Virus record (IMG/VR): IMGVR_UViG_3300008448_000032
Location: 1-64,000 of that record
Length of the DNA stretch: 64,000 nt
Reading direction: 5' to 3' (one strand)
Source: a virus
This document shows, one piece after another, positions 1 to 64,000 of this stretch; positions within the stretch are counted from its first letter, which is position 1; every line of letters starts with the position of its first letter. The notes beneath the pieces are model-generated. The model worked only from the letters and a program-made list of their open reading frames with translations, had not been told where the DNA came from and did not search any database. The translations under genes and the position numbers were made by a program.

Positions 1-1
1 A

Positions 2-436
2 ATCTTAGCTGCTGCTAACGTTGTTGCTAACAGAGGAAGAAGAGGTCCTGCTAACTTTATCGTTACTAACGCTAACGTAGCAAGTGCACTTCAAGATATC
101 TCTCAGTTCACTTTCGCTCCTTTCTCAAACACTCTAACTCAAAACAACGGTACACTTTACCCTGTTGGATCTCTAGCTGGTATGACTGTATACGTAGACC
201 AAAACATGAGATACGACGATACAAGGGTATTGATTGGTAGAAAAGGTGGAGATGATGAGCCAGGATTGAAATTCATGCCTTACATGATGGCTGAGTCTAT
301 CCAAACTATCTCTGAAGGTACAATGTCTCCGAAGATAGCGGTTAAATCAAGATACGCTCTTGTAGAAGCTGGTTTCTTACCAGAAACTATGTACTTAACA
401 TTCTATGTTAATGTACCTACAGGAGGTTTAGCTTAA
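2..436 (+). CDS. gp23: Major capsid protein, T4 gp23-like, C-terminal part (5' truncated by window edge)
   Basis: Frame open from nt 2: ...ANRGRRGPANFIVTN...GMTVYVDQ...IGRKG...GLKFMPY...PKIAVKSRY matches the gp23 C-terminal pattern (RG-GNF; VYID; G-KG; APY; KTRY); GCT/AAC-rich codon use typical of a highly expressed gene. Confidence 0.9.
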   Translation: MLAAANVVANRGRRGPANFIVTNANVASALQDISQFTFAPFSNTLTQNNGTLYPVGSLAGMTVYVDQNMRYDDTRVLIGRKGGDDEPGLKFMPYMMAESIQTISEGTMSPKIAVKSRYALVEAGFLPETMYLTFYVNVPTGGLA

Positions 437-455
437 TCCTAACCTAACTTAATAG

Positions 456-484
456 AAAGTCCTAAGGAAACTTAGGACTTTTTT
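456..484 (+). terminator. Intrinsic terminator after capsid gene
   Basis: AAAGTCCTAAG-GAAA-CTTAGGACTTT 11-bp stem followed by T run. Confidence 0.85.
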
Positions 485-524
485 ATTGTATAAGATATAT
501 ACAATCTATACAATATTAGGAATC

Positions 525-2267
525 ATGAAACTATCTAAAGAATTAGAAGAGATAATAGAAGGTATAAAAAAATACAACGAAGAAGGTAAAAATTCTACGG
601 GATTTTTTACCTTAATCCGGAATCGTTCTAATATATTATCTGAGATAATATCCCTAACTTCTTTTTTGGATTCTAAGTACGGGTTTCCTGAAATAGGCCA
701 GAGGGTTTATCATATAAAGGAATCCCTAACCCAAATTCCCAGATGCCATTGTTCTCTCCCACTGAGGTTTCATAGGCTAAATACCGGGTATTTTTCTACT
801 TGCGGGAATAAGAAATGTAAGGATTCGGTTAAGGTTAACACATTTCGAAAGACGATTAAAGAAAAATATGGGGATTCTTATTTTAAGGAAGGATCCCCAG
901 CAAGAGAAAAATATAAATCTACAATGTCGGCTAAATATGGGGTAGATCATAATTTTAAATCTAAGGAGATTAGAGATAATATAAAAAATACATTAAAGGA
1001 AAAATACGGGGAAGATTCTCCACTAAAAAATAAAAAAATACTGGAAAAAAGAAATTTAACTTGTGAAAATAGATACGGAACTCTAGATTTTTTAAATTCC
1101 GATAAGGCCAGGGAAACTAATTTGGATAGATATGGATTTACAAATCCAATGAAAAACGGAGACATATCTAGAGGAGTTACCGAGAGTTCATCTAGAACTA
1201 AAAGAAAACAATTAGAAGATAAACTTGGGGTTTATCTTATGGATTTAATATCATATTCTACCGAAAGATGTGACGTTTTTTGCAATAGATGTAATGCTAA
1301 TTCTTTTCTGCATTCGGTAACAATTAATGCAAAGCTGAGATCCCAAATAGATCCTTGTTCTAAATGCAATCCTAATTTACACAATAGATCTCTTTTGGAA
1401 GAAGAAATGGCAGGATTTATAAAGGATATTTATTCGGGGGAAATTAAATGCAACGATAGATCTATTTTTTCTGGATCCCCTAAATTTTCTGAATGCGATG
1501 TGTATTTACCAGAGATCCAGATTTCTTTTGAATTTAACGGATTATATTGGCATTCTGAAGCTTATAAAGATAAAAAATACCACCAGGAAAAATCTCAATT
1601 TCTTTTAGATAAAGGAATAAGACTCCATCACATATGGGAAGACGATTGGAATTATAAAAAACCTATTGTAAAATCTATGATATCTTCTTCTATAGGAAAA
1701 TATGAAAGGAAAATATTTGCAAGAAAATGCCAAATATCGGAAGTTCCTAAAAAAGAATATAAAAGATTTTGTGAGGATAATCATCTTAAAGGGTATTGCC
1801 CGGCGAGTAGAGTTTTTGGTCTTTATTATGAGGGAGAATTAGTTTCTCTTATGAGTTTTTCAAAAACAAGAAAATTAATAGAAAGCAAAAATACTTTTTA
1901 TGACTATGAATTAATAAGAAGCTGCAGCAAATTAAATACCCTTATTGTTGGGGGGGTTTCTAAGATAGTTAAAAATTTCATGAGAAATTCAAATGGATCA
2001 CTAGTTACATATTGTGACATTTCGTTTTCCCCCGATCATACAAAAACTTCTTATTCTAAATGTGGATTTGGATTAGTTTCTAAAACAGATCCTGGGTACT
2101 ATTGGGTAATAGACGGAAGAAAATCCAATAGACTCAATTGGACAAAAAAGAAATTGGTTTCTTTGGGGCACGATCCTAAAGAAACAGGAGATTACATAAT
2201 GAATTCTTTAGGGTATTATAAAATCTGGGATTGTGGTAATTATAAATTCGAAATGGTTCCTAAATAA
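525..2267 (+). CDS. Putative homing-type endonuclease (KYG repeats, Zn motifs, PD-(D/E)XK/Vsr-like domain, C-terminal GNAT-like domain)
   Basis: Repeated (E/K)KYG units; CxC and CxxC motifs; ECDVYLPEIQISFEFNGLYWHS and HIWEDDW nuclease motifs; C-terminal FARKC...NHLKG...YELIR...GGVSK...YCD. Likely start is ATG 525, downstream of GATATATA at 494. Confidence 0.7.
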   Translation: MKLSKELEEIIEGIKKYNEEGKNSTGFFTLIRNRSNILSEIISLTSFLDSKYGFPEIGQRVYHIKESLTQIPRCHCSLPLRFHRLNTGYFSTCGNKKCKDSVKVNTFRKTIKEKYGDSYFKEGSPAREKYKSTMSAKYGVDHNFKSKEIRDNIKNTLKEKYGEDSPLKNKKILEKRNLTCENRYGTLDFLNSDKARETNLDRYGFTNPMKNGDISRGVTESSSRTKRKQLEDKLGVYLMDLISYSTERCDVFCNRCNANSFLHSVTINAKLRSQIDPCSKCNPNLHNRSLLEEEMAGFIKDIYSGEIKCNDRSIFSGSPKFSECDVYLPEIQISFEFNGLYWHSEAYKDKKYHQEKSQFLLDKGIRLHHIWEDDWNYKKPIVKSMISSSIGKYERKIFARKCQISEVPKKEYKRFCEDNHLKGYCPASRVFGLYYEGELVSLMSFSKTRKLIESKNTFYDYELIRSCSKLNTLIVGGVSKIVKNFMRNSNGSLVTYCDISFSPDHTKTSYSKCGFGLVSKTDPGYYWVIDGRKSNRLNWTKKKLVSLGHDPKETGDYIMNSLGYYKIWDCGNYKFEMVPK

Positions 2268-2281
2268 ACAGAATTGAAATA

Positions 2282-2289
2282 GATATATA
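2282..2289 (+). promoter_or_regulatory. Putative phage late promoter GATATATA (representative of about 25 sites, listed in findings)
   Basis: Exact octamer recurring shortly upstream of gene starts on the coding strand; analogous to T4 TATAAATA. Confidence 0.75.
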
Positions 2290-2306
2290 ATTAAAAAAGT
2301 TTAAAT

Positions 2307-3380
2307 ATGAAAAATATACCTTCTTTCAAACAATTTAATGAAAACTATTCACTTTTAGAGTCTGCTGATTCTAGATTAGAATCTATGTATTATGATTTAA
2401 AGAACGAAGCATCTATAGAAGAATCTTTGGTTACTATAAACGAAGGTCTTTTTGGCAACATGCTAAAAAATTGGGCTTCTAAAACTTTCTTGGGACCTTT
2501 AGGACTTTCTAAAGTTAAATACATAGATAAAGCTAGAGATATCCATTTAGGTCTTGAATTGCAATTATTGGCAAAAAAAGACGATTATGAGACTTCGTTA
2601 GAAAAATATAACGAAGAGATGGATAAACTTTCTTCCGATGTAGAAGGGGATAAACCTAGGATAGAAGCTATAAAAAAGAAAATAGAGGAGGAAAAAAGAA
2701 CTTTTGATGCATACGCAAAATCTCAAAGACTTAAAATCGAAAAAGCTAAAGAAGTTATAGAAGCAGCAATCGATGGAAATGAGAGAAGGAGAGTTTACGC
2801 AGACGCTGGAATGGCTGAGGATAAAATAATTTTAGCAGAGAAAGAATACGATTATGCTAAAAAAAGATCTTCTTCTGAGGATCTAGATGAATTGAGCGAT
2901 AGAATTAAAACATTAAGATCTAATCTAGAAGAAAAAATAGAAAAATTCAAAAAAAGTGAAGAGAAGAAAGACAAGAAAGAAGAGGAGATAACTAAGGATC
3001 AAAAAGAAATTATGGGAGATCCTATTGCAAAAAGAATAATAGACAAGGTTAAAAAAATTAGACCTAAAGGAATTATTGATATTACTGAAGATGTTAAGAA
3101 AGATATAGCTACTTTAGAAGCAGACGAAGAAAGACTGAAAGAAGAGATTAAAAGAAAATCTTCTACCGCTGGAAAAATACAGAAAGAAAAATACAGAAAA
3201 AGACTTAGGATTATCCAAGCTGAGATAGAAGGAAGAAAAAAACAATTAGAAGTTTTAAGAGGACTAGGGAAAGATTCCATAACTATAACTAAAAATCTAA
3301 AAAATCCTAAAAAATCACAGGAGGTTTTAGATAAAATAGCAGAGATAGACATGGAAGCTGAATCTGAAAAATCTAAATAA
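2307..3380 (+). CDS. Coiled-coil protein with capsid-targeting-like leader
   Basis: MKNIPSFKQFNENYSLLE leader; K/E-rich helical body. Confidence 0.6.
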   Translation: MKNIPSFKQFNENYSLLESADSRLESMYYDLKNEASIEESLVTINEGLFGNMLKNWASKTFLGPLGLSKVKYIDKARDIHLGLELQLLAKKDDYETSLEKYNEEMDKLSSDVEGDKPRIEAIKKKIEEEKRTFDAYAKSQRLKIEKAKEVIEAAIDGNERRRVYADAGMAEDKIILAEKEYDYAKKRSSSEDLDELSDRIKTLRSNLEEKIEKFKKSEEKKDKKEEEITKDQKEIMGDPIAKRIIDKVKKIRPKGIIDITEDVKKDIATLEADEERLKEEIKRKSSTAGKIQKEKYRKRLRIIQAEIEGRKKQLEVLRGLGKDSITITKNLKNPKKSQEVLDKIAEIDMEAESEKSK

Positions 3381-3397
3381 AATTAAAATATAAAGAT

Positions 3398-4288
3398 ATG
3401 AACGTATCCTTTGAAGAATGGGAATCTCTTTACGAAGGAAATTTTTTCGATAAAGTAAAAAATTTATTAAGTAAATCTTTGGGAGGAGCTGTCAGCAAAT
3501 TAGATGAATTAGCTCAATCATACAGGAAAAGCGAAGCTGATTATATAAAAGACTGGGATAACGGTAGTATAGAAAAGGATAAACTGGAAATAGAATTAGC
3601 CCAATCTAAAAGTGATCCTGCTGAGATTAAAAAGATAGAGAGAATGATCAAAAGGAATAGAGATGTTCTAGCTACTGCTCAGAGAGCAAGAACGGATAGA
3701 GCTGAAGCTATAGACAAAAAAGCTAGATCTATTTGTAAAAATAATGAAAGATTGGGTACTTATTGGGATGTAGAAATTTCGAGAATTAATGCCGAAATTT
3801 CAGAAAGACTCCATAGAAAAGCAAAAGATCTTAATGACGAATCCGAAGCTTCTAAATTGTACGATATTTACCAAAGAGCTTTAATGACCTCAAAAAATAA
3901 AGAGGAAGAATTTAAATCTAAATTCGGATCTTCTTTTGCTGAAGAGGGTATTAGATCTAAAGATTTGGGGGGAGATGCAGGAGAAGGAACCGATGCTTCT
4001 CAAGAATTATATTTAAATCTACCTATTAAGGAATTTACTTCCAAGGTAAAATCTCTTTCCCCTAAAGAAAGAAGATCTTTAGTTTCCAGACTTGTAAAAG
4101 AAAGAAACGAAAGATACGTTGCCATGGATATAGAACAGGATTCTTTAATCAAACAATTAGATTCTAAGAAATTAAAAGGTAAAGATCTAGAAGAAGAAAA
4201 ATCTAAAATAAAATCTGCTAAAGAAAAATACCTAGAAGAAATAAGGGATCTTAGAGGAAAAATAACCATTGCTAGAAGAAATGATTAG
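3398..4288 (+). CDS. Coiled-coil protein, probable paralog of 2307..3380
   Basis: MNVSFEEWESLYEGNFFDKVKNLLSKSLGG resembles INEGLFGNMLKNWASKTFLG of the upstream ORF. Confidence 0.55.
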   Translation: MNVSFEEWESLYEGNFFDKVKNLLSKSLGGAVSKLDELAQSYRKSEADYIKDWDNGSIEKDKLEIELAQSKSDPAEIKKIERMIKRNRDVLATAQRARTDRAEAIDKKARSICKNNERLGTYWDVEISRINAEISERLHRKAKDLNDESEASKLYDIYQRALMTSKNKEEEFKSKFGSSFAEEGIRSKDLGGDAGEGTDASQELYLNLPIKEFTSKVKSLSPKERRSLVSRLVKERNERYVAMDIEQDSLIKQLDSKKLKGKDLEEEKSKIKSAKEKYLEEIRDLRGKITIARRND

Positions 4289-4574
4289 ATTTAATACTTT
4301 TAAGAAATTAGGAATCTTTAATTTTTTGAACGAGGCAGAAAGTACGGATACCCTAATTAGAAAATCCGAAGAGAATCTTTCTTTAAAATTTGATGCTCTT
4401 AAAGAAGCTAAAGCAATGAAAAAACCGGGAGATATTAAATCTAAGATAGATAGCATAAATAAACAATCCCAGATATACATAGAAATCTCTAACTCTCTTA
4501 AAACATTAGGAGCTTTATACCAGAAAAAGTCTACCGAAAAAAAAGAAGTACAAGGAACAGGGGATATATACTAA
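4281..4574 (+). CDS. Small helical protein with leader ending FLNE
   Basis: MIRFNTFKKLGIFNFLNEAES; ATG 4281 overlaps the end of the previous gene. Confidence 0.5.
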   Translation: MIRFNTFKKLGIFNFLNEAESTDTLIRKSEENLSLKFDALKEAKAMKKPGDIKSKIDSINKQSQIYIEISNSLKTLGALYQKKSTEKKEVQGTGDIY

Positions 4575-4583
4575 AACGAAAAA

Positions 4584-7028
4584 ATGAAGAATATTTCCAT
4601 ATACAATCCAATTGCAAAAATGATATTAAAAGAACACAGTTCTTTAATACTAGAAAGCGAAAAAGTAGATGCTTTAATTTCTAAAATATCTGATAATGCA
4701 TTGAATTGTTTTAAAATCGTTAATTTCGATCTTGCTCCTAAAAGAGAAAGAAACCCCAATATAATGAGGGACAAACTTTCTAGTATATCGGGTTCTAAGA
4801 GTGTAAAAACTTTAACTTCTAAATTGATAGACTACTCCGAAAATTCCGAATTAGCTAATAGCAAATACCACGAGGTAAAATCCGAATATATTTCTGCTTT
4901 AAAAAAATTCTGTAGAGCTTTGGTTAGAACTTCAGAACTATCTAAAGATAAAGAATCGGAAATATTAAAAAGGTTTAAAACCCCTCCTGCAAATCTTCAA
5001 AATGCTTTAGATTCTATATCGGAAAGAGCAAAAGACGAAAAAAAGAAATTAGAAGAATCTATTTATTTTATTAATGAATCGCACGTTGGATTTAATACTA
5101 GATTAGATTTTATAAAAAAATCACTGGTAAATCTTCTTTCTTCTGCAGAAGGTAAAAATCAAAAAAATGGATACGGAAGAGACTGGAAAAGAATATTCTT
5201 GGAGCTCGATGAAAAAAGAAGAGTTCTGGATAAGCCAGAAATGGGGTATTCTGAAAGAGGAAGAAAATCTTTAGAGGATTTGGAAAAACAAATTCATAAA
5301 TTTTCAGATGAATTCAACAATGCTTTAGTTCAATCTGTAAATAAAGCTATACAGGGAATTGAAGAGGATGACGAAGTTATAAAAATTTATTCCGATGTAA
5401 CCGAATTGGCTCATCGTGCTCTAGATGATCTCACAAGGGCCAAGGCTCAACAATCGATGGTTTTTAAAGAAATCCTAGATGATTTTGATAATAAAGAAGC
5501 TACGGTCTCTAAAACGATATTTCCGTTAAGCTTAGGGGACAAAGATTCGGATAAAAAAATATGTGGGACCAGACTTATTTCTAATATACAAAAAGCTCTT
5601 TCTTCTATACCTTCCGCTTCGGATGTTATTTCTAACGAAGGAGGGGTAAATGGGGTTTATAATATAGCTTTAAAATCTGTTATTTCTACTATCCAGAAAT
5701 TGGAAGGAAATAAGAACACAAACGGAGAGATAGATAAAACTCTTTTAGATTCTATTCTTGCCTCAGATTGGGTTTCTGCTGATGATAAAAAAAGAATCCA
5801 AAAATCCATAGAAAATATAATGGATAGAGTTGACGAATCCAAAAAAATATTAAGTTTTGATGACGTGGTTTCTCCTTTGTACGAGAATAGGATAGTCATT
5901 AAAAATTCGGAATTTGCAAAAGAACTTTCGGTACAATATGCAAACGCTTTAGAGGATGCTCCTAAAGACTATAAAAATTCAGATTACAAAAAAGGAGAAG
6001 TCTATCAACTTTCTAAATCTTTAAGAAAAGCTTATAAGATAAGTATAGAAGATGAGGATTTTATAAGAGAAGATGGGGATCTAAAATCTTCATATTCACC
6101 AGAATTTATATCTGCTTGGAATAAAGCTTTATCCGAAATAGAAGACCCTGAAGAATATTCATATTTCTATTTTAATGAGGGATTATATTCGATATCTTTA
6201 GAGACAACATCTTTGAAAACCCCTTCGAACTGGCCAAAGTGGAGAAAAGATAGAAAAATAGAAGAAGCGGATAATGAGGATCTTGTTGATTTTATAAGTA
6301 ATTATCTTAAAGGATGGAAAACTTTAGGTATGATAAAACCTGAGTACAGATACACTAAGATTAGAAAATTAATATCAGAAAATCTAGAAAAAGAAGATCT
6401 AAAATATTCCGAAGCTTATACTAAAATGAAAAGCTCTATCCGATATAAAGATGTACCTTATATAGATTATCAAGATTTAAAAAGCGACATAAAAGAAGCT
6501 ATAGAGAATATAATCCATAAAAATAGAAGAGAAATGGATTTAGATAGAGAAGAATTCGTAGGACTAAACAATTTTTTAGTTTCTTTAGCAAATTCTATTA
6601 CTTTCGACGGGGAAAAATTCATAAGCTGTTTAAAATGGATACACGATAATGTTCTGGGAGAAAAGACCTGTAAAAAGGTAGCTTCTGAGGCATTCACATC
6701 TACGGAACAAACGGATAAAGAAACTGGAAATCTCTTAACTTTCGACGGTAATTCTTTAATGGTTCTCCCTTATAAGAATCTACTCCGAAACATGGACATA
6801 AAGAAAGCAGATAAGAAATGCCCAGATTCAATTTCAGGGTTTAGACCTATTATAAATCTTAGTTCTTCAGATTCTCCAATATTAAAAATATTATCTAGAA
6901 ATTTAGGTTATATAACTTCTACGATATTTCCTTCTATTGAAAATCATTTAAAAAGGATGAATTCCGATTCTTTTGGAAAAATTCCTAACGTTTCCCCATT
7001 TAAATGTTTCGATGCGGAAGAAAAATAA
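4584..7028 (+). CDS. 814-aa protein with a degenerate peptidoglycan-binding (PG_binding_1-like) domain
   Basis: PLSLGD...LISNIQKAL...VNGVYNIALKSVISTIQKLEG...NGEIDKTL pattern; GATATATA at 4563; leader ending LILE. Confidence 0.5.
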   Translation: MKNISIYNPIAKMILKEHSSLILESEKVDALISKISDNALNCFKIVNFDLAPKRERNPNIMRDKLSSISGSKSVKTLTSKLIDYSENSELANSKYHEVKSEYISALKKFCRALVRTSELSKDKESEILKRFKTPPANLQNALDSISERAKDEKKKLEESIYFINESHVGFNTRLDFIKKSLVNLLSSAEGKNQKNGYGRDWKRIFLELDEKRRVLDKPEMGYSERGRKSLEDLEKQIHKFSDEFNNALVQSVNKAIQGIEEDDEVIKIYSDVTELAHRALDDLTRAKAQQSMVFKEILDDFDNKEATVSKTIFPLSLGDKDSDKKICGTRLISNIQKALSSIPSASDVISNEGGVNGVYNIALKSVISTIQKLEGNKNTNGEIDKTLLDSILASDWVSADDKKRIQKSIENIMDRVDESKKILSFDDVVSPLYENRIVIKNSEFAKELSVQYANALEDAPKDYKNSDYKKGEVYQLSKSLRKAYKISIEDEDFIREDGDLKSSYSPEFISAWNKALSEIEDPEEYSYFYFNEGLYSISLETTSLKTPSNWPKWRKDRKIEEADNEDLVDFISNYLKGWKTLGMIKPEYRYTKIRKLISENLEKEDLKYSEAYTKMKSSIRYKDVPYIDYQDLKSDIKEAIENIIHKNRREMDLDREEFVGLNNFLVSLANSITFDGEKFISCLKWIHDNVLGEKTCKKVASEAFTSTEQTDKETGNLLTFDGNSLMVLPYKNLLRNMDIKKADKKCPDSISGFRPIINLSSSDSPILKILSRNLGYITSTIFPSIENHLKRMNSDSFGKIPNVSPFKCFDAEEK

Positions 7029-7033
7029 TCCCC

Positions 7034-7621
7034 ATGAAACATCTAATACTTTTCGAAAATTATAGAAACGAACACGATTTAGAAACTCTAAGGGATTATC
7101 TTATCAAATTTAATTTACCTGTAGAAAAATGGGGTAAAGGGTATGCAAAAACTTTAAATCATCTTTTTTTAGAAATAGAATCAGGAGAATGCAGGCTGGT
7201 AGAAGAAAATAAAATCCTAATAAGAGAAATAGAATTTGTTATGTGCCAGATCTACTATTCAGAAGGGGGAAATATTCTTAAGCTGATAGAGGAAAAACAG
7301 GTATTTATAGACGGAAGAACTAGAGTAAGAGAAAAAGAATCTTCAGTTTCCGAAAAAATGAAAATAGGAGAAGATCCAGAAGAATCCCTAATTAGAGGAA
7401 TAGAAGAGGAATTAGGAATTTTATTAGAAAAAAATCAGATAATTCAATTGGACGGGGTTGACGAGGATGAAGAATCCCAATCTTTTCCCGGACTTATGAC
7501 CAGATACAAAGGACATAGTTTCGAATGTTTTTTAAACGAGGACCAATTTAATCCTAAAGGGTATGTCGAAACCCAAAAGGACAAAAAGACTTATTTTATC
7601 TGGAAAGAATCCACTATTTAA
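7034..7621 (+). CDS. Nudix-fold protein with leader MKHLILFENY
   Basis: EKMKIGEDPEESLIRGIEEELGI is a Nudix-box variant; start reassigned to ATG 7034. Confidence 0.65.
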   Translation: MKHLILFENYRNEHDLETLRDYLIKFNLPVEKWGKGYAKTLNHLFLEIESGECRLVEENKILIREIEFVMCQIYYSEGGNILKLIEEKQVFIDGRTRVREKESSVSEKMKIGEDPEESLIRGIEEELGILLEKNQIIQLDGVDEDEESQSFPGLMTRYKGHSFECFLNEDQFNPKGYVETQKDKKTYFIWKESTI

Positions 7622-7655
7622 TTTTTTTAATACAATAAAAATCTTATATTTATAA

Positions 7656-7684
7656 GAAACTATTGTTGTATTTTTTTCTATTAT
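7656..7684 (+). promoter_or_regulatory. Putative bipartite promoter GAAAC-N18-TATTAT
   Basis: Same boxes and spacing as 37749-37777; 4 nt before the kinase ATG. Confidence 0.55.
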
Positions 7685-7688
7685 ATTC

Positions 7689-8243
7689 ATGATCTACATA
7701 TTCGAAGGAGCTAGAAACTCGGGAAAAACTTTTCTTTCCGATTACACAAGTAAAACTTTTGGAGTTCATAAGTTTAAATTTGATTTCGTAAATTATTTTA
7801 AAGGGCTAAAACTAACTAGTGAAAATAGCAGAGAAACTCATTTTTTTGCTATGGGGAAAGAGCTGATGTTAATGCAACTATCTAGAGATCTAGGAATAGA
7901 AGATTTTATATTAGACCGAGGAATAATAACAGTTTTTTCCTGGGCTCTTCTCGAAAAAAGAATAACGGAAGAAGAAGTAAAATCCCAAATAAAATTTATA
8001 TGTGACAATAGACTTATGGATGGAATTTCTATAATTTATGTAGAAGGGGATAACCCCGATGGATCTTCCAGAAATAAAGATATATGGGATCAATTTGATT
8101 CCAATCCAGAAGAAAAAAAATGGTGTGATTTTGTCATAAATGAATTTGAAATTAATGGATTTAAAATTTTATATTTTAGAAATAATTTTTCAGTAAAAGA
8201 TCTCGAGAATATAAAAATTGTTTTTGGGTCTCTAAAGAATTAA
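7689..8243 (+). CDS. Thymidylate/dNMP kinase-like P-loop protein
   Basis: IYIFEGARNSGKT Walker A; ILDRG motif. Confidence 0.75.
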   Translation: MIYIFEGARNSGKTFLSDYTSKTFGVHKFKFDFVNYFKGLKLTSENSRETHFFAMGKELMLMQLSRDLGIEDFILDRGIITVFSWALLEKRITEEEVKSQIKFICDNRLMDGISIIYVEGDNPDGSSRNKDIWDQFDSNPEEKKWCDFVINEFEINGFKILYFRNNFSVKDLENIKIVFGSLKN

Positions 8244-8247
8244 AATT

Positions 8248-9654
8248 ATGTGCGGTATAATATTATTAAGAAAAGAAGATTCTAACCAAAAAAGATTAGA
8301 ATCTATAACTCACAGAGGTATAGAATACTCGATAGAAGAAACGGAATCTCATGTAATGTGTCACCACCGTCTTCCTATACAAACATTAGATGGAGATAAT
8401 TGGAACCAGCCAATAGAAATATCTAAAGGAATATATCTTATGTTTAACGGGGAAATATTCAATTACGATAAATCTAGATTTTCTTCCGATACCGAATACC
8501 TTTGTAGTTTATTTTCGGGAATTTCTACTATAGACCCAGAAATGTTTTCTGGTATGTATCTACCTTATATAACAGAATGGGATGGATTTTGGTCTATTGT
8601 AATTTTTGATTCCAATACAAAAAACGTTCTTTGTTTTACGGATCCTTTAGGAAAAAAATGTTTATATAAAAACGATAGGGGAGAAATATGCTCGGAAATA
8701 AAAGGAGTGGTAAATGAAGAATCGGTTATAGATCGATCTACTATAAGTTCTATCCGAAAATGGGGGTATAATAAGGACAAAAGAACTTGTTTTACGAACA
8801 TTACAAGAATATTACCGAATTCTATTTATTTTTATAATATGGAATCCCCTAATTTTGAAAAAGTATTAAATCCGTATTATACATCCTGGGATTCTCCGAT
8901 AGAAGATTTAATAGGAGCAGATTATGAGGATCATATGAATTGGCTTTGGGATAAAATGTTCGAAAGCGTTTCCAATAGACTTGTTTCTAAAAATTATCCT
9001 ATATCTCTTTTAGTATCTGGGGGATTAGATTCCTCTATTATTGCAGCTATATTAAAAGAAATGAATGCAAACACAACTTGGTTTTCTATAGAAAATGGGG
9101 AATCTCAATACGTAGATCTTCTCTCTAGACACTTAGAAACTCCTGTTAAATTTCTCGATTATTCTATGAATATGGAATATGATAAATTTATATATAGAGA
9201 TTGGAACGAAAGTCCTATAGATCTGGGATCGGTTATACCCCAATACCATTTATTTGAATCTATTAAAAAAGAATCTAATTTTAGGATAGTTCTTAGCGGG
9301 GATGGATCTGATGAATTATTTGGAGGGTATTCCAGAATAAAAGAATATGATTCCCAAAGATCCGATATATTCGAGGAACTTTCTTTCTACCATCTTCCCC
9401 GATTGGATAAAATGTCAATGGCACACACCTTAGAATTAAGAAATCCTTTTTTAAATCTAGATATAGTTAGATTCGCACTTCATCTCCCTAAAGAGTGGAG
9501 AACGGATAAAAAAATACTAAAAGACACATTCTCTCCTATGCTTCCCGATGATATAGTGAATAGAAAGAAAGAAGCTTTAAAAAACCCAGAGATAAAAAAA
9601 GATAAAATAGAATATAGGGATAAAGCTATTAATATTTTTCTAGATTCTTTTTGA
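8248..9654 (+). CDS. asnB: Asparagine synthetase B-like glutamine-dependent amidotransferase
   Basis: MCGI N-terminal Cys, HRG, HHRL, FNGEIFN, SDTE, SGGLDSS PP-loop, SGDGSDELFGGY, DKMSMAHTLELRNPFL. Confidence 0.9.
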   Translation: MCGIILLRKEDSNQKRLESITHRGIEYSIEETESHVMCHHRLPIQTLDGDNWNQPIEISKGIYLMFNGEIFNYDKSRFSSDTEYLCSLFSGISTIDPEMFSGMYLPYITEWDGFWSIVIFDSNTKNVLCFTDPLGKKCLYKNDRGEICSEIKGVVNEESVIDRSTISSIRKWGYNKDKRTCFTNITRILPNSIYFYNMESPNFEKVLNPYYTSWDSPIEDLIGADYEDHMNWLWDKMFESVSNRLVSKNYPISLLVSGGLDSSIIAAILKEMNANTTWFSIENGESQYVDLLSRHLETPVKFLDYSMNMEYDKFIYRDWNESPIDLGSVIPQYHLFESIKKESNFRIVLSGDGSDELFGGYSRIKEYDSQRSDIFEELSFYHLPRLDKMSMAHTLELRNPFLNLDIVRFALHLPKEWRTDKKILKDTFSPMLPDDIVNRKKEALKNPEIKKDKIEYRDKAINIFLDSF

Positions 9655-9681
9655 TATATACTTATATCAAAAAGAAATAAA

Positions 9682-10314
9682 ATGGAAAATGGTAGAATTA
9701 TAAAAGATTTTGATCGATTTAAATTTTTAAACGAAGACCAAACTCTTCTTGGACTTTTAACCGGAGAACTCGGGAGTCAGGTAGAAAAAGCAGGTAAAGA
9801 AGCTATAACAAATTATGCAATGGAGTATTTTGGAATCCCAGTGGATTCAGAAAATCCTGCTACCATTTGGATATTAGAATTATTTAAAAAAATAATGGCA
9901 AATATGTCTAACCGAGATTTGGAAGAAATATTAGAAGGTAGACAATCTATTGATGATGGAGAATTCTGGGTTCCTAAAGTAGTTGATGCTTTTTTAGAAA
10001 CTATACAGGATAGAGGGCCTCAGCCAGCACTTATAGTTGGAGATTGGCTTGGACTAGACACTAATAAATTTTTAGGAAGGCTTCTTATGAATGCTATAAG
10101 AAATAACCTATACAATAGATCTAAGCTTCAAAGAAATCTTTTGTCTTTATGGAATTTAGCTTCGGACGCAGAATTTATTCCTAGAGAAGAAGCTGGGGAT
10201 ATCTATAAAGAAGCAATGGGGGAATTATCTGACGAACAAAAAAAGAAAGTTAAAGATTCTGGATTATGGAACAGCGCTATTAAGCAAGCAGATACTTTAA
10301 GAAGCACTAGATAA
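9682..10314 (+). CDS. Hypothetical protein with leader IIKDFDRFKFLNE
   Basis: ORF; GATATATA at 9653. Confidence 0.55.
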   Translation: MENGRIIKDFDRFKFLNEDQTLLGLLTGELGSQVEKAGKEAITNYAMEYFGIPVDSENPATIWILELFKKIMANMSNRDLEEILEGRQSIDDGEFWVPKVVDAFLETIQDRGPQPALIVGDWLGLDTNKFLGRLLMNAIRNNLYNRSKLQRNLLSLWNLASDAEFIPREEAGDIYKEAMGELSDEQKKKVKDSGLWNSAIKQADTLRSTR

Positions 10315-10324
10315 AAATAAAAAA

Positions 10325-11230
10325 ATGAACATTAGAGACGTTAAAAAAAGAAATATAATCAATTTTGATGATTTCTTAGATAAGGTTCACGACGAAAACT
10401 ATAAACCGATCAAAAACCAATCTTCGGAGATAAATCCTCTTAGCGGTTTATCTAATATAAAAAGACAAAAAGCTTTTGATTATGCAGGATATGCAGACAG
10501 CGTATTTGCTGGACAATCTAAGATAGATGTTCCAGGAGGAAGAATCGAAATAGGAAAAGGTAAAATAGATGCTATTTCTACAGGATCCGCTTTTTCTTCT
10601 AGCGGGGTGACTTTTGAGTCCCAAACTAGAATAAAAAGGCTAGGAGATATGATCGTAGAAGCTCAACAGATCTCAACGGTAGGTACAATTACACGGGATG
10701 AAAAAACAAAAGGACTTGGAGATCCTAAAAATTTAACCGATGTTGATCTTTTTCCTACTTTAACTAAAAAATTAAACCAGACCCGGAACTATGACCCTTT
10801 TCCTCAGATTTTTAAAGATTTCTTTAAGAGAAATTATTTTTGGTCTTCCGGAAGATTTCATTACAAGGATCCAAAAGGGGAAGGCGGAGATTGGGGCCCT
10901 TATTCTCCCAAAGGTTCTATCTGCTGGACGATGGGATATTCCTGGCCTGCTCATCCAGAAAGAGGAACTCGAAGAGTTCATTTAGAGTTTGAGCCTTCTA
11001 TGAAAAAAGTTTGGTATGTTGGGGAAGAATGGGAAGATTCCACCCCCGGATCCATTTACGGGGCAGCTAGTTGGTCTATGGATATTACGATGGATCAAGC
11101 GGGATTAAATAAAATTATCGAAGGTTTAAAAACTAGTCCTGTCTCTAGATCTTGGGGACGTTACATTATCCAATATGGAGTAGAAGTTTTCCAAAGCAAA
11201 TGGGATAATTCTATATCTTCTGGTTTTTAA
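10325..11230 (+). CDS. Hypothetical protein with leader-like IINFDDF and internal IKRLGDMIVE
   Basis: 301-aa ORF with A-rich upstream region. Confidence 0.5.
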   Translation: MNIRDVKKRNIINFDDFLDKVHDENYKPIKNQSSEINPLSGLSNIKRQKAFDYAGYADSVFAGQSKIDVPGGRIEIGKGKIDAISTGSAFSSSGVTFESQTRIKRLGDMIVEAQQISTVGTITRDEKTKGLGDPKNLTDVDLFPTLTKKLNQTRNYDPFPQIFKDFFKRNYFWSSGRFHYKDPKGEGGDWGPYSPKGSICWTMGYSWPAHPERGTRRVHLEFEPSMKKVWYVGEEWEDSTPGSIYGAASWSMDITMDQAGLNKIIEGLKTSPVSRSWGRYIIQYGVEVFQSKWDNSISSGF

Positions 11231-11361
11231 GCGTTTTAAGCAATTTTATTATTTTTTAATGGATAACTAAGTAAAATCAAGATAGATTGATTAGAAGCAA
11301 AATAAATAAACCTCTTATCGAATAGATTGGAGGTTTTCTTTTTGTATAGGATATATAAAAC

Positions 11362-11781
11362 ATGGAATACGTAAGACTTGGAAATTTTGAGGTTTGGCCA
11401 GATCAATTGAATTGGAGCGTACCCGGAGTCCCCGAGGATTATTTTGGAAATCCCCAGAGCTATTATTTCTTGCTGGATGAATCTTTATTTGAAGAATTTA
11501 TAGCATTAAAGGTAGGACAAGGGTGGAGATTGCCCGATTTAAATGAAATGACTTATATGGGAAATATTTATCATTCTCTGGGAATATCAAAAAGTAAAAA
11601 ATTATATTTTCCTACTGCATACAATTACATAATCCAAGAAACTTTAAATTCGGACTCGGAAAATAAGTATTTCTTCAATCTCGAAAACGGAACTTCTAAT
11701 CCCCAACCTTGGGTTCCCGGATTTTTTCTTTCAAGCGCGGGAAAAAGAACTTTTAAAATCCAGCCGGTTAGAGATGTTTAA
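11362..11781 (+). CDS. DUF1566/Lcl-C (C-type-lectin fold)-like protein
   Basis: GWRLPDLNEM motif and C-terminal PVRD; GATATATA at 11350. Confidence 0.55.
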   Translation: MEYVRLGNFEVWPDQLNWSVPGVPEDYFGNPQSYYFLLDESLFEEFIALKVGQGWRLPDLNEMTYMGNIYHSLGISKSKKLYFPTAYNYIIQETLNSDSENKYFFNLENGTSNPQPWVPGFFLSSAGKRTFKIQPVRDV

Positions 11782-11833
11782 AACGATCTTAATTCTCTCC
11801 GCTATTTTGATATATACAAAAACCCAAAAGGAA

Positions 11834-12616
11834 ATGAAAATTAAAAGATTTAATGATTTTATGTCAGAATCCATTTTTGATAAAGATTTTTTTAGCAGAA
11901 TAGGATCTCTAGTAAAAGATACTGGAACTCCTGGATATTCTTCTTCTAGTACTCAGCATAGCCAAAGTTCTTCAGAACCTTCTATCTCTTCTTCCGTTGA
12001 CAGAACCCCAAGAAGTATGGGACAAAAATCTTCTTTAACCCAAGGAGCTTTAACCGCAAATACAAATAAGAATGCTCCTATGGTGGTTGTTTTCGGGGGA
12101 ACCGACGTCGGAGGAAAAGCTAGCGGAAAATACATGTACGATTATTTTACTCCGGATGTTCTATCTAAGTATAATGTTTTTGTAGCAAATTCGTCGAGGA
12201 TAAACGGCGAAAAAGCTTGGAAAGAAATACAAGAAAAATCGGTAGAACTTGGGCTTAATCCTTCTAAGAAAATACTATATTTGTTTTCGGGGGGATATTT
12301 TCCTGCAATGTCAATAGGAGGAGCCGGATTAGACATGGATAAGAGAATAGACTATCTTAATAATACTTTTGATAAAATATTTTTAGTTGATATATGGATA
12401 GGAAAAAGTGGATCTACTTTCTATAAAAAATTAGCAGAAAAATGTGGAAATAAATTAGAATATTATTCTTATGGCGGAAATAATTCGGGAGGTGGATCTA
12501 ATAATATTCCAGTAAGAAATTTAATAGTCTCTAAAGCTTCTAAATCTCATTTGACTGCTCCTGATCATATGAGGACAAACGATGAAGCCATTAAATCATT
12601 AAAATCCCAATTCTAG
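11834..12616 (+). CDS. Leader-bearing alpha/beta-hydrolase-like protein
   Basis: MKIKRFNDFMSE leader (start 11834, after GATATATA at 11809); Ser-rich linker; VVVFGG, LFSGG nucleophile elbow, FLVD, C-terminal DH. Confidence 0.55.
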   Translation: MKIKRFNDFMSESIFDKDFFSRIGSLVKDTGTPGYSSSSTQHSQSSSEPSISSSVDRTPRSMGQKSSLTQGALTANTNKNAPMVVVFGGTDVGGKASGKYMYDYFTPDVLSKYNVFVANSSRINGEKAWKEIQEKSVELGLNPSKKILYLFSGGYFPAMSIGGAGLDMDKRIDYLNNTFDKIFLVDIWIGKSGSTFYKKLAEKCGNKLEYYSYGGNNSGGGSNNIPVRNLIVSKASKSHLTAPDHMRTNDEAIKSLKSQF

Positions 12617-12618
12617 TT

Positions 12619-13290
12619 TTGAAGATAATAAATTTCCAAGATTATTTTTCGATTAATGAATCTAAGCATTCCTATTTTAGAAGAAAAGCTTTGGATTATT
12701 CTTTCGCGGATCTAGAACCTTTTATAGACAAAGAAACAATGTTAGAACATTACAATGTTCACTATAAGAAATATACTGATCTTTTAAATGAATGCATAGA
12801 CGAAGAATCTATACCGGTTCAAATGGGACCAAATATGGAGGGAATAATATCTATACTTAGAAATGTTGGTAGATACACAGATAAATTAAGAAATAATGCC
12901 GGAGGTTTCTATAATCATTTTTTATATTTTGATCAATTTACCCCAGAATTAAATTCTCCCGGTGGAGAAATAAAAAAATCTATTCTTACCTCTTTTGTTT
13001 CTCTATCTAATCTAAAGAAAGAAATGTTAGAAGCTGGGCTTTCCCAGTTCGGATCGGGATGGGTTTGGCTGATATCGGATTCTTCCGGAAACCTTTACAT
13101 AAAGACAACCCCAAATCAGGACAATCCCTTAATGGAAGAATCTTTTAATGATAAGATTCTATTGGGTATAGATGTTTGGGAACATGCTTACTACCTTAAA
13201 CACAAAGCAGATAGAAAATCTTACCTTAAAGAGGTTTTTAAGGTTATAGATTGGGACAAAGTAAATTCTAGATTTTTATCTTTTAATTAG
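12619..13290 (+). CDS. sod: Fe/Mn superoxide dismutase with capsid-targeting-like leader
   Basis: LEPFID..TMLEHYNVH, NNAGGFYNH, FGSGWVWL, TPNQDNP, DVWEHAYY; extra N-terminal MKIINFQDYFSINE. Confidence 0.93.
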   Translation: MKIINFQDYFSINESKHSYFRRKALDYSFADLEPFIDKETMLEHYNVHYKKYTDLLNECIDEESIPVQMGPNMEGIISILRNVGRYTDKLRNNAGGFYNHFLYFDQFTPELNSPGGEIKKSILTSFVSLSNLKKEMLEAGLSQFGSGWVWLISDSSGNLYIKTTPNQDNPLMEESFNDKILLGIDVWEHAYYLKHKADRKSYLKEVFKVIDWDKVNSRFLSFN

Positions 13291-13574
13291 AAAGGTTTTC
13301 CCTGACTAAATCCGTAGAATACTCCTGGAGTTAATGAGGGTCCCGTAGCCAAAAGTGTTAAATTGAAAACTGTAGGACTTGTTAAGTTTCCTAGAGAGAT
13401 TGTTATTCTATTATTGTTTAGATCGTAATAATCTAAAACTCTTGAATTTCCTTGGGTGACTAATATGGTAGAGATTGGTGCCATTATCGAAGAAGGCCCA
13501 AAAGTAGCTCCTGTAGCTCCCGGAGCATAGTTAGTTGATGCATATAGCGGAAATCCGTAGTTACCTTGTATCAT
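13287..13574 (-). CDS. Small late protein (GATG motif), possibly virion-associated
   Basis: ORF; minus-strand GATATATA at 13588-13595. Confidence 0.55.
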   Translation of the reverse strand: MIQGNYGFPLYASTNYAPGATGATFGPSSIMAPISTILVTQGNSRVLDYYDLNNNRITISLGNLTSPTVFNLTLLATGPSLTPGVFYGFSQGKPF

Positions 13575-13595
13575 AATTTTTTTATTTTATATATC

Positions 13596-13620
13596 AAAAA
13601 AAACCCTGCTTTTGGCAGGG
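13596..13620 (-). terminator. Intrinsic terminator for 13645..14049
   Basis: Minus strand reads CCCTGC-CAAAA-GCAGGG followed by a T run. Confidence 0.7.
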
Positions 13621-13644
13621 TCTATATTAATTAATTTTTTTAGA

Positions 13645-14049
13645 TTATAGGAATCTACTAAACACGTTTCCTTTGGAAATGTACCCAGAAAGATCTTCTA
13701 GAGGAACTTCTTTATCCTCGTTAGTCATTTTATAATCAGTATCCCATGTAGTAACATTAAAAGTTAAAGGGGAAAGAGATTTATCTTTCTCTGTAATTAT
13801 TCTAACAAATCCTCCGTTAGTAAGAGGAATATGACACATGAAAAGACCAGCATCTCCTATTTCTGCAGCATTTCCGGCTTTTTCTGACTCGTTAGCTATA
13901 TCAACAACCCCTTGTATATCGGTATCTTCAAAATCGATAGGACCTTTGTATCTATCGAAAGGCATCCATTGAAATATTCCTTTTTCTAAACTAACAGAAG
14001 ACTCATTCAAGCTCTGAGAAAAACTTTCAAATAATTTTATGTGTTTCAT
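13645..14049 (-). CDS. Hypothetical protein with leader MKHIKLFESFSQSLNE
   Basis: ORF; minus-strand GATATATA at 14074-14081. Confidence 0.6.
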   Translation of the reverse strand: MKHIKLFESFSQSLNESSVSLEKGIFQWMPFDRYKGPIDFEDTDIQGVVDIANESEKAGNAAEIGDAGLFMCHIPLTNGGFVRIITEKDKSLSPLTFNVTTWDTDYKMTNEDKEVPLEDLSGYISKGNVFSRFL

Positions 14050-14105
14050 ATCTAATTTTATTTTTTAACAAACTATATATCTATCTTATATATTTTTTTT
14101 TAGAT

Positions 14106-14861
14106 CTAATCTGAAATTATAGGAATTAGTATCGTTTCTACGAAATTTTTCATATCCTCTATAGATATGTTGTCTAAATCGTCCATTTGGGAATGACATT
14201 TTCCTAACATTTTTATATCTAAAAAACCATTCTCATTTTCTAGAAGGGATTCCCCCTCTAGCAATATAGGGAGAGGATTAATTACGGTAGTGTCTATACC
14301 CATGGCCATTAAGGGAAGACAATCGTTTCCTGGCGTTTTCATGGATGGACAATTAAATTTATTTTTTATGGATTCAGAAAGCTTTCCTGGATAATCGCCT
14401 ATGAAGAAATTGGTTCCTCCTTTTCCTGTAAGCTCTAAGTTTAAAACCCATTCTATCTCTCCGAATTCTCCTTCTATTATTTGTTTCCCCAGCCTCCTGG
14501 ATCCAATAAATCCCACTTCTTCCCCGTCGGTTATCACAACATTGATTTGAGGACATAAAGATTTTAAATATATTGCATTTATAACTGAAGCTGAATTATC
14601 GTTAGCATTATCAGAATCGGGATTTACTATATCGTGATGAGCTATCACCATTTTTTTGCTTTCCCCTCTAAGTATTATATTGAATCCTTTACAATCAAAC
14701 CTTTCGATTTTAAATTCATCTATTTCGTAAGGGATTTTATTTTCTTCCAATAGCGATACGATAAATTCTACCCTTGGAGTTTTTTCTTCCCCGTTAAGGT
14801 AAGCAGGACCTTTATTTCTAGCCTTGCAAAATCTTTCTATAGAATTTAATATATTTTCCAT
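14106..14861 (-). CDS. M28-family Zn peptidase
   Basis: AHHD, ANDNSASV, DGEEVG, VLNLE and late CH metal ligands. Confidence 0.8.
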   Translation of the reverse strand: MENILNSIERFCKARNKGPAYLNGEEKTPRVEFIVSLLEENKIPYEIDEFKIERFDCKGFNIILRGESKKMVIAHHDIVNPDSDNANDNSASVINAIYLKSLCPQINVVITDGEEVGFIGSRRLGKQIIEGEFGEIEWVLNLELTGKGGTNFFIGDYPGKLSESIKNKFNCPSMKTPGNDCLPLMAMGIDTTVINPLPILLEGESLLENENGFLDIKMLGKCHSQMDDLDNISIEDMKNFVETILIPIISD

Positions 14862-14866
14862 TTTAT

Positions 14867-14874
14867 CAAATATA
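14867..14874 (-). promoter_or_regulatory. Bacteroidota sigma70-type -7 element TATATTTG
   Basis: Matches TAnnTTTG; 5 nt before the M28 peptidase ATG. Confidence 0.6.
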
Positions 14875-14940
14875 ATAAAAAATTCGTATTAAAAAAATGT
14901 AATATCTTGGATATATACTTTAACCAATTATAAAATAGCC

Positions 14941-15216
14941 ATGAAAGATTTTTTTATTAAAATGTTATCTTCAGACGGAAAAATTTCTTCTAAAAGATTT
15001 TCCGCATTTTTTACTTTAGTTAATATAATAGTTCTTACTTATATTGCTACTTTTTTATCTAAAGAAAATCAAACCCCAGAATTTATGTTTGATGCACTAG
15101 CTCTTATTGCTGGTGGTGGATTAGGTCTTACCGTAATAGAAAAGATATTTAGCAAAAAGGAAGAACCTAAAAAAGAAACCCAAGAAACCCCAATAGATGA
15201 GGAACCAATCCAATAA
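14941..15216 (+). CDS. Two-TM membrane protein, holin-like
   Basis: SSKRF followed by two hydrophobic helices and a charged tail; GATATATA at 14910. Confidence 0.5.
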   Translation: MKDFFIKMLSSDGKISSKRFSAFFTLVNIIVLTYIATFLSKENQTPEFMFDALALIAGGGLGLTVIEKIFSKKEEPKKETQETPIDEEPIQ

Positions 15217-15448
15217 AATTCTAAGATTAGACGAATATATGATGCAAGAAGGATCTTGCATGAGCGAAAAAGCAAAAGCTTTATTGAAAGAAGCTTGCGA
15301 GGCTTGTTTAATGAAAGAAGCAGAAGAATATGATAAAGACCCTCATGAATCTCATACCTACGAGGGATATATGAATGAATGTTCTTCTTACCTTAGAGAA
15401 ATGATGGGTAATAGAGGGTATTCCGATCTACACAAACACTACAGATAG
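15197..15448 (+). CDS. Small acidic protein with leader-like ILRLDEYMMQE
   Basis: ORF overlapping the upstream stop. Confidence 0.5.
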   Translation: MRNQSNKILRLDEYMMQEGSCMSEKAKALLKEACEACLMKEAEEYDKDPHESHTYEGYMNECSSYLREMMGNRGYSDLHKHYR

Positions 15449-15462
15449 TAGATAATATTTTT

Positions 15463-16659
15463 ATGGTAAATTTAAAATACTTTAAAATTTTCGAAAAAGA
15501 GATTTACCTTAAAGAATCTATTGAAATACAGAATGTTTTAGATAATTCTTTTTCTATAGAAGAATATAAATTAAAATCTTGCGACATAAAATATACAGAA
15601 GCAGGATCTAAAAATTATTGGAATATAAGTGCTCCCACCGAATTTACTAAAAAAATACAAATAGATCAAAAGATAAATTCAATAAAACAAAGAATAGATC
15701 CTATCTTTAAAAGAACAAAAGAATATTACATTAAATATACGGGAAGCCCTTATTTTACAAAAAAAATAAGGGAAAAATCAAGAAAACAAGGTAGAAAATG
15801 GGGTCCAACTAATAAAGCTTCTCTAGATAAATTTATAAATTCAATTTATTATCGTACTTATCCTCCTAACGATTTGCCCGGTTTTTCTCCTCCGGGACTT
15901 TTAGGCTGGGTATCCATGACGGTTTACGATAAAAAAACAAAAAAAGAAGTACCTTCTTATAATCTAATAAACATAAATATAAACGAGTTAACTAATAATT
16001 TTTCAGAGAAAGAAATGTCAGAAGTATTAATCCATGAAATGAGACACTGCATAGATGCATATTTTATCAATCAAGGGTTAGATATAGTTCCGGGAAATGA
16101 TGATTATGCTGCATTACTAGATCTGATAAGACAAGCTGGATGGAGAAAATTAACTCCCGAAGAGGATGAATTTTTAGAAAATTACTTGGGCCGTGGACTT
16201 TCAAAAGAAGAAAGGATGAAAAAATATAAATCCAACGAAATGGAAAATTCTGCAAGATATCAGAGATTGAAATCGGATATGGGAGTTTACGATTTTGGAA
16301 CTTTTGAAAATTTTATTTCTCTTTTAAAGAAAAATTTAACTGCAGAAGATAAAAAATGGAATAAAAAAACTTTAAAATTAGAAAAAATAAAAGATCTTGA
16401 ATTAGTATTTACCGAAGATGGAAAATTAAAAATCCCAACATCTTCTTCGAATCTAGATTTAACGACTACCAAAAGAATTTATTATTACTACGGGAAAAAG
16501 GAAATTAAAGATGATGTAGAAATTCTTTTTTATAATTTTTTAGAAAAAAGTAAAATTAAAAATGAATCTGTAATAAATCTAAAAAAATTATATAACCACT
16601 CTTTACAATTTGCTAAGAATGATTCCAGTAAAGGAGAAAAAGAGGAACAAACCGCTTAA
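15463..16659 (+). CDS. Putative zincin (HExxH) metallopeptidase with leader
   Basis: VLIHEMRHCID plus downstream EMENSAR; leader LKYFKIFE...YLKE. Confidence 0.6.
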   Translation: MVNLKYFKIFEKEIYLKESIEIQNVLDNSFSIEEYKLKSCDIKYTEAGSKNYWNISAPTEFTKKIQIDQKINSIKQRIDPIFKRTKEYYIKYTGSPYFTKKIREKSRKQGRKWGPTNKASLDKFINSIYYRTYPPNDLPGFSPPGLLGWVSMTVYDKKTKKEVPSYNLINININELTNNFSEKEMSEVLIHEMRHCIDAYFINQGLDIVPGNDDYAALLDLIRQAGWRKLTPEEDEFLENYLGRGLSKEERMKKYKSNEMENSARYQRLKSDMGVYDFGTFENFISLLKKNLTAEDKKWNKKTLKLEKIKDLELVFTEDGKLKIPTSSSNLDLTTTKRIYYYYGKKEIKDDVEILFYNFLEKSKIKNESVINLKKLYNHSLQFAKNDSSKGEKEEQTA

Positions 16660-16675
16660 AAAAGAATAGATTTCT

Positions 16676-16822
16676 CTACCCTTGTCCTACATATAATTTT
16701 TTGTAGTTTCTAGATTTTTTAAGCTTAGAGTATTTAGTCTTGGCGTGAATTCCAGGTCTTTTTCTCTTTGATCTCTTTACGAACTGTCTTACAGTATTCG
16801 TTGATGTTTTTTTAGCTGCCAT
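16676..16822 (-). CDS. 48-aa highly basic protein (absent from the ORF track)
   Basis: MAAKKTSTNTVRQFVKRSKRKRPGIHAKTKYSKLKKSRNYKKLYVGQG*; minus-strand GATATATA at 16849-16856. Confidence 0.75.
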   Translation of the reverse strand: MAAKKTSTNTVRQFVKRSKRKRPGIHAKTKYSKLKKSRNYKKLYVGQG

Positions 16823-16948
16823 TTTTCTTTCTTTTTATAATTCAAAATTATATATCAAAAGAAAAATGAAAATTTTATCCCTCTTCTTTGAAGGGTAAGA
16901 TCTAGAGATGGATGAACCTGAGATATCATCCATCCTTCTTCTACTAAT

Positions 16949-17407
16949 TCATCTAATTTTTTCTTGTTCATTTCTTTTCTCCCCTGATTTTCTTTTGTAT
17001 ATCTCATATAGATCCATTTCATTTCCTTCACATTCCGAAATAGATTCTTCCCAGACGTCGAAATCGAAAGCTTCTAAAAGTCCTTTTTTAAGCAGAGATA
17101 TTCTTTTTTGCTCGTATTCTATATGAGATTCTTTTAATTTTTCTATCCTTTTTTGGTATGGTGTCCATCTAGATCTAGACCATTCTTCTAAAGCTTCTCT
17201 TCCTATATAGGGTTTTTGTCTTCTATATTCCTCTACTTCTTCTTCGAACATTCTGATCTCTTCGTTAGACATCTCCCAGTAAGGGCTCGGACTAAAATCT
17301 CCATGCTGAATCTGATGCCAGACTAAAGGATATCCTGACCCTTTAGAAGTTTTTGTTAAAGGGGTAGAAACTTTAACCCCTCTTTTCCACCAATTGAAAA
17401 TTCCCAT
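16949..17407 (-). CDS. Hypothetical protein, likely early
   Basis: ATG 17407 (MGIFNWWK) lies 6 nt after TATATTTG. Confidence 0.55.
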   Translation of the reverse strand: MGIFNWWKRGVKVSTPLTKTSKGSGYPLVWHQIQHGDFSPSPYWEMSNEEIRMFEEEVEEYRRQKPYIGREALEEWSRSRWTPYQKRIEKLKESHIEYEQKRISLLKKGLLEAFDFDVWEESISECEGNEMDLYEIYKRKSGEKRNEQEKIR

Positions 17408-17413
17408 ATAAGA

Positions 17414-17421
17414 CAAATATA
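17414..17421 (-). promoter_or_regulatory. Bacteroidota-type -7 element TATATTTG
   Basis: CAAATATA on the plus strand, directly upstream of a minus-strand gene. Confidence 0.6.
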
Positions 17422-17444
17422 AGGAATAAAATGGAAATAAAAAA

Positions 17445-17867
17445 TTATTTTATAGGACCTCCTGTAACCCATGCATCACAGGTTCTTTTAGCAGCACATT
17501 TAAATTTTAGAAATCTACAATACCCCAATTCTCCTCCTTCCACGACATCCATAGGATCTTCTGATCCCTCGTCATCTCCTATCCCTTTTGCTATACAGTT
17601 AATTGTCTTTTTGGATATGTCAAAAGCTGCACAGTTTCCGCAAAGAGCGTTTTTAGCTTCTTTAACAGTATCTAATTTCCATTCTTCGGCTTTTTCGTCC
17701 CAGAATTTTTTATTTGGCTGGCTAGGATCTAATGGTCCATATCCAAATTCGTCTATAGCTTTTTGCCGATTTTTTAGATTTAGCTTTATATCCTGTGTTG
17801 CTGGGGGACAAGATTTAGCCTCATTTATGATTTCTATAAAACCATTAAATCCCTGTAGATTTTTCAT
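17445..17867 (-). CDS. Cys-rich, probably metal-binding protein with leader
   Basis: MKNLQGFNGFIEIINE; CPPATQD...CGNCAAFD...NCI...GYC..LKFKC...TCDAW. Confidence 0.6.
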   Translation of the reverse strand: MKNLQGFNGFIEIINEAKSCPPATQDIKLNLKNRQKAIDEFGYGPLDPSQPNKKFWDEKAEEWKLDTVKEAKNALCGNCAAFDISKKTINCIAKGIGDDEGSEDPMDVVEGGELGYCRFLKFKCAAKRTCDAWVTGGPIK

Positions 17868-18171
17868 TTTGTATTTGTTTTATTCTTATTCTTACTTGTT
17901 TTTCTATTTCCAATATGTAGGAAAGATCCTCTTCTATTTTGTTCTCGATAACCCATCCTAACCCAGGAAGAACCCTAGATATGTTGGTTTTCATTACCAG
18001 TGTTAAATGGTTACCCTCTGATATCTTATAGTATTTAAATCCTTTTATTTTCGTTACCTCTTCAAAAAATTTATCCAATTGATTTATGAATCTCGTATCT
18101 TCAATAACAAGACCAGGAAAACCTTCTTCTAAAAAAGAAGAGTATTTGATGTTAAATTCTTCTCTTTGCAC
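17845..18171 (-). CDS. Hypothetical protein
   Basis: ORF; minus-strand GATAAATA at 18176-18183, 4 nt before the GTG start. Confidence 0.55.
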   Translation of the reverse strand: MQREEFNIKYSSFLEEGFPGLVIEDTRFINQLDKFFEEVTKIKGFKYYKISEGNHLTLVMKTNISRVLPGLGWVIENKIEEDLSYILEIEKQVRIRIKQIQNEKSTGI

Positions 18172-18203
18172 AAACTATTTATCTTTTTTGTGATATATAA
18201 AAC

Positions 18204-18746
18204 GTGAAAGTTCCAAAAAGATATCTAAGTAAGAATCCCAATGTAATGAAAAGGGAAATTAAGAAGCATGCGGAGAAGAAAGATTCAGATTCTTCTGCCT
18301 ATAAAGAATGGGATGCTGACTATAAGAGTAGAAAAGCGGGTAAAGGGAAACCGGTTAAAACCACCGTAAGTAAATACACTAAAAAATATAAAGAAATGTA
18401 CGGGGAAAGTGAATCTCAATCTAAATTAAAATCCATAATGGATTATGAATCTTTTTCTAATTCACTTAATGAAGGATCCCGAAAAGGATCCGTCGACACT
18501 AAAGGATCACCTGCAGATAAATCACTTAGAAAAAAAGCTGAAAAATCTGGATTTCCACTAGGTATATTAAAAGAAGTCTTCAAGCGCGGAAAGGCCGCAT
18601 GGAAGACCGGACACGTTCCCGGGACGACCCCGGATCAGTGGGCACACGCAAGGGTTTCGAGCTTTATTACAGGGGGGAAAACGACTAAAATGCAGGATAA
18701 GGCTCTATATCAACAAGCCAAAAAAGCAAGAGCTGCTAAAAAATAA
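18204..18746 (+). CDS. Basic viral protein (possibly DUF5824-like) with internal leader-like motif
   Basis: LRKKAEKSG..LGILKEVFKRGKAAWKTGH.PGTTPDQWAHARVSSF is a domain I recognise from large viruses; internal IMDYESFSNSLNE; GATATATA at 18192. Confidence 0.55.
   Translation: MKVPKRYLSKNPNVMKREIKKHAEKKDSDSSAYKEWDADYKSRKAGKGKPVKTTVSKYTKKYKEMYGESESQSKLKSIMDYESFSNSLNEGSRKGSVDTKGSPADKSLRKKAEKSGFPLGILKEVFKRGKAAWKTGHVPGTTPDQWAHARVSSFITGGKTTKMQDKALYQQAKKARAAKK
18696..18746 (+). repeat. Copy 1 of 51-bp diverged direct repeat (3' end of 18204..18746)
   Basis: Encodes DKALYQQAKKARAAKK*; 43/51 identical to 19762-19812. Confidence 0.85.
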
Positions 18747-18791
18747 ATAATAAATGAAATAAACGAATTAACCCGTGATATATATTATATT

Positions 18792-19727
18792 ATGGTGGGG
18801 GTAATTTACAGGATAACAAATTTATTAAATTCAAAGATCTATATAGGATCAGATACAAAAAACGGGGGAAAGGGAGATCCTTCATATATGGGATCCGGTA
18901 TTTTAATAAAAAAAGCAATCGAAAAATACGGGATTGCTAATTTTAAAAAAGAGATTCTTTTTCAATGTAGTTCATCGGATGAACTAAAAACAAAAGAAAC
19001 CGAATGTATTAGAGAGAATCGATCTTTTGACCGATCTATAGGATATAATATTTCCGACGGATACTGGGGAGGAAATACATTAACTAATCATCCCGATATA
19101 GAAAAAATTAAGAAAAAAATTTCTAATAATACGATTATTAATTCTTTTAAAATTACCGAGGGAAGAAAAAAATTTTATCTAAATGAAACCTCGGAAGAAA
19201 GAGAGAAAAGAATAAATAATATTAAAAAAGGAATGGAAAAAGCAGACAAGAGTTTTTTTCATAGTGATGTTTACGGAAAAAATCTTTCGGAAGGAATTAA
19301 AAATTCGGAAAAATTTCAGGATTATAATAAAAAAAGATCAGGATCTAAGAGAGGGAAATATTCAGTAAACTGGGATTCCTATGCAGAAAAAAGAAAAGAA
19401 GAAATATCTAAGATAAGTTCGGAAAAATTAAAGTGTGTTTTGGAGGGATTAGTAGATAAAGATCATTCAACATTTTTCTGCTATTTAAAAGTATATCTTC
19501 ATTTGGAGGATAAGGAAAAAATAGAAGGCCTTGATGATTTTATAGGATATTTAGAGGAAAATTTATATTCTTCAAATGTAAATCACATAGACATAAGAAA
19601 AAAATATAAAGAGATCGGATTGGAAAATAAAAAATTAGGAAAATCCACGACTGTTTTAAAAAGTCTTTATTCTTTTCAGATTAAAAATTATCCTAATATA
19701 ATAATTAATCCAGTTAAAAGGTTTTAA
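18792..19727 (+). mobile_element. Free-standing GIY-YIG (Seg-like) homing endonuclease gene
   Basis: GVIYRITN...KIYIGS, YMGSG..IKKAIEKYG..NFKKEIL, E..CI, GYNI; flanked by a duplicated gene end. Confidence 0.85.
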
Positions 19728-19761
19728 TAGATACTGAGATTATTTATAATCGGAGGTTTAG

Positions 19762-19812
19762 AATAAGGATTTATATCAACAAGCTAAGAAAGCAAAAGCT
19801 GCTAAGAAGTAA
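19762..19812 (+). repeat. Copy 2 of 51-bp repeat: orphaned gene 3' end
   Basis: Reads NKDLYQQAKKAKAAKK* with no start codon of its own. Confidence 0.85.
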
Positions 19813-19814
19813 TC

Positions 19815-20372
19815 TTATTTATCTTTTTTAATCTTTTCGTGTGAATCGGGGAGAACATTAAACCCGTACTTTTTTCCTAGTATTATTAGTAAAGGAGTAA
19901 TCGGTATAGGAGAAGGTATTCCTTGGATTGCTATTAGCGGAAGGACTTTAAGGAGATCTATAGATTGGTATTTTAGAAATTTCTTTTCGTCTTCAGTAAC
20001 CTCTTTCCCCATTACCATTTTTTGTAGAATTTCTGCTGCTTCTTTTGTTTCTTTGGATTCCCTCTTTACTCCTTGTTTAATCTCTTTTACGAGCTCTACT
20101 CCTTTCTTTAAAGCTTTCTGTGCATACTCGTAAGCTTTGTTCTCGAATATGAATTCTTCAAACCTCTTTATTCTTCCTTCTGAAAGCTTTTGATTTCCCT
20201 GATGAGCTAAAGATCTCTGAGCTAATTGGGATGTGTGAGTCTCTAGCTCTTCATGGGAATGGTATTTTTCTTCCGAAAATTCTCCGCATTTAGAGCATTC
20301 CCCGTTCTTTTTGTCTAATTTATTCCCGCAGTCTCTGCAGTGGGTTCTAGTATTTCTTTCGTTCTTTTTCAA
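19815..20372 (-). CDS. Zn-ribbon plus LETM1-like C-terminal domain protein
   Basis: CRDC...CSKC; internal RIKRFEEFIFE; ESKETKEAAEIL...VTEDEKKFLKYQSIDLLKVLPLIAI..IP...ITPLL...VLPDS. Confidence 0.5.
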   Translation of the reverse strand: MKKNERNTRTHCRDCGNKLDKKNGECSKCGEFSEEKYHSHEELETHTSQLAQRSLAHQGNQKLSEGRIKRFEEFIFENKAYEYAQKALKKGVELVKEIKQGVKRESKETKEAAEILQKMVMGKEVTEDEKKFLKYQSIDLLKVLPLIAIQGIPSPIPITPLLIILGKKYGFNVLPDSHEKIKKDK

Positions 20373-20373
20373 A

Positions 20374-22086
20374 TTATTTTGCTGCTATAAGAGAATCTAT
20401 TTTAGTAATATTTTCGTCTTTGTATTCGATAGCAGAAAGAAGTTTTTTGTATTGGTCTTCTGGTATATTAAAGGACTTCCCTTTTTGCTTCAAGGCTATA
20501 AACCCCTCTATTTCTTTAATTATAGAAAGAGTAGTTTCTTTTATTTCCTCCATATCTTTCTTAGTGTAATCTCCTTCCACAACATAATCAAAAACCTCCC
20601 ATGCACTTACTGTGTACATTCCACTTAACTTAAATTCTTTAAGGAAATCTGAAGTAGGAATGCCTCTCTCTTCTCTAACTATAAACGAAACTATTCCTGA
20701 AACTTGATCCCATTGATCTGGAGAAACTACGCCATTGAATATTCCTTGTTTTATGTTTATTAAACTCTTTATTAGAGAATTAGGGGTTAAAGATTTACTT
20801 TCTCTATAAAATTTCTCCAAAGAAAGTTTTATGGTTACCTCTTCATCAAATTTATCTATAATTTCTTGGATGAGTTCTTGTGGGTATTCAAGTTGTTTTA
20901 AGAATGCTGCATAATTTATTCCCGATCTATGGAAATCCCTATCTGATCCTGTATTGGTCTTCCAAGCACAGTTTTTAACAACCCCGTCTTTTTTGATAGT
21001 TACTCCTAAAAGGTATTTTTTGTTTGCTTTAGGCAGATTTCCGTTTATTATATTTAATTGAATAGATCCATCGCCGTAGCTCCAGAAAGTAGAATCATTA
21101 TTTATACAGAAATTAGTGTCCCCAGAAACTGCTCTTTGTGCTTCTGGAGTTCTAGCCGACATGGCTAAATACCCTTTTTTGTTATAGAAAATACCGGCTC
21201 TAAGTCCTAGAGCTACTATTTTTTCTGTGTATTCATCTAACCCAAGATTCCAATTATCTACTAAATCAGAAGAATCCCTGACCAGAGTTTTAAAAGCTAC
21301 TTTAGGGTCCTTGAATTGAGGATATGCTTTTAAATTATCCGGCGTATCCGAATATTTCATCCCTGTAGTTTTTTTCCACTCTTTAAAAGGATATTCAGTT
21401 TCTCCCGTTTCGGGGTTTACCCTGGGTTTTAATTTTTCTAGAGATAGAGCTATTAATTCTAATTCCTCTATTAATTTTTTATCCGAAGGATCTTTAGAAG
21501 AAGAAGCTTTCTTAAATTCTTCTTTCATTCTAGGTATAAAATCGTCGTAGATTTTTTTAAGCTTTCTTTTGGATTGCATTGCTCTAAGATCATCCCCTAA
21601 TACCTCATATGCTGGGCTTTCGTCTTCCTTAGAAGGAATTATCCTAGCATAAGCATCTACATTTTTTAAAGGAAGTTCATTTAGGCTTGGCTTCAATTCA
21701 ACCATCATATTATAGATACCAGTAGGACTACCTACCGTGGCACTTTCTGGATCCATTTCTACGGATACCAACTCTTCCCAAGGGCATCCATCTATAACAT
21801 ATAATTTTGTAAGAAGGTATATCCATCCTTCATTCTTAGGTAATTTTTTAGATCCCCCCGGTTTACTCGAGGGATGAAGTTCTCCATTTTCGTGGTACTT
21901 CCCTTCTTTGGCAAGGTCCAAAATTTGCTGGTACCTTGGATCTCTCCATATGCTCTTTTTGATCTCTTCTGGAATCTCGTTTACATTCTTTTTTTGTTTT
22001 TCTGCATAATCCTTTACCAATAAAGCTTTTGCTGCAGCTATGTTTTCTAGTATTAAAGATGATTTTTGTAGTTCGTAAAAGTCCAT
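20374..22086 (-). CDS. 570-aa hypothetical late protein
   Basis: Long ORF; leader ending LILE; SARTPEAQRAVSGDTNFCI motif; promoter at 22108-22115. Confidence 0.6.
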   Translation of the reverse strand: MDFYELQKSSLILENIAAAKALLVKDYAEKQKKNVNEIPEEIKKSIWRDPRYQQILDLAKEGKYHENGELHPSSKPGGSKKLPKNEGWIYLLTKLYVIDGCPWEELVSVEMDPESATVGSPTGIYNMMVELKPSLNELPLKNVDAYARIIPSKEDESPAYEVLGDDLRAMQSKRKLKKIYDDFIPRMKEEFKKASSSKDPSDKKLIEELELIALSLEKLKPRVNPETGETEYPFKEWKKTTGMKYSDTPDNLKAYPQFKDPKVAFKTLVRDSSDLVDNWNLGLDEYTEKIVALGLRAGIFYNKKGYLAMSARTPEAQRAVSGDTNFCINNDSTFWSYGDGSIQLNIINGNLPKANKKYLLGVTIKKDGVVKNCAWKTNTGSDRDFHRSGINYAAFLKQLEYPQELIQEIIDKFDEEVTIKLSLEKFYRESKSLTPNSLIKSLINIKQGIFNGVVSPDQWDQVSGIVSFIVREERGIPTSDFLKEFKLSGMYTVSAWEVFDYVVEGDYTKKDMEEIKETTLSIIKEIEGFIALKQKGKSFNIPEDQYKKLLSAIEYKDENITKIDSLIAAK

Positions 22087-22100
22087 TTTTATAAAATTAT

Positions 22101-22120
22101 TTTTTGATATATATCAAAAA
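22101..22120. promoter_or_regulatory. Palindromic bidirectional late promoter
   Basis: Perfect 20-bp palindrome TTTTTGATATATATCAAAAA carries GATATATA on both strands between divergent genes. Confidence 0.75.
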
Positions 22121-22134
22121 TAAAATCTCAGAAT

Positions 22135-22419
22135 ATGAAAATTTACAACTCGATAAATGAGTTTTTGGCAAATTCTCCAAAACCAGGGGTAAGACCCGAA
22201 ATAAAACCAGGGGTAACTCCAGGTACTAAACCTAAATACCCATCTCCTATAAGAAGAGATAAGCCTTCAGTTGTACCGGATAAAAAGGCAGAAATAGAAG
22301 TTCTAACGGTTAAGGCTACCGAAGAAGATTTAGTGGAAAGATTTATCTCTGAATTAAGAGAGCAAGATAAAGAAGTGGAAATTGCATTTTCTGCTATGAA
22401 AAAAAGATACTCTAAATAA
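22135..22419 (+). CDS. Small Pro-rich protein with leader MKIYNSINE
   Basis: PKPGVRPEIKPGVTPGTKP repeats. Confidence 0.55.
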   Translation: MKIYNSINEFLANSPKPGVRPEIKPGVTPGTKPKYPSPIRRDKPSVVPDKKAEIEVLTVKATEEDLVERFISELREQDKEVEIAFSAMKKRYSK

Positions 22420-22425
22420 TAAATT

Positions 22426-24117
22426 ATGATTAAAAGTTTTGAACAATATTTAAATGAAGCTTCTCTGGGAGGAAACCCTGGAATACCTGGGGAAGGAGGA
22501 AAATCTGGATCTTATAGGCTAGAAACTGAAATGTACTCTAAACAACAAGTAAGAGATCTAGAAAGAAGATACGGTCCTAAAATGGCACAACTTCCTATGC
22601 TAGCTAATAGATTAAGAGAGTTACAGTCCGGACACGAAAAAGATCTAGAAAAATTAGCAGAAAAAGCAATTAGATCCCTATACGGAAGAATGATAGAAGA
22701 TGTTACTCTAGATATTAAATTTCCCCAACCTGGAGAAATTCCAAAAATGATGGAAGACGTTCCTGATGCATCTCCTAAAATCCTTAAGATACCCAAAATT
22801 GAAGAGCTTAAGGACAAAGATATAATATCGGAAATCCAAAAAAGAAAAATAATAAACAACATAACCCAAGGAGAAGCAGTTAATTCCAAAAAAGCTTTAA
22901 ACCTTCCAGAAGTCATTGAAGGGATGAAGAAAATAATGGGAGACGAGAAAGCAAAAGAGTACATAAAACTTTCAAATGAAGTTAGTGATATAGCTCAAGC
23001 TTACTATTGGATAATTCCGGTAGAAGTACAGGAGAGAATGTGGAAAACCAATAAAGAGGGGATGAGTGGAGTAGTTGGCGTTGATTGGGAAGAAAAAACT
23101 GAATCTGAAGAAGACCTAGCTAAAAAAATTCTGGATAGTCTAAATAAAGACGGGGATCTTCCTAAAGAAGAGACCGAAGAACTTTTCTACGAAACTCAGC
23201 CAACAATAAAAGCAAGGGGGAAAGATTTTTCTATGCTTATCCACGAAACGGTTAAAGGAGTTTATGAACTAATCGCTGCTATTGCAATTCCTGACGGCGA
23301 AGAGGTAGCGGGAACAGTTCTTATGAATACAGATTCATTAGCAGATGAAATAGAAGATCTTAGATATGGACCTAAGATAGCATCCGATATTAGAGACTAC
23401 CTAAATACGTTCCCTGAAGTTCAAAATGATGAAGTTCCTAATCTAAGAGAACACATCATGGGCAAACTCTACATCATGGATGCCCCAGAATTTCTAGATG
23501 TTATTCTTTCTATACTTAATGGGGATAATAGACACAGAAGAAATATAGAAGGAATAATTAAAGATGTAATTAAAGAGATAAGAGATTTTGAACTAGAAGG
23601 AGCTTTAGGAGATTTTGGTATAGATAACGATGACGATTATATGCCAGAACCACAGGGTAAAAAAGATTATTCTCAAATGGATAATGTAGATCTTAAGAGA
23701 CATCTGGATGATGCTTTAGATAGAAGGGATTTTGACGAGGCAAGAATAATCCATTCTTATATAAAGGAATCTAAAGAAGCAGACGAGGCTTGGGCTCTAA
23801 TCCACACTTACGGAGGATACCCTTCTAATTCAGATCCTTCCCAGATAAATGAATCCGAAGAATTCAATGATCTATATAAAGGAACAGTTCTGACAATGGA
23901 CGTTATAGATGGAAAGACCAGAGAGAAAAAAGGAACCATAAAAACTAAAATAAACGAAATGGTTCTAGAGGGTAACTCTTATTTTCTAAGATGTTCCGGA
24001 GACGTAAATATAGTTTACGATAAAGACACACAAGAATTTGTAGAAGGTTATAAACCCCAATATTTAGTTTATCAATTGGATGAATCAAATTCTCAAATTC
24101 TAGATTTTTTAAAATAA
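22426..24117 (+). CDS. 563-aa protein with leader MIKSFEQYLNE
   Basis: Long ORF; PTIKARGKDFSMLIHETVKG...DEIEDLRYGP core; UVR-like LDDALDRRDFDEA. Confidence 0.6.
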   Translation: MIKSFEQYLNEASLGGNPGIPGEGGKSGSYRLETEMYSKQQVRDLERRYGPKMAQLPMLANRLRELQSGHEKDLEKLAEKAIRSLYGRMIEDVTLDIKFPQPGEIPKMMEDVPDASPKILKIPKIEELKDKDIISEIQKRKIINNITQGEAVNSKKALNLPEVIEGMKKIMGDEKAKEYIKLSNEVSDIAQAYYWIIPVEVQERMWKTNKEGMSGVVGVDWEEKTESEEDLAKKILDSLNKDGDLPKEETEELFYETQPTIKARGKDFSMLIHETVKGVYELIAAIAIPDGEEVAGTVLMNTDSLADEIEDLRYGPKIASDIRDYLNTFPEVQNDEVPNLREHIMGKLYIMDAPEFLDVILSILNGDNRHRRNIEGIIKDVIKEIRDFELEGALGDFGIDNDDDYMPEPQGKKDYSQMDNVDLKRHLDDALDRRDFDEARIIHSYIKESKEADEAWALIHTYGGYPSNSDPSQINESEEFNDLYKGTVLTMDVIDGKTREKKGTIKTKINEMVLEGNSYFLRCSGDVNIVYDKDTQEFVEGYKPQYLVYQLDESNSQILDFLK

Positions 24118-24179
24118 ACCAAAAAAATAAAAACAAAAAGGATATATAATTCAATTAACTTAAAAATAAATAATAAAAT

Positions 24180-25664
24180 ATGAAAACAACAAGACCAGTA
24201 TTTGAAAGTTTTTATTCTTTCGTAGATTTTCTTAATGAATCTATTGATGGAGAATATTACGAAGATTATCTTTTAGAGGATGAAGGAGATCCGGGAGATG
24301 AATTAGATTCTGACACAGAAACCGGAAAGCTTTCCGAATTTTCAAATAGTCTAAGAGGGATGGAAAAAATTAATCCAAAAATTGTAGAAAAACTTTCAGC
24401 TTCATTTAAAACATTGGTTACCGATGCAGGAGCAAAAGCTTTGGAATCTTATGCCCAAAAAATTGCATCTTTTGCTGCATCTACGAAATCAGGAGTTAAA
24501 TTGATAAGAAACCAATTGACTGGAGGTGGCGCCGGAGCATATTATAAGTGGTTAATTAACGGGACTTGTAAAGTTAAAGGTCAGCCAGCAATGAATGAAG
24601 AAGGAGTTATTAGAGATCTAGCTTTAACTGTAGATGACGATGGATCGTCTTTCTACCCTCTTTCTGATGTTCTTATTGGAATATTACAGAGAAATTTGAA
24701 AGCTTTATCCGATGTATTGGCAACAAAAGATGAAAAAACAATCCAAAAAGCTGCTAATGGAGGTAAAAAAGGAGGAAATGGAATAATTGAAAAAAAACAA
24801 TTGTTAACGATAGATCCAGCATCAATAAAAACCAGAATATTAGAAGTACTCCCGTACGAGAAAGAATTCCATACGGCGGCAAAAAAAGATATGAGAGACG
24901 GGACTCAAGTGGGACCAAAAGACAGCTATGTAATTTCTGCTTCCCGACTAGACGGAAAAGATAAAGTTAAATTTGGGAGATATGAATATGCCTTTGTCCT
25001 TCCTATTTGGGCTTTAGTCCCATCGTCTATAAAAGCATCTACCAACAAGGTGGATGAAAAAACATATACGACTGTTCTTCCCCCTGCTCAGGGAACTGAA
25101 ATTAAAATTGTAGATAAGCCTTTTAATTCTTCTAAAGAGCAATTCTTTTCAGCAGGATCCGTAACTTTATTACAATCAGGGGTAAATGATATGAAAGCTA
25201 TGCTTTCTCAATTTAATTCGATAGAAAAAATAAAAGTTGTAGGTGGAGCATCCCAAGCTCCTACTAAATATGTATCTTCTAATGAAGAAACAAAAAAAGA
25301 AATTACCCAAGAAAATACAAAAGCAGCAAAAGTGTTAATAGGAAATGGATATCTTGCTTATGACCGAATGCTAGCAGGGGTAAGCGCTTTTGAAAAAATG
25401 AAGGAAGATGGAATCCAGCAACTTAAAAATTGTACTATAGAAAAATCTACGGCAGATGAAGTTCTTAAAAATGTACAAACGATAGATGCAGAAAGTGATC
25501 CTAAAATGCAACAAATTACTTTTTATGTTAGTGGTATGGTCAAAGGAGTAGATCAAATAGCAGATAATAAACCAACTATAATTAAAAGGACTGTTGACAT
25601 AACATCTCAACAGGTGAAAATTGTTCAATTTCAATATGTTTTAGCATTTGATATTAAGAAATAA
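24180..25664 (+). CDS. Leader-bearing protein with OmpA-like C-terminal domain
   Basis: VFESFYSFVDFLNE; FFSAGSVTL...IKVVGGASQ...GNGYLAYDRM resembles OmpA C-terminal motifs; GATATATA at 24141. Confidence 0.5.
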   Translation: MKTTRPVFESFYSFVDFLNESIDGEYYEDYLLEDEGDPGDELDSDTETGKLSEFSNSLRGMEKINPKIVEKLSASFKTLVTDAGAKALESYAQKIASFAASTKSGVKLIRNQLTGGGAGAYYKWLINGTCKVKGQPAMNEEGVIRDLALTVDDDGSSFYPLSDVLIGILQRNLKALSDVLATKDEKTIQKAANGGKKGGNGIIEKKQLLTIDPASIKTRILEVLPYEKEFHTAAKKDMRDGTQVGPKDSYVISASRLDGKDKVKFGRYEYAFVLPIWALVPSSIKASTNKVDEKTYTTVLPPAQGTEIKIVDKPFNSSKEQFFSAGSVTLLQSGVNDMKAMLSQFNSIEKIKVVGGASQAPTKYVSSNEETKKEITQENTKAAKVLIGNGYLAYDRMLAGVSAFEKMKEDGIQQLKNCTIEKSTADEVLKNVQTIDAESDPKMQQITFYVSGMVKGVDQIADNKPTIIKRTVDITSQQVKIVQFQYVLAFDIKK

Positions 25665-25678
25665 TAAGAAACAATAAG

Positions 25679-25720
25679 AAACAAAAAAACCCAGATTTTT
25701 AAATCTGGGTTTTTTTGTTT
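25679..25720. terminator. Bidirectional intrinsic terminator
   Basis: 20-bp perfect inverted repeat AAACAAAAAAACCCAGATTT-TT-AAATCTGGGTTTTTTTGTTT between convergent genes. Confidence 0.9.
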
Positions 25721-25730
25721 CCCCAATTTT

Positions 25731-26234
25731 TTATTCTATCTCTGAAATTTCTGAAATTCCAGAAAGACTTTCCCTTGTTATATTATTATCAACAATTAAT
25801 CCGTATCGGATTAATCCCCCATATTGTTTAGTAGCTACTGCTGAAAAATCTACATAATATTTTTTTATAGTTTTTTCTCCCCCAAAATTAGGACTGTTGT
25901 ATAAATATTCAACGTATTCCTTTACTATCCTTTTAGCTTCAGATAATTCATCTTTTTCGTGATTAACCATCCCTCCTCCTTTTGTACCAAAGCACATTGG
26001 ATCCCCTGCTTCTTCCTGACTAACTGCTTTTGCTGCATAGTTATTAGTAGTGTCTTCGATCATCCAAGGAAATGCTACGTACATTTCTTGAGTTAAATAC
26101 TTTTGGAATAATTGGACATCAAATCCTTTGCTGATGTCGAATCCATCCGATTCACTAAAATCTTCGAATCCTGTCTTTTGTGCATTAATAGATGTTCCAA
26201 ATGCTAATGCTAAAACTAAAACTAACTTTTTCAT
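25731..26234 (-). CDS. Secreted/periplasmic protein with signal peptide
   Basis: MKKLVLVLALAFGTSINA|Q, cleavage before Gln as is common in Bacteroidota. Confidence 0.65.
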   Translation of the reverse strand: MKKLVLVLALAFGTSINAQKTGFEDFSESDGFDISKGFDVQLFQKYLTQEMYVAFPWMIEDTTNNYAAKAVSQEEAGDPMCFGTKGGGMVNHEKDELSEAKRIVKEYVEYLYNSPNFGGEKTIKKYYVDFSAVATKQYGGLIRYGLIVDNNITRESLSGISEISEIE

Positions 26235-26271
26235 GGCTTTTAAAAATTAAATTAATAAATTATTTATAGAT

Positions 26272-26279
26272 CAAATATA
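26272..26279 (-). promoter_or_regulatory. Bacteroidota-type -7 element TATATTTG
   Basis: Upstream of 25731..26234. Confidence 0.55.
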
Positions 26280-26328
26280 CGGTATTTATCGTAGAAAAAA
26301 AATTTCCGGTAAAAAAATTTAAAAAAAA

Positions 26329-26356
26329 GAAACTAAAAGAAATAAAATCATATAAG
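26329..26356 (+). promoter_or_regulatory. Putative promoter GAAAC-N17-TATAAG
   Basis: 5 nt before the helicase ATG. Confidence 0.5.
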
Positions 26357-26361
26357 GGTCG

Positions 26362-27816
26362 ATGACTAAATTAAAAAAGAAAGAATTAATACCTAAGGTA
26401 GACACATCTACACTAAACGAGGACCAGAAAAAGTCTTTTGATTCCCTGGTAGATTTTATAACGGATCTCAATGATGATTCTATATACGTTCTAAAGGGAT
26501 GGGCAGGAACTGGAAAAACTTACACCATAAGTCTTCTCGTTAGATACGTTTTAGAAGTCATACAGCCGACTCGTCTCTGGTACAAAGTTGGTGTTACCGG
26601 TCCTACTAATAAATCCGTACGCGTAATAAGAAAAGCAACTGGCATATCCAGCTCTAGAGTTCAGTTTCAAACTGTCCATAAGATACTTGGGCTTTCAGAA
26701 AAGATCACCTCAGATGGACAGCAGATCTTTGTCAATGATGGGGATTTTAGACCACAGATAAGAACTCTAAAGCTTCTTATTGTTGATGAGGTATCTATGC
26801 TCAACGACGATCTTTTTGAGGAACTTCTTAAATATCGGGATAAAACCAAAATCATTTTTATGGGGGATCCAGCTCAGATTCCTCCCGTAGGAAGACCTGA
26901 TTGTATTCCTTTTAGGGATGAGCTCCTAGATGGATATAGAATAAAAACTCTAAATCTCAGACAGATAATGAGACAAAAAGAGGGAAATCCCATAATAGAA
27001 TCTTCTGTAAAGATAAGGAAGAATATAGGAAATTCTAATTCCGGAATCTCCCCCGAAAATAAAATAAATCAAATAGGTGAAGGAGTAGAATTTGTAAATC
27101 TAAATTCTCCGGAATCCAGATCTTCTTTCAGAACAATTTTAGAGAAATACTTTAAAACTGATAGATTTAAAGATGACCCAGAATACTGTAAGATAATAGG
27201 ATGGAGAAATAAAACTATATCCTCTATGAACGATCTAGTAAGAAAGGTTATCTACGGAGAAGAAGCTCTATCTTCTAAGATTCTAATTGGGGAAAAACTC
27301 ATAGCAAATTCTCCTATCCTCGAAAAAGACACGATAATATTTAATACCAATGACGAATTTACTGTGGAATCTTTCGAAGTAGAATCAGAAGATCTAAGGT
27401 TTAAAGTCTCCGATCATCCGGATGACGACCCGTACCCGATATCTCTAAAACATTACGAAGCCTTAGTTTCCTACTTGGACGAAGATGATGATTTGGTAAG
27501 AAGAACCATCCGTATCCTTCACGAAGACAGCGAAGAAGAATTTAAAAAATTAGCAAACGTACTTAAGCTTAGAGCTATAAATAAAAAGGGAAAGGATAAG
27601 AGCTGGCTTGTCTATTATAATTTCCTTAGAAGGTACGCAGATGTTATGTACAGTTATTCGATAACTGCACACAAGGCACAGGGAAGCACATACGACACGG
27701 TATTCCTACTAGAAGACGATATAGATGTTAATTGGAACATCATAGAAAGAAACCGAATAAAATACACAGCTTATACGAGATCAAGTCGAAAACTCTATGT
27801 GGTCAAAAGATATTAA
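26362..27816 (+). CDS. dda: Dda/RecD-like SF1B DNA helicase
   Basis: LNEDQ, GWAGTGKT, GPTNKS, VDEVSM, GDPAQIPPV, QIMRQ, YSITAHKAQGSTY, YTAYTR. Confidence 0.9.
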   Translation: MTKLKKKELIPKVDTSTLNEDQKKSFDSLVDFITDLNDDSIYVLKGWAGTGKTYTISLLVRYVLEVIQPTRLWYKVGVTGPTNKSVRVIRKATGISSSRVQFQTVHKILGLSEKITSDGQQIFVNDGDFRPQIRTLKLLIVDEVSMLNDDLFEELLKYRDKTKIIFMGDPAQIPPVGRPDCIPFRDELLDGYRIKTLNLRQIMRQKEGNPIIESSVKIRKNIGNSNSGISPENKINQIGEGVEFVNLNSPESRSSFRTILEKYFKTDRFKDDPEYCKIIGWRNKTISSMNDLVRKVIYGEEALSSKILIGEKLIANSPILEKDTIIFNTNDEFTVESFEVESEDLRFKVSDHPDDDPYPISLKHYEALVSYLDEDDDLVRRTIRILHEDSEEEFKKLANVLKLRAINKKGKDKSWLVYYNFLRRYADVMYSYSITAHKAQGSTYDTVFLLEDDIDVNWNIIERNRIKYTAYTRSSRKLYVVKRY

Positions 27817-27861
27817 GCAGAAAAAGATATATAAAACATATTAACCTTAAAACTAATAAAA

Positions 27862-28023
27862 ATGAAAAAAGAACAAATTTTAGGAATTGCTAGACACACA
27901 TTAACTTTTATCGGTGGTATTCTAGTAACAAAAGGACTTTTTGATGCATCTGTTTGGGCAGAAATTTCAGGAAGTGTTATCACGTTAGCTGGTCTTATCT
28001 GGTCAGTTATCGATAAAAAATAA
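27862..28023 (+). CDS. 53-aa two-TM putative holin (absent from the ORF track)
   Basis: MKKEQILGIARHTLTFIGGILVTKGLFDASVWAEISGSVITLAGLIWSVIDKK*; GATATATA at 27826; own terminator. Confidence 0.7.
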   Translation: MKKEQILGIARHTLTFIGGILVTKGLFDASVWAEISGSVITLAGLIWSVIDKK

Positions 28024-28043
28024 GAACCTTCCCTATTCGTCAT

Positions 28044-28069
28044 CCCCAGGAGAAATTCTGGGGTTTTTT
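28044..28069 (+). terminator. Intrinsic terminator after putative holin
   Basis: CCCCAGGA-GAAA-TTCTGGGG then TTTTTT. Confidence 0.8.
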
Positions 28070-28087
28070 GTGATATATAAAAATAAA

Positions 28088-28735
28088 ATGATCTATTCTT
28101 TTTCCGTATTCGAATCCATGAAAAATGGATCTAATCTATTGGATAAAGCAAGTCCAGATTTTGTACCCCATGAAACTTTTCATGAATTCTCTTGGGTAAA
28201 GCCAGAAGAATCTGAATGGTACTATTCTATAAAGAGAAATTCGCCTTTAGAGATTCCGAGAAATAGAAAATTCTATGACACGTTAGATTCCCCGTTAAGA
28301 GAAGGAGTGGAAATACTTCATAAAAAAGGAATCCCTACAACTCCTTCTTGCTCAGGTCATTTTAATCCGGACTCTTTCTATAATAAAATATACAAATCTC
28401 TTTGTTCCGAAGAAGAAGAAATAAGAGGGAAAGGGATAAATCTAAAAGATCCGGAAACGAACGAAAGGTATGTCTATAAAGATCCCAATTATAGAATACC
28501 CTGGGAGGAAAAATCATTTCTGGAAATATCTAGAGAGCATGGAAAAAAAGGAATAATAGGAATTTTAGATCCTATGGGTGAAATACAAAGGAGTCTAATG
28601 GAATCTTCTGGATCTGATTGTCAGATAACAAGAAACGGAAATTTAACTTTTTTCATAACTTCTCCTAAAGATAAAAAATCATTGGATTCCTCTTGGGAGA
28701 ACTTTAACGATTCCATCAAAAATTTTTTTAAATAG
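28088..28735 (+). CDS. Hypothetical protein with TxxSCxGH motif
   Basis: LDSPLREGVEILHKKGIPTTPSCSGH; start ATG 28088 after GATATATA at 28072. Confidence 0.55.
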   Translation: MIYSFSVFESMKNGSNLLDKASPDFVPHETFHEFSWVKPEESEWYYSIKRNSPLEIPRNRKFYDTLDSPLREGVEILHKKGIPTTPSCSGHFNPDSFYNKIYKSLCSEEEEIRGKGINLKDPETNERYVYKDPNYRIPWEEKSFLEISREHGKKGIIGILDPMGEIQRSLMESSGSDCQITRNGNLTFFITSPKDKKSLDSSWENFNDSIKNFFK

Positions 28736-28766
28736 GATATATAAATTAAAATCTAAATTTATAATT

Positions 28767-29375
28767 ATGTCATACACAAGAGAACAAATTGAAGCGACAG
28801 TAAAATCTAAAGGGTATGTTTGGTTTGAAGATTCTTCGAATAAAACTTACGATGTTAATATTGTAGGGGTTAGGAATACTTCTCCTGCGGTTTACAAAAA
28901 AGTAACAAACGTATTCGATGACCATCTAACTCTTTCCTTTAAAGATGAAAAGGGAGCTTGGCAATACTATTGCTGGATGGGAACTTGCGATCCCGGAAAA
29001 AAAGGAGTAGAACAATTCCACAATAAAAAAGGTGTTGCTAGACTAGTTCCTGGACAGTATAGAGGAGTATGGAAAATAGACCTACACCAAGGAAAATATG
29101 AAGCTCTTTGTCAAAGAAATGGAAATGTTACGGTTTGGAGAGATGCAAATAGGGATTTAGTTTTCGAAGAGAATGTAACGGATACTGGAATTTTTGGAAT
29201 CAATATCCACAAAGCAGGACAAGATTCAGCTTGGGTTGAAAATTGGTCCGAAGGATGCCAGGTGTTCAAAAGAGTTAAGGATTTTGATGTGTTTATGTCT
29301 ATATGTAAAAAAGCATCAAAAATTCATGGAAACAAATTTAGCTATACTCTTCTAGAATCAACAGATATAAAATAG
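28767..29375 (+). CDS. Putative endolysin, L,D-transpeptidase (YkuD)-like His/Cys motif
   Basis: NIVGVR, FDD, TCDPG, LVPGQY, GINIH(x)nWSEGCQ; GATATATA at 28736. Confidence 0.55.
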   Translation: MSYTREQIEATVKSKGYVWFEDSSNKTYDVNIVGVRNTSPAVYKKVTNVFDDHLTLSFKDEKGAWQYYCWMGTCDPGKKGVEQFHNKKGVARLVPGQYRGVWKIDLHQGKYEALCQRNGNVTVWRDANRDLVFEENVTDTGIFGINIHKAGQDSAWVENWSEGCQVFKRVKDFDVFMSICKKASKIHGNKFSYTLLESTDIK

Positions 29376-29379
29376 TAAA

Positions 29380-30786
29380 ATGTCTAGAAGAGTTAAAAAT
29401 TATTGGAATTTTTTAAATGAAGGAAATGCCCTTACTAAAAGTAAGGCAGCAAAAACTATAACTGCTGTTATAGACCCCGATACAAGGAGAAACATTAAAA
29501 GAAAATCCCAAGGAGAAATAGAGCAAAGTAAATCCAAAGACGGACAGACTTGGGCTGCAGATACTAGATACACATATCTTCCAGAGGAAGAAGGATATGT
29601 GGGATGGTCCAAATTTCACTTCGGTAAAGTAGTTTTGAGGGAAATCGAAGAAGAAGGATCAACAGAAAATGTGTATGAAGTTTTAACCGGACTAAATAAA
29701 GGGGTAAAAGGACCTTACGAATGGCAATCCGGAAATATCGGAACCCCAATTTACAATCCTCCGTATGGAAAAAAATGGGCAGATCTCCTAGGTCCTGACG
29801 AGGAATTCTTCAACAATTATGAATGGAATTCTAATCCTCCGATGAAAATTACATCTGTTCCCGGAATCGAAATAGCTAAAGTTGGGAATAAAGGGGAATG
29901 CCAATTAATCTACACCGATAAATTTCAGCTTTACGGAAAAGTAAAAATATATCATGATTTTAATTCAGATTCTAATTTTTCTTATGAGGTTTCGGATGGA
30001 AATAATAAAGGAAAAAAAGGAAAAGGATTTTCTTTTATAAAAAGGGAAGAACTAGAAACAAAAGAAATTACTCCTTCTACCGAATTCCCTATTTTAAATA
30101 ATTTTTCAAAGGACGGAGAAATAATAAAAGCTTATGTAAAATTCCCTTATCCAACTCACAATGGATCAGGGTTTGGTGCCCAGTATGCAGGAAGTCCTTC
30201 GGGTAAACCTTATTCAATACCTTCTTCGTCAATAAACCCGGATCATTATATATGGTTAGATACTTCTGAATTTGAATCTATAAATTCTTCTAGCCTAGAT
30301 GTTTTCAAATCTCTTTACGGAGATTTGAAATATAAAGATAAATTCGGAGAAAAAACTCTCGGAAGTCAATATCAAGAAAAATCTAAATATTATTGGGCAG
30401 ACATAGGATCAGAGATAAAAGGGAATAAATTATCAGGATCTTATCTTTTCAATTATTTAGGATCTGGAAGCTACATCTATCTATATAGTGTTAATTCAAA
30501 AAACGAGAGTAATGCAAGATTAAAATGGGACGATGAAGTAGGATGTTTTGGTAATAATTTTTTCACTGGACTTTTTATTACGGGGTTTGATCTTAAAAAT
30601 CCAGGGGATAAATATACTAGAGAATATCTAAAAGGAGAATGGTTTTGGGATTACAAGAACAATTATGTGTGTTTACTATATGCTTATAATTCAAAAGGAG
30701 AAAAGAAAAGTGTAATATATAATTTAGATTCTCCTTCAGAACCGGTTCCTTATGATAAATGGGGGGGAGCAGGAGGAGATTGGTAA
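29380..30786 (+). CDS. Hypothetical protein with leader RVKNYWNFLNE
   Basis: 468-aa ORF. Confidence 0.55.
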   Translation: MSRRVKNYWNFLNEGNALTKSKAAKTITAVIDPDTRRNIKRKSQGEIEQSKSKDGQTWAADTRYTYLPEEEGYVGWSKFHFGKVVLREIEEEGSTENVYEVLTGLNKGVKGPYEWQSGNIGTPIYNPPYGKKWADLLGPDEEFFNNYEWNSNPPMKITSVPGIEIAKVGNKGECQLIYTDKFQLYGKVKIYHDFNSDSNFSYEVSDGNNKGKKGKGFSFIKREELETKEITPSTEFPILNNFSKDGEIIKAYVKFPYPTHNGSGFGAQYAGSPSGKPYSIPSSSINPDHYIWLDTSEFESINSSSLDVFKSLYGDLKYKDKFGEKTLGSQYQEKSKYYWADIGSEIKGNKLSGSYLFNYLGSGSYIYLYSVNSKNESNARLKWDDEVGCFGNNFFTGLFITGFDLKNPGDKYTREYLKGEWFWDYKNNYVCLLYAYNSKGEKKSVIYNLDSPSEPVPYDKWGGAGGDW

Positions 30787-30799
30787 TTTAAAAATTAAA

Positions 30800-31696
30800 A
30801 TGAAAAAAATAAAACTATTCGAAAACTATTCTTTAGAGAATTATGAAAGAGAGATAGAAGAATCTATTTATGAAAAATGGTCTTCTAGAAATGGGGATTC
30901 TTTATATCTATTAGAATCCATGGGTTCTGAAGAGGAAGATAGGCTGGATTGGCTTGATGATGAGGAATTAACACCGGGAGAAATGAGAGCTTTGGAGAGA
31001 GATCTTCAAGTTATTTCTAAAGAGCAACTAGCTGCTTTGTATCTAAAAGCTTTAGGACAATATGAATTCGGGGATCCAGAAAGAATGAAAGGAAGAAGAT
31101 CTAAATCAGAGGTTGTTCAAGAAGACGTATATGTAACTGGAATCCCAGGAATAGAAGAATTTTGCTCTGAAGACTGGAAAAGCGGAAATCTATTTATTGG
31201 TCCTAGTGCTCTTTCTGATGCGATAGGACTGAGATCTTTGGGTACTGTAACAAGAACAGTTAATAAATTTAGACTTCTTTTAGACGGAGAATCAGAGGGA
31301 AGATATGACGAGGTGGTTTACCCTAAAGTTATAAATGCGTTTGATTTTTTCAAAGGAAAATCTCCAGAAGTTATACAGGGAATAGCTGCAGGGGGAATAC
31401 AAAATCCAGAAACTTCTAAAGAGCACAGATCTGTTCTTAAAGGATCTGGTATTTCTAAAGCTGATTCTCTAATAATAGGAAAATTGGTTCATTCTCTTTT
31501 TAAAGATTATATGTCTAATTCTTTTTTCAGGAAGAATGTTTGTAAAGCTCAAAGCTCTGCTATATCTTCTATTTCCAAATCTAAAAGAATATCTCCTGAA
31601 GAGCTGGAAACATCATATAAAAATTATCTAATATCTCAAAAAATGTTAGATAAATTCAATTGGTGCGGACTTTATTCTAAATATGGGATCTACTAA
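30800..31696 (+). CDS. Hypothetical protein with leader MKKIKLFENY
   Basis: Start reassigned to ATG 30800. Confidence 0.55.
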   Translation: MKKIKLFENYSLENYEREIEESIYEKWSSRNGDSLYLLESMGSEEEDRLDWLDDEELTPGEMRALERDLQVISKEQLAALYLKALGQYEFGDPERMKGRRSKSEVVQEDVYVTGIPGIEEFCSEDWKSGNLFIGPSALSDAIGLRSLGTVTRTVNKFRLLLDGESEGRYDEVVYPKVINAFDFFKGKSPEVIQGIAAGGIQNPETSKEHRSVLKGSGISKADSLIIGKLVHSLFKDYMSNSFFRKNVCKAQSSAISSISKSKRISPEELETSYKNYLISQKMLDKFNWCGLYSKYGIY

Positions 31697-32175
31697 AAAT
31701 TAAAATTTCCTAGAAAAAGAAGAAAGGAAATTACCAAAAGAAATTCATAATGTCTTTTTATGTAAATCTTAGGGTTTATACAATCAACATAATTTATTCT
31801 TTCATAGAAATAATCACATCTATCTCTATCTGATAAAGAAAATTCCATATTTGATTTTTCTAAAAATTCTGAATTTTGTTTAGATTCCCATTCGTAAAAC
31901 ACCTCAGCTTCCATACACATATCCAATACGGTTTCCCGAGTAAGAATTACCCTCTTGTGTTCTGCAATTATTAAAAGGGGAATAAAAAATCCTAGGAAAT
32001 AAGTATTATAATAAAATTCTATTCCAGCAGATACTAGGATTAGAAAAGAGTAGAGACCTAAACTAGATTTCTTACCCGTAAATAATATAGGAAAAATTCT
32101 AAACATTTTAGAGGTCTCGGGACATTCCCGATATAAAGATCTGTAGAATTTTTCTGATTTCGATTCTTTTTCCAT
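31693..32175 (-). CDS. Membrane protein, likely early
   Basis: ATG 32175 (MEKESK); hydrophobic segments; TATATTTG upstream. Confidence 0.5.
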   Translation of the reverse strand: MEKESKSEKFYRSLYRECPETSKMFRIFPILFTGKKSSLGLYSFLILVSAGIEFYYNTYFLGFFIPLLIIAEHKRVILTRETVLDMCMEAEVFYEWESKQNSEFLEKSNMEFSLSDRDRCDYFYERINYVDCINPKIYIKRHYEFLLVISFLLFLGNFNF

Positions 32176-32198
32176 TTTAAAATAATTGATATATAAAT

Positions 32199-32206
32199 CA
32201 AATATA
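32199..32206 (-). promoter_or_regulatory. Bacteroidota-type -7 element TATATTTG
   Basis: Adjacent to the plus-strand GATATATA at 32188. Confidence 0.5.
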
Positions 32207-32210
32207 AGAA

Positions 32211-32606
32211 ATGTCTCGTATAATAAAAATCGGCCATATAGAAGCATTAATAGATTATCCGGAAGATGTCGTAAATACTCATTGGGATCTAGCAGAAGAA
32301 AAGATAAAGAATAATTACGGAAAAGGATGGAGACTTCCTACAGTGGAAGAACTCCTTTATATAAAAGATTTATCCCTGGAGTTCGGTATTTTTTCAGATT
32401 TCAATGTCGACGATGATTATTGGACATCTAAATCCGGAGAGCCTGGTTATATTCCAGATCGTAATGAGTTCGGCGAAGATTTTAGATGGTTCTATCAGGT
32501 GAGAATGCCCAATAATAAAGATCTCCAGGGTTTCGAGGATTCCCAGAAAGAATTTCTTTGTCACGTAGATTATTACGGAAATATTTTACCGGTAAGAGAT
32601 ATATAA
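32211..32606 (+). CDS. DUF1566/Lcl-C-like protein
   Basis: GKGWRLPTVEELLYI...YWTS...ILPVRDI. Confidence 0.65.
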   Translation: MSRIIKIGHIEALIDYPEDVVNTHWDLAEEKIKNNYGKGWRLPTVEELLYIKDLSLEFGIFSDFNVDDDYWTSKSGEPGYIPDRNEFGEDFRWFYQVRMPNNKDLQGFEDSQKEFLCHVDYYGNILPVRDI

Positions 32607-32616
32607 AATAAAAACT

Positions 32617-33408
32617 ATGAAAACTATTAAAAATTTTAACGAATTTGTATCCGAATCTATTTTAGATTCACCTATTTTCCAAAAAATTGGATCACTTGTT
32701 AAATCCACCCTGAATAGATCGGTAAATACTACTGAATATGAAAATGAGGTGGAAAAAGGAGATGCTGCAGAACCCGGAGGAGTTATGGGAGAATCCCCTA
32801 TAGGAAGAGGAACTTCATTAGAATCCGATATGAAATTTACCAAAGAAGAGATGGAAACCTTTGGAGAAAAAATAGGAATAACCGATAAAGGAGACAAGGC
32901 AAAATTGGAACAGCCCTCCACCGGTCCTATAGGAAATATATCAAATTCTGCGTATGCTAACCTAAATGTTTCTACAAGAGGAATCCCGGGTACGGATGGT
33001 GGAAATCTTGGATGTGCTGCTGCGACTTCTATAATGTTCTATCGGGCAACTGGATATTCCTTAGCCGGGGGAACGACGGTTTGTATAGGAACTCTTACCA
33101 TATATGACGAATTGGATAAGAAAAGTAAAGAACCTTTATCTCCTTGGAAAAAGGTAACAGATTGGAAAAATGATTACATGCCTGGTGATATTATCGTTAC
33201 TAGAAGAAGATCCAGACCTGGACATATCGGGGTAGTGGTTAATGATGGAAATATAATTTCAAATTCTTCATCTGGATTTAAAGGAGATAAAATGGGACAA
33301 ATAGAAGAAAATTACACTATAAAATCCTGGGATAGCGTAGCTAGAAGAAATCCTACGGAAACCGCAATATTTAGATACCAAGGTCCTTACAAGAACAGCT
33401 GGTCTTAA
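32617..33408 (+). CDS. Leader-bearing NlpC/P60-CHAP-like Cys/His amidase
   Basis: MKTIKNFNEFVSE; GNLGCAAATS...PGDIIV...GHIGVV...IISNSS. Confidence 0.65.
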   Translation: MKTIKNFNEFVSESILDSPIFQKIGSLVKSTLNRSVNTTEYENEVEKGDAAEPGGVMGESPIGRGTSLESDMKFTKEEMETFGEKIGITDKGDKAKLEQPSTGPIGNISNSAYANLNVSTRGIPGTDGGNLGCAAATSIMFYRATGYSLAGGTTVCIGTLTIYDELDKKSKEPLSPWKKVTDWKNDYMPGDIIVTRRRSRPGHIGVVVNDGNIISNSSSGFKGDKMGQIEENYTIKSWDSVARRNPTETAIFRYQGPYKNSWS

Positions 33409-33785
33409 TGAAAAGATTTATAGCAGGAAGAGTAGAAGTTTGTCTCGGATATGATTTTGAAGAGATGGATAAATCTGATGCTATAGAAAAATGCAAACAA
33501 TTAGGCCCCGAATGGAGATTGCCAAATGAGAATGAAATCAGGTACATTTGCCAAAATTTATCTTACGGAGGGAATTCTGATTTTTGGACTTCTAGTGGAA
33601 CCTTGGGAGGAATAGTTAATCGAAGAGGAAAATTCCTTAATGAACCCTCATATTGGATGGGAGAGCCCGAAGGAAGGAGTAGGTCATATATATATGATTG
33701 TCAATTTACAGGAAATAGATGTTTTCAAGTATTCGATAGATCTAGAAAGACGAATTCTGTATTTATGGGCGTTAGAGAGATATGA
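33408..33785 (+). CDS. DUF1566/Lcl-C-like protein
   Basis: AIEKCKQLGPEWRLPNENEI...SYW...GVREI. Confidence 0.65.
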   Translation: MKRFIAGRVEVCLGYDFEEMDKSDAIEKCKQLGPEWRLPNENEIRYICQNLSYGGNSDFWTSSGTLGGIVNRRGKFLNEPSYWMGEPEGRSRSYIYDCQFTGNRCFQVFDRSRKTNSVFMGVREI

Positions 33786-34105
33786 AAATGATAGATCTAG
33801 GACATACAATAATGGAGATTTCTGAAGATTCTAAAGATGGAAAATGGAAGGATTTCAATGAGTTATCAGAGAAAGAGGGATTTAGATTTCCTACTTTAAA
33901 TGAGCTAAGGTATTTATATTCACTAAAAAAAGATCTCGGAATAGGAGATTTTGCTGATAGATGGTTTTGGTCTTCTGAAGTTATGGAAAGAAACATATAT
34001 TCTCCTGGATCTAAATATTATTTTAAAGATTTTAGGGATGGAATAGAAGATTGGGAATACGCATATATGAGATCTGCTTGTCTTATAAGAGTTTACGATA
34101 AATAG
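33782..34105 (+). CDS. DUF1566/Lcl-C-like protein
   Basis: GFRFPTLNELRYLY...WFWSSE...CLIRV. Confidence 0.6.
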   Translation: MKMIDLGHTIMEISEDSKDGKWKDFNELSEKEGFRFPTLNELRYLYSLKKDLGIGDFADRWFWSSEVMERNIYSPGSKYYFKDFRDGIEDWEYAYMRSACLIRVYDK

Positions 34106-34111
34106 TCAAAC

Positions 34112-34142
34112 AAAAAAACCAGAATCTTTTGGATCCTGGTTT
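34112..34142. terminator. Terminator between convergent genes
   Basis: AAACCAG...CTGGTTT stem; the A run gives a T tail on the minus strand. Confidence 0.6.
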
Positions 34143-34163
34143 ATCTTAAATCTATTTTATTTA

Positions 34164-35171
34164 TTATTTTAATTTTTTTCTTAAAATAACTCCCGCTTGG
34201 TAGGAAGGAACTGGAACACCCGGATACATTTTAGGGTAAGTTCTCATAAATAGAGTTTCTGGAATGTGTCTGTGCATATAAAGACCATAGTACTCCATAT
34301 CCGGATTATTCTTAAGAACCTCATCCATAATCATAGAAGATAGTAAATAAGGTTTTTTATTCTGAATCATATCTTTGATTAGAGTAACAAAGTATCCACC
34401 TGGCTTTAAAAATTCAATACCTTGTGTGTACATACCATTAACAAGATCCCAATATTCGCTTCCTTTAGTTAGACCGATATTATTTGGATGCTCATAATCG
34501 AAAGTTTTATCATTTAAAGTTCCATCTGCATTTTTAGCCATTCCCCTTTGTGGAGCATCTGAAGATTTCCCACTTAATTTAGGATATGGAGTACCGTTAA
34601 CGATTAGGGATAATTGACCTCTCTCGATACCCGAGCTTTCTAAATTCTGAGTTGTATTTCTAGCATCTCCTTGAACCAACTTAGCAACAACATCATTTCT
34701 TTCTACCTGAGCTGCAATGTTGTTATAAGCAATCTGGGGATACTCTAGCTCAACTCCGATCGAATTCCTACCGTTATTATATGCTTCAACCAAAGTCGTT
34801 CCTGTTCCACATGTAGGATCAAATACCCAATCTCCTGGTTGAGTTAGATTCTGTATTGCCCATCTATACCCTTGCCAGTGTCCTGGACATAGGTGCTTAT
34901 CCTCTTGCTTAGGATAATACTTATATCTTGCAGACTGAGAATAGTATTTGTCTCTTTGGGTATCGTAGATTTCACCTAAGAAATTTTGGGTATAATCCGT
35001 AGTGTGATAATCAGAAGGCAATTCCATTCTTACCAAAAGTTCTTCTGTAGGAGTAATATCGTTTCTGTAAACGCTTTTATCCTTAGGATCTTTTTTGATT
35101 TTTTCTACTGGAGCTGGAGCTTCTTTAGGTTTAGTTTTGTCCTCGAAAGGAACTTGTTTCATTTCAATCAT
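34164..35171 (-). CDS. SAM-dependent amino-methyltransferase-like protein (N4C/N6A DNA or RNA MTase fold)
   Basis: VFDPTCGTGTT motif I, GVELE, QGDAR, IVNGTPY (atypical motif IV), LKPGGY. Confidence 0.7.
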   Translation of the reverse strand: MIEMKQVPFEDKTKPKEAPAPVEKIKKDPKDKSVYRNDITPTEELLVRMELPSDYHTTDYTQNFLGEIYDTQRDKYYSQSARYKYYPKQEDKHLCPGHWQGYRWAIQNLTQPGDWVFDPTCGTGTTLVEAYNNGRNSIGVELEYPQIAYNNIAAQVERNDVVAKLVQGDARNTTQNLESSGIERGQLSLIVNGTPYPKLSGKSSDAPQRGMAKNADGTLNDKTFDYEHPNNIGLTKGSEYWDLVNGMYTQGIEFLKPGGYFVTLIKDMIQNKKPYLLSSMIMDEVLKNNPDMEYYGLYMHRHIPETLFMRTYPKMYPGVPVPSYQAGVILRKKLK

Positions 35172-35203
35172 TTCTCAATTTTTAATTAATTATTATAATG
35201 AAT

Positions 35204-35232
35204 TTTATATCTCGATTTTATAAAATTATTTC
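35204..35232 (-). promoter_or_regulatory. Putative promoter GAAAT-N18-TATAAA
   Basis: Upstream of the methyltransferase gene. Confidence 0.45.
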
Positions 35233-35258
35233 GGGATATATAAAAAAATATTATTAAA

Positions 35259-36323
35259 GTGAACAATCTTAATAGATTCTGCGAATGGGCGATCAATGAA
35301 GCCTCTTATTTTACTAAATGGGCTTCTACCCCATCGAACATAACAGCAGCTCAAAAAAGAGACATTGAATCCAAAGTAGAAGCTTCTTCTTCTGTTGATA
35401 TGGAAATTCTTAAAAATTTCAATCCTTCTTATAGCTCTAGATATTGGGAGGCTTTAAAAATAAGATTGGGAGAAAATAAAATAAAATTTAAATATGGAAA
35501 CACCTCAGCAATTCCTAAGCAGTGGATATATTGGGGAGAAAAGGTAATATATTCCGACAAAAGACCACTCCTTTCTAGAAATAACTCAACTAAAGAGGAG
35601 GTTTTAGCTTATTTTCCTATCCCATTCAACGGAGTAGTTCTAGATAAATTTTGGGTTGTTGCAGTATGGAAAAACGCTTCGGGAGTAAATATGTTAAGGG
35701 AAATGTCTTTAAAGACATACCTTACTAAAAGTACTAGGGATATAATAGATATTTATTTTAAGGGATATTCTTCCCCGGTGACCAATAAATCAAATCCCAA
35801 AGATTATTGGACCCTTATCGCTATAATGGCCTGTGAAAATTTTCCAGAACAATCTCAGGGAATGGCAGATGTTGCTCAATCTATATACAATAGATATTAT
35901 GTTAATGGAAAGCCTTACGGTAAAACCATATCTGAAATAATACTTGCTAAAGGACAATACGAACCCGTTACAAAAGGATTAAAGAAAGGAGCAGACTGGA
36001 AAAATGTAAATAGCAGATCTAAAGCTATAAGTGTTTATATGAAGACTAAAGGAAGTACATCAGATGTAGCTAATAAAGCAATAAATAATGCTATAGCTGC
36101 ACAATCCGGTAAATCTTATGTCTCCCAGGCAAAATCCCACGTGAAGACAAGAACAGAATTTTTGGCTTCTTCTCCTAAGTCTTCTTCCGCGGTTTCTCCG
36201 GTAGAAAGATCTGATCCAAAAAAACACAATTCTTTTTTCTGGAACTATGCCGGAAAAAATCAATATTATGCTAAAAAAGATTTCTCAGCAAAGCCTATCC
36301 CATCGGAAGTTAAGATCGCTTAA
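35259..36323 (+). CDS. Leader-bearing SleB/CwlJ (Hydrolase_2)-like cell-wall hydrolase
   Basis: MNNLNRFCEWAINE; LIAIMACE...GMADVAQSIYNR...TISEIILAKGQYEP; GATATATA at 35235. Confidence 0.7.
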   Translation: MNNLNRFCEWAINEASYFTKWASTPSNITAAQKRDIESKVEASSSVDMEILKNFNPSYSSRYWEALKIRLGENKIKFKYGNTSAIPKQWIYWGEKVIYSDKRPLLSRNNSTKEEVLAYFPIPFNGVVLDKFWVVAVWKNASGVNMLREMSLKTYLTKSTRDIIDIYFKGYSSPVTNKSNPKDYWTLIAIMACENFPEQSQGMADVAQSIYNRYYVNGKPYGKTISEIILAKGQYEPVTKGLKKGADWKNVNSRSKAISVYMKTKGSTSDVANKAINNAIAAQSGKSYVSQAKSHVKTRTEFLASSPKSSSAVSPVERSDPKKHNSFFWNYAGKNQYYAKKDFSAKPIPSEVKIA

Positions 36324-36343
36324 GATATATAAATAAAAAGAGG

Positions 36344-36778
36344 ATGTCAAGAATATACGATTACGGAGCTTTTTCAAATAATAAATCTAAATTTTCGGAT
36401 TCGGGTAATAAATTTGGGTACGAGATGTCTTTTGTCGATATAGATATATCGGGAAAGCCTAAAGAATTTAGAGATATAATTGATGTTAAAGTTTTTATTG
36501 AATATTCCACTAACGTCGTTTCCAATAAAAGAGGTCTAGAAAGAGTTGATTTTTCCGTAGATTGTATAGAGCTTATAATGGATATTGAAAATTCCGTCGG
36601 GAAGAACGAGGAGATAGATTTTGATCTTATCCCAGGAAAAACTATAGATTACGGCCAGGTTAAGTATACCATAAATGAATTTCCTATACCTTCTTATCCT
36701 CAAAGAATAGAAATAAATATGAACGGGTTTACAGATCCTACGAGGTTTGATGTAATGGTTTATTTTGGAAATAACTAG
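36344..36778 (+). CDS. Hypothetical late protein
   Basis: ORF; GATATATA at 36324. Confidence 0.55.
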   Translation: MSRIYDYGAFSNNKSKFSDSGNKFGYEMSFVDIDISGKPKEFRDIIDVKVFIEYSTNVVSNKRGLERVDFSVDCIELIMDIENSVGKNEEIDFDLIPGKTIDYGQVKYTINEFPIPSYPQRIEINMNGFTDPTRFDVMVYFGNN

Positions 36779-36780
36779 GA

Positions 36781-37749
36781 ATGAGAGAAATTCTAGAATA
36801 CGAAAGTTTTAATCCTCTTCACGAATCTAAAAAATATGAGGGCCTAAGATCTGTTAAAAAAACTTGGGGTGGAGAATACATTCTAGACGTTGACGATTAT
36901 CAAAAGACAAACAGCAAACCTTTAAAGGGATCTATATTAATAGGAAAGGATAGCGGAAAAGCCGTTGCTCTTACATATTTAAATCCGGATGGAAGCGAAT
37001 CTAAATACCTTTGGGTTCCTTATTTCGGAGCTTATATGAATAGAAATACCGCAGGAGGGATAAGCTCTATTAAAATAACACCTTATAAAAATTGGTTATC
37101 GCAGTCAGAAAATGAAAAAAAGCTTGAAGATTTTTTAGATGGATTTCAAGAATCTATAGAAAAAGAAAAAACTGAAAGCGAGAAAACCGTAGGACTTCAG
37201 GCACAAAAAGATTTAGACCTTATATTAGACATGTACGGAATAAATTCTCCGATAGAAAAATTTGAAAAAGGGGATAGAGAAAATGAATGGAGAGCTATTC
37301 TAGAAAATGGATTTGTCGTCATAATAAAAAAGAGATCTTCTGAGGATCTTGTAGGAGAATTTAGAATTTACCCCAAGGAAAAAGAAGAATTTCCATATAT
37401 AGAGATAAGCACGGAAAAAAATGAGAAAGGGTTTAAATTTAAAAGACCCGGAGAATATATGATTCGAAGAAGAATAGATATGACCGACCTCAAAAAAGAT
37501 CCCGTAGCTTTATACCTGTTTAAGAATATAACAGGTCTCCAAGAATATGAGGACGAAAAATCATTATTGAACTATTTTGAATCTCTAGTAAAATCTCAGG
37601 ATACTTCTTACCAAATGTCGGATGATTCCAGATCTTATAAGAGTGGACAGTCCGAAAGAGAAGAAATAAATCTGGTTTCCAAATTACTAGAGGATTTCTT
37701 AACTTCTAAAAAAATAGAAGAAATCTACACAAAGAACAAAAAAAGATAG
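36781..37749 (+). CDS. Hypothetical protein with leader MREILEYESFNPLHE
   Basis: 322-aa ORF. Confidence 0.55.
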   Translation: MREILEYESFNPLHESKKYEGLRSVKKTWGGEYILDVDDYQKTNSKPLKGSILIGKDSGKAVALTYLNPDGSESKYLWVPYFGAYMNRNTAGGISSIKITPYKNWLSQSENEKKLEDFLDGFQESIEKEKTESEKTVGLQAQKDLDLILDMYGINSPIEKFEKGDRENEWRAILENGFVVIIKKRSSEDLVGEFRIYPKEKEEFPYIEISTEKNEKGFKFKRPGEYMIRRRIDMTDLKKDPVALYLFKNITGLQEYEDEKSLLNYFESLVKSQDTSYQMSDDSRSYKSGQSEREEINLVSKLLEDFLTSKKIEEIYTKNKKR

Positions 37750-37777
37750 AAACTTTTCTCTTTTATTTTTCTATTAT
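37749..37777 (+). promoter_or_regulatory. Putative promoter GAAAC-N18-TATTAT
   Basis: Same boxes and spacing as 7656-7684. Confidence 0.55.
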
Positions 37778-37782
37778 CCTTG

Positions 37783-38064
37783 ATGGAAATAGATAAGTCT
37801 TTTATTCTCAATAAGGGAGAAACTTTAATACTTAAAAAGAAGGGTGGTTTTATTTATATGGAATTTACCAGAAGAAATGAGAAACACCTTCACGACATCA
37901 TAGAATTAGAATATAGAAATTCTAGGAGTAAGAAGAAGGACCCTTCGACTTGGATAATCGAAAAAGATTTTATCTCTAGAATTCTTTACGAGATAAATTC
38001 TTGTGGGTTTGAATTTCACGAGATCAAAAAGGTAGAAAAAATAAACAAAAAAGAATCAAAATGA
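37783..38064 (+). CDS. Hypothetical protein
   Basis: ORF 5 nt after the promoter. Confidence 0.5.
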   Translation: MEIDKSFILNKGETLILKKKGGFIYMEFTRRNEKHLHDIIELEYRNSRSKKKDPSTWIIEKDFISRILYEINSCGFEFHEIKKVEKINKKESK

Positions 38065-38070
38065 TTCATA

Positions 38071-38706
38071 ATGAGAAAATTAATTTCTTTTTTTAAAACA
38101 AAAAAACAGGATTCAAAAATGGAAACTAAGGAGAAAAATTTAGAAGATTTAACGTTAAAATATCGTGGAATGGTATTTGAATGGATCAAAGGTGATTTAG
38201 CAGGATCCTCTAATTTATTTAAAGGGGTCAAACAAACCGGGGAAAATTTCTTTATAGAGTTTGTAGAAGGAGGAAGAATAAACGAGGAACTAGTTGAGGA
38301 GTATACTCTTTTTTATCCTGCTCCCCCTACCCCACAGTCTTTACAAATACCAGGATCCCCCGAAAAATCATCAACTGTTACATCTATAGTTTATGGGGAA
38401 TCCCAAAAGGCTTCTAACCCCGATTCCCCTATTTATAATCTTCTGGTTAAGCAGAAGAAAAATATGGTAGAGGTTTCTATTAAAATAGAATTAAATCTTC
38501 CTTCCAAGGAATTATATAGCGTTCTTTCTTCCTCTTTCGAAGATGCAGAAAATGAAATTATAAAATTTGTTATCGACGGGGTAGATATAGAGGATATAAA
38601 AAAATCTCTGTCGGAGTCGATAAAAAGAAATTACTATTCCCCAGGATCTTCTCTGGAAAAAAATTCCGGAAAAAAGATAAATAAGGAAAAAGATACTAAT
38701 GAATAA
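38071..38706 (+). CDS. Hypothetical protein
   Basis: 211-aa ORF in operon. Confidence 0.55.
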   Translation: MRKLISFFKTKKQDSKMETKEKNLEDLTLKYRGMVFEWIKGDLAGSSNLFKGVKQTGENFFIEFVEGGRINEELVEEYTLFYPAPPTPQSLQIPGSPEKSSTVTSIVYGESQKASNPDSPIYNLLVKQKKNMVEVSIKIELNLPSKELYSVLSSSFEDAENEIIKFVIDGVDIEDIKKSLSESIKRNYYSPGSSLEKNSGKKINKEKDTNE

Positions 38707-39283
38707 GGAAGAAAAAATATTATACTCGTCCGATAGATTTGAAGTCGTGGATGCAGGAGAAAATAAAGGGGTTAGAACTAAATGGGATTCCGTGTTAATA
38801 CTTCCTTTTGTTTCTGATGATAGGGGTCTTCCTTTAAGTCTGGGGGTTTTAAATGAGAGAAATTTTTTTAGAAATGGAGGGTATGCTCTATCAGTTATAT
38901 CAGGGAGTCCGGAAGACGAAGATCCCAATACTCTAGCTACCGCACAGAGAGAACTTTTAGAAGAAACCGGATATGACGTTAAAGAAGAAGAAAGATGGTA
39001 TTTTTTAGGAACATTGACCGGAAGTAAATTTGTCGATTCTATACATCCTTGTTATGGAGTGGATATTTCAAATCTAAACCCAGGAGAACCTTTAACTGAT
39101 GGATCAGAGCAAGAAAAACTTTCTCAATTTGTTCTTATTCCGTCGAACCAAGTTTTGTCTATAGAAGATCCTTTTGTTCCTTCTTTATTCCTTCGGATTT
39201 TTAAATATGTTGTGGGAATGGACATATATAATAGAGAGGATTCTATATTTTCTAAGAAAAAAGAAATAAACACCGAAATTTAA
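38699..39283 (+). CDS. Nudix hydrolase
   Basis: GSPEDEDPNTLATAQRELLEETGY Nudix box. Confidence 0.8.
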   Translation: MNKEEKILYSSDRFEVVDAGENKGVRTKWDSVLILPFVSDDRGLPLSLGVLNERNFFRNGGYALSVISGSPEDEDPNTLATAQRELLEETGYDVKEEERWYFLGTLTGSKFVDSIHPCYGVDISNLNPGEPLTDGSEQEKLSQFVLIPSNQVLSIEDPFVPSLFLRIFKYVVGMDIYNREDSIFSKKKEINTEI

Positions 39284-39287
39284 TAAA

Positions 39288-39581
39288 ATGAATCGAGCAC
39301 AGAGAAGAAAAATGCTTAAAGATGCGGGCTTGTTAGGAAAGCAAGCAGAGAAAAACGGAATAAAAATAGACAAAAGAGAGCTAAATTCCCTTATTAAATC
39401 AGGAGAAGATAAAAGAAGATCGGATCTCCAAAGAATAAAAAATCAAAAGATAAGCGAGGGGAAAGTAGAAAAAAATACCTCAGAGGAATTCATACAATTT
39501 GTTACATATCCAACAGATACTTATAGTGGTCTATCCACTTTTTTAAGTAATCCGGATTGGGAAGATACCGGGAATGATTAA
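39288..39581 (+). CDS. Hypothetical protein (NRAQRR N-terminus)
   Basis: ORF in operon. Confidence 0.5.
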   Translation: MNRAQRRKMLKDAGLLGKQAEKNGIKIDKRELNSLIKSGEDKRRSDLQRIKNQKISEGKVEKNTSEEFIQFVTYPTDTYSGLSTFLSNPDWEDTGND

Positions 39582-39925
39582 TGGAAGTCCTTATGCCTGA
39601 AACTAAGAACCTGGTTTTTTATATCTCTAAATATAGTCCCAAGGAATCTAAAAAAAGAATAGAAGATATTCTAGACTTTTATATAGTTGACATATCTAAA
39701 ATAATAAAAGATCTCGGGTATGACACTAAAAATTTGACCGTACAATCAGAATTTATACTCAATTATTCAATTCATAAAAAAATCATTCATGGAATATATA
39801 ATAGTAAATGTGAGGGTATTCTCATTTGCTATAGAGGTAATTCTCCGGATTTCGTGGATAATTTAATTTCATTCATCGAAGAATTACAGGAACCAATAGA
39901 ATACTCTTTCAATTTTATAAATTGA
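39581..39925 (+). CDS. Hypothetical protein
   Basis: ORF coupled through a TAATG overlap. Confidence 0.5.
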   Translation: MEVLMPETKNLVFYISKYSPKESKKRIEDILDFYIVDISKIIKDLGYDTKNLTVQSEFILNYSIHKKIIHGIYNSKCEGILICYRGNSPDFVDNLISFIEELQEPIEYSFNFIN

Positions 39926-39937
39926 AATTAATTTTTT

Positions 39938-41848
39938 ATGTATTACTTTTCAGGGACAAACCCTAACGATGCAACAGATGGATTTAGCGCTGGGGAAAAT
40001 TATCCAGGGTCTCCTTTATATCAAAGTATATTACAGGAAAGATCAGGTCTTCTAAATTCCTATCTTAGCAACATAGGATCCGAAAATCCGACAAAAGCTA
40101 AATTTGGACTTCCCAGATCTCTTTTTTACGACGGAGCAAAATTAGATCCCGATGTTAAACAGGCAGAAAAGTATGGGCTCTTTATGTTCTATTCTTTCGA
40201 CGGATCAGGGGGAACTAATTTTTTCTTGGATCAATATTACCTATCTGAGAAACCAGAATATAATAAATTAATATCCTCTCCCGCTTCCAAAAATCCCACA
40301 GCTGCCCAGCTGGTAAGAAATAGCGATGCTTCTCTGTTATTATCAGCGGGAAAAAGTGCTGATGAGATTCAAAAGAATAATCCTATAAGAGGGGGAATAC
40401 ACGCTCCTTATTATTGGAAAGATTTTGTTTATTGTAAATATTATGGGACTATACCTAATAATAGACTAATAACTCTAAGAAGGTTTTCTAGTCCGGTTTT
40501 AGATAATTTTTCTCTTCCCCCGGGATTGAGAAATGCTGAAAACCTAAAGAAGGGGGTAGGTATGCCTGTCGCACAAGCGGTTACTTGGTTTGGAGGGAAT
40601 ACCGGGAATACTTTAAGTACTCTCGTAGGATTTAGCACCGGATTAGCTTGGACCGATCAACAAATTGATGCTGAAAAAATACAGAAAGCTTTTGGGGATG
40701 GACTTATTAATTCTACTGCATTCGAAACCCTTAGCGATTTAGTCTCCCAGGCAGGAGGTAACGGAACAGATGTAAAATTAAGGGAGGAGGAAAAAAAATT
40801 AGGAGTAGAAGCTTTAGCTACAGGTCTTAGCCCAGATAGAGAACAGCTAACAAGAGAAAGATACTATAAAGCTTTTTTCGATGCCGTTAAAACCGACACC
40901 GAAGGAAGATTTGGTATCCTTAATGAAAAAATATGGGTTCCTGTAGATGTTATAAAAAGCACATCAAAAAGAGATTTTGGATTAGATTTTACTTGGCAAG
41001 ATCTTGTTCTTAAATTTTCATACGATCTTACCTCAGTAGGAGAAGTTAATAGTAAAGCAGCTATGTTTGATATCCTAGGTAATTTGCTCTCAATAGGAAC
41101 AAACTATGGTAATTTTCTAACCCCTTATATAAGATATAATTCTGAATACTCAGCTTTAACTTTTCCTGGGGGGGATGCGGGGGCAAAACTTTTCTATACA
41201 GATCTTAACCAATTTATTTTTAATAACATACAAAAAATGTTTATTAGCGATAATTCCAGTACTACCGGGGTAGGAGGAACTACGGTAGATAAGCCTAAAG
41301 TAGAAGGATTTGAAACGAAGCTAACGCAGTTACAAGCAGATCTAAATGATGGAGTAATTGACAATCCCGAATTGGCAAAAGAACTTTTTGATGCTATACA
41401 ATCCGTTTTTGGATCGAGAGCAGCCCAAGAATGGCAAGCTCCTATTTCTATGTACAGCGGAGCTGCGATAGGAGAATGGCATGTTGTTATAGGAAATCCA
41501 TATAATCCAATAGCAATGATAGGAAATCTTATATGTAAAGGGGTAGTTATTAAATTTTCAGATACATTAGGACCTGACGATTTCCCTTCTGGTTTAGAAG
41601 CTGAGATAACCGTAGGACACGCAAGACCTAGGGAGAGAGGAGAAATTGAAAGTATATTTAATAGAGGAGATGGAAGACTTTATCAAAGTGTTCAGACTAC
41701 TTCTTCTAATGCACAAACGTACAATTCCGAATTTGATGTTTCTGGGCAGGTATTCAATCCCCTTACTATTCCTACTTTCTATAATCCTTCCGATGGAGGA
41801 TTACCAGGATCCGGAGGCCCAGTAACTTTTGATGACCTTGAATTGTAG
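39938..41848 (+). CDS. Putative baseplate tube-cap/initiator protein (tail-tube fold)
   Basis: Lies before the gp53-like gene; C-terminal WHVVIGNP...GNLICKGVVIKFS...FP..LEAEITV pattern. Confidence 0.5.
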   Translation: MYYFSGTNPNDATDGFSAGENYPGSPLYQSILQERSGLLNSYLSNIGSENPTKAKFGLPRSLFYDGAKLDPDVKQAEKYGLFMFYSFDGSGGTNFFLDQYYLSEKPEYNKLISSPASKNPTAAQLVRNSDASLLLSAGKSADEIQKNNPIRGGIHAPYYWKDFVYCKYYGTIPNNRLITLRRFSSPVLDNFSLPPGLRNAENLKKGVGMPVAQAVTWFGGNTGNTLSTLVGFSTGLAWTDQQIDAEKIQKAFGDGLINSTAFETLSDLVSQAGGNGTDVKLREEEKKLGVEALATGLSPDREQLTRERYYKAFFDAVKTDTEGRFGILNEKIWVPVDVIKSTSKRDFGLDFTWQDLVLKFSYDLTSVGEVNSKAAMFDILGNLLSIGTNYGNFLTPYIRYNSEYSALTFPGGDAGAKLFYTDLNQFIFNNIQKMFISDNSSTTGVGGTTVDKPKVEGFETKLTQLQADLNDGVIDNPELAKELFDAIQSVFGSRAAQEWQAPISMYSGAAIGEWHVVIGNPYNPIAMIGNLICKGVVIKFSDTLGPDDFPSGLEAEITVGHARPRERGEIESIFNRGDGRLYQSVQTTSSNAQTYNSEFDVSGQVFNPLTIPTFYNPSDGGLPGSGGPVTFDDLEL

Positions 41849-41876
41849 GGGGATAAAATTAATTTAATATAAAGAC

Positions 41877-42455
41877 ATGCTAACTATAGACACATTATTC
41901 GTAAACAAAGAGATATTTAATCCTAATCCTGAAAATGAGGCTTCTTCTTTTGGTATATGGGATTTAACAAAATCTTCGGTAAATTATAATATAGGATTTA
42001 TGAATTCCCGAAAGATTTATACGGTACCCGAAGGCCAGGAAATGAGACCAGATCTTATATCTCTTTACCAAACAGGGGATATCCAGTATTGCGGATCTAT
42101 AATGAAAATCAATGGAATATCAAATCCTTTTGCTATAGACAAAGGACAATCTATGTTTATACTAACCCCTTCGGTAATACAAAAAACCTACGAAAAGAAA
42201 AAGAATGAAAATACTCAGGGGGGATCTAATAAATCTTCCGCCCTGGATAACATTAAAAAAACACAGGAAGATAAAAAATTTAAAATTAGCCCCGGAAGAA
42301 AAAAATTCTTAGATAAATCGGTAAAAAATACTCCCCCTTTAATTTTACCTCCTAACGTCTCCCAGCCAGGGGATAGAAGATTTTCAAGGAAGGGAAGAGT
42401 ATTTACTTTTGCTCCTGATGCAGGAAAGGGAGGATTTAATAGACCTTTAATATAA
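41877..42455 (+). CDS. Baseplate wedge LysM-like protein (T4 gp53-like)
   Basis: YTVPEGQEMRPDLIS...G...IMKINGISNPF. Confidence 0.7.
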   Translation: MLTIDTLFVNKEIFNPNPENEASSFGIWDLTKSSVNYNIGFMNSRKIYTVPEGQEMRPDLISLYQTGDIQYCGSIMKINGISNPFAIDKGQSMFILTPSVIQKTYEKKKNENTQGGSNKSSALDNIKKTQEDKKFKISPGRKKFLDKSVKNTPPLILPPNVSQPGDRRFSRKGRVFTFAPDAGKGGFNRPLI

Positions 42456-42458
42456 AAA

Positions 42459-43964
42459 ATGGCTTCTACCAGAATAAATCAAATATCTTTAAATGATATT
42501 AAATTAGATCAGCAATTTCTAGTAGTAGAAGGAAATGATCCCAGAGATCAAGATTCAAATTCAGGCGAAAGGACAGGGGTTCTTTCTCCGTACATGACTA
42601 TAAATGCTTATCCTGTTGGATATTACCTAAAATCATTTAAATTAGATTTAACCGGATTTTTACCGGTTATTAATTTCTCTTTTTCCGCAAAAAACTCCAC
42701 TTTTATCTCTGTTAATTACCCCAAGGACGGGGATATAGTTTCGGTTTATATCGCTTCTCCTGAGGAATATTATAAACCGATGAGAATGGATTTCAATATA
42801 CTGAATGTAAAGAGTGACGTTTCCAGTAGATATTCGGATTCAGGAAGTGCATCGGAGCCAGACTGGAGCCAATTGAAATTTCAGGTAATGGCAGAATGCA
42901 GGGTTCCTTCCCTATATACTCCAGTTATAAAAGCATTTAGAGAAAAAAGCTCCTGGCAAACCCTATTAGAGGTATCGGAAGATCTCGGTCTAGGGTTTTC
43001 GACTAATGAGGATACGACAGAGGACATTATGACTTGGATATGCCCGAATTATTCCTATTATGATTTTATACAAGAAGTATCTTTAAGATCGTATAAAGAT
43101 GATAATGTTAGTTTTTTTGATTGCTGGATAGATCAATACTATAATCTAAATTTTGTAAATTTAGGTACTCAATTTGAACAGCAGGATATAGTAAAAGAAG
43201 AAATTGTTTTTCTACCTGGGTATTATGCAAATTCGGTGTATAAAGCTGATGCCAAATTAAGTGCAAAAACTAAACTCGAACCAATTAAAACCCCCCTCAT
43301 CTTACAGAATACCTTAGATAAAAATACATACCCTTTTGCTATAAATGGATACACTTTAATTTCAAATTCTGGTACTAATGTAAATAAAACCGGTTACATA
43401 GTAAATATTGGGTTTTATGATGAAAATCAGGAAGAGGAGAATCCTGAAAATAAGTATGTTAATTACGATATAGAATCTATAACTAATAACGATGCTATAA
43501 TATCAGGAAAAATATTACAGAAGGGAAGGGGAAATGAGGAAGAATACAAAAAAGAGAAAAGAAGAGAATGGCTCGGAATACTAAACAAAAAAGATGAAAG
43601 CGGAGGTGTTCACCTAAATTATCTCCATTCTAAATATCAAAATCTTATAAATTATAATGATTGCACCAAATTTACTCTCAAAGTCGAACTTGACGGTTAT
43701 TTTGCTGGGATATACAGGGGTCAGGTAGTTCCTGTATTGATAGAAGTTAAAAATGTGAACCTTAGGAGAGAAAATGTAGGCAATAATAATTCTATCGGAC
43801 CTAAAACTGATAATTTTCTATCCGGTAATTATGTGGTAATGGGATCGGAAGTTAATTGGGGAGATTCGGTAGGGTTTAAGCAGATACTATATTTATGCAA
43901 AAGAGATTGGATAGTAAACAGAGCAAGTGGGCTTCCTAAAGTTTATCCTTTCGTTTTAGAATAA
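42459..43964 (+). CDS. Putative baseplate hub protein (gp27-like)
   Basis: Synteny; IYRGQVVPV...DNFLSGNYVV...QILYL C-terminal hub pattern. Confidence 0.55.
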   Translation: MASTRINQISLNDIKLDQQFLVVEGNDPRDQDSNSGERTGVLSPYMTINAYPVGYYLKSFKLDLTGFLPVINFSFSAKNSTFISVNYPKDGDIVSVYIASPEEYYKPMRMDFNILNVKSDVSSRYSDSGSASEPDWSQLKFQVMAECRVPSLYTPVIKAFREKSSWQTLLEVSEDLGLGFSTNEDTTEDIMTWICPNYSYYDFIQEVSLRSYKDDNVSFFDCWIDQYYNLNFVNLGTQFEQQDIVKEEIVFLPGYYANSVYKADAKLSAKTKLEPIKTPLILQNTLDKNTYPFAINGYTLISNSGTNVNKTGYIVNIGFYDENQEEENPENKYVNYDIESITNNDAIISGKILQKGRGNEEEYKKEKRREWLGILNKKDESGGVHLNYLHSKYQNLINYNDCTKFTLKVELDGYFAGIYRGQVVPVLIEVKNVNLRRENVGNNNSIGPKTDNFLSGNYVVMGSEVNWGDSVGFKQILYLCKRDWIVNRASGLPKVYPFVLE

Positions 43965-43995
43965 ATCTAATTTTAGATAAATATAAATAAAAGTC

Positions 43996-46407
43996 ATGAG
44001 TTTTGGTTTTTCAGGAGCAACCGATAGGGATAGGTATAGGTTTTTAAGCGGGTTTAAGCTTAACGACCAGGGAAAAAATGAGGATCCAACATATCTCGGA
44101 TTCTCCGTAGATTTTGTTTTTGATGATGGCCCGGGGATAGATTCGGATTATGGAACACCAATAAGTCCTTTATTTAGAGAGGGAAACTATTCCCCTATTG
44201 CTGGTCCGAATATATTCGGGCAAGACCAATATCAATTCAGAACCGGAGAAGTTTTGTTTTATTCTGCTCAAAGATATTTAGAGAATAGAGAGCAGAGGGA
44301 AAATTTTACTACGGTCGGAAAAAGATCCCAGATGCTTAAACAATTTAAAATTCTTTTAAGGGATATAACAAAAAATCAGCCTTGGTTTTTTCAATCGATA
44401 TCCGGTCTTGATGCCCTATATAAAGTTGCAAGACCAGGATTTCAGGATCAGGGGGGATCCGATGATTTTAATCCTTCTAGAGCTAATACCATAGAAATAA
44501 AAACTTTAGAGTCTTTAAATTTAAGAATGACCGCTCTTGCGGATTTATATAATCACGCTACTTTCGATTACGTGAATATGAGAGAGACTATTCCTAGAAA
44601 TTTAAGAAGATTCAGGATGAACATTTTTGTTACGGATCTTAGAAATTTCTTCAAAACGAATAGACTTATAAATTCTTCTACCACCCTAAGTACGATAGCC
44701 AATACTGCAAATTTATTGGGCTCGGGAATAAATCCAGGAAATAATTTAGCTGCTTCTACTTTGGACAGCACGGGGAATTTTGCAACGGATAGCGGATCTG
44801 GAGGACTTCTCAATATTGGCCAAAATGCCTTAAGTTCTGAAGGATTGAGCAATCAGCAGGATCAAACTGGGATTAAGCCCATAATTGTTATACAGTGTAG
44901 TAATTGCGAGTTTGATTTTACTGAAAGTTCTCCCATATCTTCCGATATAAATGCGGGAACCGACGCAGGACAACCCCTAGAACAATCCTTTAAAATCCAC
45001 GTAGGAAGAGTAAGAATAAGAAGCCAGTATCCAAATATAAGGTTGGACAAAAGACAATTGATAATATCTGATGATGTGTTTACCGAAAAGAGCTCAGTCC
45101 AGGCTTACGAAGGAGATCCTTCGGGAAGAACTATTTTTGGTATTGATGTTTCGAATGGTCCAGCAGGGGATCTACTTGAACAAGGAGGAAATGCTGTTAA
45201 TAATTTAATAGGAAACACTGTAAATGACCTTTACAACCGGGGAGCTCAAATATTAGGGGATTCCCTTAGTGGAGTAGATCAATTGTTACTGGGAAATATA
45301 TACTCTTTTAATCCTTCCGAAATAATAAACGCTTCCGATTTAAGTTTAAACGATATTAGGGATTTTTCAAATCAAAAATCTAGTGTAAATATTTCTCGAG
45401 CTGAAAGAGAAGGGTTACCTAACCCTCAGACAATGGGAAAAGGGGGTCCTCCTGAAAATAAGTATTCTACCCGAAAATTAGGGGCAAAAGGACAGGACGA
45501 ATATCCGAGAGTTCCTGGACGAGATCTAGGTGTTACGCCTCCAGGTTCTCCAACGATAGGAAGAGTTTATGACAATGTTGGGAGTCCTTCCGATGCTTAT
45601 ACTAATGTTCCGGGAAAAGATTTAGGCCCACCGGGAAGAACTTACAGAGCTCCTAGAGAAGATGATAAATACAAAGGAGTTCCAGGAAAGGATCTTGGGG
45701 GTCAAAGAAGAATTTATAAGAACCCAACAGGAGATTCTTATAAGGGGGTTCCTGGTAAAGATTTAGGGGTTCCCCAAAGAGTTTATCCTACCACAAATGA
45801 GGATTTTTATCCTGATGTACCCGGAAAAGATCTAGGTGTTCCCCAAAGAGTTTATCCGGATATTAAAGAGGATATTTACCCCGACGTACCAGGAAAAGAT
45901 TTAGGAGTTCCCGAAAGAAGATATCCTTTGGTAAATGACGATATTTATCCTGACGTACCGGGTAAAGATTTAGGAGTTCCGGAAAGAAGATATCCTTTGC
46001 TAAATGACGATATTTACGCTGACGTACCTGGTAAAGATTTAGGGGTCCCTGGAAGAAAATACCCTTTGGTTAATGATAATTTATATAGAGACGCTATTGT
46101 AAAATCTAATGAGTTAAAATCTAGAGAAATAGTTTATAAAGAAGAAATAAAATCTAAAAACTCTGGGCTAGGAGATGCATATACGGACCCCAAAAAGGAT
46201 TTATCCCAGTTCGACACTAAACCTTCCCCGGTATACCCTCAGGAGAAAACAAAATATTTCAGAGGAGGTCTTGGCGATCTTTATCCCCCTACGCAAGAAG
46301 ATTTTAACCCAGATTCTCCAGGGGATTTAGGAAACTTAAAACCTAAAGGGTCGTATAATATAAGTCTTGGAGGTAAAAATCCAGACCCTACTAAATTTAA
46401 TTCTTAA
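43996..46407 (+). CDS. Tail/baseplate structural protein with C-terminal 23-aa repeats
   Basis: N-terminal EDPTYLGF...PWFFQSISGL...LESLNLRM; 8 VPG[KR]DLG repeats; GATAAATA at 43976. Confidence 0.55.
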   Translation: MSFGFSGATDRDRYRFLSGFKLNDQGKNEDPTYLGFSVDFVFDDGPGIDSDYGTPISPLFREGNYSPIAGPNIFGQDQYQFRTGEVLFYSAQRYLENREQRENFTTVGKRSQMLKQFKILLRDITKNQPWFFQSISGLDALYKVARPGFQDQGGSDDFNPSRANTIEIKTLESLNLRMTALADLYNHATFDYVNMRETIPRNLRRFRMNIFVTDLRNFFKTNRLINSSTTLSTIANTANLLGSGINPGNNLAASTLDSTGNFATDSGSGGLLNIGQNALSSEGLSNQQDQTGIKPIIVIQCSNCEFDFTESSPISSDINAGTDAGQPLEQSFKIHVGRVRIRSQYPNIRLDKRQLIISDDVFTEKSSVQAYEGDPSGRTIFGIDVSNGPAGDLLEQGGNAVNNLIGNTVNDLYNRGAQILGDSLSGVDQLLLGNIYSFNPSEIINASDLSLNDIRDFSNQKSSVNISRAEREGLPNPQTMGKGGPPENKYSTRKLGAKGQDEYPRVPGRDLGVTPPGSPTIGRVYDNVGSPSDAYTNVPGKDLGPPGRTYRAPREDDKYKGVPGKDLGGQRRIYKNPTGDSYKGVPGKDLGVPQRVYPTTNEDFYPDVPGKDLGVPQRVYPDIKEDIYPDVPGKDLGVPERRYPLVNDDIYPDVPGKDLGVPERRYPLLNDDIYADVPGKDLGVPGRKYPLVNDNLYRDAIVKSNELKSREIVYKEEIKSKNSGLGDAYTDPKKDLSQFDTKPSPVYPQEKTKYFRGGLGDLYPPTQEDFNPDSPGDLGNLKPKGSYNISLGGKNPDPTKFNS
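45500..46080 (+). repeat. Coding tandem repeat, 69-bp period in its regular part (YPDVPGKDLGVPxRxYPxxNDDI)
   Basis: Units at 45811, 45880 and 45949 are spaced exactly 69 nt; 8 copies of the core. Confidence 0.9.
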
Positions 46408-47084
46408 TGTCATCTAGTAAGTCATATCTCGGGGTTATAGTAGATATAAACGACCCGTTAAAGCAGGGAAGAGCCAAAGTAAGAGTTTTTGGTATATTTG
46501 ATGATCTTGAGATTGAAGATATACCTTGGTCGGAACCAGGAACAGCTAGTGAATATTTCGGGGGAGGAAAAGGAGGGGGAGCAGTTAGTGTTCCTAGACT
46601 TGGGGCCGTAGTCTATTGTTCTTTTGAGTCTGAAAATTACTATAAGATGTATTTTGACATCATAAAAGAATTTTCTCCCGACCTCGTAGAGGAAATGAAT
46701 GAAGAAAATTCTTACGAAGGATTCCATTCATTAATATATGATTCTGAAGCACAGCCAGGAAGTTTAAAATTATTCTATAGCCGAAAAAAAGGTTTAGTTT
46801 TTGAATTAGGGGATGCCAAAGTTCAATTGGATACCCAGAACGGAGGAGAATTAAGGGTTGTAATAAAAATGGGGGAAGACGAAATAAGAATGGAGAATAA
46901 AAAGGTCATAGTAAATTCGTCAAATATAGAATTAGGAGAAGGAGCAGCTCAGTCTGTAATACTCGGAGATTTGTTTAAAGATCTTTTTAATTCGCACACA
47001 CATCCCACCCCAGTAGGCCCATCCGGAACTCCTGTACCTTTGATGACTCCAGCTCAGTTAAGTCAAGTTTCTAAAACTAAATAA
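46407..47084 (+). CDS. Baseplate central spike, gp5/gpV-like OB fold, no lysozyme domain
   Basis: YLGVIVDINDPLKQGRAKVRVFG...IPW...VPRLGAVV; C-terminal HTH metal-binding tip (SHTHPTPVGPSG). Confidence 0.85.
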   Translation: MSSSKSYLGVIVDINDPLKQGRAKVRVFGIFDDLEIEDIPWSEPGTASEYFGGGKGGGAVSVPRLGAVVYCSFESENYYKMYFDIIKEFSPDLVEEMNEENSYEGFHSLIYDSEAQPGSLKLFYSRKKGLVFELGDAKVQLDTQNGGELRVVIKMGEDEIRMENKKVIVNSSNIELGEGAAQSVILGDLFKDLFNSHTHPTPVGPSGTPVPLMTPAQLSQVSKTK

Positions 47085-47087
47085 AAT

Positions 47088-48509
47088 ATGCCAGCTAATT
47101 GGGTCAAATTTACTAGTGATTTATCTCAGTACCTATCTTCGAAAAAGGAAAAAAGCTCCAAAGAAACTGCTGATAAGATAATAGATCTATATATAGAAGC
47201 TATAGGTAATAAAGCCCAGCCACTCCCAGGAACTTCTTTTTTCAACCCAAATGATCCTAGAGTTATTTCAGGAAAGATCGCTTTAAAAGAGTCCTTTGCT
47301 AAAGCAATGGATATTATGTTAAAAGATCCAGATCAGCAAAAAATAACTTTTGAAAAGAAGAAAAAAGATAAAAACTTTTCCGATCCTGAGAAATTAGAAA
47401 AGGCTCAGAAGATACCAGATTCTCCCCCTGCTGAGCCTATAGAATTTCCACCTGTAGACGAAAAGTATTACGATGAGATTATAGCAAATTCAGGGATAAC
47501 ATTTTTTATAAAACAAAAAGATAATAAAAAATCAAACAAAATATTCGATTATAATACTAAGGTTGATTTGACAGCTTACAATGGATATGGTATACCCCTG
47601 TCTATTTTCGGAAATGATCTGGAAGAGATAAAATCTACCTTAAATACTTATGGCAAACTTCCGGGTCTTCTTAAACTTATTTCTTATAATAATCCGGGAT
47701 TTGATCTTTTGCCAGACATAAATAAAAAGGGGATTAATACTACTCACGGGGAACTTATAAAATATTTTATAGATCTTTATTCTAAAGGAGGATCATATAG
47801 GATAATAGGGGACCAATACAGGAGTTCAACCGGATACGGGGAAGAAAATCTAACCCCGCAGATAGAAAAAGAGTTATCCGTTTTGGTAAATTTATATTCC
47901 GGGGAATTAGAAAAATGGTTTAAAGTTGCAGCTCCTTATATAGAAAAGACTGCGACGGATAAAGCTATAGAAGAGACTAAAAAAGAAGAAGAAATACAGG
48001 AAGGAGAAAAAGTAGAGGGATCTGAAACTGTTTTAAATAAAACAGTAGAAGAAATATCATCTTTCCTTTCCATAAGTCCAGAAAAAGATCCTTATATGAT
48101 TATGGCAAATTCTTTGGTTTTGTTTTGGACTGTTATAGGAATCTCATCTCCTACTATATTTTTAGGACCATCTGGGGTTCCTCCTTCAGTTTTACCGGTC
48201 CCGGGATTATACCAAATAATATTTCCAGGTATCCCTTTTATTCTAGGAAAATCACTGAAGATAGCTTTTAACGTAGGGTCAAATTCTAAATTTATCCCCG
48301 ACATTCCATTTGAACAATTTCAAAAAAGTCCTGAATTGGCTAATAAAAAGATAGAAGAAATTGGAAAACTTTCATCTAAAGCGACTGCTTCGGCGATAGC
48401 ATCAGTTTTTGCTTCTCACCTTTTAACGATTAAATTTCTATATTTTGGATCGATACCTGCGGTTCCTAGTCCTATACCTTCTACTTCTTTTGTTTATGCC
48501 ATTTATTAA
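47088..48509 (+). CDS. Hypothetical baseplate-region protein
   Basis: 473-aa ORF following the spike gene. Confidence 0.5.
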   Translation: MPANWVKFTSDLSQYLSSKKEKSSKETADKIIDLYIEAIGNKAQPLPGTSFFNPNDPRVISGKIALKESFAKAMDIMLKDPDQQKITFEKKKKDKNFSDPEKLEKAQKIPDSPPAEPIEFPPVDEKYYDEIIANSGITFFIKQKDNKKSNKIFDYNTKVDLTAYNGYGIPLSIFGNDLEEIKSTLNTYGKLPGLLKLISYNNPGFDLLPDINKKGINTTHGELIKYFIDLYSKGGSYRIIGDQYRSSTGYGEENLTPQIEKELSVLVNLYSGELEKWFKVAAPYIEKTATDKAIEETKKEEEIQEGEKVEGSETVLNKTVEEISSFLSISPEKDPYMIMANSLVLFWTVIGISSPTIFLGPSGVPPSVLPVPGLYQIIFPGIPFILGKSLKIAFNVGSNSKFIPDIPFEQFQKSPELANKKIEEIGKLSSKATASAIASVFASHLLTIKFLYFGSIPAVPSPIPSTSFVYAIY

Positions 48510-48532
48510 TTTTAAATAGGATATATAGATAA

Positions 48533-49936
48533 ATGACCGAAAGAAATCACATAGATAAACTTAATGCACTCTCCTCTTCCGTTATAGGATTTGAGTTTGA
48601 ATTCTATACAAATATGCTTAAGGGTGAAGCTGCTGAATCTATAGGAAAAGAGGTTAAAAAGAAAGTTCAGGTATCTGAAAAATACCACTCGGACTTAAAA
48701 GTAACTTCTTCTCTTTTTAAATTAGAACCCGACTATTCAGGGGGAAATAAAATGGTCGAACTCATAACTGGTCCTATGGAATATTCTGAAGCTATTCCGG
48801 TAATGATAAAGATCCTTAATTGGATTGAAAAAAATGGTTGGACCGATGACAGATGCGCTTTCCAATTTTCGGTTAGCTTTGATAAATTTAGAAGAGAAAT
48901 AAAAGACAGAATAGAAAATTTAGATAAACTTAAATTTATATTGGGTCTGGACGAAAATTTCATTTATTCTAAATTTGGAAATAGATCTAATAATGTTTAT
49001 GCAAATACCGTAAAGAGAGTAGTTCCTGTCAATAGATTTTCTATATTGGAAAATATAAATTACATAGATCCTAAAATGTTCAAAGTCCCAGACGAGAAAT
49101 ATTATGGGGTCAACTTCACCAAATTAAAGGACGGGTATCTGGAATTTAGATATTTGGGGAATAGAGATTATCAGAAGAAAATAAGAGAGATAAGAGAAGT
49201 TATCGATTATGTTATTTTATATCTTTATGATATTTTAAGTCATCGTTCAAATGGATACACTAAAGAAGATTTAGCTAAGCTGAGGGAAATGATGAAGGAG
49301 TACAGCAAAGTCGTAAAATGCTATAGTAATCCTGAATTATTTTTTATGCACTACCCAGATTTTCACGTATTTGTAGATCTTAAAGGACTTGACGAAAATA
49401 TAAAAACCTATTTTCCGATGATTAAAGATAAAATATTCGATCTTTTGGTAGACGGAAATATAAAATCTTGCTATTTCAACTATGATACTACAAACGGAAG
49501 GTATCAGATAAAAGAAGCTAGGATAAGAGATTTTATGAAAATAAAAGATATTGATTTGATATCCTGCGATATTAAAGGCGGTGTTTTAGAAAATTGTAAT
49601 TTGTATACCTGCGACATAAAAAAATCAAGAATAGAAAATTGCAATGTTGCAAATGGGTGTAAAATAGGATCCTCTAAAGTTAGTCAGAGCGTAATAGAAT
49701 TTTCTAATGAATTAACAAATTGTTTTGTTGATTGCAAAGGGAAAAATGTTAACTGTAAAATGGTCGGGGGAGTTCTTAGGGATGGTAATATTGGGGAGTA
49801 TGCAGAAATAAGTAAAGACACCATAAAGGTCAAAGGGTTTAATGACCTTAGAAATCAAAGATTTGTTACCGACAGTAGGTTAAAAGATCTAAATTTCGAT
49901 TATAAGAAACCCAAATTTGGAAACCTAAACTATTAA
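48533..49936 (+). CDS. Amidoligase (COOH-NH2 ligase)-like protein with C-terminal beta-helix
   Basis: IGFEFEF, LEPDYS, VELIT, KYYGVNF, LEFR; C-terminal short I/C-rich repeats; GATATATA at 48520. Confidence 0.6.
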   Translation: MTERNHIDKLNALSSSVIGFEFEFYTNMLKGEAAESIGKEVKKKVQVSEKYHSDLKVTSSLFKLEPDYSGGNKMVELITGPMEYSEAIPVMIKILNWIEKNGWTDDRCAFQFSVSFDKFRREIKDRIENLDKLKFILGLDENFIYSKFGNRSNNVYANTVKRVVPVNRFSILENINYIDPKMFKVPDEKYYGVNFTKLKDGYLEFRYLGNRDYQKKIREIREVIDYVILYLYDILSHRSNGYTKEDLAKLREMMKEYSKVVKCYSNPELFFMHYPDFHVFVDLKGLDENIKTYFPMIKDKIFDLLVDGNIKSCYFNYDTTNGRYQIKEARIRDFMKIKDIDLISCDIKGGVLENCNLYTCDIKKSRIENCNVANGCKIGSSKVSQSVIEFSNELTNCFVDCKGKNVNCKMVGGVLRDGNIGEYAEISKDTIKVKGFNDLRNQRFVTDSRLKDLNFDYKKPKFGNLNY

Positions 49937-49939
49937 AAA

Positions 49940-50734
49940 ATGACTCTAGATGAATTAGTACAAGAAATAGAGGATGCTATATCTTTTAGCTGCTCTCTTC
50001 CATATAACCTAAATAGACAGGAAACTGAAAGAATTATAAAAAGAGCTAGAGCATGGTTTTATGATAACTATCAATATGCGGCGGAAGAAAGGATAATGGT
50101 TCTCGGTAACAATCTATTCAATCATGAAGAATTTAGAAAAACCAGACAGATCAAACTTCCTGATTCTATAGTAACTGTATATGACGTTAGAGAGGTCGGG
50201 GGAGCTGGTATTTCTGGAAACCCGGATAGAGATTTTAGCGATTCTAAATTACTAGGATCAGAATTACTCCTTTCCCCTTTTATCGGGGATAACCTAGTTT
50301 ATAGAACAGTTATGTATTCTTATTTCGATTTAGCTAAAGCATATCTATTACCTACTTATGCTTTTAAATGGAATAAGAACACTAAATTTTTAACTATATT
50401 GGGTAGAGATCCGGGGAGAAGCGGAAAAGGAGGAGGATCCCAACAAGCTCAATTGGCTCAAGGATTTGGTTCTGGCGGTAGCGACGTTGCCGTTAGATGC
50501 TTTGTTGCTATAAATGACGAATATTTATATGATGACGAATTGTTTGTTAGATATTGTATAGGAAAATGTAAAATAGCTTTAGGAACTATGCTTGGTGTAT
50601 TTTCTTATACTCTTCCTGGGGGAGTACAGGTTAACTCCGGAGACATAAAAGCAAACGGGGAAGCGGAGGTTCAAGAAGTGATGGAGATGATAAATGGGGA
50701 GAACACGGCTTCTTATTTTCTTCAATGGTCTTAA
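49940..50734 (+). CDS. Neck protein, T4 gp13-like
   Basis: IIKRARAWFYDNY; FKWNKNTKFLTI; YTLPGGVQVN signature. Confidence 0.75.
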   Translation: MTLDELVQEIEDAISFSCSLPYNLNRQETERIIKRARAWFYDNYQYAAEERIMVLGNNLFNHEEFRKTRQIKLPDSIVTVYDVREVGGAGISGNPDRDFSDSKLLGSELLLSPFIGDNLVYRTVMYSYFDLAKAYLLPTYAFKWNKNTKFLTILGRDPGRSGKGGGSQQAQLAQGFGSGGSDVAVRCFVAINDEYLYDDELFVRYCIGKCKIALGTMLGVFSYTLPGGVQVNSGDIKANGEAEVQEVMEMINGENTASYFLQWS

Positions 50735-50786
50735 TTCATATTATTTTTTAGATTTTTTTTCTCGGATATATAAAAAAATAAATTAT

Positions 50787-51161
50787 ATGCTGAGAGAAAT
50801 TTATAATAGAGATCCCGAAGATCCAAATTATAAAGAGGATCAAATCGAAGTTACGGATCCTTTAGAAGCTTGTCTTGGAAAAATAAAAATGCTCCTATTT
50901 ACTAAAAAAGGAGAAGTTTTAGGAGATTCTAGTTTTGGATTAGACTTAGAAGGTATGGTGTATGAATTAGAACTATCCGAAGAAGCTATAAAAAAAGAAA
51001 TACAGGACAGTATAAGAGCTTATATTCCTGAATTTTACAGTTTGGGAGGAACTTATAAATTAAATTTTTATTTAGGTACTAATAGAGATATAGCAACCCT
51101 AGATTTTAAATTTAATTCAAATTCCGGATTAAGCCCAATAGTTACATTGTTAATAACTTAA
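50787..51161 (+). CDS. Baseplate wedge/sheath-initiator gp25-like protein
   Basis: IKMLLFTKKGEVLGDSSFGLDL...IRAYIP; ATG 50787 after GATATATA at 50765. Confidence 0.75.
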   Translation: MLREIYNRDPEDPNYKEDQIEVTDPLEACLGKIKMLLFTKKGEVLGDSSFGLDLEGMVYELELSEEAIKKEIQDSIRAYIPEFYSLGGTYKLNFYLGTNRDIATLDFKFNSNSGLSPIVTLLIT

Positions 51162-51164
51162 AGA

Positions 51165-52976
51165 ATGAATATTTATAAAAAGAATAATATAGTTATAGGG
51201 GGATTACTTTCTAGCACCTATAATTTTATATCCAGAACTTACTCGCAAAGTAAAAATTTATTTACAGTGGCTTCTGCATGGGGACAAATATTATTTGTTT
51301 TCCAGAACATATCTCAACTTATACTTTACTTTATAGAGGATTCAATTACTGAATTGAATATAGAACAAGCAACCAGAGAGTATTCGATAAGAAGTCTTGC
51401 AAGGATATCAGGATACGATCCCAGAAGGTCAGGAACTGCTCAGGGAGAAGTCATAGTTTCGTGGAATTCTTCTAATACACAAGCACAGGGCGGATCTATT
51501 ATAATACCAAGGAATACCCAAATAAGAAATCAACAAAATGGACAGATATACACTTTAATACTTCCTTCAGATAGAGTAACTGTTCCTCTCTCTTCCCAAT
51601 TTACCCCGTTGACGGTAAAAGTTGTCCAGGGATCTTTTACCTCTTCTAATTTCACTTCAAACGGAAATGTGTTATTTAGTTTTAATGTTCCTTCCCTAAA
51701 TGGATTTGCTATAGATCAATTTTATATTGATGTTTATGTCAACGAAGAGAAATGGAGGAGATATGATTCTCTTTATGATATACCATTAAACGCAAAAGGA
51801 TTTATAGTTAAAAGCGGAATATCTAGCGGGATAGATGTTTATTTTGGTAACTCTTTCTTCGGACAAATACCCCAAGCTGGATCTAGAATTAGAGTAGAAT
51901 ATCTAAGTAGCATAGGAAGAAAAGGTAATTTAAATTCTACCCAAAATAATCCCCTTACCTGGAAATTTTTAACCAGCGGAACAGATTTATATGGAGCTTC
52001 TTTAGACCTAAATCAATATCTGAATATAGCAAACTCGATAGATCCAGATTTTGGAACGGATCCAGATGCTAGTTCTCTAATACGAATAGTAGCTCCAAAG
52101 ACCAGTAGATCTTTTGTTTTTGCAAATGCAGATAGCTATGAAATATTCTTAAATAAATTAGGGATATTTTCTCAGATACAAGCATATTCTACTTTCGATG
52201 ATGATTATTTGGATGACGATAATGTTATTTACATATACCTAATACCTGATGTAACTTTAAATATTTCTACGGATCAAGATTATTTTAGTATACCCGAACA
52301 AAATTTTATATTAACCGAAAATCAAAAAAATAAAATTATAAATCTAATAGAAGATTCCGGTTCTATGATAGCTACTACAGTAGTTAAGATAACTTCTCCC
52401 GTCATAAAAAGATTTGTCCTTAATATAAGTATATCCATATTCCAGGGATTCGATCCCAATACGATAAGACAACAGATAAGAACTAAAATATCTGATTATA
52501 TGTTAAACCTGAAAAGGAGGGACAAAATACCGAAATCTGATATCATAGCAATCGTGGAATCTATTTCGGGGATCGATTCTGTTAATGCAGAATTTATATC
52601 CCAAGACGATCAGGATAAAATAAATTCCATCTCAGCAAATACCCAGCTAAATCCTGTTGCAACTTCAGGATTAATTTCTTCAAATTTCCAAGCTCCCCAA
52701 ACCCCTTTAGGAACCCCGATTAATATTCCAGAAAATATAATATCTGCTAATTTTCAATCTTCCTCTATCGATGTTTTCGGGGACATCATAATAGGAAGAA
52801 ATCAATTGGTTTTGCTTAGAGGCGGGTGGGAAGATTCTAATGGAAATAGATATGAATCTAGCCCAATCCGAGGAAAATTAGGTCCTCTTAATATAATTAT
52901 ATTAGGAAAACCAGTTCCTAATAATTTCAATACTCAATTAAATAAAACAACAAGACAATCGATTGTCAATGGATAA
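51165..52976 (+). CDS. Baseplate wedge gp6/J-like protein
   Basis: QATREYSIRSLARISGYDP, VYFGN..FGQIP..GSRIRVEYL...G..GN, RSFVFANADSY. Confidence 0.8.
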   Translation: MNIYKKNNIVIGGLLSSTYNFISRTYSQSKNLFTVASAWGQILFVFQNISQLILYFIEDSITELNIEQATREYSIRSLARISGYDPRRSGTAQGEVIVSWNSSNTQAQGGSIIIPRNTQIRNQQNGQIYTLILPSDRVTVPLSSQFTPLTVKVVQGSFTSSNFTSNGNVLFSFNVPSLNGFAIDQFYIDVYVNEEKWRRYDSLYDIPLNAKGFIVKSGISSGIDVYFGNSFFGQIPQAGSRIRVEYLSSIGRKGNLNSTQNNPLTWKFLTSGTDLYGASLDLNQYLNIANSIDPDFGTDPDASSLIRIVAPKTSRSFVFANADSYEIFLNKLGIFSQIQAYSTFDDDYLDDDNVIYIYLIPDVTLNISTDQDYFSIPEQNFILTENQKNKIINLIEDSGSMIATTVVKITSPVIKRFVLNISISIFQGFDPNTIRQQIRTKISDYMLNLKRRDKIPKSDIIAIVESISGIDSVNAEFISQDDQDKINSISANTQLNPVATSGLISSNFQAPQTPLGTPINIPENIISANFQSSSIDVFGDIIIGRNQLVLLRGGWEDSNGNRYESSPIRGKLGPLNIIILGKPVPNNFNTQLNKTTRQSIVNG

Positions 52977-53517
52977 TAAAGATCAAAACCAAAAATTTTC
53001 TCCATTTTTTCCGGGAGATGAATTAAAGATAAGTTATTCTGTTAATGGGGTAAAATATAGAACCAATAACACTACTTTCTATAACGATAAAGATCAATAC
53101 AAAACCAAAGAAGAGGCTGAAGATAGATCTATAAATATAGGATGCTCTGGATATAGAAGCTCAATAATAAATTCTACCGGAGATGTAAAATTTTATCCTT
53201 GCTCGACTTCTTCTGAGTATTCCGAAATAATGAGGGAAATGTCAACTACAGAATTAGAAAGATCCTATTATGATTTCGATCAGAGAAATAATATATTCGA
53301 TGTAATGTATAGTGTTAATGATAATGCTTATTCTGGTTTTGACTACAAAGGAAAAATTCTAAATAATACCTTATCTAAAATTTTATTTAAAGATCCGACA
53401 AAAGCTAATATATTATCATATTTCGAAAAAGGATTTTTTGCTTTAGTTGAAACAACTAAACAAATAAAAAATTATTTTAACTACACAGTACCTAAAAACA
53501 ATAGGAGGGTTTTTTAA
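52969..53517 (+). CDS. Hypothetical baseplate-region protein
   Basis: ORF coupled to the gp6-like gene. Confidence 0.5.
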   Translation: MDNKDQNQKFSPFFPGDELKISYSVNGVKYRTNNTTFYNDKDQYKTKEEAEDRSINIGCSGYRSSIINSTGDVKFYPCSTSSEYSEIMREMSTTELERSYYDFDQRNNIFDVMYSVNDNAYSGFDYKGKILNNTLSKILFKDPTKANILSYFEKGFFALVETTKQIKNYFNYTVPKNNRRVF

Positions 53518-53518
53518 T

Positions 53519-56500
53519 ATGGCAGATTTAAATCTTAAATTTTTTAATAAAAGAGGAAACCCGTTAAATTTTGAATACATTGGTCCTACTGGCCCTAGTC
53601 CTTTGGATAACGTGTTTAGGTATAAAACCAACGCGGTCTCTTCCTCAAATGGAGATGTTATTTTTCAGCAATCTGGACCAAATTACACATTTCAGTTCAA
53701 TTACGACGATGTTAATTTTTTCAATATAAAAGAATGGGCTTCTGAAGTAGATTATTCTATACAAAGAGGAGCAGAAGTTTTTCTTGAAGGAAAAGTTCTA
53801 TCGGGAAATAAATTTAAAGGTAAAATTTATTCTTGTGTGGATAATGGTACCTTTATTTTAATAACTATACCTGTTAATTCTTTAACTGGACAAAATATAA
53901 TAAGCGGGGGAAGCACTATAGCTTTCAATACGACCTACAAAAATAGACCAGGAGGATATTTTTTCGGAAATATGTATTTCGACCAGGTCTCTGCTGGACT
54001 ATACGAGAACGAACAAATATTTATAACCCAACAAGTAATAGGACCTTCCGGGGGAAAGGAATATAGCTACCCTAGAACTCTTGCAACGGGATCAACCTCG
54101 GGAAAATGGAGAACGAGGTGGTCAAATAATAACTATGGAAATATAGACGTAACCGAAATTATATTTACGTATAAGATATTAGATTCTCTCCCTGAGGGAG
54201 AAGGCCATCCTCTCATAGTATCTTACCCTAACCTAGCTTATACCGATGTGATAGTTTCACCTTCGGATTATTATTCCAATGGAAATTTAATTTCTCCTAC
54301 CTTTAATTCTTCCGAATCTAAATCGCTTTCCGTAAATGTTGGATTAAATGGGCCTGAAGAATCTGAAGAGGTATACGAGAGAAAACTAATACTAGAGGAT
54401 ATAAGTTCTGGGGCAACAGGAGAAAATGTAAAGAAGATATTAGAAGTTAATTTTTATGGTCAAATAATAGCAGAAGATGAAAGGCTAAAAGTTTTAACAA
54501 ATAATTTGGGAAGATCTTTTGACCCTGTAGATTCTATAATTCTAAGAAATCATGACCCTAAGGAGCCTTTGCCCAATTACGAAGAAATAAACGAAAAGAG
54601 AAAAGAACTTCTTTTAGCAGGGGAAGATATATTTCCATATATAGGAAGTTATAAAGGTCTAATAAATGCTCTGAAATTTTTCGGATACCAAGACTTAAGA
54701 ATAAAAGAATACTGGCTAAATTTAGATTATACCTCGGTAGAAAACATAACTCCTCCTATAGTTCAAAATCAACAAGCCATAAATCAAATAAGATCCCAGG
54801 TATTACAGTCTGGGAGTCAGTCATATCAGATAAAAGATGTTCTCTCCAATCCAAATAGTGGGAAATATAGATTAGAACAGACGTATGGTCCAGATTCGGA
54901 GGGGAATTATGTATTGGATGTATCGTCCCAATACACATTATTTCCTACCGATGTTTATAAGAAAACCTCTTTATTCGGTTTGTATTATGATATAAACAAG
55001 GTAACATCAGAAACTGATGAGTATGGATATCCCGTAGTGGTTGACGCTTTTGCTTTTACACAAGAAGAAGTTTTGATAAAATTATTTGGTCTTAAAAAAA
55101 AGTTAAAAGAAGAATATTTACCTTTAAATGCCAGAATAATTGATATAACCGGAGAAGGAGTTTATTTTACTGTTTATAATACAAGAGCTTGGACGGATGT
55201 CAATTCGGATTTTGTTATTAGCTCCGGAAAGATTTTTGATTTTTATATAAACCCTGATGTTTCTTACATAGGGGATATTAGAAATTTTAATATAAGACCT
55301 CTAGATCTTTCCATACAAACTCCTAGCATTTATGGCGATTCCTATGACATAGGTGTAAATGTTTTGGGAGGAACCGGAAGCGCTCTTTATTTCTCCGGAT
55401 TTCCGGATTTAGGAATAACCGGTCCTTCTGGGCCAAATCCTATTCTAAATGTAGTTTCAGGAAAATCTTATACATTTAGCCTTTCTACGGAGGGATTTAC
55501 TTTTTACATAACCGAATCCCCTTCTTTTTCTCAACAAGACCCTTTGGGGATAATTGGGAACGGAGCAACCTCAGGGTCAGAAAGCATTGTGTGGAATGTA
55601 TCCCCTAATCAATCAGGACCAGTATATTATTACTGCCCAGAAAATTACTCTATAAACGGAACTATTAATGTTAATCCTCCCCAGCTATCCGATTTAGGCA
55701 ACACGATAAATCCTTTAGATTTTCAGCAGAACTACACGGCAGAACAAAATAGAAATTTGATAAAATCTATAAATGAATACTATCAGTTACAACAGGAGGG
55801 AAAAATAGAGTTTTTAGGGGATGGAAAATACGATCCCCCTTCTTATACTGATCCCTCTACAAATGAACAATATCGAAGACCCATAGGATCTCCTATAGTT
55901 TTAGAATTGGGACTCGATAGATGGTCTTGGGACGAAATGAATGTTACCTGGAGATCTGTAAATGTTCCTACTTTTAAGGTGGGAGATTTTGTCCAGATAA
56001 AATCTCTTCAAGCTTCTTTAACTCCAGGAATTAGCGGGGGATCTATATCTTCAGTAACTATAAATAGTCCGGGGCTTGGATATTCTTCTACCCCTCTTAT
56101 AACGGTAACAGGTGGAGGAGGTATAGGAGCTTCTCTAGTTCCTGTCATAACCGGGACTAAAATAACTTCTATAAGTATACTTTCGGGAGGGTCCGGGTAT
56201 ACTTCTCCCCCAACTTTGAATATTTCTTTTTTACCGTCCGGAGATTCCGGGTATGTAGTTTCTACCAATTATTCTTTGGGAACCTATGACGTACAGCTTA
56301 CTTCCAATTCTATGGTTTATACTTTCGAAGATATAGATCTTATCTCTTCGAATCAGGTATATTCTTCCATGACTTGGGACAATATAGATTTTTCCAATCT
56401 CGTAGAGATAGAATGGATAATAAATAAGGATTCTACACAAGAAGGATCCCCTTATAATTTTGAATTTAGAGGGCCTATAGTCGATTTTTATAGTCTTGCC

Positions 56501-57952
56501 CACTTTATCCCCTATGTTGGAGATTTCACGATCACCTGCAATCTATATGATGCCTTTAACGCGAAGTCAACTAAGATTAAAGGGAAAAGTTTAAATATAC
56601 AACCAAAGAAAATAAAATTAGAATCTTGGGCTTCCGAAGAAGCTAGCTCTTGGACTAGATATAGAGAAGTAGAAAATTATATCTGGGAAAATGTTATTAG
56701 GGGATGGGACTCTTATGAATCTATTTGGGAATTTCCGGCAGAAGGGAAAAGTGAATCTAAGATGAAAAATCTAATCCCCGAAGAGATATTAGATTTTGCA
56801 TTTTATGGAAATAAAGCCGAAGAAGGACAAGATGTTTACGTTAAAGTCAAAACCACCCCGGTCGGAGCTACAGGAGAAATACTTTTATCACAATCGTTTT
56901 TGAACGTCTCTGAGATATATTCTTTAGAGGTAACACCTTCTCAATATGGATACGTGAGAATATCTTTCTCCTCCCCCCACGGATTAAGCACCGGGGATTA
57001 CGCTTATATTGTAAATACGATTCCGGAATTAGAGGGAAGCTGGAACATAACTGTTATTTCCCCACTAGAGATAAGAATAAACACCGTATTAGAATCTGTA
57101 TGGTCTGGAGTTATATCTTCTGTCTCGCCTAATAGATTAAATGTGGATTCTTCTATATACACTTCCCAGCAAATAACAGGAAGTGGAGATGTTTCGGTTG
57201 TAGTTGGAGGGGTTACTATAGGATCTACTATTGCAGGTGAATCCCTTTATAACACTACAAATTATTTAATTTCTTCGATAAACAATCTAACCACATATCC
57301 AGATTATTTTGCAACCTGTTTAGACCCAACTTCTAACCCTACGTCAATAATCATAAATGCTTCCGATGATTTGGGTAGTACCCAAAATGGAGTTACCGTG
57401 ATTGTCAATACTGATGGTCTTTTATCCACTGTATATTACGATCCAACATTAGGTAATGGTTCTAGTCCTACAGAAACTTATGAATATTGGAGTGAGTCTA
57501 GTGAAAATTACCCTAATGAAAATTTAAAATTTTGGGGAACTAAAAGAATAAATTGGGATATATTCTTTAATAACACTTGGGAAGATGGATATGCTCATTC
57601 ATGGTTGGATTTTGAATTTAATAATGATTGGCTAGGAGGATTTGAATTACACAATTTAAGTATAGGGGATTTAATATCAGTTAGCTCTGGAATATTAACT
57701 CCTCCCGATACCAAAAATTATAATTCTTCTATTTACGGTTTAGGATTCTACGGGATAACAGGATCTACTATACAGGAAATAGCAAATGAATTAAACGGAA
57801 ATTCAAATTCCCACATAGGAAATTATTACTACAGGCCGGTTCCTAACGAAACAGGTTCCTTTAGTAGCGATTCCCCTCCGATTAATTTAGGAATAAGTAG
57901 TTTTGCCCCTTCGGTTTCTCCTTATCCGGCTCCTCCTTCGGTACCTGTGTAA
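53519..57952 (+). CDS. Large baseplate wedge protein (gp7-like) with inserted GxGY-repeat and other accessory domains
   Basis: FPYIGSYKGLINALKFFGY wedge motif; SPGLGYSSTP and GGSGYTSPP repeats; NPILNVVSGKSYTF...YYYC cupredoxin-like segment. Confidence 0.6.
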   Translation: MADLNLKFFNKRGNPLNFEYIGPTGPSPLDNVFRYKTNAVSSSNGDVIFQQSGPNYTFQFNYDDVNFFNIKEWASEVDYSIQRGAEVFLEGKVLSGNKFKGKIYSCVDNGTFILITIPVNSLTGQNIISGGSTIAFNTTYKNRPGGYFFGNMYFDQVSAGLYENEQIFITQQVIGPSGGKEYSYPRTLATGSTSGKWRTRWSNNNYGNIDVTEIIFTYKILDSLPEGEGHPLIVSYPNLAYTDVIVSPSDYYSNGNLISPTFNSSESKSLSVNVGLNGPEESEEVYERKLILEDISSGATGENVKKILEVNFYGQIIAEDERLKVLTNNLGRSFDPVDSIILRNHDPKEPLPNYEEINEKRKELLLAGEDIFPYIGSYKGLINALKFFGYQDLRIKEYWLNLDYTSVENITPPIVQNQQAINQIRSQVLQSGSQSYQIKDVLSNPNSGKYRLEQTYGPDSEGNYVLDVSSQYTLFPTDVYKKTSLFGLYYDINKVTSETDEYGYPVVVDAFAFTQEEVLIKLFGLKKKLKEEYLPLNARIIDITGEGVYFTVYNTRAWTDVNSDFVISSGKIFDFYINPDVSYIGDIRNFNIRPLDLSIQTPSIYGDSYDIGVNVLGGTGSALYFSGFPDLGITGPSGPNPILNVVSGKSYTFSLSTEGFTFYITESPSFSQQDPLGIIGNGATSGSESIVWNVSPNQSGPVYYYCPENYSINGTINVNPPQLSDLGNTINPLDFQQNYTAEQNRNLIKSINEYYQLQQEGKIEFLGDGKYDPPSYTDPSTNEQYRRPIGSPIVLELGLDRWSWDEMNVTWRSVNVPTFKVGDFVQIKSLQASLTPGISGGSISSVTINSPGLGYSSTPLITVTGGGGIGASLVPVITGTKITSISILSGGSGYTSPPTLNISFLPSGDSGYVVSTNYSLGTYDVQLTSNSMVYTFEDIDLISSNQVYSSMTWDNIDFSNLVEIEWIINKDSTQEGSPYNFEFRGPIVDFYSLAHFIPYVGDFTITCNLYDAFNAKSTKIKGKSLNIQPKKIKLESWASEEASSWTRYREVENYIWENVIRGWDSYESIWEFPAEGKSESKMKNLIPEEILDFAFYGNKAEEGQDVYVKVKTTPVGATGEILLSQSFLNVSEIYSLEVTPSQYGYVRISFSSPHGLSTGDYAYIVNTIPELEGSWNITVISPLEIRINTVLESVWSGVISSVSPNRLNVDSSIYTSQQITGSGDVSVVVGGVTIGSTIAGESLYNTTNYLISSINNLTTYPDYFATCLDPTSNPTSIIINASDDLGSTQNGVTVIVNTDGLLSTVYYDPTLGNGSSPTETYEYWSESSENYPNENLKFWGTKRINWDIFFNNTWEDGYAHSWLDFEFNNDWLGGFELHNLSIGDLISVSSGILTPPDTKNYNSSIYGLGFYGITGSTIQEIANELNGNSNSHIGNYYYRPVPNETGSFSSDSPPINLGISSFAPSVSPYPAPPSVPV

Positions 57953-58001
57953 TGATAGATTATACCTTTTTTAAAAAGGAATATATAATAAAAAAAGATT
58001 A

Positions 58002-61000
58002 ATGCCAGGAAGTAGTATTTATATAAATCAAATAGATTTAGATCCCAATTTTTTTGTTTGGGCCACCGGACAGGATTTAAGAAAATTTAATGGAAACTCG
58101 TGGGAATATTACGACAGTACAAATTCCTCGGTTCCTAGTGGATCCCCTTATTATTTGGATACGAGATCTATATCTATAGATTCCTCGGGGTTAGCTTGGT
58201 GCGGGGTAGCTCAAGGACCAACAGCTTCTTATAATTCTCCTTGTGTATTTAATGTTTCGACCGAGGATGTTTCAGTAGGAGAAAAATGGGATTTTTCTGA
58301 CCTTGGGAATTTTAATTTACCACAAGAGGTTTCCCTTGTATACTCTTCTCCTTACGGAAATGAAATTTTGACTTTTTTATCTCCTTTGAATGGGATAGGA
58401 TCTACAGGAGCAACCTCTTATACAAGAATAAATGGGGTTACCGGGGGTAGACTATTCTTTTACGATAAAAATATAGAAAAATGGAACGAGACCCTTCCTG
58501 GATATACGTGGCCCCATATATTTGAAATAAAGGCAAAAGGGTATAAAGGAAAAGAATATAAATATTTTCTAGGAACTACCCAAGGTTTATGGATAGTTCC
58601 CCCTGGAATTCTTTCTACTATTTCATTAGAAGGAGGAGGAGAAATAGTTAAACAATCAAAAGTTTACAATACAAGTACCAGTGGCATAATATCCAATCAA
58701 GTATACACTTTAGATTTTGACGAAAATGGAAATCTTTGGATAGGAACGGATCAAGGGATATCCTTTTTCGATGGACATAAATTCTGGAATTACGATACTT
58801 CTGGCCCGGTCACATACATAAAATCGAGAGAAAATGGACACGTTTTCTATTCCATAGGGGACGGGGAGCTTTCCCAGGGAACTGGGCTTTGGCATTTTAA
58901 TGGAACTACGCATACTAACATTAATTCTTCTAATTCGAATCTTCCGAATGATAATATAATAAATATAGATCTAATAGAAAATGGAACTAAGCAATCAAAT
59001 TTAACTTTATATGAAAATTCTTTATGGATTCTTTGTTTGAATGAAATTTCATCTTTTACTTATGATCTTCCCCATGTTTATGCTTCTTCCAAAAGCGAAG
59101 GAGCTACTGGGTGGAATTTTACATATCGTGTTCCTTACGGGGGAACTGGAGCTACCGGAGCTCCCCCTCTAGCTAAAATGAATAAATATACATGGGGCTA
59201 TCCGGAATGGCAAACTTATGATACTGAATTTGTATCTTCTAAACTTCCCGGAACGGATCCTAGAAACCTTTTCCTTACTGTTCCTCTTAAAGATATTTCA
59301 GACGGAAAAGCTGGGGAGCAATACTATTGGAGTAATTCCCCGATAGCTAGTCATGAAGAAAAAGTTCTTAGCGAAAAAATAGGTCTTTCCATGTGGGAAT
59401 CCCCTGTCGGGGTAGGAGGATCCGGTGGAGATGTTAAAATCACATGCTCGACGTCAATAGAAACAGATTTGGGTATTAAGTATTTTGTAGGAGGGTATAT
59501 CACCGGTGAAACCCAAGCTTTCTTTGGGTATTATAACGATTCTTCTCTAGCATATGTTAATAACTTAAATCCGACTATAGGAGGATCTGGGGGAACTGCT
59601 GGATCTTCAAGTTATTATGGCGAAATGGGATTTGTTGTATGTTACGATTATTCTGGGTCTGTAGAAAGTATTTTACCTTTCAGGGGATATAAAACTAGAG
59701 TAGATTCTTTAGATCCTAGCCCTGATGATAATTCAATATCCGTTTCTGGAAGTTATTCCTGGTTCATAGAATCTGGACCTTGGGTATGGAATTCATGGGA
59801 GGGAGCTAATTCGTTTTCAGGAAATGGAGCTACCGGATCACCATACGGAGCGACTAATTTAAATTATCCAGGATTAACTTCAGGATCTTATCCTTGGATA
59901 TACGATCCGCTATCATCATTTTCAGTTTTATTTTCATCTTTTTGGACTTACGATCCAATGGCTACCTCTACAATTTCTTCTGGAGAATTTGATTTTTCAT
60001 ATGATGGATCTGGATATAATATAGAAAATATAAATGGGATCTACATATCTTTTATTGATGATACTTCTATCGATTATACATCTCAGATGGAAAGTCTTGT
60101 TACCGCAAATTCTATAGAAGTATCTCTATTCCCTTCTATTTATACTATTACTTCCATATCTTCGATACCATCAGGACTTTTTATAGGACTTATTTATCAA
60201 TCTGGATCTACTGGGGTTATTCCTTTTGTTGGGGGAACTAGTTTAAGATTAGATTTTTACGAATGGAACAACGAAGCATATCCTCTAGTTAAAAATATAG
60301 GATCTTTCCCTGGAACACCTGAAGCAAATTCATATGGCGTTTTCTCTGCGGAAATACACAGAGAGATAGGTGATAAATTCTCTTTTACCGGAATAACCGG
60401 CGATTATAATTCGGGAATAAATTCTTCTTATCGGGTTAAAAAATTTAGGAATTTCCCTGTTAAAAATTTAAATACCCTTTCGGGAAATAATTATGTTCCC
60501 CTTACCTCAATACAAAGGACTAATTACCATACGCATTTATTAATACAGTCCAATCTTTCTGGAAATCTTGCAGATCTATCCACTTTAAAAAATGATTGGA
60601 TCTGGACGAATGATAATTCTTCCGTTGATAATTACCTTTCGGATCCAGCTTATACCGGATTACTTTCTTATGTAAAGATAAATAATTTAGATTATTCTCT
60701 TCAATCCAATTATAATTCAAATACTCCTGGTTCTACTGGGGGATGGATAAGGGTTGGATCTGAAATAAATGCTTTAGATCTTGGTGAATCTGTTGTCATA
60801 ACCGGATCTGCTACTGGAGGATTTTATTTTTCTGGGAATTATCTTTCTCCTTCGGGATCTTCCAATTCTCCTTTTTATATATCGATAACCGATAACCCTG
60901 TAGGGTCTACTGGATTCTATTTAGAATCTTTTGGTCTTACCGGCAATAAAATAGATGTAACCAAGGATAAATCCCATTATTATATAACAACCGTTGTGGG

Positions 61001-62060
61001 ATCTTCAGGATCTTATTTTGGAAAAAATTTCGTAGCAGATCCAGATAAAACTTATTTTTTAACATCAAAGCTAACGGAACAAACGGTATGTAAAAGTATT
61101 TTTTATCCGTCAGTTACCGGATCGAATCCCTCTTTGGATTTAAAAAATACTTTGAAGCTTCCCAATGGACAATTTGTAGTTCATTATGAAGATTATGATG
61201 ATCTGTATACGGTAAAAGTTCTTAAGACTGATGAGGATTCTAGGATAAATGATATGATCACAGTATCCGGATTTAACGGGGATCTTTCTTTAAGTACAGA
61301 TTCGGATTCGAATATATTATTTTCTGGATTTAATTCTCTTGGTCTTACCGGATCAGCATATGTCAATTTTGGATATGTTAATGTTGGGTATATCGTTAAT
61401 GAAATACCAGAAACTTTTATAGACTTTGATTACATAGACGTAGGATATTTTGTCAATTCTGCAAGTGGATTCGTTTACCTTCTTAAACAATATAAGCCGA
61501 ATCTTGGTATAAATGAGGGAGAGATAATATCAAGACCGGGATCGGATCCTTGGGTATGGAGCGATTCCCACGTGAAAGAAGAGGGATCTTTTGAAGTACC
61601 GCTTATGTCTACGGTAATATTTAACAATTATTCTTCGGAAATATACGGAAAAAATAATAATAAATGGATATTAAGCAATTCAGCTACCGGGGAAGAAATT
61701 CTAAATATAAAATATTCTCCTTATTTCATTTATACTTTTACCGAAGAAGGGGAATACACTATATTTAATGAAGTTTCGGATTCGGAAGGAAATGTATATG
61801 CTACTACCGGTAACGGATTTATAAAAGTCATAGACCATAAAAAAATGAGAATCCCTGGAGTAAAAAGTGGACCTATAAATTCTATAAATTACGGAGCAGA
61901 GGGTCCTTTTGATATTAAATCTTATCAAGGAAATAAAGTAGCAAGAGATATAGAAAAAGAGCAAAAGGAGATAGAAAAAAATAATAAAATCAGATTTGCT
62001 CCAGCCGTAACCATAGAAGATAATCCAGATATTGCTTACAAAAAAGTAAATATAAAATAG
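58002..62060 (+). CDS. Large virion/tail protein with beta-propeller repeats and a C-terminal PKD-like domain
   Basis: SNQVYTLDFDENGNLWIGTDQGISFFDG and NLPNDNI regulator-propeller repeats; YTFTEEGEYTI. Confidence 0.6.
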   Translation: MPGSSIYINQIDLDPNFFVWATGQDLRKFNGNSWEYYDSTNSSVPSGSPYYLDTRSISIDSSGLAWCGVAQGPTASYNSPCVFNVSTEDVSVGEKWDFSDLGNFNLPQEVSLVYSSPYGNEILTFLSPLNGIGSTGATSYTRINGVTGGRLFFYDKNIEKWNETLPGYTWPHIFEIKAKGYKGKEYKYFLGTTQGLWIVPPGILSTISLEGGGEIVKQSKVYNTSTSGIISNQVYTLDFDENGNLWIGTDQGISFFDGHKFWNYDTSGPVTYIKSRENGHVFYSIGDGELSQGTGLWHFNGTTHTNINSSNSNLPNDNIINIDLIENGTKQSNLTLYENSLWILCLNEISSFTYDLPHVYASSKSEGATGWNFTYRVPYGGTGATGAPPLAKMNKYTWGYPEWQTYDTEFVSSKLPGTDPRNLFLTVPLKDISDGKAGEQYYWSNSPIASHEEKVLSEKIGLSMWESPVGVGGSGGDVKITCSTSIETDLGIKYFVGGYITGETQAFFGYYNDSSLAYVNNLNPTIGGSGGTAGSSSYYGEMGFVVCYDYSGSVESILPFRGYKTRVDSLDPSPDDNSISVSGSYSWFIESGPWVWNSWEGANSFSGNGATGSPYGATNLNYPGLTSGSYPWIYDPLSSFSVLFSSFWTYDPMATSTISSGEFDFSYDGSGYNIENINGIYISFIDDTSIDYTSQMESLVTANSIEVSLFPSIYTITSISSIPSGLFIGLIYQSGSTGVIPFVGGTSLRLDFYEWNNEAYPLVKNIGSFPGTPEANSYGVFSAEIHREIGDKFSFTGITGDYNSGINSSYRVKKFRNFPVKNLNTLSGNNYVPLTSIQRTNYHTHLLIQSNLSGNLADLSTLKNDWIWTNDNSSVDNYLSDPAYTGLLSYVKINNLDYSLQSNYNSNTPGSTGGWIRVGSEINALDLGESVVITGSATGGFYFSGNYLSPSGSSNSPFYISITDNPVGSTGFYLESFGLTGNKIDVTKDKSHYYITTVVGSSGSYFGKNFVADPDKTYFLTSKLTEQTVCKSIFYPSVTGSNPSLDLKNTLKLPNGQFVVHYEDYDDLYTVKVLKTDEDSRINDMITVSGFNGDLSLSTDSDSNILFSGFNSLGLTGSAYVNFGYVNVGYIVNEIPETFIDFDYIDVGYFVNSASGFVYLLKQYKPNLGINEGEIISRPGSDPWVWSDSHVKEEGSFEVPLMSTVIFNNYSSEIYGKNNNKWILSNSATGEEILNIKYSPYFIYTFTEEGEYTIFNEVSDSEGNVYATTGNGFIKVIDHKKMRIPGVKSGPINSINYGAEGPFDIKSYQGNKVARDIEKEQKEIEKNNKIRFAPAVTIEDNPDIAYKKVNIK

Positions 62061-62089
62061 GAAATTTTAATGGGTATCTGCTGTATAAT
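62061..62089 (+). promoter_or_regulatory. Putative promoter GAAAT-N18-TATAAT
   Basis: Intergenic; followed by GATATATA at 62126. Confidence 0.45.
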
Positions 62090-62150
62090 AAATAAGAATT
62101 CTAATTTTTAATTATTCAAAAAAACGATATATAAAAATAAAAAATAAAAA

Positions 62151-63065
62151 ATGGCATCAACTGTAAACATTACTGAAATTTTAGGATCTGATTCGATATC
62201 AGGATCTAGAATTACTATTAATTCTAATTTTTTAATCCTACAAAACTGGGTAAACGGATACGTTCAGGTTTTTGGAGTAGATACAACTAATGGTATATTA
62301 GATTTAACTACTGCATCAACCGGAAAAGTTGCAGCTAAGATAGGGAGATTCGATTCTCTTTCTTTACCTGCATCAGGAACCGCTTTAACCTCTTTTGATT
62401 CTTTAGGCGGATCTTCTTTTGTCTCCGTTTCCTCTACTAATGTTACAGTTTCTGGAGCCTTAACTGCTAATGGAACTATTACTTTTGGCTCAGGATCTTC
62501 TTTTGTCGCAGGAGGTACTTCGAGCTTCAATGGATCTTTAAGTGCAAATGCAGCCTTTAATTTAGGGGTTCAAGGTCACGTAATAAGTCAGAATACAACA
62601 GTTGCAACAGGATTAACTGCAGGGAGCCCATTTCCTTCTACATCTTTAGGAGGAGGGGGATATCAGACATCTACCTCTGCTTCTCCCTACGCAATAACTG
62701 GTCTAGAAGATGTCGTATTTGCAGATTGTGGGGCTCCTGCAGGATTTTATTTGAAAGTTGTAGATGGAACATCTCCAGTGGGCGGAACTTTACCGAATAT
62801 ACCCCAGGGAACAAGAGTAACAGTAGTAAATACTAGTGCTGCAACCGGATACATTTGGACAGGACTTACTGGATCTACTACTTATTATACGGGATTCAAT
62901 ACGGATTCTACTTATGGTGGGTATTCACCTTCGGGAATTGTAATACCGACATCTAAAGCATATAGATCTTCAGTTACTCTTCAATGGGAACCTAGAATAG
63001 GTCAGGGACAAGCTACGATGAATGGATCATGGGTAGTTATAGGATCTGCTAACGTTACGGTTTAA
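62151..63065 (+). CDS. G/S/T-rich virion fibre or appendage protein
   Basis: ITEILGSDSISGSRITINSNF N-terminus typical of fibre-like proteins; low-charge beta-rich body. Confidence 0.55.
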   Translation: MASTVNITEILGSDSISGSRITINSNFLILQNWVNGYVQVFGVDTTNGILDLTTASTGKVAAKIGRFDSLSLPASGTALTSFDSLGGSSFVSVSSTNVTVSGALTANGTITFGSGSSFVAGGTSSFNGSLSANAAFNLGVQGHVISQNTTVATGLTAGSPFPSTSLGGGGYQTSTSASPYAITGLEDVVFADCGAPAGFYLKVVDGTSPVGGTLPNIPQGTRVTVVNTSAATGYIWTGLTGSTTYYTGFNTDSTYGGYSPSGIVIPTSKAYRSSVTLQWEPRIGQGQATMNGSWVVIGSANVTV

Positions 63066-63080
63066 TAATATTATTTAAAA

Positions 63081-64000
63081 ATGGCAAAAACCCCTTTTAT
63101 TAGGCCACTTCAAGTACAGGGAGGTACTTTTTATACTTTTACCTCTTCTGCTGAGGATTTGGCTTTTACCTTTAACAATACTACAAATCAATTTAGGTTT
63201 TCTAAATTTGCCCTTTTAAATATACCCGATTTTGATAATAGTTCTTCGTCAGATACAAATTATGTTAGATTAAATGGTCCTGATGGAGCTTTTTTAGATT
63301 GGGCTAATAATACTCAGAAGATAATAACTGGAGATTCTAATATAGATTTTTCTCAAAGTTTTCAGAGTTATTGTTTAAATTTAGAATCTATTATAACTGG
63401 GGACGATAATTACGATCCTACTAAAAAACAAAATATATCCGAAAGGGTATTTTTTAAATGGCTTAAAGAAATAGGTGCCATAAGATTTAGACCCTCAAAT
63501 TCTAATGAGGTTTCTTCTTCTCTGGATCAGAATTTAGTGGTCAATGATTCAGAAGGACTTCCCATAACACAGAAGAGATATGTTGAAGGAGATGTTACCG
63601 CGGGTACTACTGGTGCTTATGGGATGACAGGATCTACATATAATAGAGTAGTTCAGTATTTAGGAAATTTGGATATAGTAAATTCTGTAACCAATAATAA
63701 TAATTCTTATTCTGAAGTTTATGTATATGTTCCTACGTCTGCAGGAAATACCCCAACGGTTTTATTTAAGAATGTGGTGGACAGTAATTATAAACCAGAT
63801 TACCAATGGACAAACAGCCCAATAAATCCATTAAATGATGAGTATTTATACGGAAGAAATTATACCGAAAATAATCCTAGTGGTTTAACTAATCTTGCAA
63901 TATACGACGACGATGTTCTAGGATCTCCTGTAGCAAATAGAATAGACACTGCTCTTAATGCTGGCGTTACTGGAAATTGGTATTCTCCTAGGGATACTGC
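63081..64000 (+). CDS. Structural protein, 3' truncated by window edge
   Basis: MAKTPFIRPLQVQGGTFYTFTSSAEDL..., frame appears open to the window end. Confidence 0.6.
   Translation, partial: MAKTPFIRPLQVQGGTFYTFTSSAEDLAFTFNNTTNQFRFSKFALLNIPDFDNSSSSDTNYVRLNGPDGAFLDWANNTQKIITGDSNIDFSQSFQSYCLNLESIITGDDNYDPTKKQNISERVFFKWLKEIGAIRFRPSNSNEVSSSLDQNLVVNDSEGLPITQKRYVEGDVTAGTTGAYGMTGSTYNRVVQYLGNLDIVNSVTNNNNSYSEVYVYVPTSAGNTPTVLFKNVVDSNYKPDYQWTNSPINPLNDEYLYGRNYTENNPSGLTNLAIYDDDVLGSPVANRIDTALNAGVTGNWYSPRDT

Follow-up and report, generated by a model that had tools for sequence, protein, structure and literature searches.

The locus and its leader genes

The window analysed here, 64,000 nucleotides of an 87-kb contig (IMG/VR record IMGVR_UViG_3300008448_000032, positions 1 to 64,000; genome GC ~33%), comes from a T4-type jumbo phage of freshwater Bacteroidota, an uncultured giant. 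It opens inside a major capsid gene of the gp23 family. In the 35 kb that follow, 20 genes (Table 1, referred to by left-hand coordinate) encode proteins that begin with variants of one peptide: M-K-x-h-x-x-[FYW]-x-x-[FYW], 0-8 residues, then [LIVM]-[N/S/x]-E, for a leader of 8-20 residues. The initial annotation had estimated about 25 such proteins. All 17 of the N-termini it quoted are encoded where it placed them, but the count comes to 20, with one weak case (10325) besides; this case and genes 4281, 4584 and 28088 are additions to its list. For 7034, 11834 and 30800 the leader starts at an ATG internal to the longest ORF; 12619 and 35259 start with TTG and GTG, respectively. The plus-strand ORF that overlaps 17445..17867 looks spurious, and the leader-like stretch in the DUF5824 protein is either an internal site or the real start of that protein.

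Table 1. Features of the window. A slash follows the Glu of a putative cut site; LOO, leave-one-out profile score, with rank among 293 internal Met-started windows; last column, GATATATA box 5' of a leader gene
Position	Strand	Feature	Leader or motif	Score	Box
2..436	+	Major capsid gene, T4 gp23-family, 3' end; contig begins inside gene		Pfam Gp23 5.1e-23	
2282..2289	+	Candidate phage-specific (late) promoter element, first of those before leader genes	GATATATA		
2307..3380	+	Leader gene 1	MKNIPSFKQFNE..LLE/S..TINE/G	LOO 14.0 bits, rank 1	2282
3398..4288	+	Leader gene	MNVSFEEWESLYE/G	LOO 6.2 bits, rank 4	
4281..4574	+	Leader gene	MIRFNTFKKLGIFNFLNE/A	LOO 10.1 bits, rank 2	
4584..7028	+	Weak leader, 814-aa protein	MKNISIYNPIAKMILKE/H..LILE/S	LOO 3.9 bits, rank 24	4563
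7034..7621	+	Leader gene	MKHLILFE/NY	LOO 9.0 bits, rank 4	
9682..10314	+	Leader gene	MENGRIIKDFDRFKFLNE/D	LOO 8.1 bits, rank 2	9653
10325..11230	+	Doubtful, weak leader, outside the 20	MNIRDVKKRNIINFDDFLDKVHDE	9.0 bits, full model	
11834..12616	+	Leader gene	MKIKRFNDFMSE/S	LOO 13.9 bits, rank 0	11809
12619..13290	+	Fe/Mn superoxide dismutase, 14-residue leader	MKIINFQDYFSINE/SKH	Pfam Sod_Fe_C 7.6e-34, Sod_Fe_N 3.2e-13	
13645..14049	-	Leader gene	MKHIKLFE/SFSQSLNE/SS	LOO 25.8 bits, top score	14074-14081 (-)
15463..16659	+	Leader gene	MVNLKYFKIFEKEIYLKE/S	LOO 4.8 bits, rank 13	
17445..17867	-	Leader gene, Cys-rich, 140 aa	MKNLQGFNGFIEIINE/A	LOO 11.8 bits, rank 2	
18204..18746	+	DUF5824 protein, leader-like internal stretch at 18438	MDYESFSNSLNE/GS	14.1 bits; DUF5824 3.7e-14	
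22135..22419	+	Short leader, then Pro-rich body	MKIYNSINE/FLA	LOO 5.5 bits, rank 5	22106
22426..24117	+	Leader gene	MIKSFEQYLNE/ASLGGNPG	LOO 14.5 bits	
24180..25664	+	Leader gene	MKTTRPVFE/SFYSFVDFLNE/S	LOO 8.5 bits, rank 3	24141
28088..28735	+	Weak short leader	MIYSFSVFE/S	LOO 2.2 bits, rank 44	28072
29380..30786	+	Leader gene	MSRRVKNYWNFLNE/G	LOO 8.0 bits, rank 3	
30800..31696	+	Leader gene	MKKIKLFE/NY	LOO 11.3 bits, rank 2	
32617..33408	+	Leader gene, candidate cell-wall peptidase body	MKTIKNFNEFVSE/S	LOO 17.9 bits	32598
35259..36323	+	Leader gene, SleB-type cell-wall hydrolase domain	MNNLNRFCEWAINE/A	LOO 12.6 bits	35235
36781..37749	+	Leader gene	MREILEYESFNPLHE/S	LOO 5.4 bits, rank 8	

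Leader codons differ from gene to gene; the likeness is therefore one of peptides, not of a DNA cassette. All 20 have L, I, V or M at P3. The residue after the Glu, which played no part in choosing the leaders, is S, A or G in 16 (background 0.21, p=2.5e-8), as a cleavage site would be expected to show. With leave-one-out profiles, 15 of the 20 held-out leaders reach rank 4 or better against 293 internal Met-started windows, and 12 outscore all 59 other N-termini of the contig; five are weak (4584, 15463, 22135, 28088 and 36781). When the full model is run over the 809 start candidates of the 87-kb contig, nothing outside the block exceeds 7.1 bits. The h-x-E motif is one of low information. 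[LIVMF][NS]E takes up 18 of 1204 positions within residues 1-30 of the products of the 43 block genes and 41 of 9965 over the remainder of these proteins (3.6-fold, p=4.5e-6), an enrichment absent from the contig's 36 other genes (2/1008 versus 41/15783). As first reported, the kinase-like protein, AsnB, helicase, methyltransferase and baseplate proteins have no leader.

The GATATATA box lies within 70 nt 5' of 10 of the 20 leader genes. The initial annotation placed almost all of them in units driven by it. The box itself is real (26 sites in the window, 7.6 expected; 0 of 100 shuffles reach 26), but membership of a GATATATA-headed transcription unit does not set leader genes apart on this contig: such units take in 19 of 20 leader genes and 51 of 59 others.

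Bodies behind the leaders

Two of the folds first proposed for the bodies, SOD and SleB, are confirmed by Pfam (for 35259, Hydrolase_2 at 1.8e-6, 28.9 bits; cut-off 27). Three others stay under the cut-off, at E about 0.006: Nudix in 7034 (NUDIX, 0.0063); a zincin in 15463 (SprT-like, 0.006; the sequence HEMRH places an HExxH at residue 191); and NlpC/P60 in 32617 (0.0064), which also matches phrog_1015, 'tail protein with lysin activity' (6.7e-5). The OmpA-like body of 24180 is only an Atlas lead (0.81), and the alpha/beta hydrolase was not found.

The leader appears as an add-on to known folds. Residues 18-219 of the SOD align with residues 4-201 of PDB 6gsc, so that its additional N-terminal piece is the leader; Pfam domains in leader proteins begin at residue 22 or beyond; the adenylate kinase of a relative aligns from residue 21-24; and the AlphaFold model of 36781 has pLDDT <50 at residues 1-3 and 8-16, with a fold from about residue 20. 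Orthologues of 36781 retain F7 and F10, and E15 is invariant.

At least one leader protein, the product of 2307 (the next gene beyond the capsid gene), has a body rich in Lys and Glu (31% of residues), scaffold- or core-like; the gene family follows the capsid gene in relatives. Across 27 orthologues the leader is the most conserved part (M1, K2, P5, S6, F7, N45 and E46 invariant, E18 nearly so). Judging by composition, a scaffold or core role is more probable for this protein than an enzymatic one. The body of 22426 is the densest in h-x-E-[SAG] on the contig (8 sites, 2.3 expected).

Protease, capsid and leaders in relatives

The contig is cut within the capsid gene, and for that reason carries no protease gene. 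Each of the four relatives with a completeness of 90% or more carries, immediately 5' of the capsid gene, a protease-scaffold fusion of the gp21 family (Peptidase_S77, 32.3 bits, cut-off 27; phrog_207, 'head maturation protease', 2.4e-39; T4 gp21 structure 5jbl, E=0.005); the protease of one relative also matches Pfam Peptidase_S80 (1.5e-7). Portal and terminase genes of T4 type are present as well. The gp21-like protease, proposed at the outset as a thing to look for, is thus found in the relatives, and judging from them the phage of the window presumably has one. In full-length relatives the capsid protein N-terminus reads ...SLNE/SAGAY in 42 of 42 distinct sequences.

An unbiased ranking by h-x-E-[SAG] density was made of the 386 ORFs of one complete relative, G003. 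First comes the protease-scaffold protein (13 sites, 3.3 expected, p=5e-5), in which 8 of the 95 strict sites of the genome lie, and eighth the capsid protein. The h-x-E-[SAG] sites of the scaffold are invariant across 27 orthologues. Of the 95 strict sites, 26 end by residue 30 (11.9% expected, p=3e-5), most often between residues 11 and 20.

Scanning with a leader model had also been proposed; run as a profile, it gives no score above 7.1 bits outside the block on the contig, and in G003 it picks out 51, 36 and 25 ORFs at thresholds of at least 8, 10 and 12 bits (decoys: at most 3, 1 and 0.8). Leader-bearing ORFs would then make up 9-13% of the genome's ORFs (36-51); for so large a number of processed head proteins we know no precedent in a characterised phage. 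The 51 fall into 41 body families; only 7 have a homologue on the window's contig, and 44 do not. The cultured relative PTm1 gave 0 matches. Gene by gene, the G003 orthologues of 3398 and 22135 begin MTLLKFKDWDNLNE/A and MAIITKMNE/FLA; that of 22426 retains its leader; the homologue of 35259, which has the C-terminal domain alone in common, is also leader-bearing; the orthologue of 4584 scores 1.6 bits; and the homologue of 7034 has no leader.

Leader-bearing bodies in relatives include CHAP, SLT, GDPD, adenylate kinase, ClpP and LRR proteins. No leader was found on TerL, two portals, ligase, PolB, RNR, topoisomerase, thymidylate synthase, gp32, helicases or a GH19 endolysin-like protein; 5-6 other cell-wall enzymes, unlike the last, do carry one.

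In G003 the GATATATA box is the commonest strongly enriched upstream 8-mer (48 versus 2.4 expected); ATATATAC is slightly more enriched (15 versus 0.7). The box lies 33 nt 5' of the prohead-protease gene, and within 70 nt 5' of 18 of 36 leader genes versus 30 of 350 others (odds ratio 10.7, p=4e-9).

Likeness to the internal proteins of T4

The capsid targeting sequence (CTS) that the gp21 prohead protease removes from T4 IPI, IPII and IPIII is likewise a short N-terminal tag on unrelated bodies. A review describes the T-even internal proteins as a diverse set with only the CTS in common (PMC3012670), and T4 CTS propeptides are given as 10-20 residues (PMC5694885). The T4 leaders (MKTYQEFIAE in IPII and IPIII, MKTFKEF in IPI; NC_000866) resemble those of the window in M-K-x-aromatic-x-x-F and in an end of hydrophobic-x-Glu, and both phages combine a gp21-family protease with a gp23-family capsid. 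A profile built from the window's 20 leaders alone ranks IPIII, IPI and IPII 2, 4 and 5 among 141 T4 proteins (chance 2.2e-5), at scores of only 5.9-7.1 bits and with gp2 and TerL at ranks 1 and 3. The model misses the remaining gp21 substrates of T4 (of 141, Alt ranks 106, gp24 46, gp67 86 and gp68 123).

The differences are of scale and content: a known device would be used more widely. T4 has three internal proteins, whereas tagged genes number 20 in 35 kb here and 36-51 in the complete relative. The leader is often longer than in T4, with a second aromatic residue and a preferred L-N-E/S ending; T4's bodies are small and basic, whereas here they include ordinary enzymes (SOD and cell-wall hydrolases; in relatives adenylate kinase, ClpP and GDPD). 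The relatives carry protease and scaffold as one fusion, and the host belongs to the Bacteroidota.

What the leaders may do

We consider it likely that the leaders are T4-type capsid-targeting propeptides and that the enzymes and other proteins behind them are head cargo, probably taken into the capsid in the way that T4 packages its internal proteins. The tagged proteins would be made late, along with the head proteins; the amphipathic N-terminus (M-K-x-h-x-x-F-x-x-F, 8-20 residues with its closing motif) would dock each on the scaffolding core of the assembling prohead; the gp21-family prohead protease, scaffold-fused in this group, would cut after the Glu of [LIVM]-x-E; and the mature protein would remain in the head. 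The cargo (SOD, cell-wall hydrolases and a zincin-like protein; CHAP, SLT, GDPD, adenylate kinase, ClpP and LRR proteins in relatives) would probably enter the host with the DNA. The portable T4-like packaging tag suggested in the initial annotation is backed by every in-silico test run; that the tagged proteins are delivered with the DNA is purely inferred.

A second perspective also makes the leaders propeptides for the prohead protease, but not on delivered cargo: the proteins would be core or scaffold that is chopped up and expelled, or enzymes inactive until cut, and nothing functional would reach the host. The 2307 family, with its Lys/Glu-rich body and additional sites at E18 and E46, is what this would predict, as are the several internal sites in 22426 and 4584 and the site density of the scaffold itself (37 h-x-E in 676 aa; the rate for the proteome is 2.2%). 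Yet in SOD, SleB, CHAP, SLT, GDPD, adenylate kinase and ClpP the enzyme domain is intact and folded, and the only site is N-terminal; full-length enzymes would be a costly scaffold, and cell-wall hydrolases make sense as entry factors. We therefore judge this unlikely for the set as a whole, which is probably mixed: a few Lys/Glu-rich proteins by the capsid gene would be core or scaffold components and the rest cargo.

The leader might instead be an address to some other place, by non-classical export to the periplasm or envelope, or as the tag of a phage-made compartment. The envelope is where many of the bodies act or reside (SleB, NlpC/P60-like, CHAP, SLT, PG_binding_1, GDPD), and an OmpA-domain protein in G003 has a leader-like start; but inspection of the 20 leaders shows in none of them a hydrophobic core like that of Sec, Tat or lipoprotein signals, bodies such as adenylate kinase, ClpP, Nudix-like and Fe/Mn SOD normally belong in the cytoplasm, the invariant capsid and scaffold sites have the same closing motif, and the model selects the capsid-targeted internal proteins of T4, all of which makes another destination very improbable. 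Hardly credible is a peptide without a role, left by chance at low GC or by selection on mRNA 5' ends for A/T-rich K, N, I, F, E and Y codons that aid initiation in Bacteroidota: a genome of ~33% GC and leader residues with mostly A/T-rich codons fit it, but the pattern is absent from the contig's 59 other genes, highly expressed structural genes included, codon content leaves the i/i+3 aromatic spacing and the S/A/G after the Glu unexplained, and the motif is also enriched in the scaffold, far from any start codon.

A further comparison is with the processed head and ejection proteins of giant phages. The heads of phiKZ, 201phi2-1 and SPN3US are described as large, with ~50 different proteins, of which many are packaged and ejected (PMC7411985, PMC10052503); these phages have propeptides thought to work like the T4 CTS (PMC5694885); their protease, too, is related to gp21. 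Those propeptides, however, are mostly >100 residues, with the cut motif A/S/G-x-E (PMC5694885), against 8-20 residues and a uniformly L, I, V or M P3 in the window. No virion RNA polymerase was found among 64 leader proteins scanned (45 from G003, 19 from the window).

The 20 leader proteins of the window also recall encapsulin cargo. There a short portable peptide sends unrelated enzymes inside an HK97-fold shell; it is usually C-terminal and is not known to be cut off by a protease. The shell contains no DNA, and no injection step is known for it.

Two of the leader-bearing proteins in relatives, ClpP and an adenylate kinase whose gene adjoins the RNR genes, are odd as cargo.

A common leader on unrelated proteins

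Twenty genes of the block at 2307-37749 encode proteins with otherwise unrelated bodies that begin with the same kind of peptide, 8-20 residues long: M-K-x-h-x-x-[FYW]-x-x-[FYW], 0-8 further residues, then [LIVM]-x-E (h, hydrophobic). All 17 N-termini quoted in the initial annotation are found at the coordinates it gave; its estimate of about 25 such proteins comes down to 20 plus one doubtful case (10325), a count that takes in 4281, 4584 and 28088 as new members.

The closing element is concentrated where the leader would place it: within residues 1-30 of the block's proteins [LIVMF][NS]E occurs at 18/1204 positions, against 41/9965 in the remainder of those proteins (3.6-fold, p=4.5e-6), and the other 36 genes show no N-terminal enrichment of it. 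In leave-one-out scoring, 15 of the 20 leaders fall in the top 4 of 293 internal Met windows serving as decoys, and 12 outscore all 59 other N-termini; the weak ones are 4584, 15463, 22135, 28088 and 36781. Among 809 start candidates in six frames, none outside the block exceeds 7.1 bits; the sole extra match is internal, MDYESFSNSLNE↓GS in a DUF5824 gene at 18438 (the arrow marks the predicted cut). ORFs of 26-49 codons reach 9.0 bits at best, none of them convincing. The position three residues before the cut (P3) is L in 12 leaders, I in five, V in two and M in one. Glu at P1 is fixed by construction; the following residue, P1', played no part in leader selection, and is S, A or G in 16/20 (p=2.5e-8).

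The closing motif and the prohead protease

Three independent lines of evidence agree in marking the closing motif as a predicted protease site. The capsid protein itself carries it in its N-terminal region (MKLINE..PIIE↓SKAG..HYHSLNE↓SAGAY), and SLNE↓SAGAY is present in 42/42 distinct capsid N-termini (a 43rd row, a wrongly picked ORF, was left out); in an unaligned comparison the same region of Tenacibaculum phage PTm1 reads ...GGIINE↓SYGSQG. When all 386 ORFs of G003, a complete genome of a relative, are ranked by excess of h-x-E-[SAG], a protease-scaffold fusion stands first (13 against 3.3 expected, p=5e-5), an 876-aa head-module protein second and the capsid protein eighth. The fusion also holds eight of the 95 strict [LIVM][NS]E[SAGN] sites in G003, and its scaffold sites CLNE↓S, GLNE↓SG, LIE↓S, NINE↓A and WE↓SLxE↓G show little or no variation across 27 orthologues. 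The third line is the S, A or G at P1' of the leaders. In G003, 26 of the 95 strict sites also have their end at or before residue 30 (11.9% expected, p=3e-5), most sharply concentrated at residues 11-20; start codons for this test were chosen without guidance from the leaders.

The gp21-like protease sought by the initial annotation is found in relatives; because the window's own contig stops inside the capsid gene, leaving its copy out of view, the upstream genes were read there. In both L003/G002 and G003 the capsid gene is directly preceded by a gene for a protein of 673-676 aa. Its first ~170 residues match Peptidase_S77, the T4 gp21 family (32.3 bits; cut-off 27), and also Peptidase_S80 and phrog_207, ‘head maturation protease’ (2.4e-39); the Pfam matches cover residues 33-166, and the match to the T4 gp21 structure 5jbl is weak (E=0.005). 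The remainder is a repeat-rich, scaffold-like tail of 12 tandem 14-residue units (YSxYLAENLD). As each repeat holds L-A-E, cleavage may break the scaffold into fragments one repeat long. The gene is present in 4/4 relatives at least 90% complete, and its equivalent in the PTm1 record is named ‘prohead core scaffolding protein and protease’.

Comparison with T4 and other systems

A profile built from the window's leaders only was applied to the N-termini of 141 annotated T4 proteins (NC_000866, 50-150 kb). The internal proteins IPIII (MKTYQEFIAE), IPI (MKTFKEF...) and IPII rank second, fourth and fifth (chance 2.2e-5), at low scores of 5.9-7.1 bits and with gp2 first and TerL third. Other gp21 substrates go unmatched (gp24 at rank 46, gp67 at 86, Alt at 106, gp68 at 123); therefore, the likeness is specifically to the capsid targeting sequence (CTS) of the IP type. 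The sequence of T4 gp2, which protects the DNA ends and is carried in the head, begins MAIFQIINE↓S.

The T4 CTS is described, in the available portion of PMC5694885, as a propeptide of 10-20 residues by which proteins are brought to the scaffolding core, and the T-even internal proteins, in that of PMC3012670, as a diverse set with only the CTS in common. The present leaders share with that system a short N-terminal peptide on unrelated proteins, the hydrophobic-x-Glu close, the sequence likeness to the internal proteins, a gp21-family protease (in relatives only) and the motif at capsid and scaffold sites. They differ from the head propeptides of phiKZ and SPN3US, which the same portion of PMC5694885 gives as mostly >100 residues long with the cut motif A/S/G-x-E: the leaders have 8-20 residues, and L, I, V or M at P3 in 20/20.

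Bodies of the tagged proteins, candidate cargo

The same tag is found on a largely different set of proteins in G003 (289,651 bp, called complete), which has 51, 36 and 25 leader ORFs at thresholds of at least 8, 10 and 12 bits, where decoys yield at most 3, 1 and 0.8. The 51 belong to 41 body families; seven have a homologue on the window's contig and 44 have none. Conversely, 11 of the window's 21 leader proteins have no G003 homologue. A Pfam search with 45 of the G003 leader proteins shows two CHAP domains, SLT, PG_binding_1, GDPD, adenylate kinase, DUF5661 and LRR paralogues, as well as a SleB-type Hydrolase_2 just under the cut-off and a ClpP whose leader scores only 9.4 bits. The leader model also matches at 6, 19, 6 and 7 places in the relatives' genomes G002, G004 and G005 and the published LR756500; the cultured relative PTm1 gives 0 matches to the leader alignment, and no leader in 23 CDS near its capsid gene.

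Pfam domains of the G003 leader proteins all start at residue 22 or later. Residue 18 of the superoxide dismutase (SOD) aligns with residue 4 of solved SODs, so that the surplus is the 14-residue leader; in the relative's adenylate kinase the N-terminal surplus is ~20 residues. The AlphaFold model of the 36781 protein (pLDDT 73) has values <50 at residues 1-3 and 8-16, and its fold starts near residue 20; Foldseek finds no match to it at E<=0.001, and a VIA wide search only a helical hairpin (Z up to 7.5). The 29380 body has no usable match in Atlas, and an OmpA match for that of 24180, at 0.81, is a lead only. An alpha/beta-hydrolase body, listed in the initial annotation, was found in no leader protein. 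The 2307 protein was considered as a gp24-like vertex protein and rejected: it has no Gp23 match, and its body is Lys/Glu-rich and coiled-coil-like by composition.

Among the G003 ORFs that lack the leader, 147 are at least 180 aa long, and Pfam places 67 of these in a family. In this group are TerL, two T4-type portals, a sigma-70-like factor, ligase, clamp loader, PolB, RNR, gp32, topoisomerase subunits, thymidylate synthase, helicases, DnaJ, RNase HII, RNA ligases and glycosyltransferases. An equal frequency of the motif in replication proteins, which the initial annotation named as a refuting result, is thus not seen. There is one odd case, the leader-bearing adenylate kinase, which adjoins RNR genes. 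Also leaderless is a PG_binding_1+GH19 protein, by its appearance the real endolysin.

The GATATATA box

The 8-nt box GATATATA occurs 26 times in the window (7.6 expected), 5-40 nt upstream of start codons; baseplate and fibre genes are among those that have it. No other strongly enriched upstream 8-mer is as frequent in G003 (48 against 2.4 expected), ATATATAC being slightly more enriched (15 against 0.7). There the box lies 33 nt upstream of the protease gene, and precedes 18/36 leader genes against 30/350 others (odds ratio 10.7, p=4e-9). For the contig of the window, its direct association with leader genes is weak (10/20 leader genes against 14/59 others, p=0.047), and at the level of transcription units the box is not leader-specific (19/20 against 51/59). 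The T4 late box TATAAATA is not enriched (21 against 16.6 expected). GATATATA would fit a phage-specific promoter, probably a late one; the G003 sigma-70-like factor may read it.

What the leaders may do

Taken together, the sequence evidence makes it probable that the leaders are T4-type capsid-targeting propeptides, which the prohead protease would remove. The tagged set seems mixed: 2307 and 3398, Lys/Glu-rich proteins encoded just behind the capsid gene, resemble components of the core or scaffold, and the leader-bearing enzymes look like cargo. The many leader-bearing cell-wall hydrolases, beside a leaderless endolysin-like protein, would be in keeping with delivery at entry by way of the tail. 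A second perspective accepts cleavage and supposes that the proteins are nevertheless not delivered. We think this improbable. It is less probable still that the leader addresses some other destination: Sec, Tat and lipoprotein signals have a core of ~10 or more uncharged residues, whereas in 20/20 leaders, inspected by eye, a K, N, E, D, Q or S recurs at intervals of a few residues. An effect at the level of mRNA or codons is the least credible account of the pattern. Codons differ between leaders, and selection thus acts on the peptide; the same difference rules out a shared DNA cassette as the origin of the likeness.

Capsid targeting by propeptide is textbook T4 biology; the scale of the tagged set is what is notable. 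A wider reading, which we hold tentatively and at somewhat less than even confidence, is that the phages of this widespread group, jumbo phages of freshwater Bacteroidota, devote about one-tenth of their genes (20 in the window, 36-51 in the complete relative) to a rapidly turning-over arsenal of injected effectors loaded into the capsid by one tag: cell-wall hydrolases, SOD, adenylate kinase, ClpP, phosphodiesterase and LRR proteins. If so, the tagged, head-packaged enzymes of these lake phages would be the largest such set so far described, and a single simple rule, the presence of the leader, would suffice to predict virion cargo from the sequence in phages that cannot yet be cultivated. 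The T4 principle would then be old and general, common to phages of Escherichia and Bacteroidota with distantly alike capsid proteins; the cargo would point to host defences or barriers at entry, in the cell wall, oxidative stress and nucleotide pools. The tag could also be a simple handle for loading chosen proteins into such capsids, and a short, portable tag that both loads a protein and carries its own release site would be useful in engineering phage protein delivery. Among the papers listed by our literature search, none linked huge phages or megaphages with capsid targeting; the search also found no account for this phage group and no virion proteome of relatives (for MA9V-1, an SDS-PAGE gel only); the word ‘leader’ is not used in the available portion of PMC9723584.

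The phage and its other features

The window is the first 64 kb of an 86.9-kb phage contig of ~33% GC, opening inside the capsid gene. The leader genes lie in a 35-kb stretch of mostly orphan genes (a Pfam family at E<=0.001 for only 10/43 proteins), with baseplate and fibre genes from ~38 kb onward. By capsid protein identity, the nearest named relatives are an uncultured 462-kb phage (45%), Lak megaphages (43-44%), PTm1 (37%) and Flavobacterium phage MaF61 (31%); at least 231 relatives in IMG/VR have genomes of 250-434 kb. The phage's DNA is present in lake and freshwater metagenomes from 13 studies (20 runs). Neither window positions 1-12000, by megablast, nor the 814-aa protein, by tblastn, had a match in the phage collection.

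Coordinates of features in the window, its contig and G003
Feature	Coordinates	Match or content	Remarks
Major capsid gene, T4 gp23 family	2-436	Pfam Gp23 5.1e-23	partial
HNH homing endonuclease	486/525-2267	phrog_3339 1e-101, DUF7487	between capsid gene and next gene
AsnB (asparagine synthase)	8248-9654		inside leader-gene block; no leader; conserved in L003, L004, G003
Basic ORF, 48 residues	16676-16822 (-)	no Pfam family	directly behind GATATATA at 16849-16856 (minus strand)
Overlapping long ORF	17431-17961 (+)	low complexity	
Overlapping long ORF	17445-17867 (-)	Cys-rich	leader-bearing
GIY-YIG SegE-like homing endonuclease	18792-19727	SegE_GIY-YIG 6.5e-6, phrog_314 1e-25	own GATATATA box
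Three consecutive fibre-like proteins	contig 74418-79362		past the window
G003 protease-scaffold fusion	L083:3277-5307	12 tandem repeats YSxYLAENLDxxIx	L-A-E element in each repeat
G003 portal paralogues, T4-type	L082:9170-10843 and 10866-12476	Portal_T4 8.9e-57 and 3.9e-69	tandem
G003 sigma-70-like factor	L082:221-829		
G003 Tad6-like Thoeris inhibitor domain	L089:9953-10504		
G003 type IX secretion C-terminal sorting domain protein	L090:9358-11283		

L001, a close relative, lacks the HNH gene at this position, as do L003 and L004, so that its presence is an insertion polymorphism; the SegE-like gene is a second gene of mobile type. The small basic ORF could encode a DNA- or ribosome-binding peptide. 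Of the two long ORFs that overlap in opposite orientation, the Cys-rich, leader-bearing one looks like a real protein and its low-complexity counterpart is probably spurious. The fibre-like proteins carry collagen-like G-x-y repeats near their N-termini.

What the first reader, a model, noticed from the sequence alone, without database searches (positions are those of the whole stretch)
11350..33408. Duplicated cassette: DUF1566-like gene plus shared extended leader with a swapped enzyme domain
Seen: loci 11350-12616 and 32188-33408 have the same layout: GATATATA, DUF1566-like gene ending PVRD(V/I)*, GATATATA, then a protein starting MKIKRFNDFMSESIFDKDFFSRIGSLVK or MKTIKNFNEFVSESILDSPIFQKIGSLVK. 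Similarity extends about 15 aa past the predicted cleavage Glu, followed by a low-complexity linker and then unrelated catalytic domains (alpha/beta hydrolase versus NlpC/P60-like amidase). Inference: a polymorphic effector architecture with a constant delivery N-terminus and variable C-terminus, where the small lectin-fold neighbour may be a chaperone, adaptor or inhibitor.
Basis: partly seen in the sequence, partly recalled or inferred. Interest (0 to 1): 0.72.

Follow-up and report, generated by a model that had tools for sequence, protein, structure and literature searches.

The report
Shared address tag on phage wall-cutting enzymes
Two unrelated cell-wall-cutting enzymes of a giant phage carry the same 30-residue N-terminal tag, which in related phages sits on at least five kinds of such enzymes, while the small lectin-like neighbour gene is a frequent but dispensable companion.

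Summary
Both loci read GATATATA, DUF1566-like gene, GATATATA, leader protein, and the two leader proteins (e1 11834-12616, e2 32617-33408) share only their first 28-30 residues.

It is not a recent duplication. DNA similarity is limited to 87 nt at 70%, identical codons are no more frequent than codon usage predicts, and GATATATA is a general promoter-like motif (26 sites in the window).

The record is a 32%-complete fragment of a jumbo myophage, probably of Bacteroidota. e1 is an alpha/beta-hydrolase and e2 a CHAP/NlpC-P60 cysteine peptidase.

In a sister clade e1 and e2 are adjacent genes and carry a clade-specific version of the same tag. That tag also sits on GH19-like, GDSL and Amidase_2 enzymes and on one unknown domain.

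Best reading: a T4-like capsid-targeting propeptide plus a second segment specific to wall hydrolases, kept alike within each genome by selection.

The DUF1566/Lcl_C-like genes form a dispersed multi-copy family. They are adjacent to 6 of 20 tag-bearing genes and absent near e1/e2 in some genomes, so an obligate chaperone or immunity role is not supported.

Earlier notes of this scan on this same genome had already flagged the leader and the promoter. None came from other DNA.

The parts
11350..11357 (+). GATATATA promoter-like motif 4 nt before the d1 start
   Evidence: It is one of 26 window sites (7.6 expected by chance).
11362..11781 (+). d1: DUF1566/Lcl_C-like small protein (139 aa) with no leader
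   Evidence: Paralog of d2 and d4. Ortholog in L037 at 56% identity. Member of alignment A3, in which 15 of 20 members hit Pfam Lcl_C at E<=0.01. d1 alone had no Pfam hit.
11809..11816 (+). GATATATA promoter-like motif 17 nt before the e1 start
11834..11869 (+). e1 residues 1-12: general leader (MKIKRFNDFMSE), a putative capsid-targeting propeptide ending in M-S-E
   Evidence: The same pattern occurs on about 18 window proteins. E12 is invariant in A4.
11870..11917 (+). e1 residues 13-28: hydrolase-specific extension (SIFDKDFFSRIGSLVK)
   Evidence: Shared only with e2 in this contig. Clade-specific versions sit on other hydrolases in relatives.
11918..12010 (+). e1 residues 29-59: Ser/Thr/Pro-rich linker
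   Evidence: Sequence. Blocks 1-60 of the AF2 model average pLDDT 39-47, and 56 residues in 1-59 are below 50.
12011..12616 (+). e1 residues 60-260 plus stop: alpha/beta-hydrolase domain with invariant Ser152, Asp186, His245
   Evidence: AF2 block means 85-98 for all but one block (65 at residues 91-100). Foldseek gives esterases at E about 1e-4. VIA gives Z 11.8, rmsd 3.2, 174 aligned to 7z2u. Invariant columns in 26 sequences. Homologs carry PG_binding_1 or VanY.
32188..32195 (+). GATATATA promoter-like motif 15 nt before the d2 start
32211..32606 (+). d2: DUF1566/Lcl_C-like small protein (131 aa)
   Evidence: Pfam Lcl_C E 2.2e-4, below the curated cut-off. AF2 pLDDT 69.6. Top Foldseek hit is the Legionella Lcl C-terminal domain 8q4e at E 8e-3, followed by C-type lectin-like chains.
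32598..32605 (+). GATATATA promoter-like motif inside d2's last codons and stop, 11 nt before the e2 start
32617..32655 (+). e2 residues 1-13: general leader (MKTIKNFNEFVSE)
32656..32703 (+). e2 residues 14-29: hydrolase-specific extension (SILDSPIFQKIGSLVK)
32704..32859 (+). e2 residues 30-81: variable linker
   Evidence: Poorly conserved and gapped columns in A1.
32860..33408 (+). e2 residues 82-263 plus stop: CHAP/NlpC-P60-type cysteine peptidase domain with invariant Cys133 and His203
   Evidence: for the invariant columns. Pfam NLPC_P60 and CHAP below cut-off. phrog_1015 'tail protein with lysin activity' at 6.7e-5. Homologs carry precomputed PF05257 and JGI names 'NlpC family hydrolase'.
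33408..33785 (+). d3: DUF1566/Lcl_C-like paralog (125 aa), directly after e2
   Evidence: 81% identical to its ortholog in L004.
33782..34105 (+). d4: DUF1566/Lcl_C-like paralog (107 aa)
   Evidence: 79% identical to its ortholog in L004.

Best explanation
The window belongs to a fragment of a jumbo T4-like myophage, probably infecting Bacteroidota.

e1 is an alpha/beta-hydrolase-fold serine hydrolase and e2 is a CHAP/NlpC-P60 cysteine peptidase. They are two members of a set of three to five cell-wall-hydrolase genes per genome that all carry the same two-part N-terminal tag.

Part 1 (about 12 residues, ending [LIVM]-x-E) is the phage's general leader, found on about 18 unrelated proteins in the window. 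I infer that it acts like the T4 capsid-targeting sequence: it brings the protein into the prohead core and is cut off after the Glu by a gp21-type prohead protease.

Part 2 (about 16 residues just after that Glu) is found only on the hydrolases. I infer that it is a second address or docking peptide recognised by one common partner in each phage. Candidates are a site in the prohead core or portal that places these enzymes to leave early, or simply a longer propeptide.

The enzymes would then leave with the DNA and open the wall at entry. A late promoter-like GATATATA precedes each gene.

The DUF1566/Lcl_C-like genes are a dispersed family of small C-type-lectin-like proteins. They tend to lie in the same accessory regions but are not required partners.

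Shown here: domain identities, distribution of the tag, its clade-specific co-variation, the absence of recent gene conversion, and the gene orders.
Inferred: packaging, cleavage, ejection and the role of part 2.
For: 1. Phage type.
- The record is an IMG/VR virus record, 86.9 kb and 32% complete.
- It has a baseplate wedge, phrog_219 at 1.5e-29.
- The best tblastn relatives of that protein are huge uncultured phages, Prevotella Lak phages, and Tenacibaculum, Chryseobacterium and Flavobacterium phages.

2. Enzymes.
- e1 has the alpha/beta-hydrolase fold.
- Ser152, Asp186 and His245 are invariant in 26 sequences. They sit after strand 146-151, after strand 181-185 and at the start of helix 245-259.
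- e1-domain homologs carry PG_binding_1 or VanY.
- e2 has invariant Cys133 and His203 and CHAP annotated on homologs.

3. The pair is old.
- In 8 of 9 sister-clade records e1 lies directly upstream of e2.
- Both carry MKHLKSIxEF..NEQLF plus an extension, and other leader proteins in the same loci lack it.

4. The tag sits on other hydrolase folds.
- GH19-like: P0232 with phrog_181 at 1.5e-26 and PDB 4ok7 at 7e-10, plus L067 and L068.
- GDSL: L064:3063-4385, PF13472 at 7.9e-14.
- Amidase_2: L065:2888-3976, PF01510 at 2.6e-11.
- One unknown domain kept at 61-80% identity across both clades.

5. The tag co-varies within genomes.
- The 32-aa score for e1 against e2 in the same genome averages 73. 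Orthologs compared between clades score 18.6 (e1) and 28 (e2).
- In the window, e1-e2 scores 89, against 48 and 67 to their orthologs in the nearest relative.

6. The similarity is kept at protein level. Of 30 aligned residues 20 are identical, and 11 of those use the same codon, against 10.9 expected from codon usage.

7. A T4-type prohead protease (Peptidase_S77, above the cut-off) is present in 3 of 5 relatives' records.

8. Literature (passages read).
- T4 internal proteins are diverse and share only a 10-19-residue capsid-targeting propeptide.
- That propeptide is removed by gp21, which cuts after Glu (PMC3012670; PMC9026906; PMC5694885).
- SPN3US ejection-protein paralogs gp53 and gp54 share identical N-terminal 15 residues.
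Against: - No virion data exist for this phage. Packaging, cleavage and ejection are all inferred.
- No prohead protease was found in the window's own record, which is a 32% fragment, nor in 2 of 5 relatives' records.
- A third wall hydrolase in the window (35259-36323, Hydrolase_2) has the general leader but not part 2. Part 2 is therefore not needed by every wall enzyme.
- Part 2 is not a clear amphipathic helix: only 3 of 20 segments beat shuffles at p<0.02. AF2 leaves it disordered.
- Late promoters and wall hydrolases would fit a lysis role equally well.
- The resemblance of part 1 to the T4 sequence itself is recalled, not tested by alignment here.
Confidence: 0.55

Rival explanations
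1. The tag-bearing enzymes are polymorphic effectors, and the adjacent DUF1566-like lectin-fold protein is their dedicated chaperone, adaptor or inhibitor.
For: - In the window and its two collinear relatives, every d copy found lies next to e1 or e2: 4 of 4 in G000 and G001, and 3 of 3 in G002.
- Both d clusters of G001 are adjacent to a tag gene, P about 0.006 against random placement.
- One independent case exists in the sister clade: a d gene directly after a tag gene at L069:2822-3106.
- In three sister-clade records 4 of 10 d clusters lie within 5 kb of a tag gene, P about 0.03.
- d1 and d2 are as diverged from their orthologs (56%, 60%) as e1 and e2 (60%, 64%). d3 and d4 (81%, 79%) and flanking genes (80-98%) are not.
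Against: - Only 6 of 20 tag-bearing genes in six records have an adjacent d gene.
- In 8 of 9 sister-clade records e1 and e2 are adjacent to each other. The nearest d is 1.7-4.4 kb upstream in 6 of 9, behind other genes, some on the other strand.
- In G005 and G006 the nearest d is about 14-18 kb away, and the 55-kb G010 fragment has none detected, yet e1/e2 keep the tag.
- Other d copies are scattered far from any tag gene.
- The distance thresholds of the permutation test were chosen after seeing the data, and the null ignores genome modules.
- The enzymes lack a signal peptide, so the producing cell needs no immunity protein (inference).
Confidence: 0.15
2. e1, e2 and the other tag-bearing enzymes are the phage's end-of-cycle lysis enzymes. 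The shared N-terminus is then a regulatory, tethering or export element rather than a head-packaging signal.
For: - The catalytic domains match endolysin families: phrog_181, phrog_1794 and CHAP.
- Each gene has its own late-type promoter-like motif.
- No separate endolysin was identified in the fragment.
Against: - Part 1 of the tag is the same leader that sits on about 18 unrelated proteins, including a superoxide dismutase. That fits a general sorting signal better than lysis control.
- Several complementary hydrolases per genome is unusual for a phage of a Gram-negative host (from general knowledge).
- The N-terminus is not hydrophobic enough for a signal-anchor (sequence).
Confidence: 0.2
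3. The shared N-terminus is only a relic of an old partial duplication, or of exon-like shuffling, and has no function of its own beyond the general leader.
For: e1 and e2 are adjacent in the sister clade, which is the arrangement a tandem partial duplication would leave.
Against: - The segment is conserved on at least five unrelated catalytic domains.
- It changes in step across all of them between clades, while the catalytic domains stay 50-80% identical.
- It shows no excess of shared codons. Selection on the peptide is the simplest account.
Confidence: 0.05

Closest known systems
Phage T4 internal proteins (IPI-III, Alt) with the capsid-targeting sequence, and the variable internal-protein loci of T-even phages
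   Same: A short N-terminal propeptide ending in Glu is shared by otherwise unrelated proteins. The cargo set varies between related phages. A gp21-type protease is present in relatives.
   Different: Here a second, hydrolase-specific segment follows the cleavage Glu. The cargo would be wall hydrolases, whereas the T4 internal proteins described in the passages I read are anti-restriction or DNA-associated proteins. Nothing here is experimentally shown.
Giant phage SPN3US / phiKZ ejection-protein paralogs with shared propeptides (gp53 and gp54)
   Same: Paralogous head or ejection proteins have identical N-terminal residues that contain protease motifs cut after Glu. Long propeptides carry several cleavage sites (passages of PMC5694885).
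   Different: Those proteins are paralogs over their whole length. Here the C-terminal domains are unrelated folds. The motif there is A/S-x-E, while here it is [LIVM]-x-E.
Polymorphic toxin / effector-immunity systems (for example T6SS amidase effectors with immunity genes), recalled from general knowledge
   Same: A constant N-terminal delivery part with swapped catalytic C-termini. One of the catalytic domains belongs to the NlpC/P60 superfamily.
   Different: No secretion system is present. The small neighbour lies upstream rather than downstream, and it is missing next to 14 of 20 tag genes. The context is a phage.
Lcl C-terminal domain / DUF1566 (PF07603), a C-type-lectin-like fold also known as a target of diversity-generating retroelements
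   Same: The d proteins hit PF07603 (15 of 20 members at E<=0.01). The d2 model's top structural match is Lcl 8q4e. The papers listed (listing and abstracts only) deal with DGRs and hold the term DUF1566; that it is a DGR target domain is recalled.
   Different: The window copies are stand-alone 107-139-aa proteins that score below Pfam's cut-off. No reverse transcriptase and no template repeat is present in the record.
Virion-associated peptidoglycan hydrolases such as the T7 gp16 internal core protein (recalled)
   Same: A wall-cutting enzyme carried inside the particle and released at infection.
   Different: Those are domains of large structural proteins. Here the enzymes are small, separate and carry a detachable address tag. 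In more distant relatives the e2 domain does sit in 500-1070-aa proteins.

Membership tests
T4-type capsid-targeted internal head proteins | Short N-terminal propeptide shared by unrelated proteins | tested here: met
   About 18 window proteins share the pattern. The literature gives 10-19 residues.
T4-type capsid-targeted internal head proteins | Cleavage after Glu by the prohead protease | not testable with these tools
   The motif [LIVM]-x-E is present and the Glu is invariant in 20 of 20 tag sequences. Cleavage itself needs mass spectrometry.
T4-type capsid-targeted internal head proteins | The phage encodes a gp21-type prohead protease (Peptidase_S77) | tested here: inconclusive
   Above the cut-off in 3 of 5 relatives' records. 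None found in the window's own 32% fragment.
T4-type capsid-targeted internal head proteins | Protein present inside the mature head and ejected | not testable with these tools
   No isolate or virion proteome is available.
Polymorphic effector with cognate immunity or chaperone gene | Constant N-terminus with variable C-terminal catalytic domains | tested here: met
   At least five unrelated hydrolase domains carry the tag.
Polymorphic effector with cognate immunity or chaperone gene | A dedicated partner gene next to each effector gene | tested here: not met
   A d gene is adjacent to 6 of 20 tag genes. e1-e2 occur without a nearby d in G005, G006 and G010.
DUF1566 / Lcl_C (PF07603) | Match to the Pfam model | tested here: inconclusive
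   d2 scores 21.9 bits and d3 17.6 bits against a cut-off of 34.9, and d1 and d4 give no hit. 15 of 20 family members match at E<=0.01, best 1.6e-9.
DUF1566 / Lcl_C (PF07603) | C-type-lectin-like fold | tested here: met
   The d2 model has pLDDT 69.6. The top hit is Lcl 8q4e (E 8e-3, TM 0.45), followed by many C-type lectin-like chains at TM 0.5-0.57. This is moderate confidence.
NlpC/P60-CHAP cysteine peptidases (e2) | Conserved catalytic Cys and His | tested here: met
   Cys133 and His203 are invariant in 19 sequences.
NlpC/P60-CHAP cysteine peptidases (e2) | Match to the Pfam model | tested here: inconclusive
   The window's e2 scores below the cut-offs: NLPC_P60 16.9 against 23, CHAP 15.5 against 26. 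Many homologs carry precomputed PF05257.
Alpha/beta-hydrolase fold serine hydrolases (e1) | Fold, with Ser-Asp-His at the canonical positions | tested here: met
   VIA Z 11.8, rmsd 3.2, 174 aligned. Foldseek gives 51 hits at E<=1e-3. Ser152, Asp186 and His245 are invariant and sit after strands 146-151 and 181-185 and at helix 245. Catalysis itself was not tested.
Diversity-generating-retroelement target | Reverse transcriptase and a template repeat near the lectin-fold gene | tested here: not met
   No RVT_1 match in the record. No repeat of any d gene in the contig. The record is a fragment.

The most novel reading that the evidence does not exclude
These jumbo phages use a two-tier address code. 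A general T4-like capsid-targeting propeptide is carried by all cargo. A second short peptide, kept after cleavage, is carried only by wall hydrolases and routes them to a distinct place, for example the portal or tail channel, so that they exit first into the periplasm. That second peptide co-evolves with one phage-encoded receptor. The DUF1566 lectin-like proteins that recur beside these genes could be that receptor, or a glycan-binding helper.
Probability: 0.25. Interest if true: 0.75.

Novelty: new variant of a known kind. Interest (0 to 1): 0.55.

Why it matters
If the reading is right, it gives a simple sequence rule for which proteins a group of uncultured giant phages packs and delivers. 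It also points to a second sorting step that separates wall-cutting enzymes from other cargo.

A second sorting step of this kind is not mentioned for T4 or phiKZ-like phages in the passages I read. No paper in the searched library holds both 'capsid targeting sequence' and 'endolysin'.

The tag would be a ready handle for finding virion-borne lysins in metagenomes, and for loading foreign enzymes into such phages. The clade-specific co-variation of the tag offers a clean test for its receptor.

Tried and rejected
- Recent duplication or gene conversion: rejected. Only 87 nt at 70% are shared, and identical codons number 11 against 10.9 expected.
- GATATATA as a cassette mark: rejected, because it is a general motif.
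- Amphipathic helix for the extension: not supported. The hydrophobic moment exceeds shuffles at p<0.02 in only 3 of 20 segments.
- DGR target: no reverse transcriptase and no template repeat.
- Complex prediction of e2 (alignment A1) with d2 (alignment A3): no verdict, score 0.01 against a mark of 0.32. This counts neither for nor against binding.
- Single-sequence search for related loci for e2 and e1 found no relatives.
- tblastn of e2 and e1 against GenBank phages found nothing.
- blastn of 11000-18900 found only two weak hits to huge uncultured phages.
I replaced it with the profile search.
- PDB sequence searches with the A1 and A2 profiles gave no hit.
- An ESM Atlas look-up of the unknown tag-bearing domain gave no usable hit.
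- Pfam gave nothing for P0232, P0237 and P0239. The SGNH reading of P0239 rests on my eye only.
- Peptidase_S77 was not found in the own record.
- The window protein 3398-4288 looked by eye as if it had a weak version of the extension. The A4 profile does not find it at E<=0.1.
Supplementary files were not asked for.

Full report
**What is there.** The window is the first 64 kb of a single 86.9-kb IMG/VR virus record. Its GC is 33% and CheckV rates it 32% complete. It encodes a T4-type baseplate wedge (phrog_219, 1.5e-29), a Dda-like helicase and an asparagine synthase. The wedge protein's best tblastn relatives are huge uncultured phages, Prevotella Lak phages, and Tenacibaculum, Chryseobacterium and Flavobacterium phages. 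I read it as a piece of a jumbo myophage of Bacteroidota. The host is inferred.

**The observation.** Both loci are as described.
- Locus 1: GATATATA (11350), d1 (11362-11781, ...PVRDV*), GATATATA (11809), e1 (11834-12616).
- Locus 2: GATATATA (32188), d2 (32211-32606, ...PVRDI*), GATATATA (32598, inside d2's last codons and stop), e2 (32617-33408). Two further paralogs follow, d3 (33408-33785) and d4 (33782-34105).
- e1 and e2 resemble each other only in their first 28-30 residues: 64% over 28 aa.
- Among 18 leader-bearing N-termini of the window, which I chose by regex and by eye, the e1-e2 pair scores 92. The other 152 pairs have mean 23.4, sd 6.8 and maximum 47. The extension past the leader Glu is therefore real and specific to this pair within the contig. 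A profile of the tag finds only these two in the record.

**What is not special to the loci.**
- GATATATA occurs 26 times in the window, against 7.6 +/- 2.8 in shuffles.
- In the whole contig, 24 of 28 sites are followed within 70 nt by an ATG that opens at least 60 codons. It is a general promoter-like motif.
- The two loci share no DNA similarity beyond 87 nt of the leader at 70%.
- Of 20 identical residues in the aligned tags, 11 use the same codon, against 10.9 expected from codon usage.
- 'Duplicated cassette' is therefore wrong in the sense of a recent copy. The likeness is held at the protein level.

**The proteins.**
- e1: the AlphaFold model is confident from residue 60 on, with block means of 85-98 in all but one block. 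It has the alpha/beta-hydrolase fold: Foldseek gives 51 hits at E<=1e-3, all listed ones alpha/beta-fold hydrolases, mostly esterases, lipases and dipeptidyl peptidases. VIA gives Z 11.8, rmsd 3.2 and 174 aligned residues.
- Ser152, Asp186 and His245 are invariant in 26 sequences and sit where the triad of this fold sits.
- Homologs of the e1 domain are fused to PG_binding_1 or VanY domains, which points to the cell wall as substrate.
- e2: 103 homologs were found. Cys133 and His203 are invariant. Many homologs carry CHAP (PF05257) or are named NlpC-family hydrolase by JGI. The window copy itself scores below Pfam's cut-offs and hits phrog_1015, 'tail protein with lysin activity'.
- d1-d4: 15 of 20 family members hit Pfam Lcl_C/DUF1566 at E<=0.01. 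The d2 model (pLDDT 69.6) matches the Legionella Lcl C-terminal domain first and C-type lectin-like chains next. They have no leader.

**Relatives.** The search for related loci with alignments of e2 and e1 homologs gave 36 and 24 loci.
- Clade A consists of the window, L001, and L004 with L037 on one 98.7-kb record. It is collinear with the window and keeps d-e1 and d-e2-d-d.
- Clade B consists of nine records. In 8 of 9, e1 lies directly upstream of e2. L023 lacks e1.
- In clade B both proteins start MKHLKSIxEF..NEQLF followed by a similar stretch. Other leader proteins in the same loci lack NEQLF.
- The shared extended N-terminus is therefore an old property of this enzyme pair, not a feature of the window's two loci.

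**The tag is modular.** I built a 34-residue profile from 20 e1 and e2 N-termini (A4) and searched 1.84 billion representatives with it. It gave 18 hits at E<=1e-3. Besides e1- and e2-type proteins and short fragments, these include:
- P0232, P0229 and P0236, a GH19-like endolysin domain. P0232 hits phrog_181 at 1.5e-26 and PDB 4ok7 at 7e-10.
- P0237 and P0228, an unknown domain.
- P0239, which looks SGNH-like by eye but has no Pfam hit.

Searching five relatives' records with the same profile and reading the places showed further tag-bearing genes:
- G001: a 221-aa unknown protein and a 440-aa GDSL hydrolase (PF13472, 7.9e-14).
- G002: a 236-aa unknown protein, a 362-aa Amidase_2 (PF01510, 2.6e-11) and a 228-aa protein.
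- G003 and G006: GH19-like enzymes (phrog_181, 5e-19 and 1.5e-26). G003 also has the unknown domain.
- G004: two more.
- The unknown domain is 61-80% identical across both clades.

At least five unrelated hydrolase folds carry the tag. Three of them (GH19-like, Amidase_2 and CHAP/NlpC-P60) are recognised wall-hydrolase families.

**Co-variation.**
- The tag type follows the phage clade, not the enzyme. Clade A reads roughly ...E-[SG]-[IF]-[FL]-D......G-S-[LVI], and clade B reads ...NEQLF......F-x-K-L.
- Scores over 32 residues: e1 against e2 in the same genome averages 73. Orthologs compared across clades score 18.6 (e1) and 28 (e2).
- In the window e1-e2 scores 89, higher than either protein against its ortholog in the nearest relative (48 and 67). 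Within clade B, orthologs are somewhat more alike (84.5 and 101) than paralogs (73).
- Together with the codon result, this says that the tags of one genome are kept alike by selection. That is what a common binding partner would produce.

**How it most likely works.**
- Part 1 of the tag matches what is described for T4. Internal proteins are diverse and share only a 10-19-residue capsid-targeting propeptide that brings them into the prohead core. The gp21 protease removes it by cutting after Glu (passages of PMC3012670, PMC9026906 and PMC5694885).
- The resemblance to the T4 sequence itself is recalled.
- The Glu is invariant in all 20 tags. The residues before it are [LIVMA]-x-E in most.
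- A Peptidase_S77 gene above the cut-off is present in 3 of 5 relatives' records, but not in the window's fragment.
- I therefore take e1 and e2 to be head-packaged wall hydrolases that leave with the DNA.
- Part 2 would be either a second address retained after cleavage or a longer propeptide. SPN3US gives a precedent for paralogs with identical N-terminal propeptide residues and several cleavage sites.
- All of this paragraph beyond the sequence facts is inference.

**The lectin-like neighbour.**
- In six records, 6 of 20 tag-bearing genes have an adjacent d gene. These are e1 and e2 in G000 and in G001, e2 in G002, and one gene in G004.
- In clade B the nearest d gene lies 1.7-4.4 kb upstream of e1/e2 in 6 of 9 records, with other genes between them, some on the other strand.
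- In G005 and G006 the nearest d is about 14-18 kb away. G010 (55 kb) has none.
- Other d copies are scattered.
- A placement test gives P about 0.006 for adjacency in G001. For three clade B records it gives P 0.29 for adjacency (1 of 10 clusters) and P about 0.03 for 'within 5 kb' (4 of 10). The thresholds were chosen after seeing the data, and the null is crude.
- There is a regional association and a recurrent adjacency, but the enzymes keep their tag without a d neighbour. An obligate chaperone, adaptor or immunity role is therefore not supported. A looser functional tie remains possible.
- d1 and d2 are as diverged from their orthologs (56%, 60%) as e1 and e2 (60%, 64%). d3, d4 and most flanking genes are at 79-98%.

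**Comparison and novelty.** The system works like the T4 capsid-targeting scheme, and like the polymorphic internal-protein loci of T-even phages. It differs in two ways: the second, enzyme-class-specific segment, and the cargo being wall hydrolases. It fails the partner-gene criterion of polymorphic toxin-immunity systems. No paper in the searched library holds both 'capsid targeting sequence' and 'endolysin'. A search for peptidoglycan hydrolase, ejection proteins, propeptide and jumbo phage gave only the two SPN3US papers, and neither mentions peptidoglycan hydrolase. I rate it a new variant of a known kind.

**Limits.**
- All records are fragments of uncultured phages.
- The list of 18 leader proteins was hand-picked.

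Noticed in passing
window 11774-11833: The e1 reading frame is open for 20 more codons upstream (MFKTILILSAILIYTKTQKE). It starts at an ATG that overlaps d1's stop, and it contains the GATATATA motif. Similar hydrophobic in-frame extensions appear in several e1 homologs of both clades but not in the nearest relative L037. It may be just the translation of a T-rich promoter region, or it may be a second, membrane-anchored long form.
   Followed up: partly
window 9682-33408 versus L037 and L004: Divergence from the collinear relative is very uneven. Several leader proteins (29380: 32%, 30752: 37%, 9682: 44%, e1: 60%, e2: 64%) and d1 and d2 (56%, 60%) are far more diverged than neighbours such as the superoxide dismutase (92%) or the methyltransferase at 34164-35171 (98.5%). 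This fits fast evolution of delivered proteins.
   Followed up: partly
window 35259-36323: A third wall hydrolase (Pfam Hydrolase_2, 1.8e-6, above the cut-off, plus endolysin PHROGs) carries the general leader but not the e1/e2 extension.
   Followed up: partly
window 12619-13290: An Fe/Mn superoxide dismutase with the general leader lies directly after e1. It was already noted by the first stage.
   Followed up: no
window 22106-22115: GATATATATC reads as GATATATA on both strands and sits between the divergent genes 20374-22086 (-) and 22135-22419 (+). One palindromic site may serve both directions.
   Followed up: no
L012:5947-8349, L016:5923-7617, L038:4542-5789: In more distant phages the same catalytic domains are fused: the e2 (CHAP) domain plus a GH19-like domain in one 564-800-aa protein. 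In L038-L041 a GH19-like enzyme with a leader-like start lies directly upstream of an e1-type gene.
   Followed up: partly
L064:2394-3059, L065:2172-2882, L066:1846-2490, L069:2161-2829: A tag-bearing protein of about 215-235 aa has a C-terminal domain that is 61-80% identical across both clades. It has no Pfam, PHROG or Atlas match. It is a conserved unknown member of the hydrolase set.
   Followed up: partly
L070:1618-2493 (G004): This clade B record holds a tag-bearing 291-aa protein whose extension (…NEGILSSIFGGIGSLF…) looks like the clade A type rather than the NEQLF type. That would complicate the simple clade rule.
   Followed up: no
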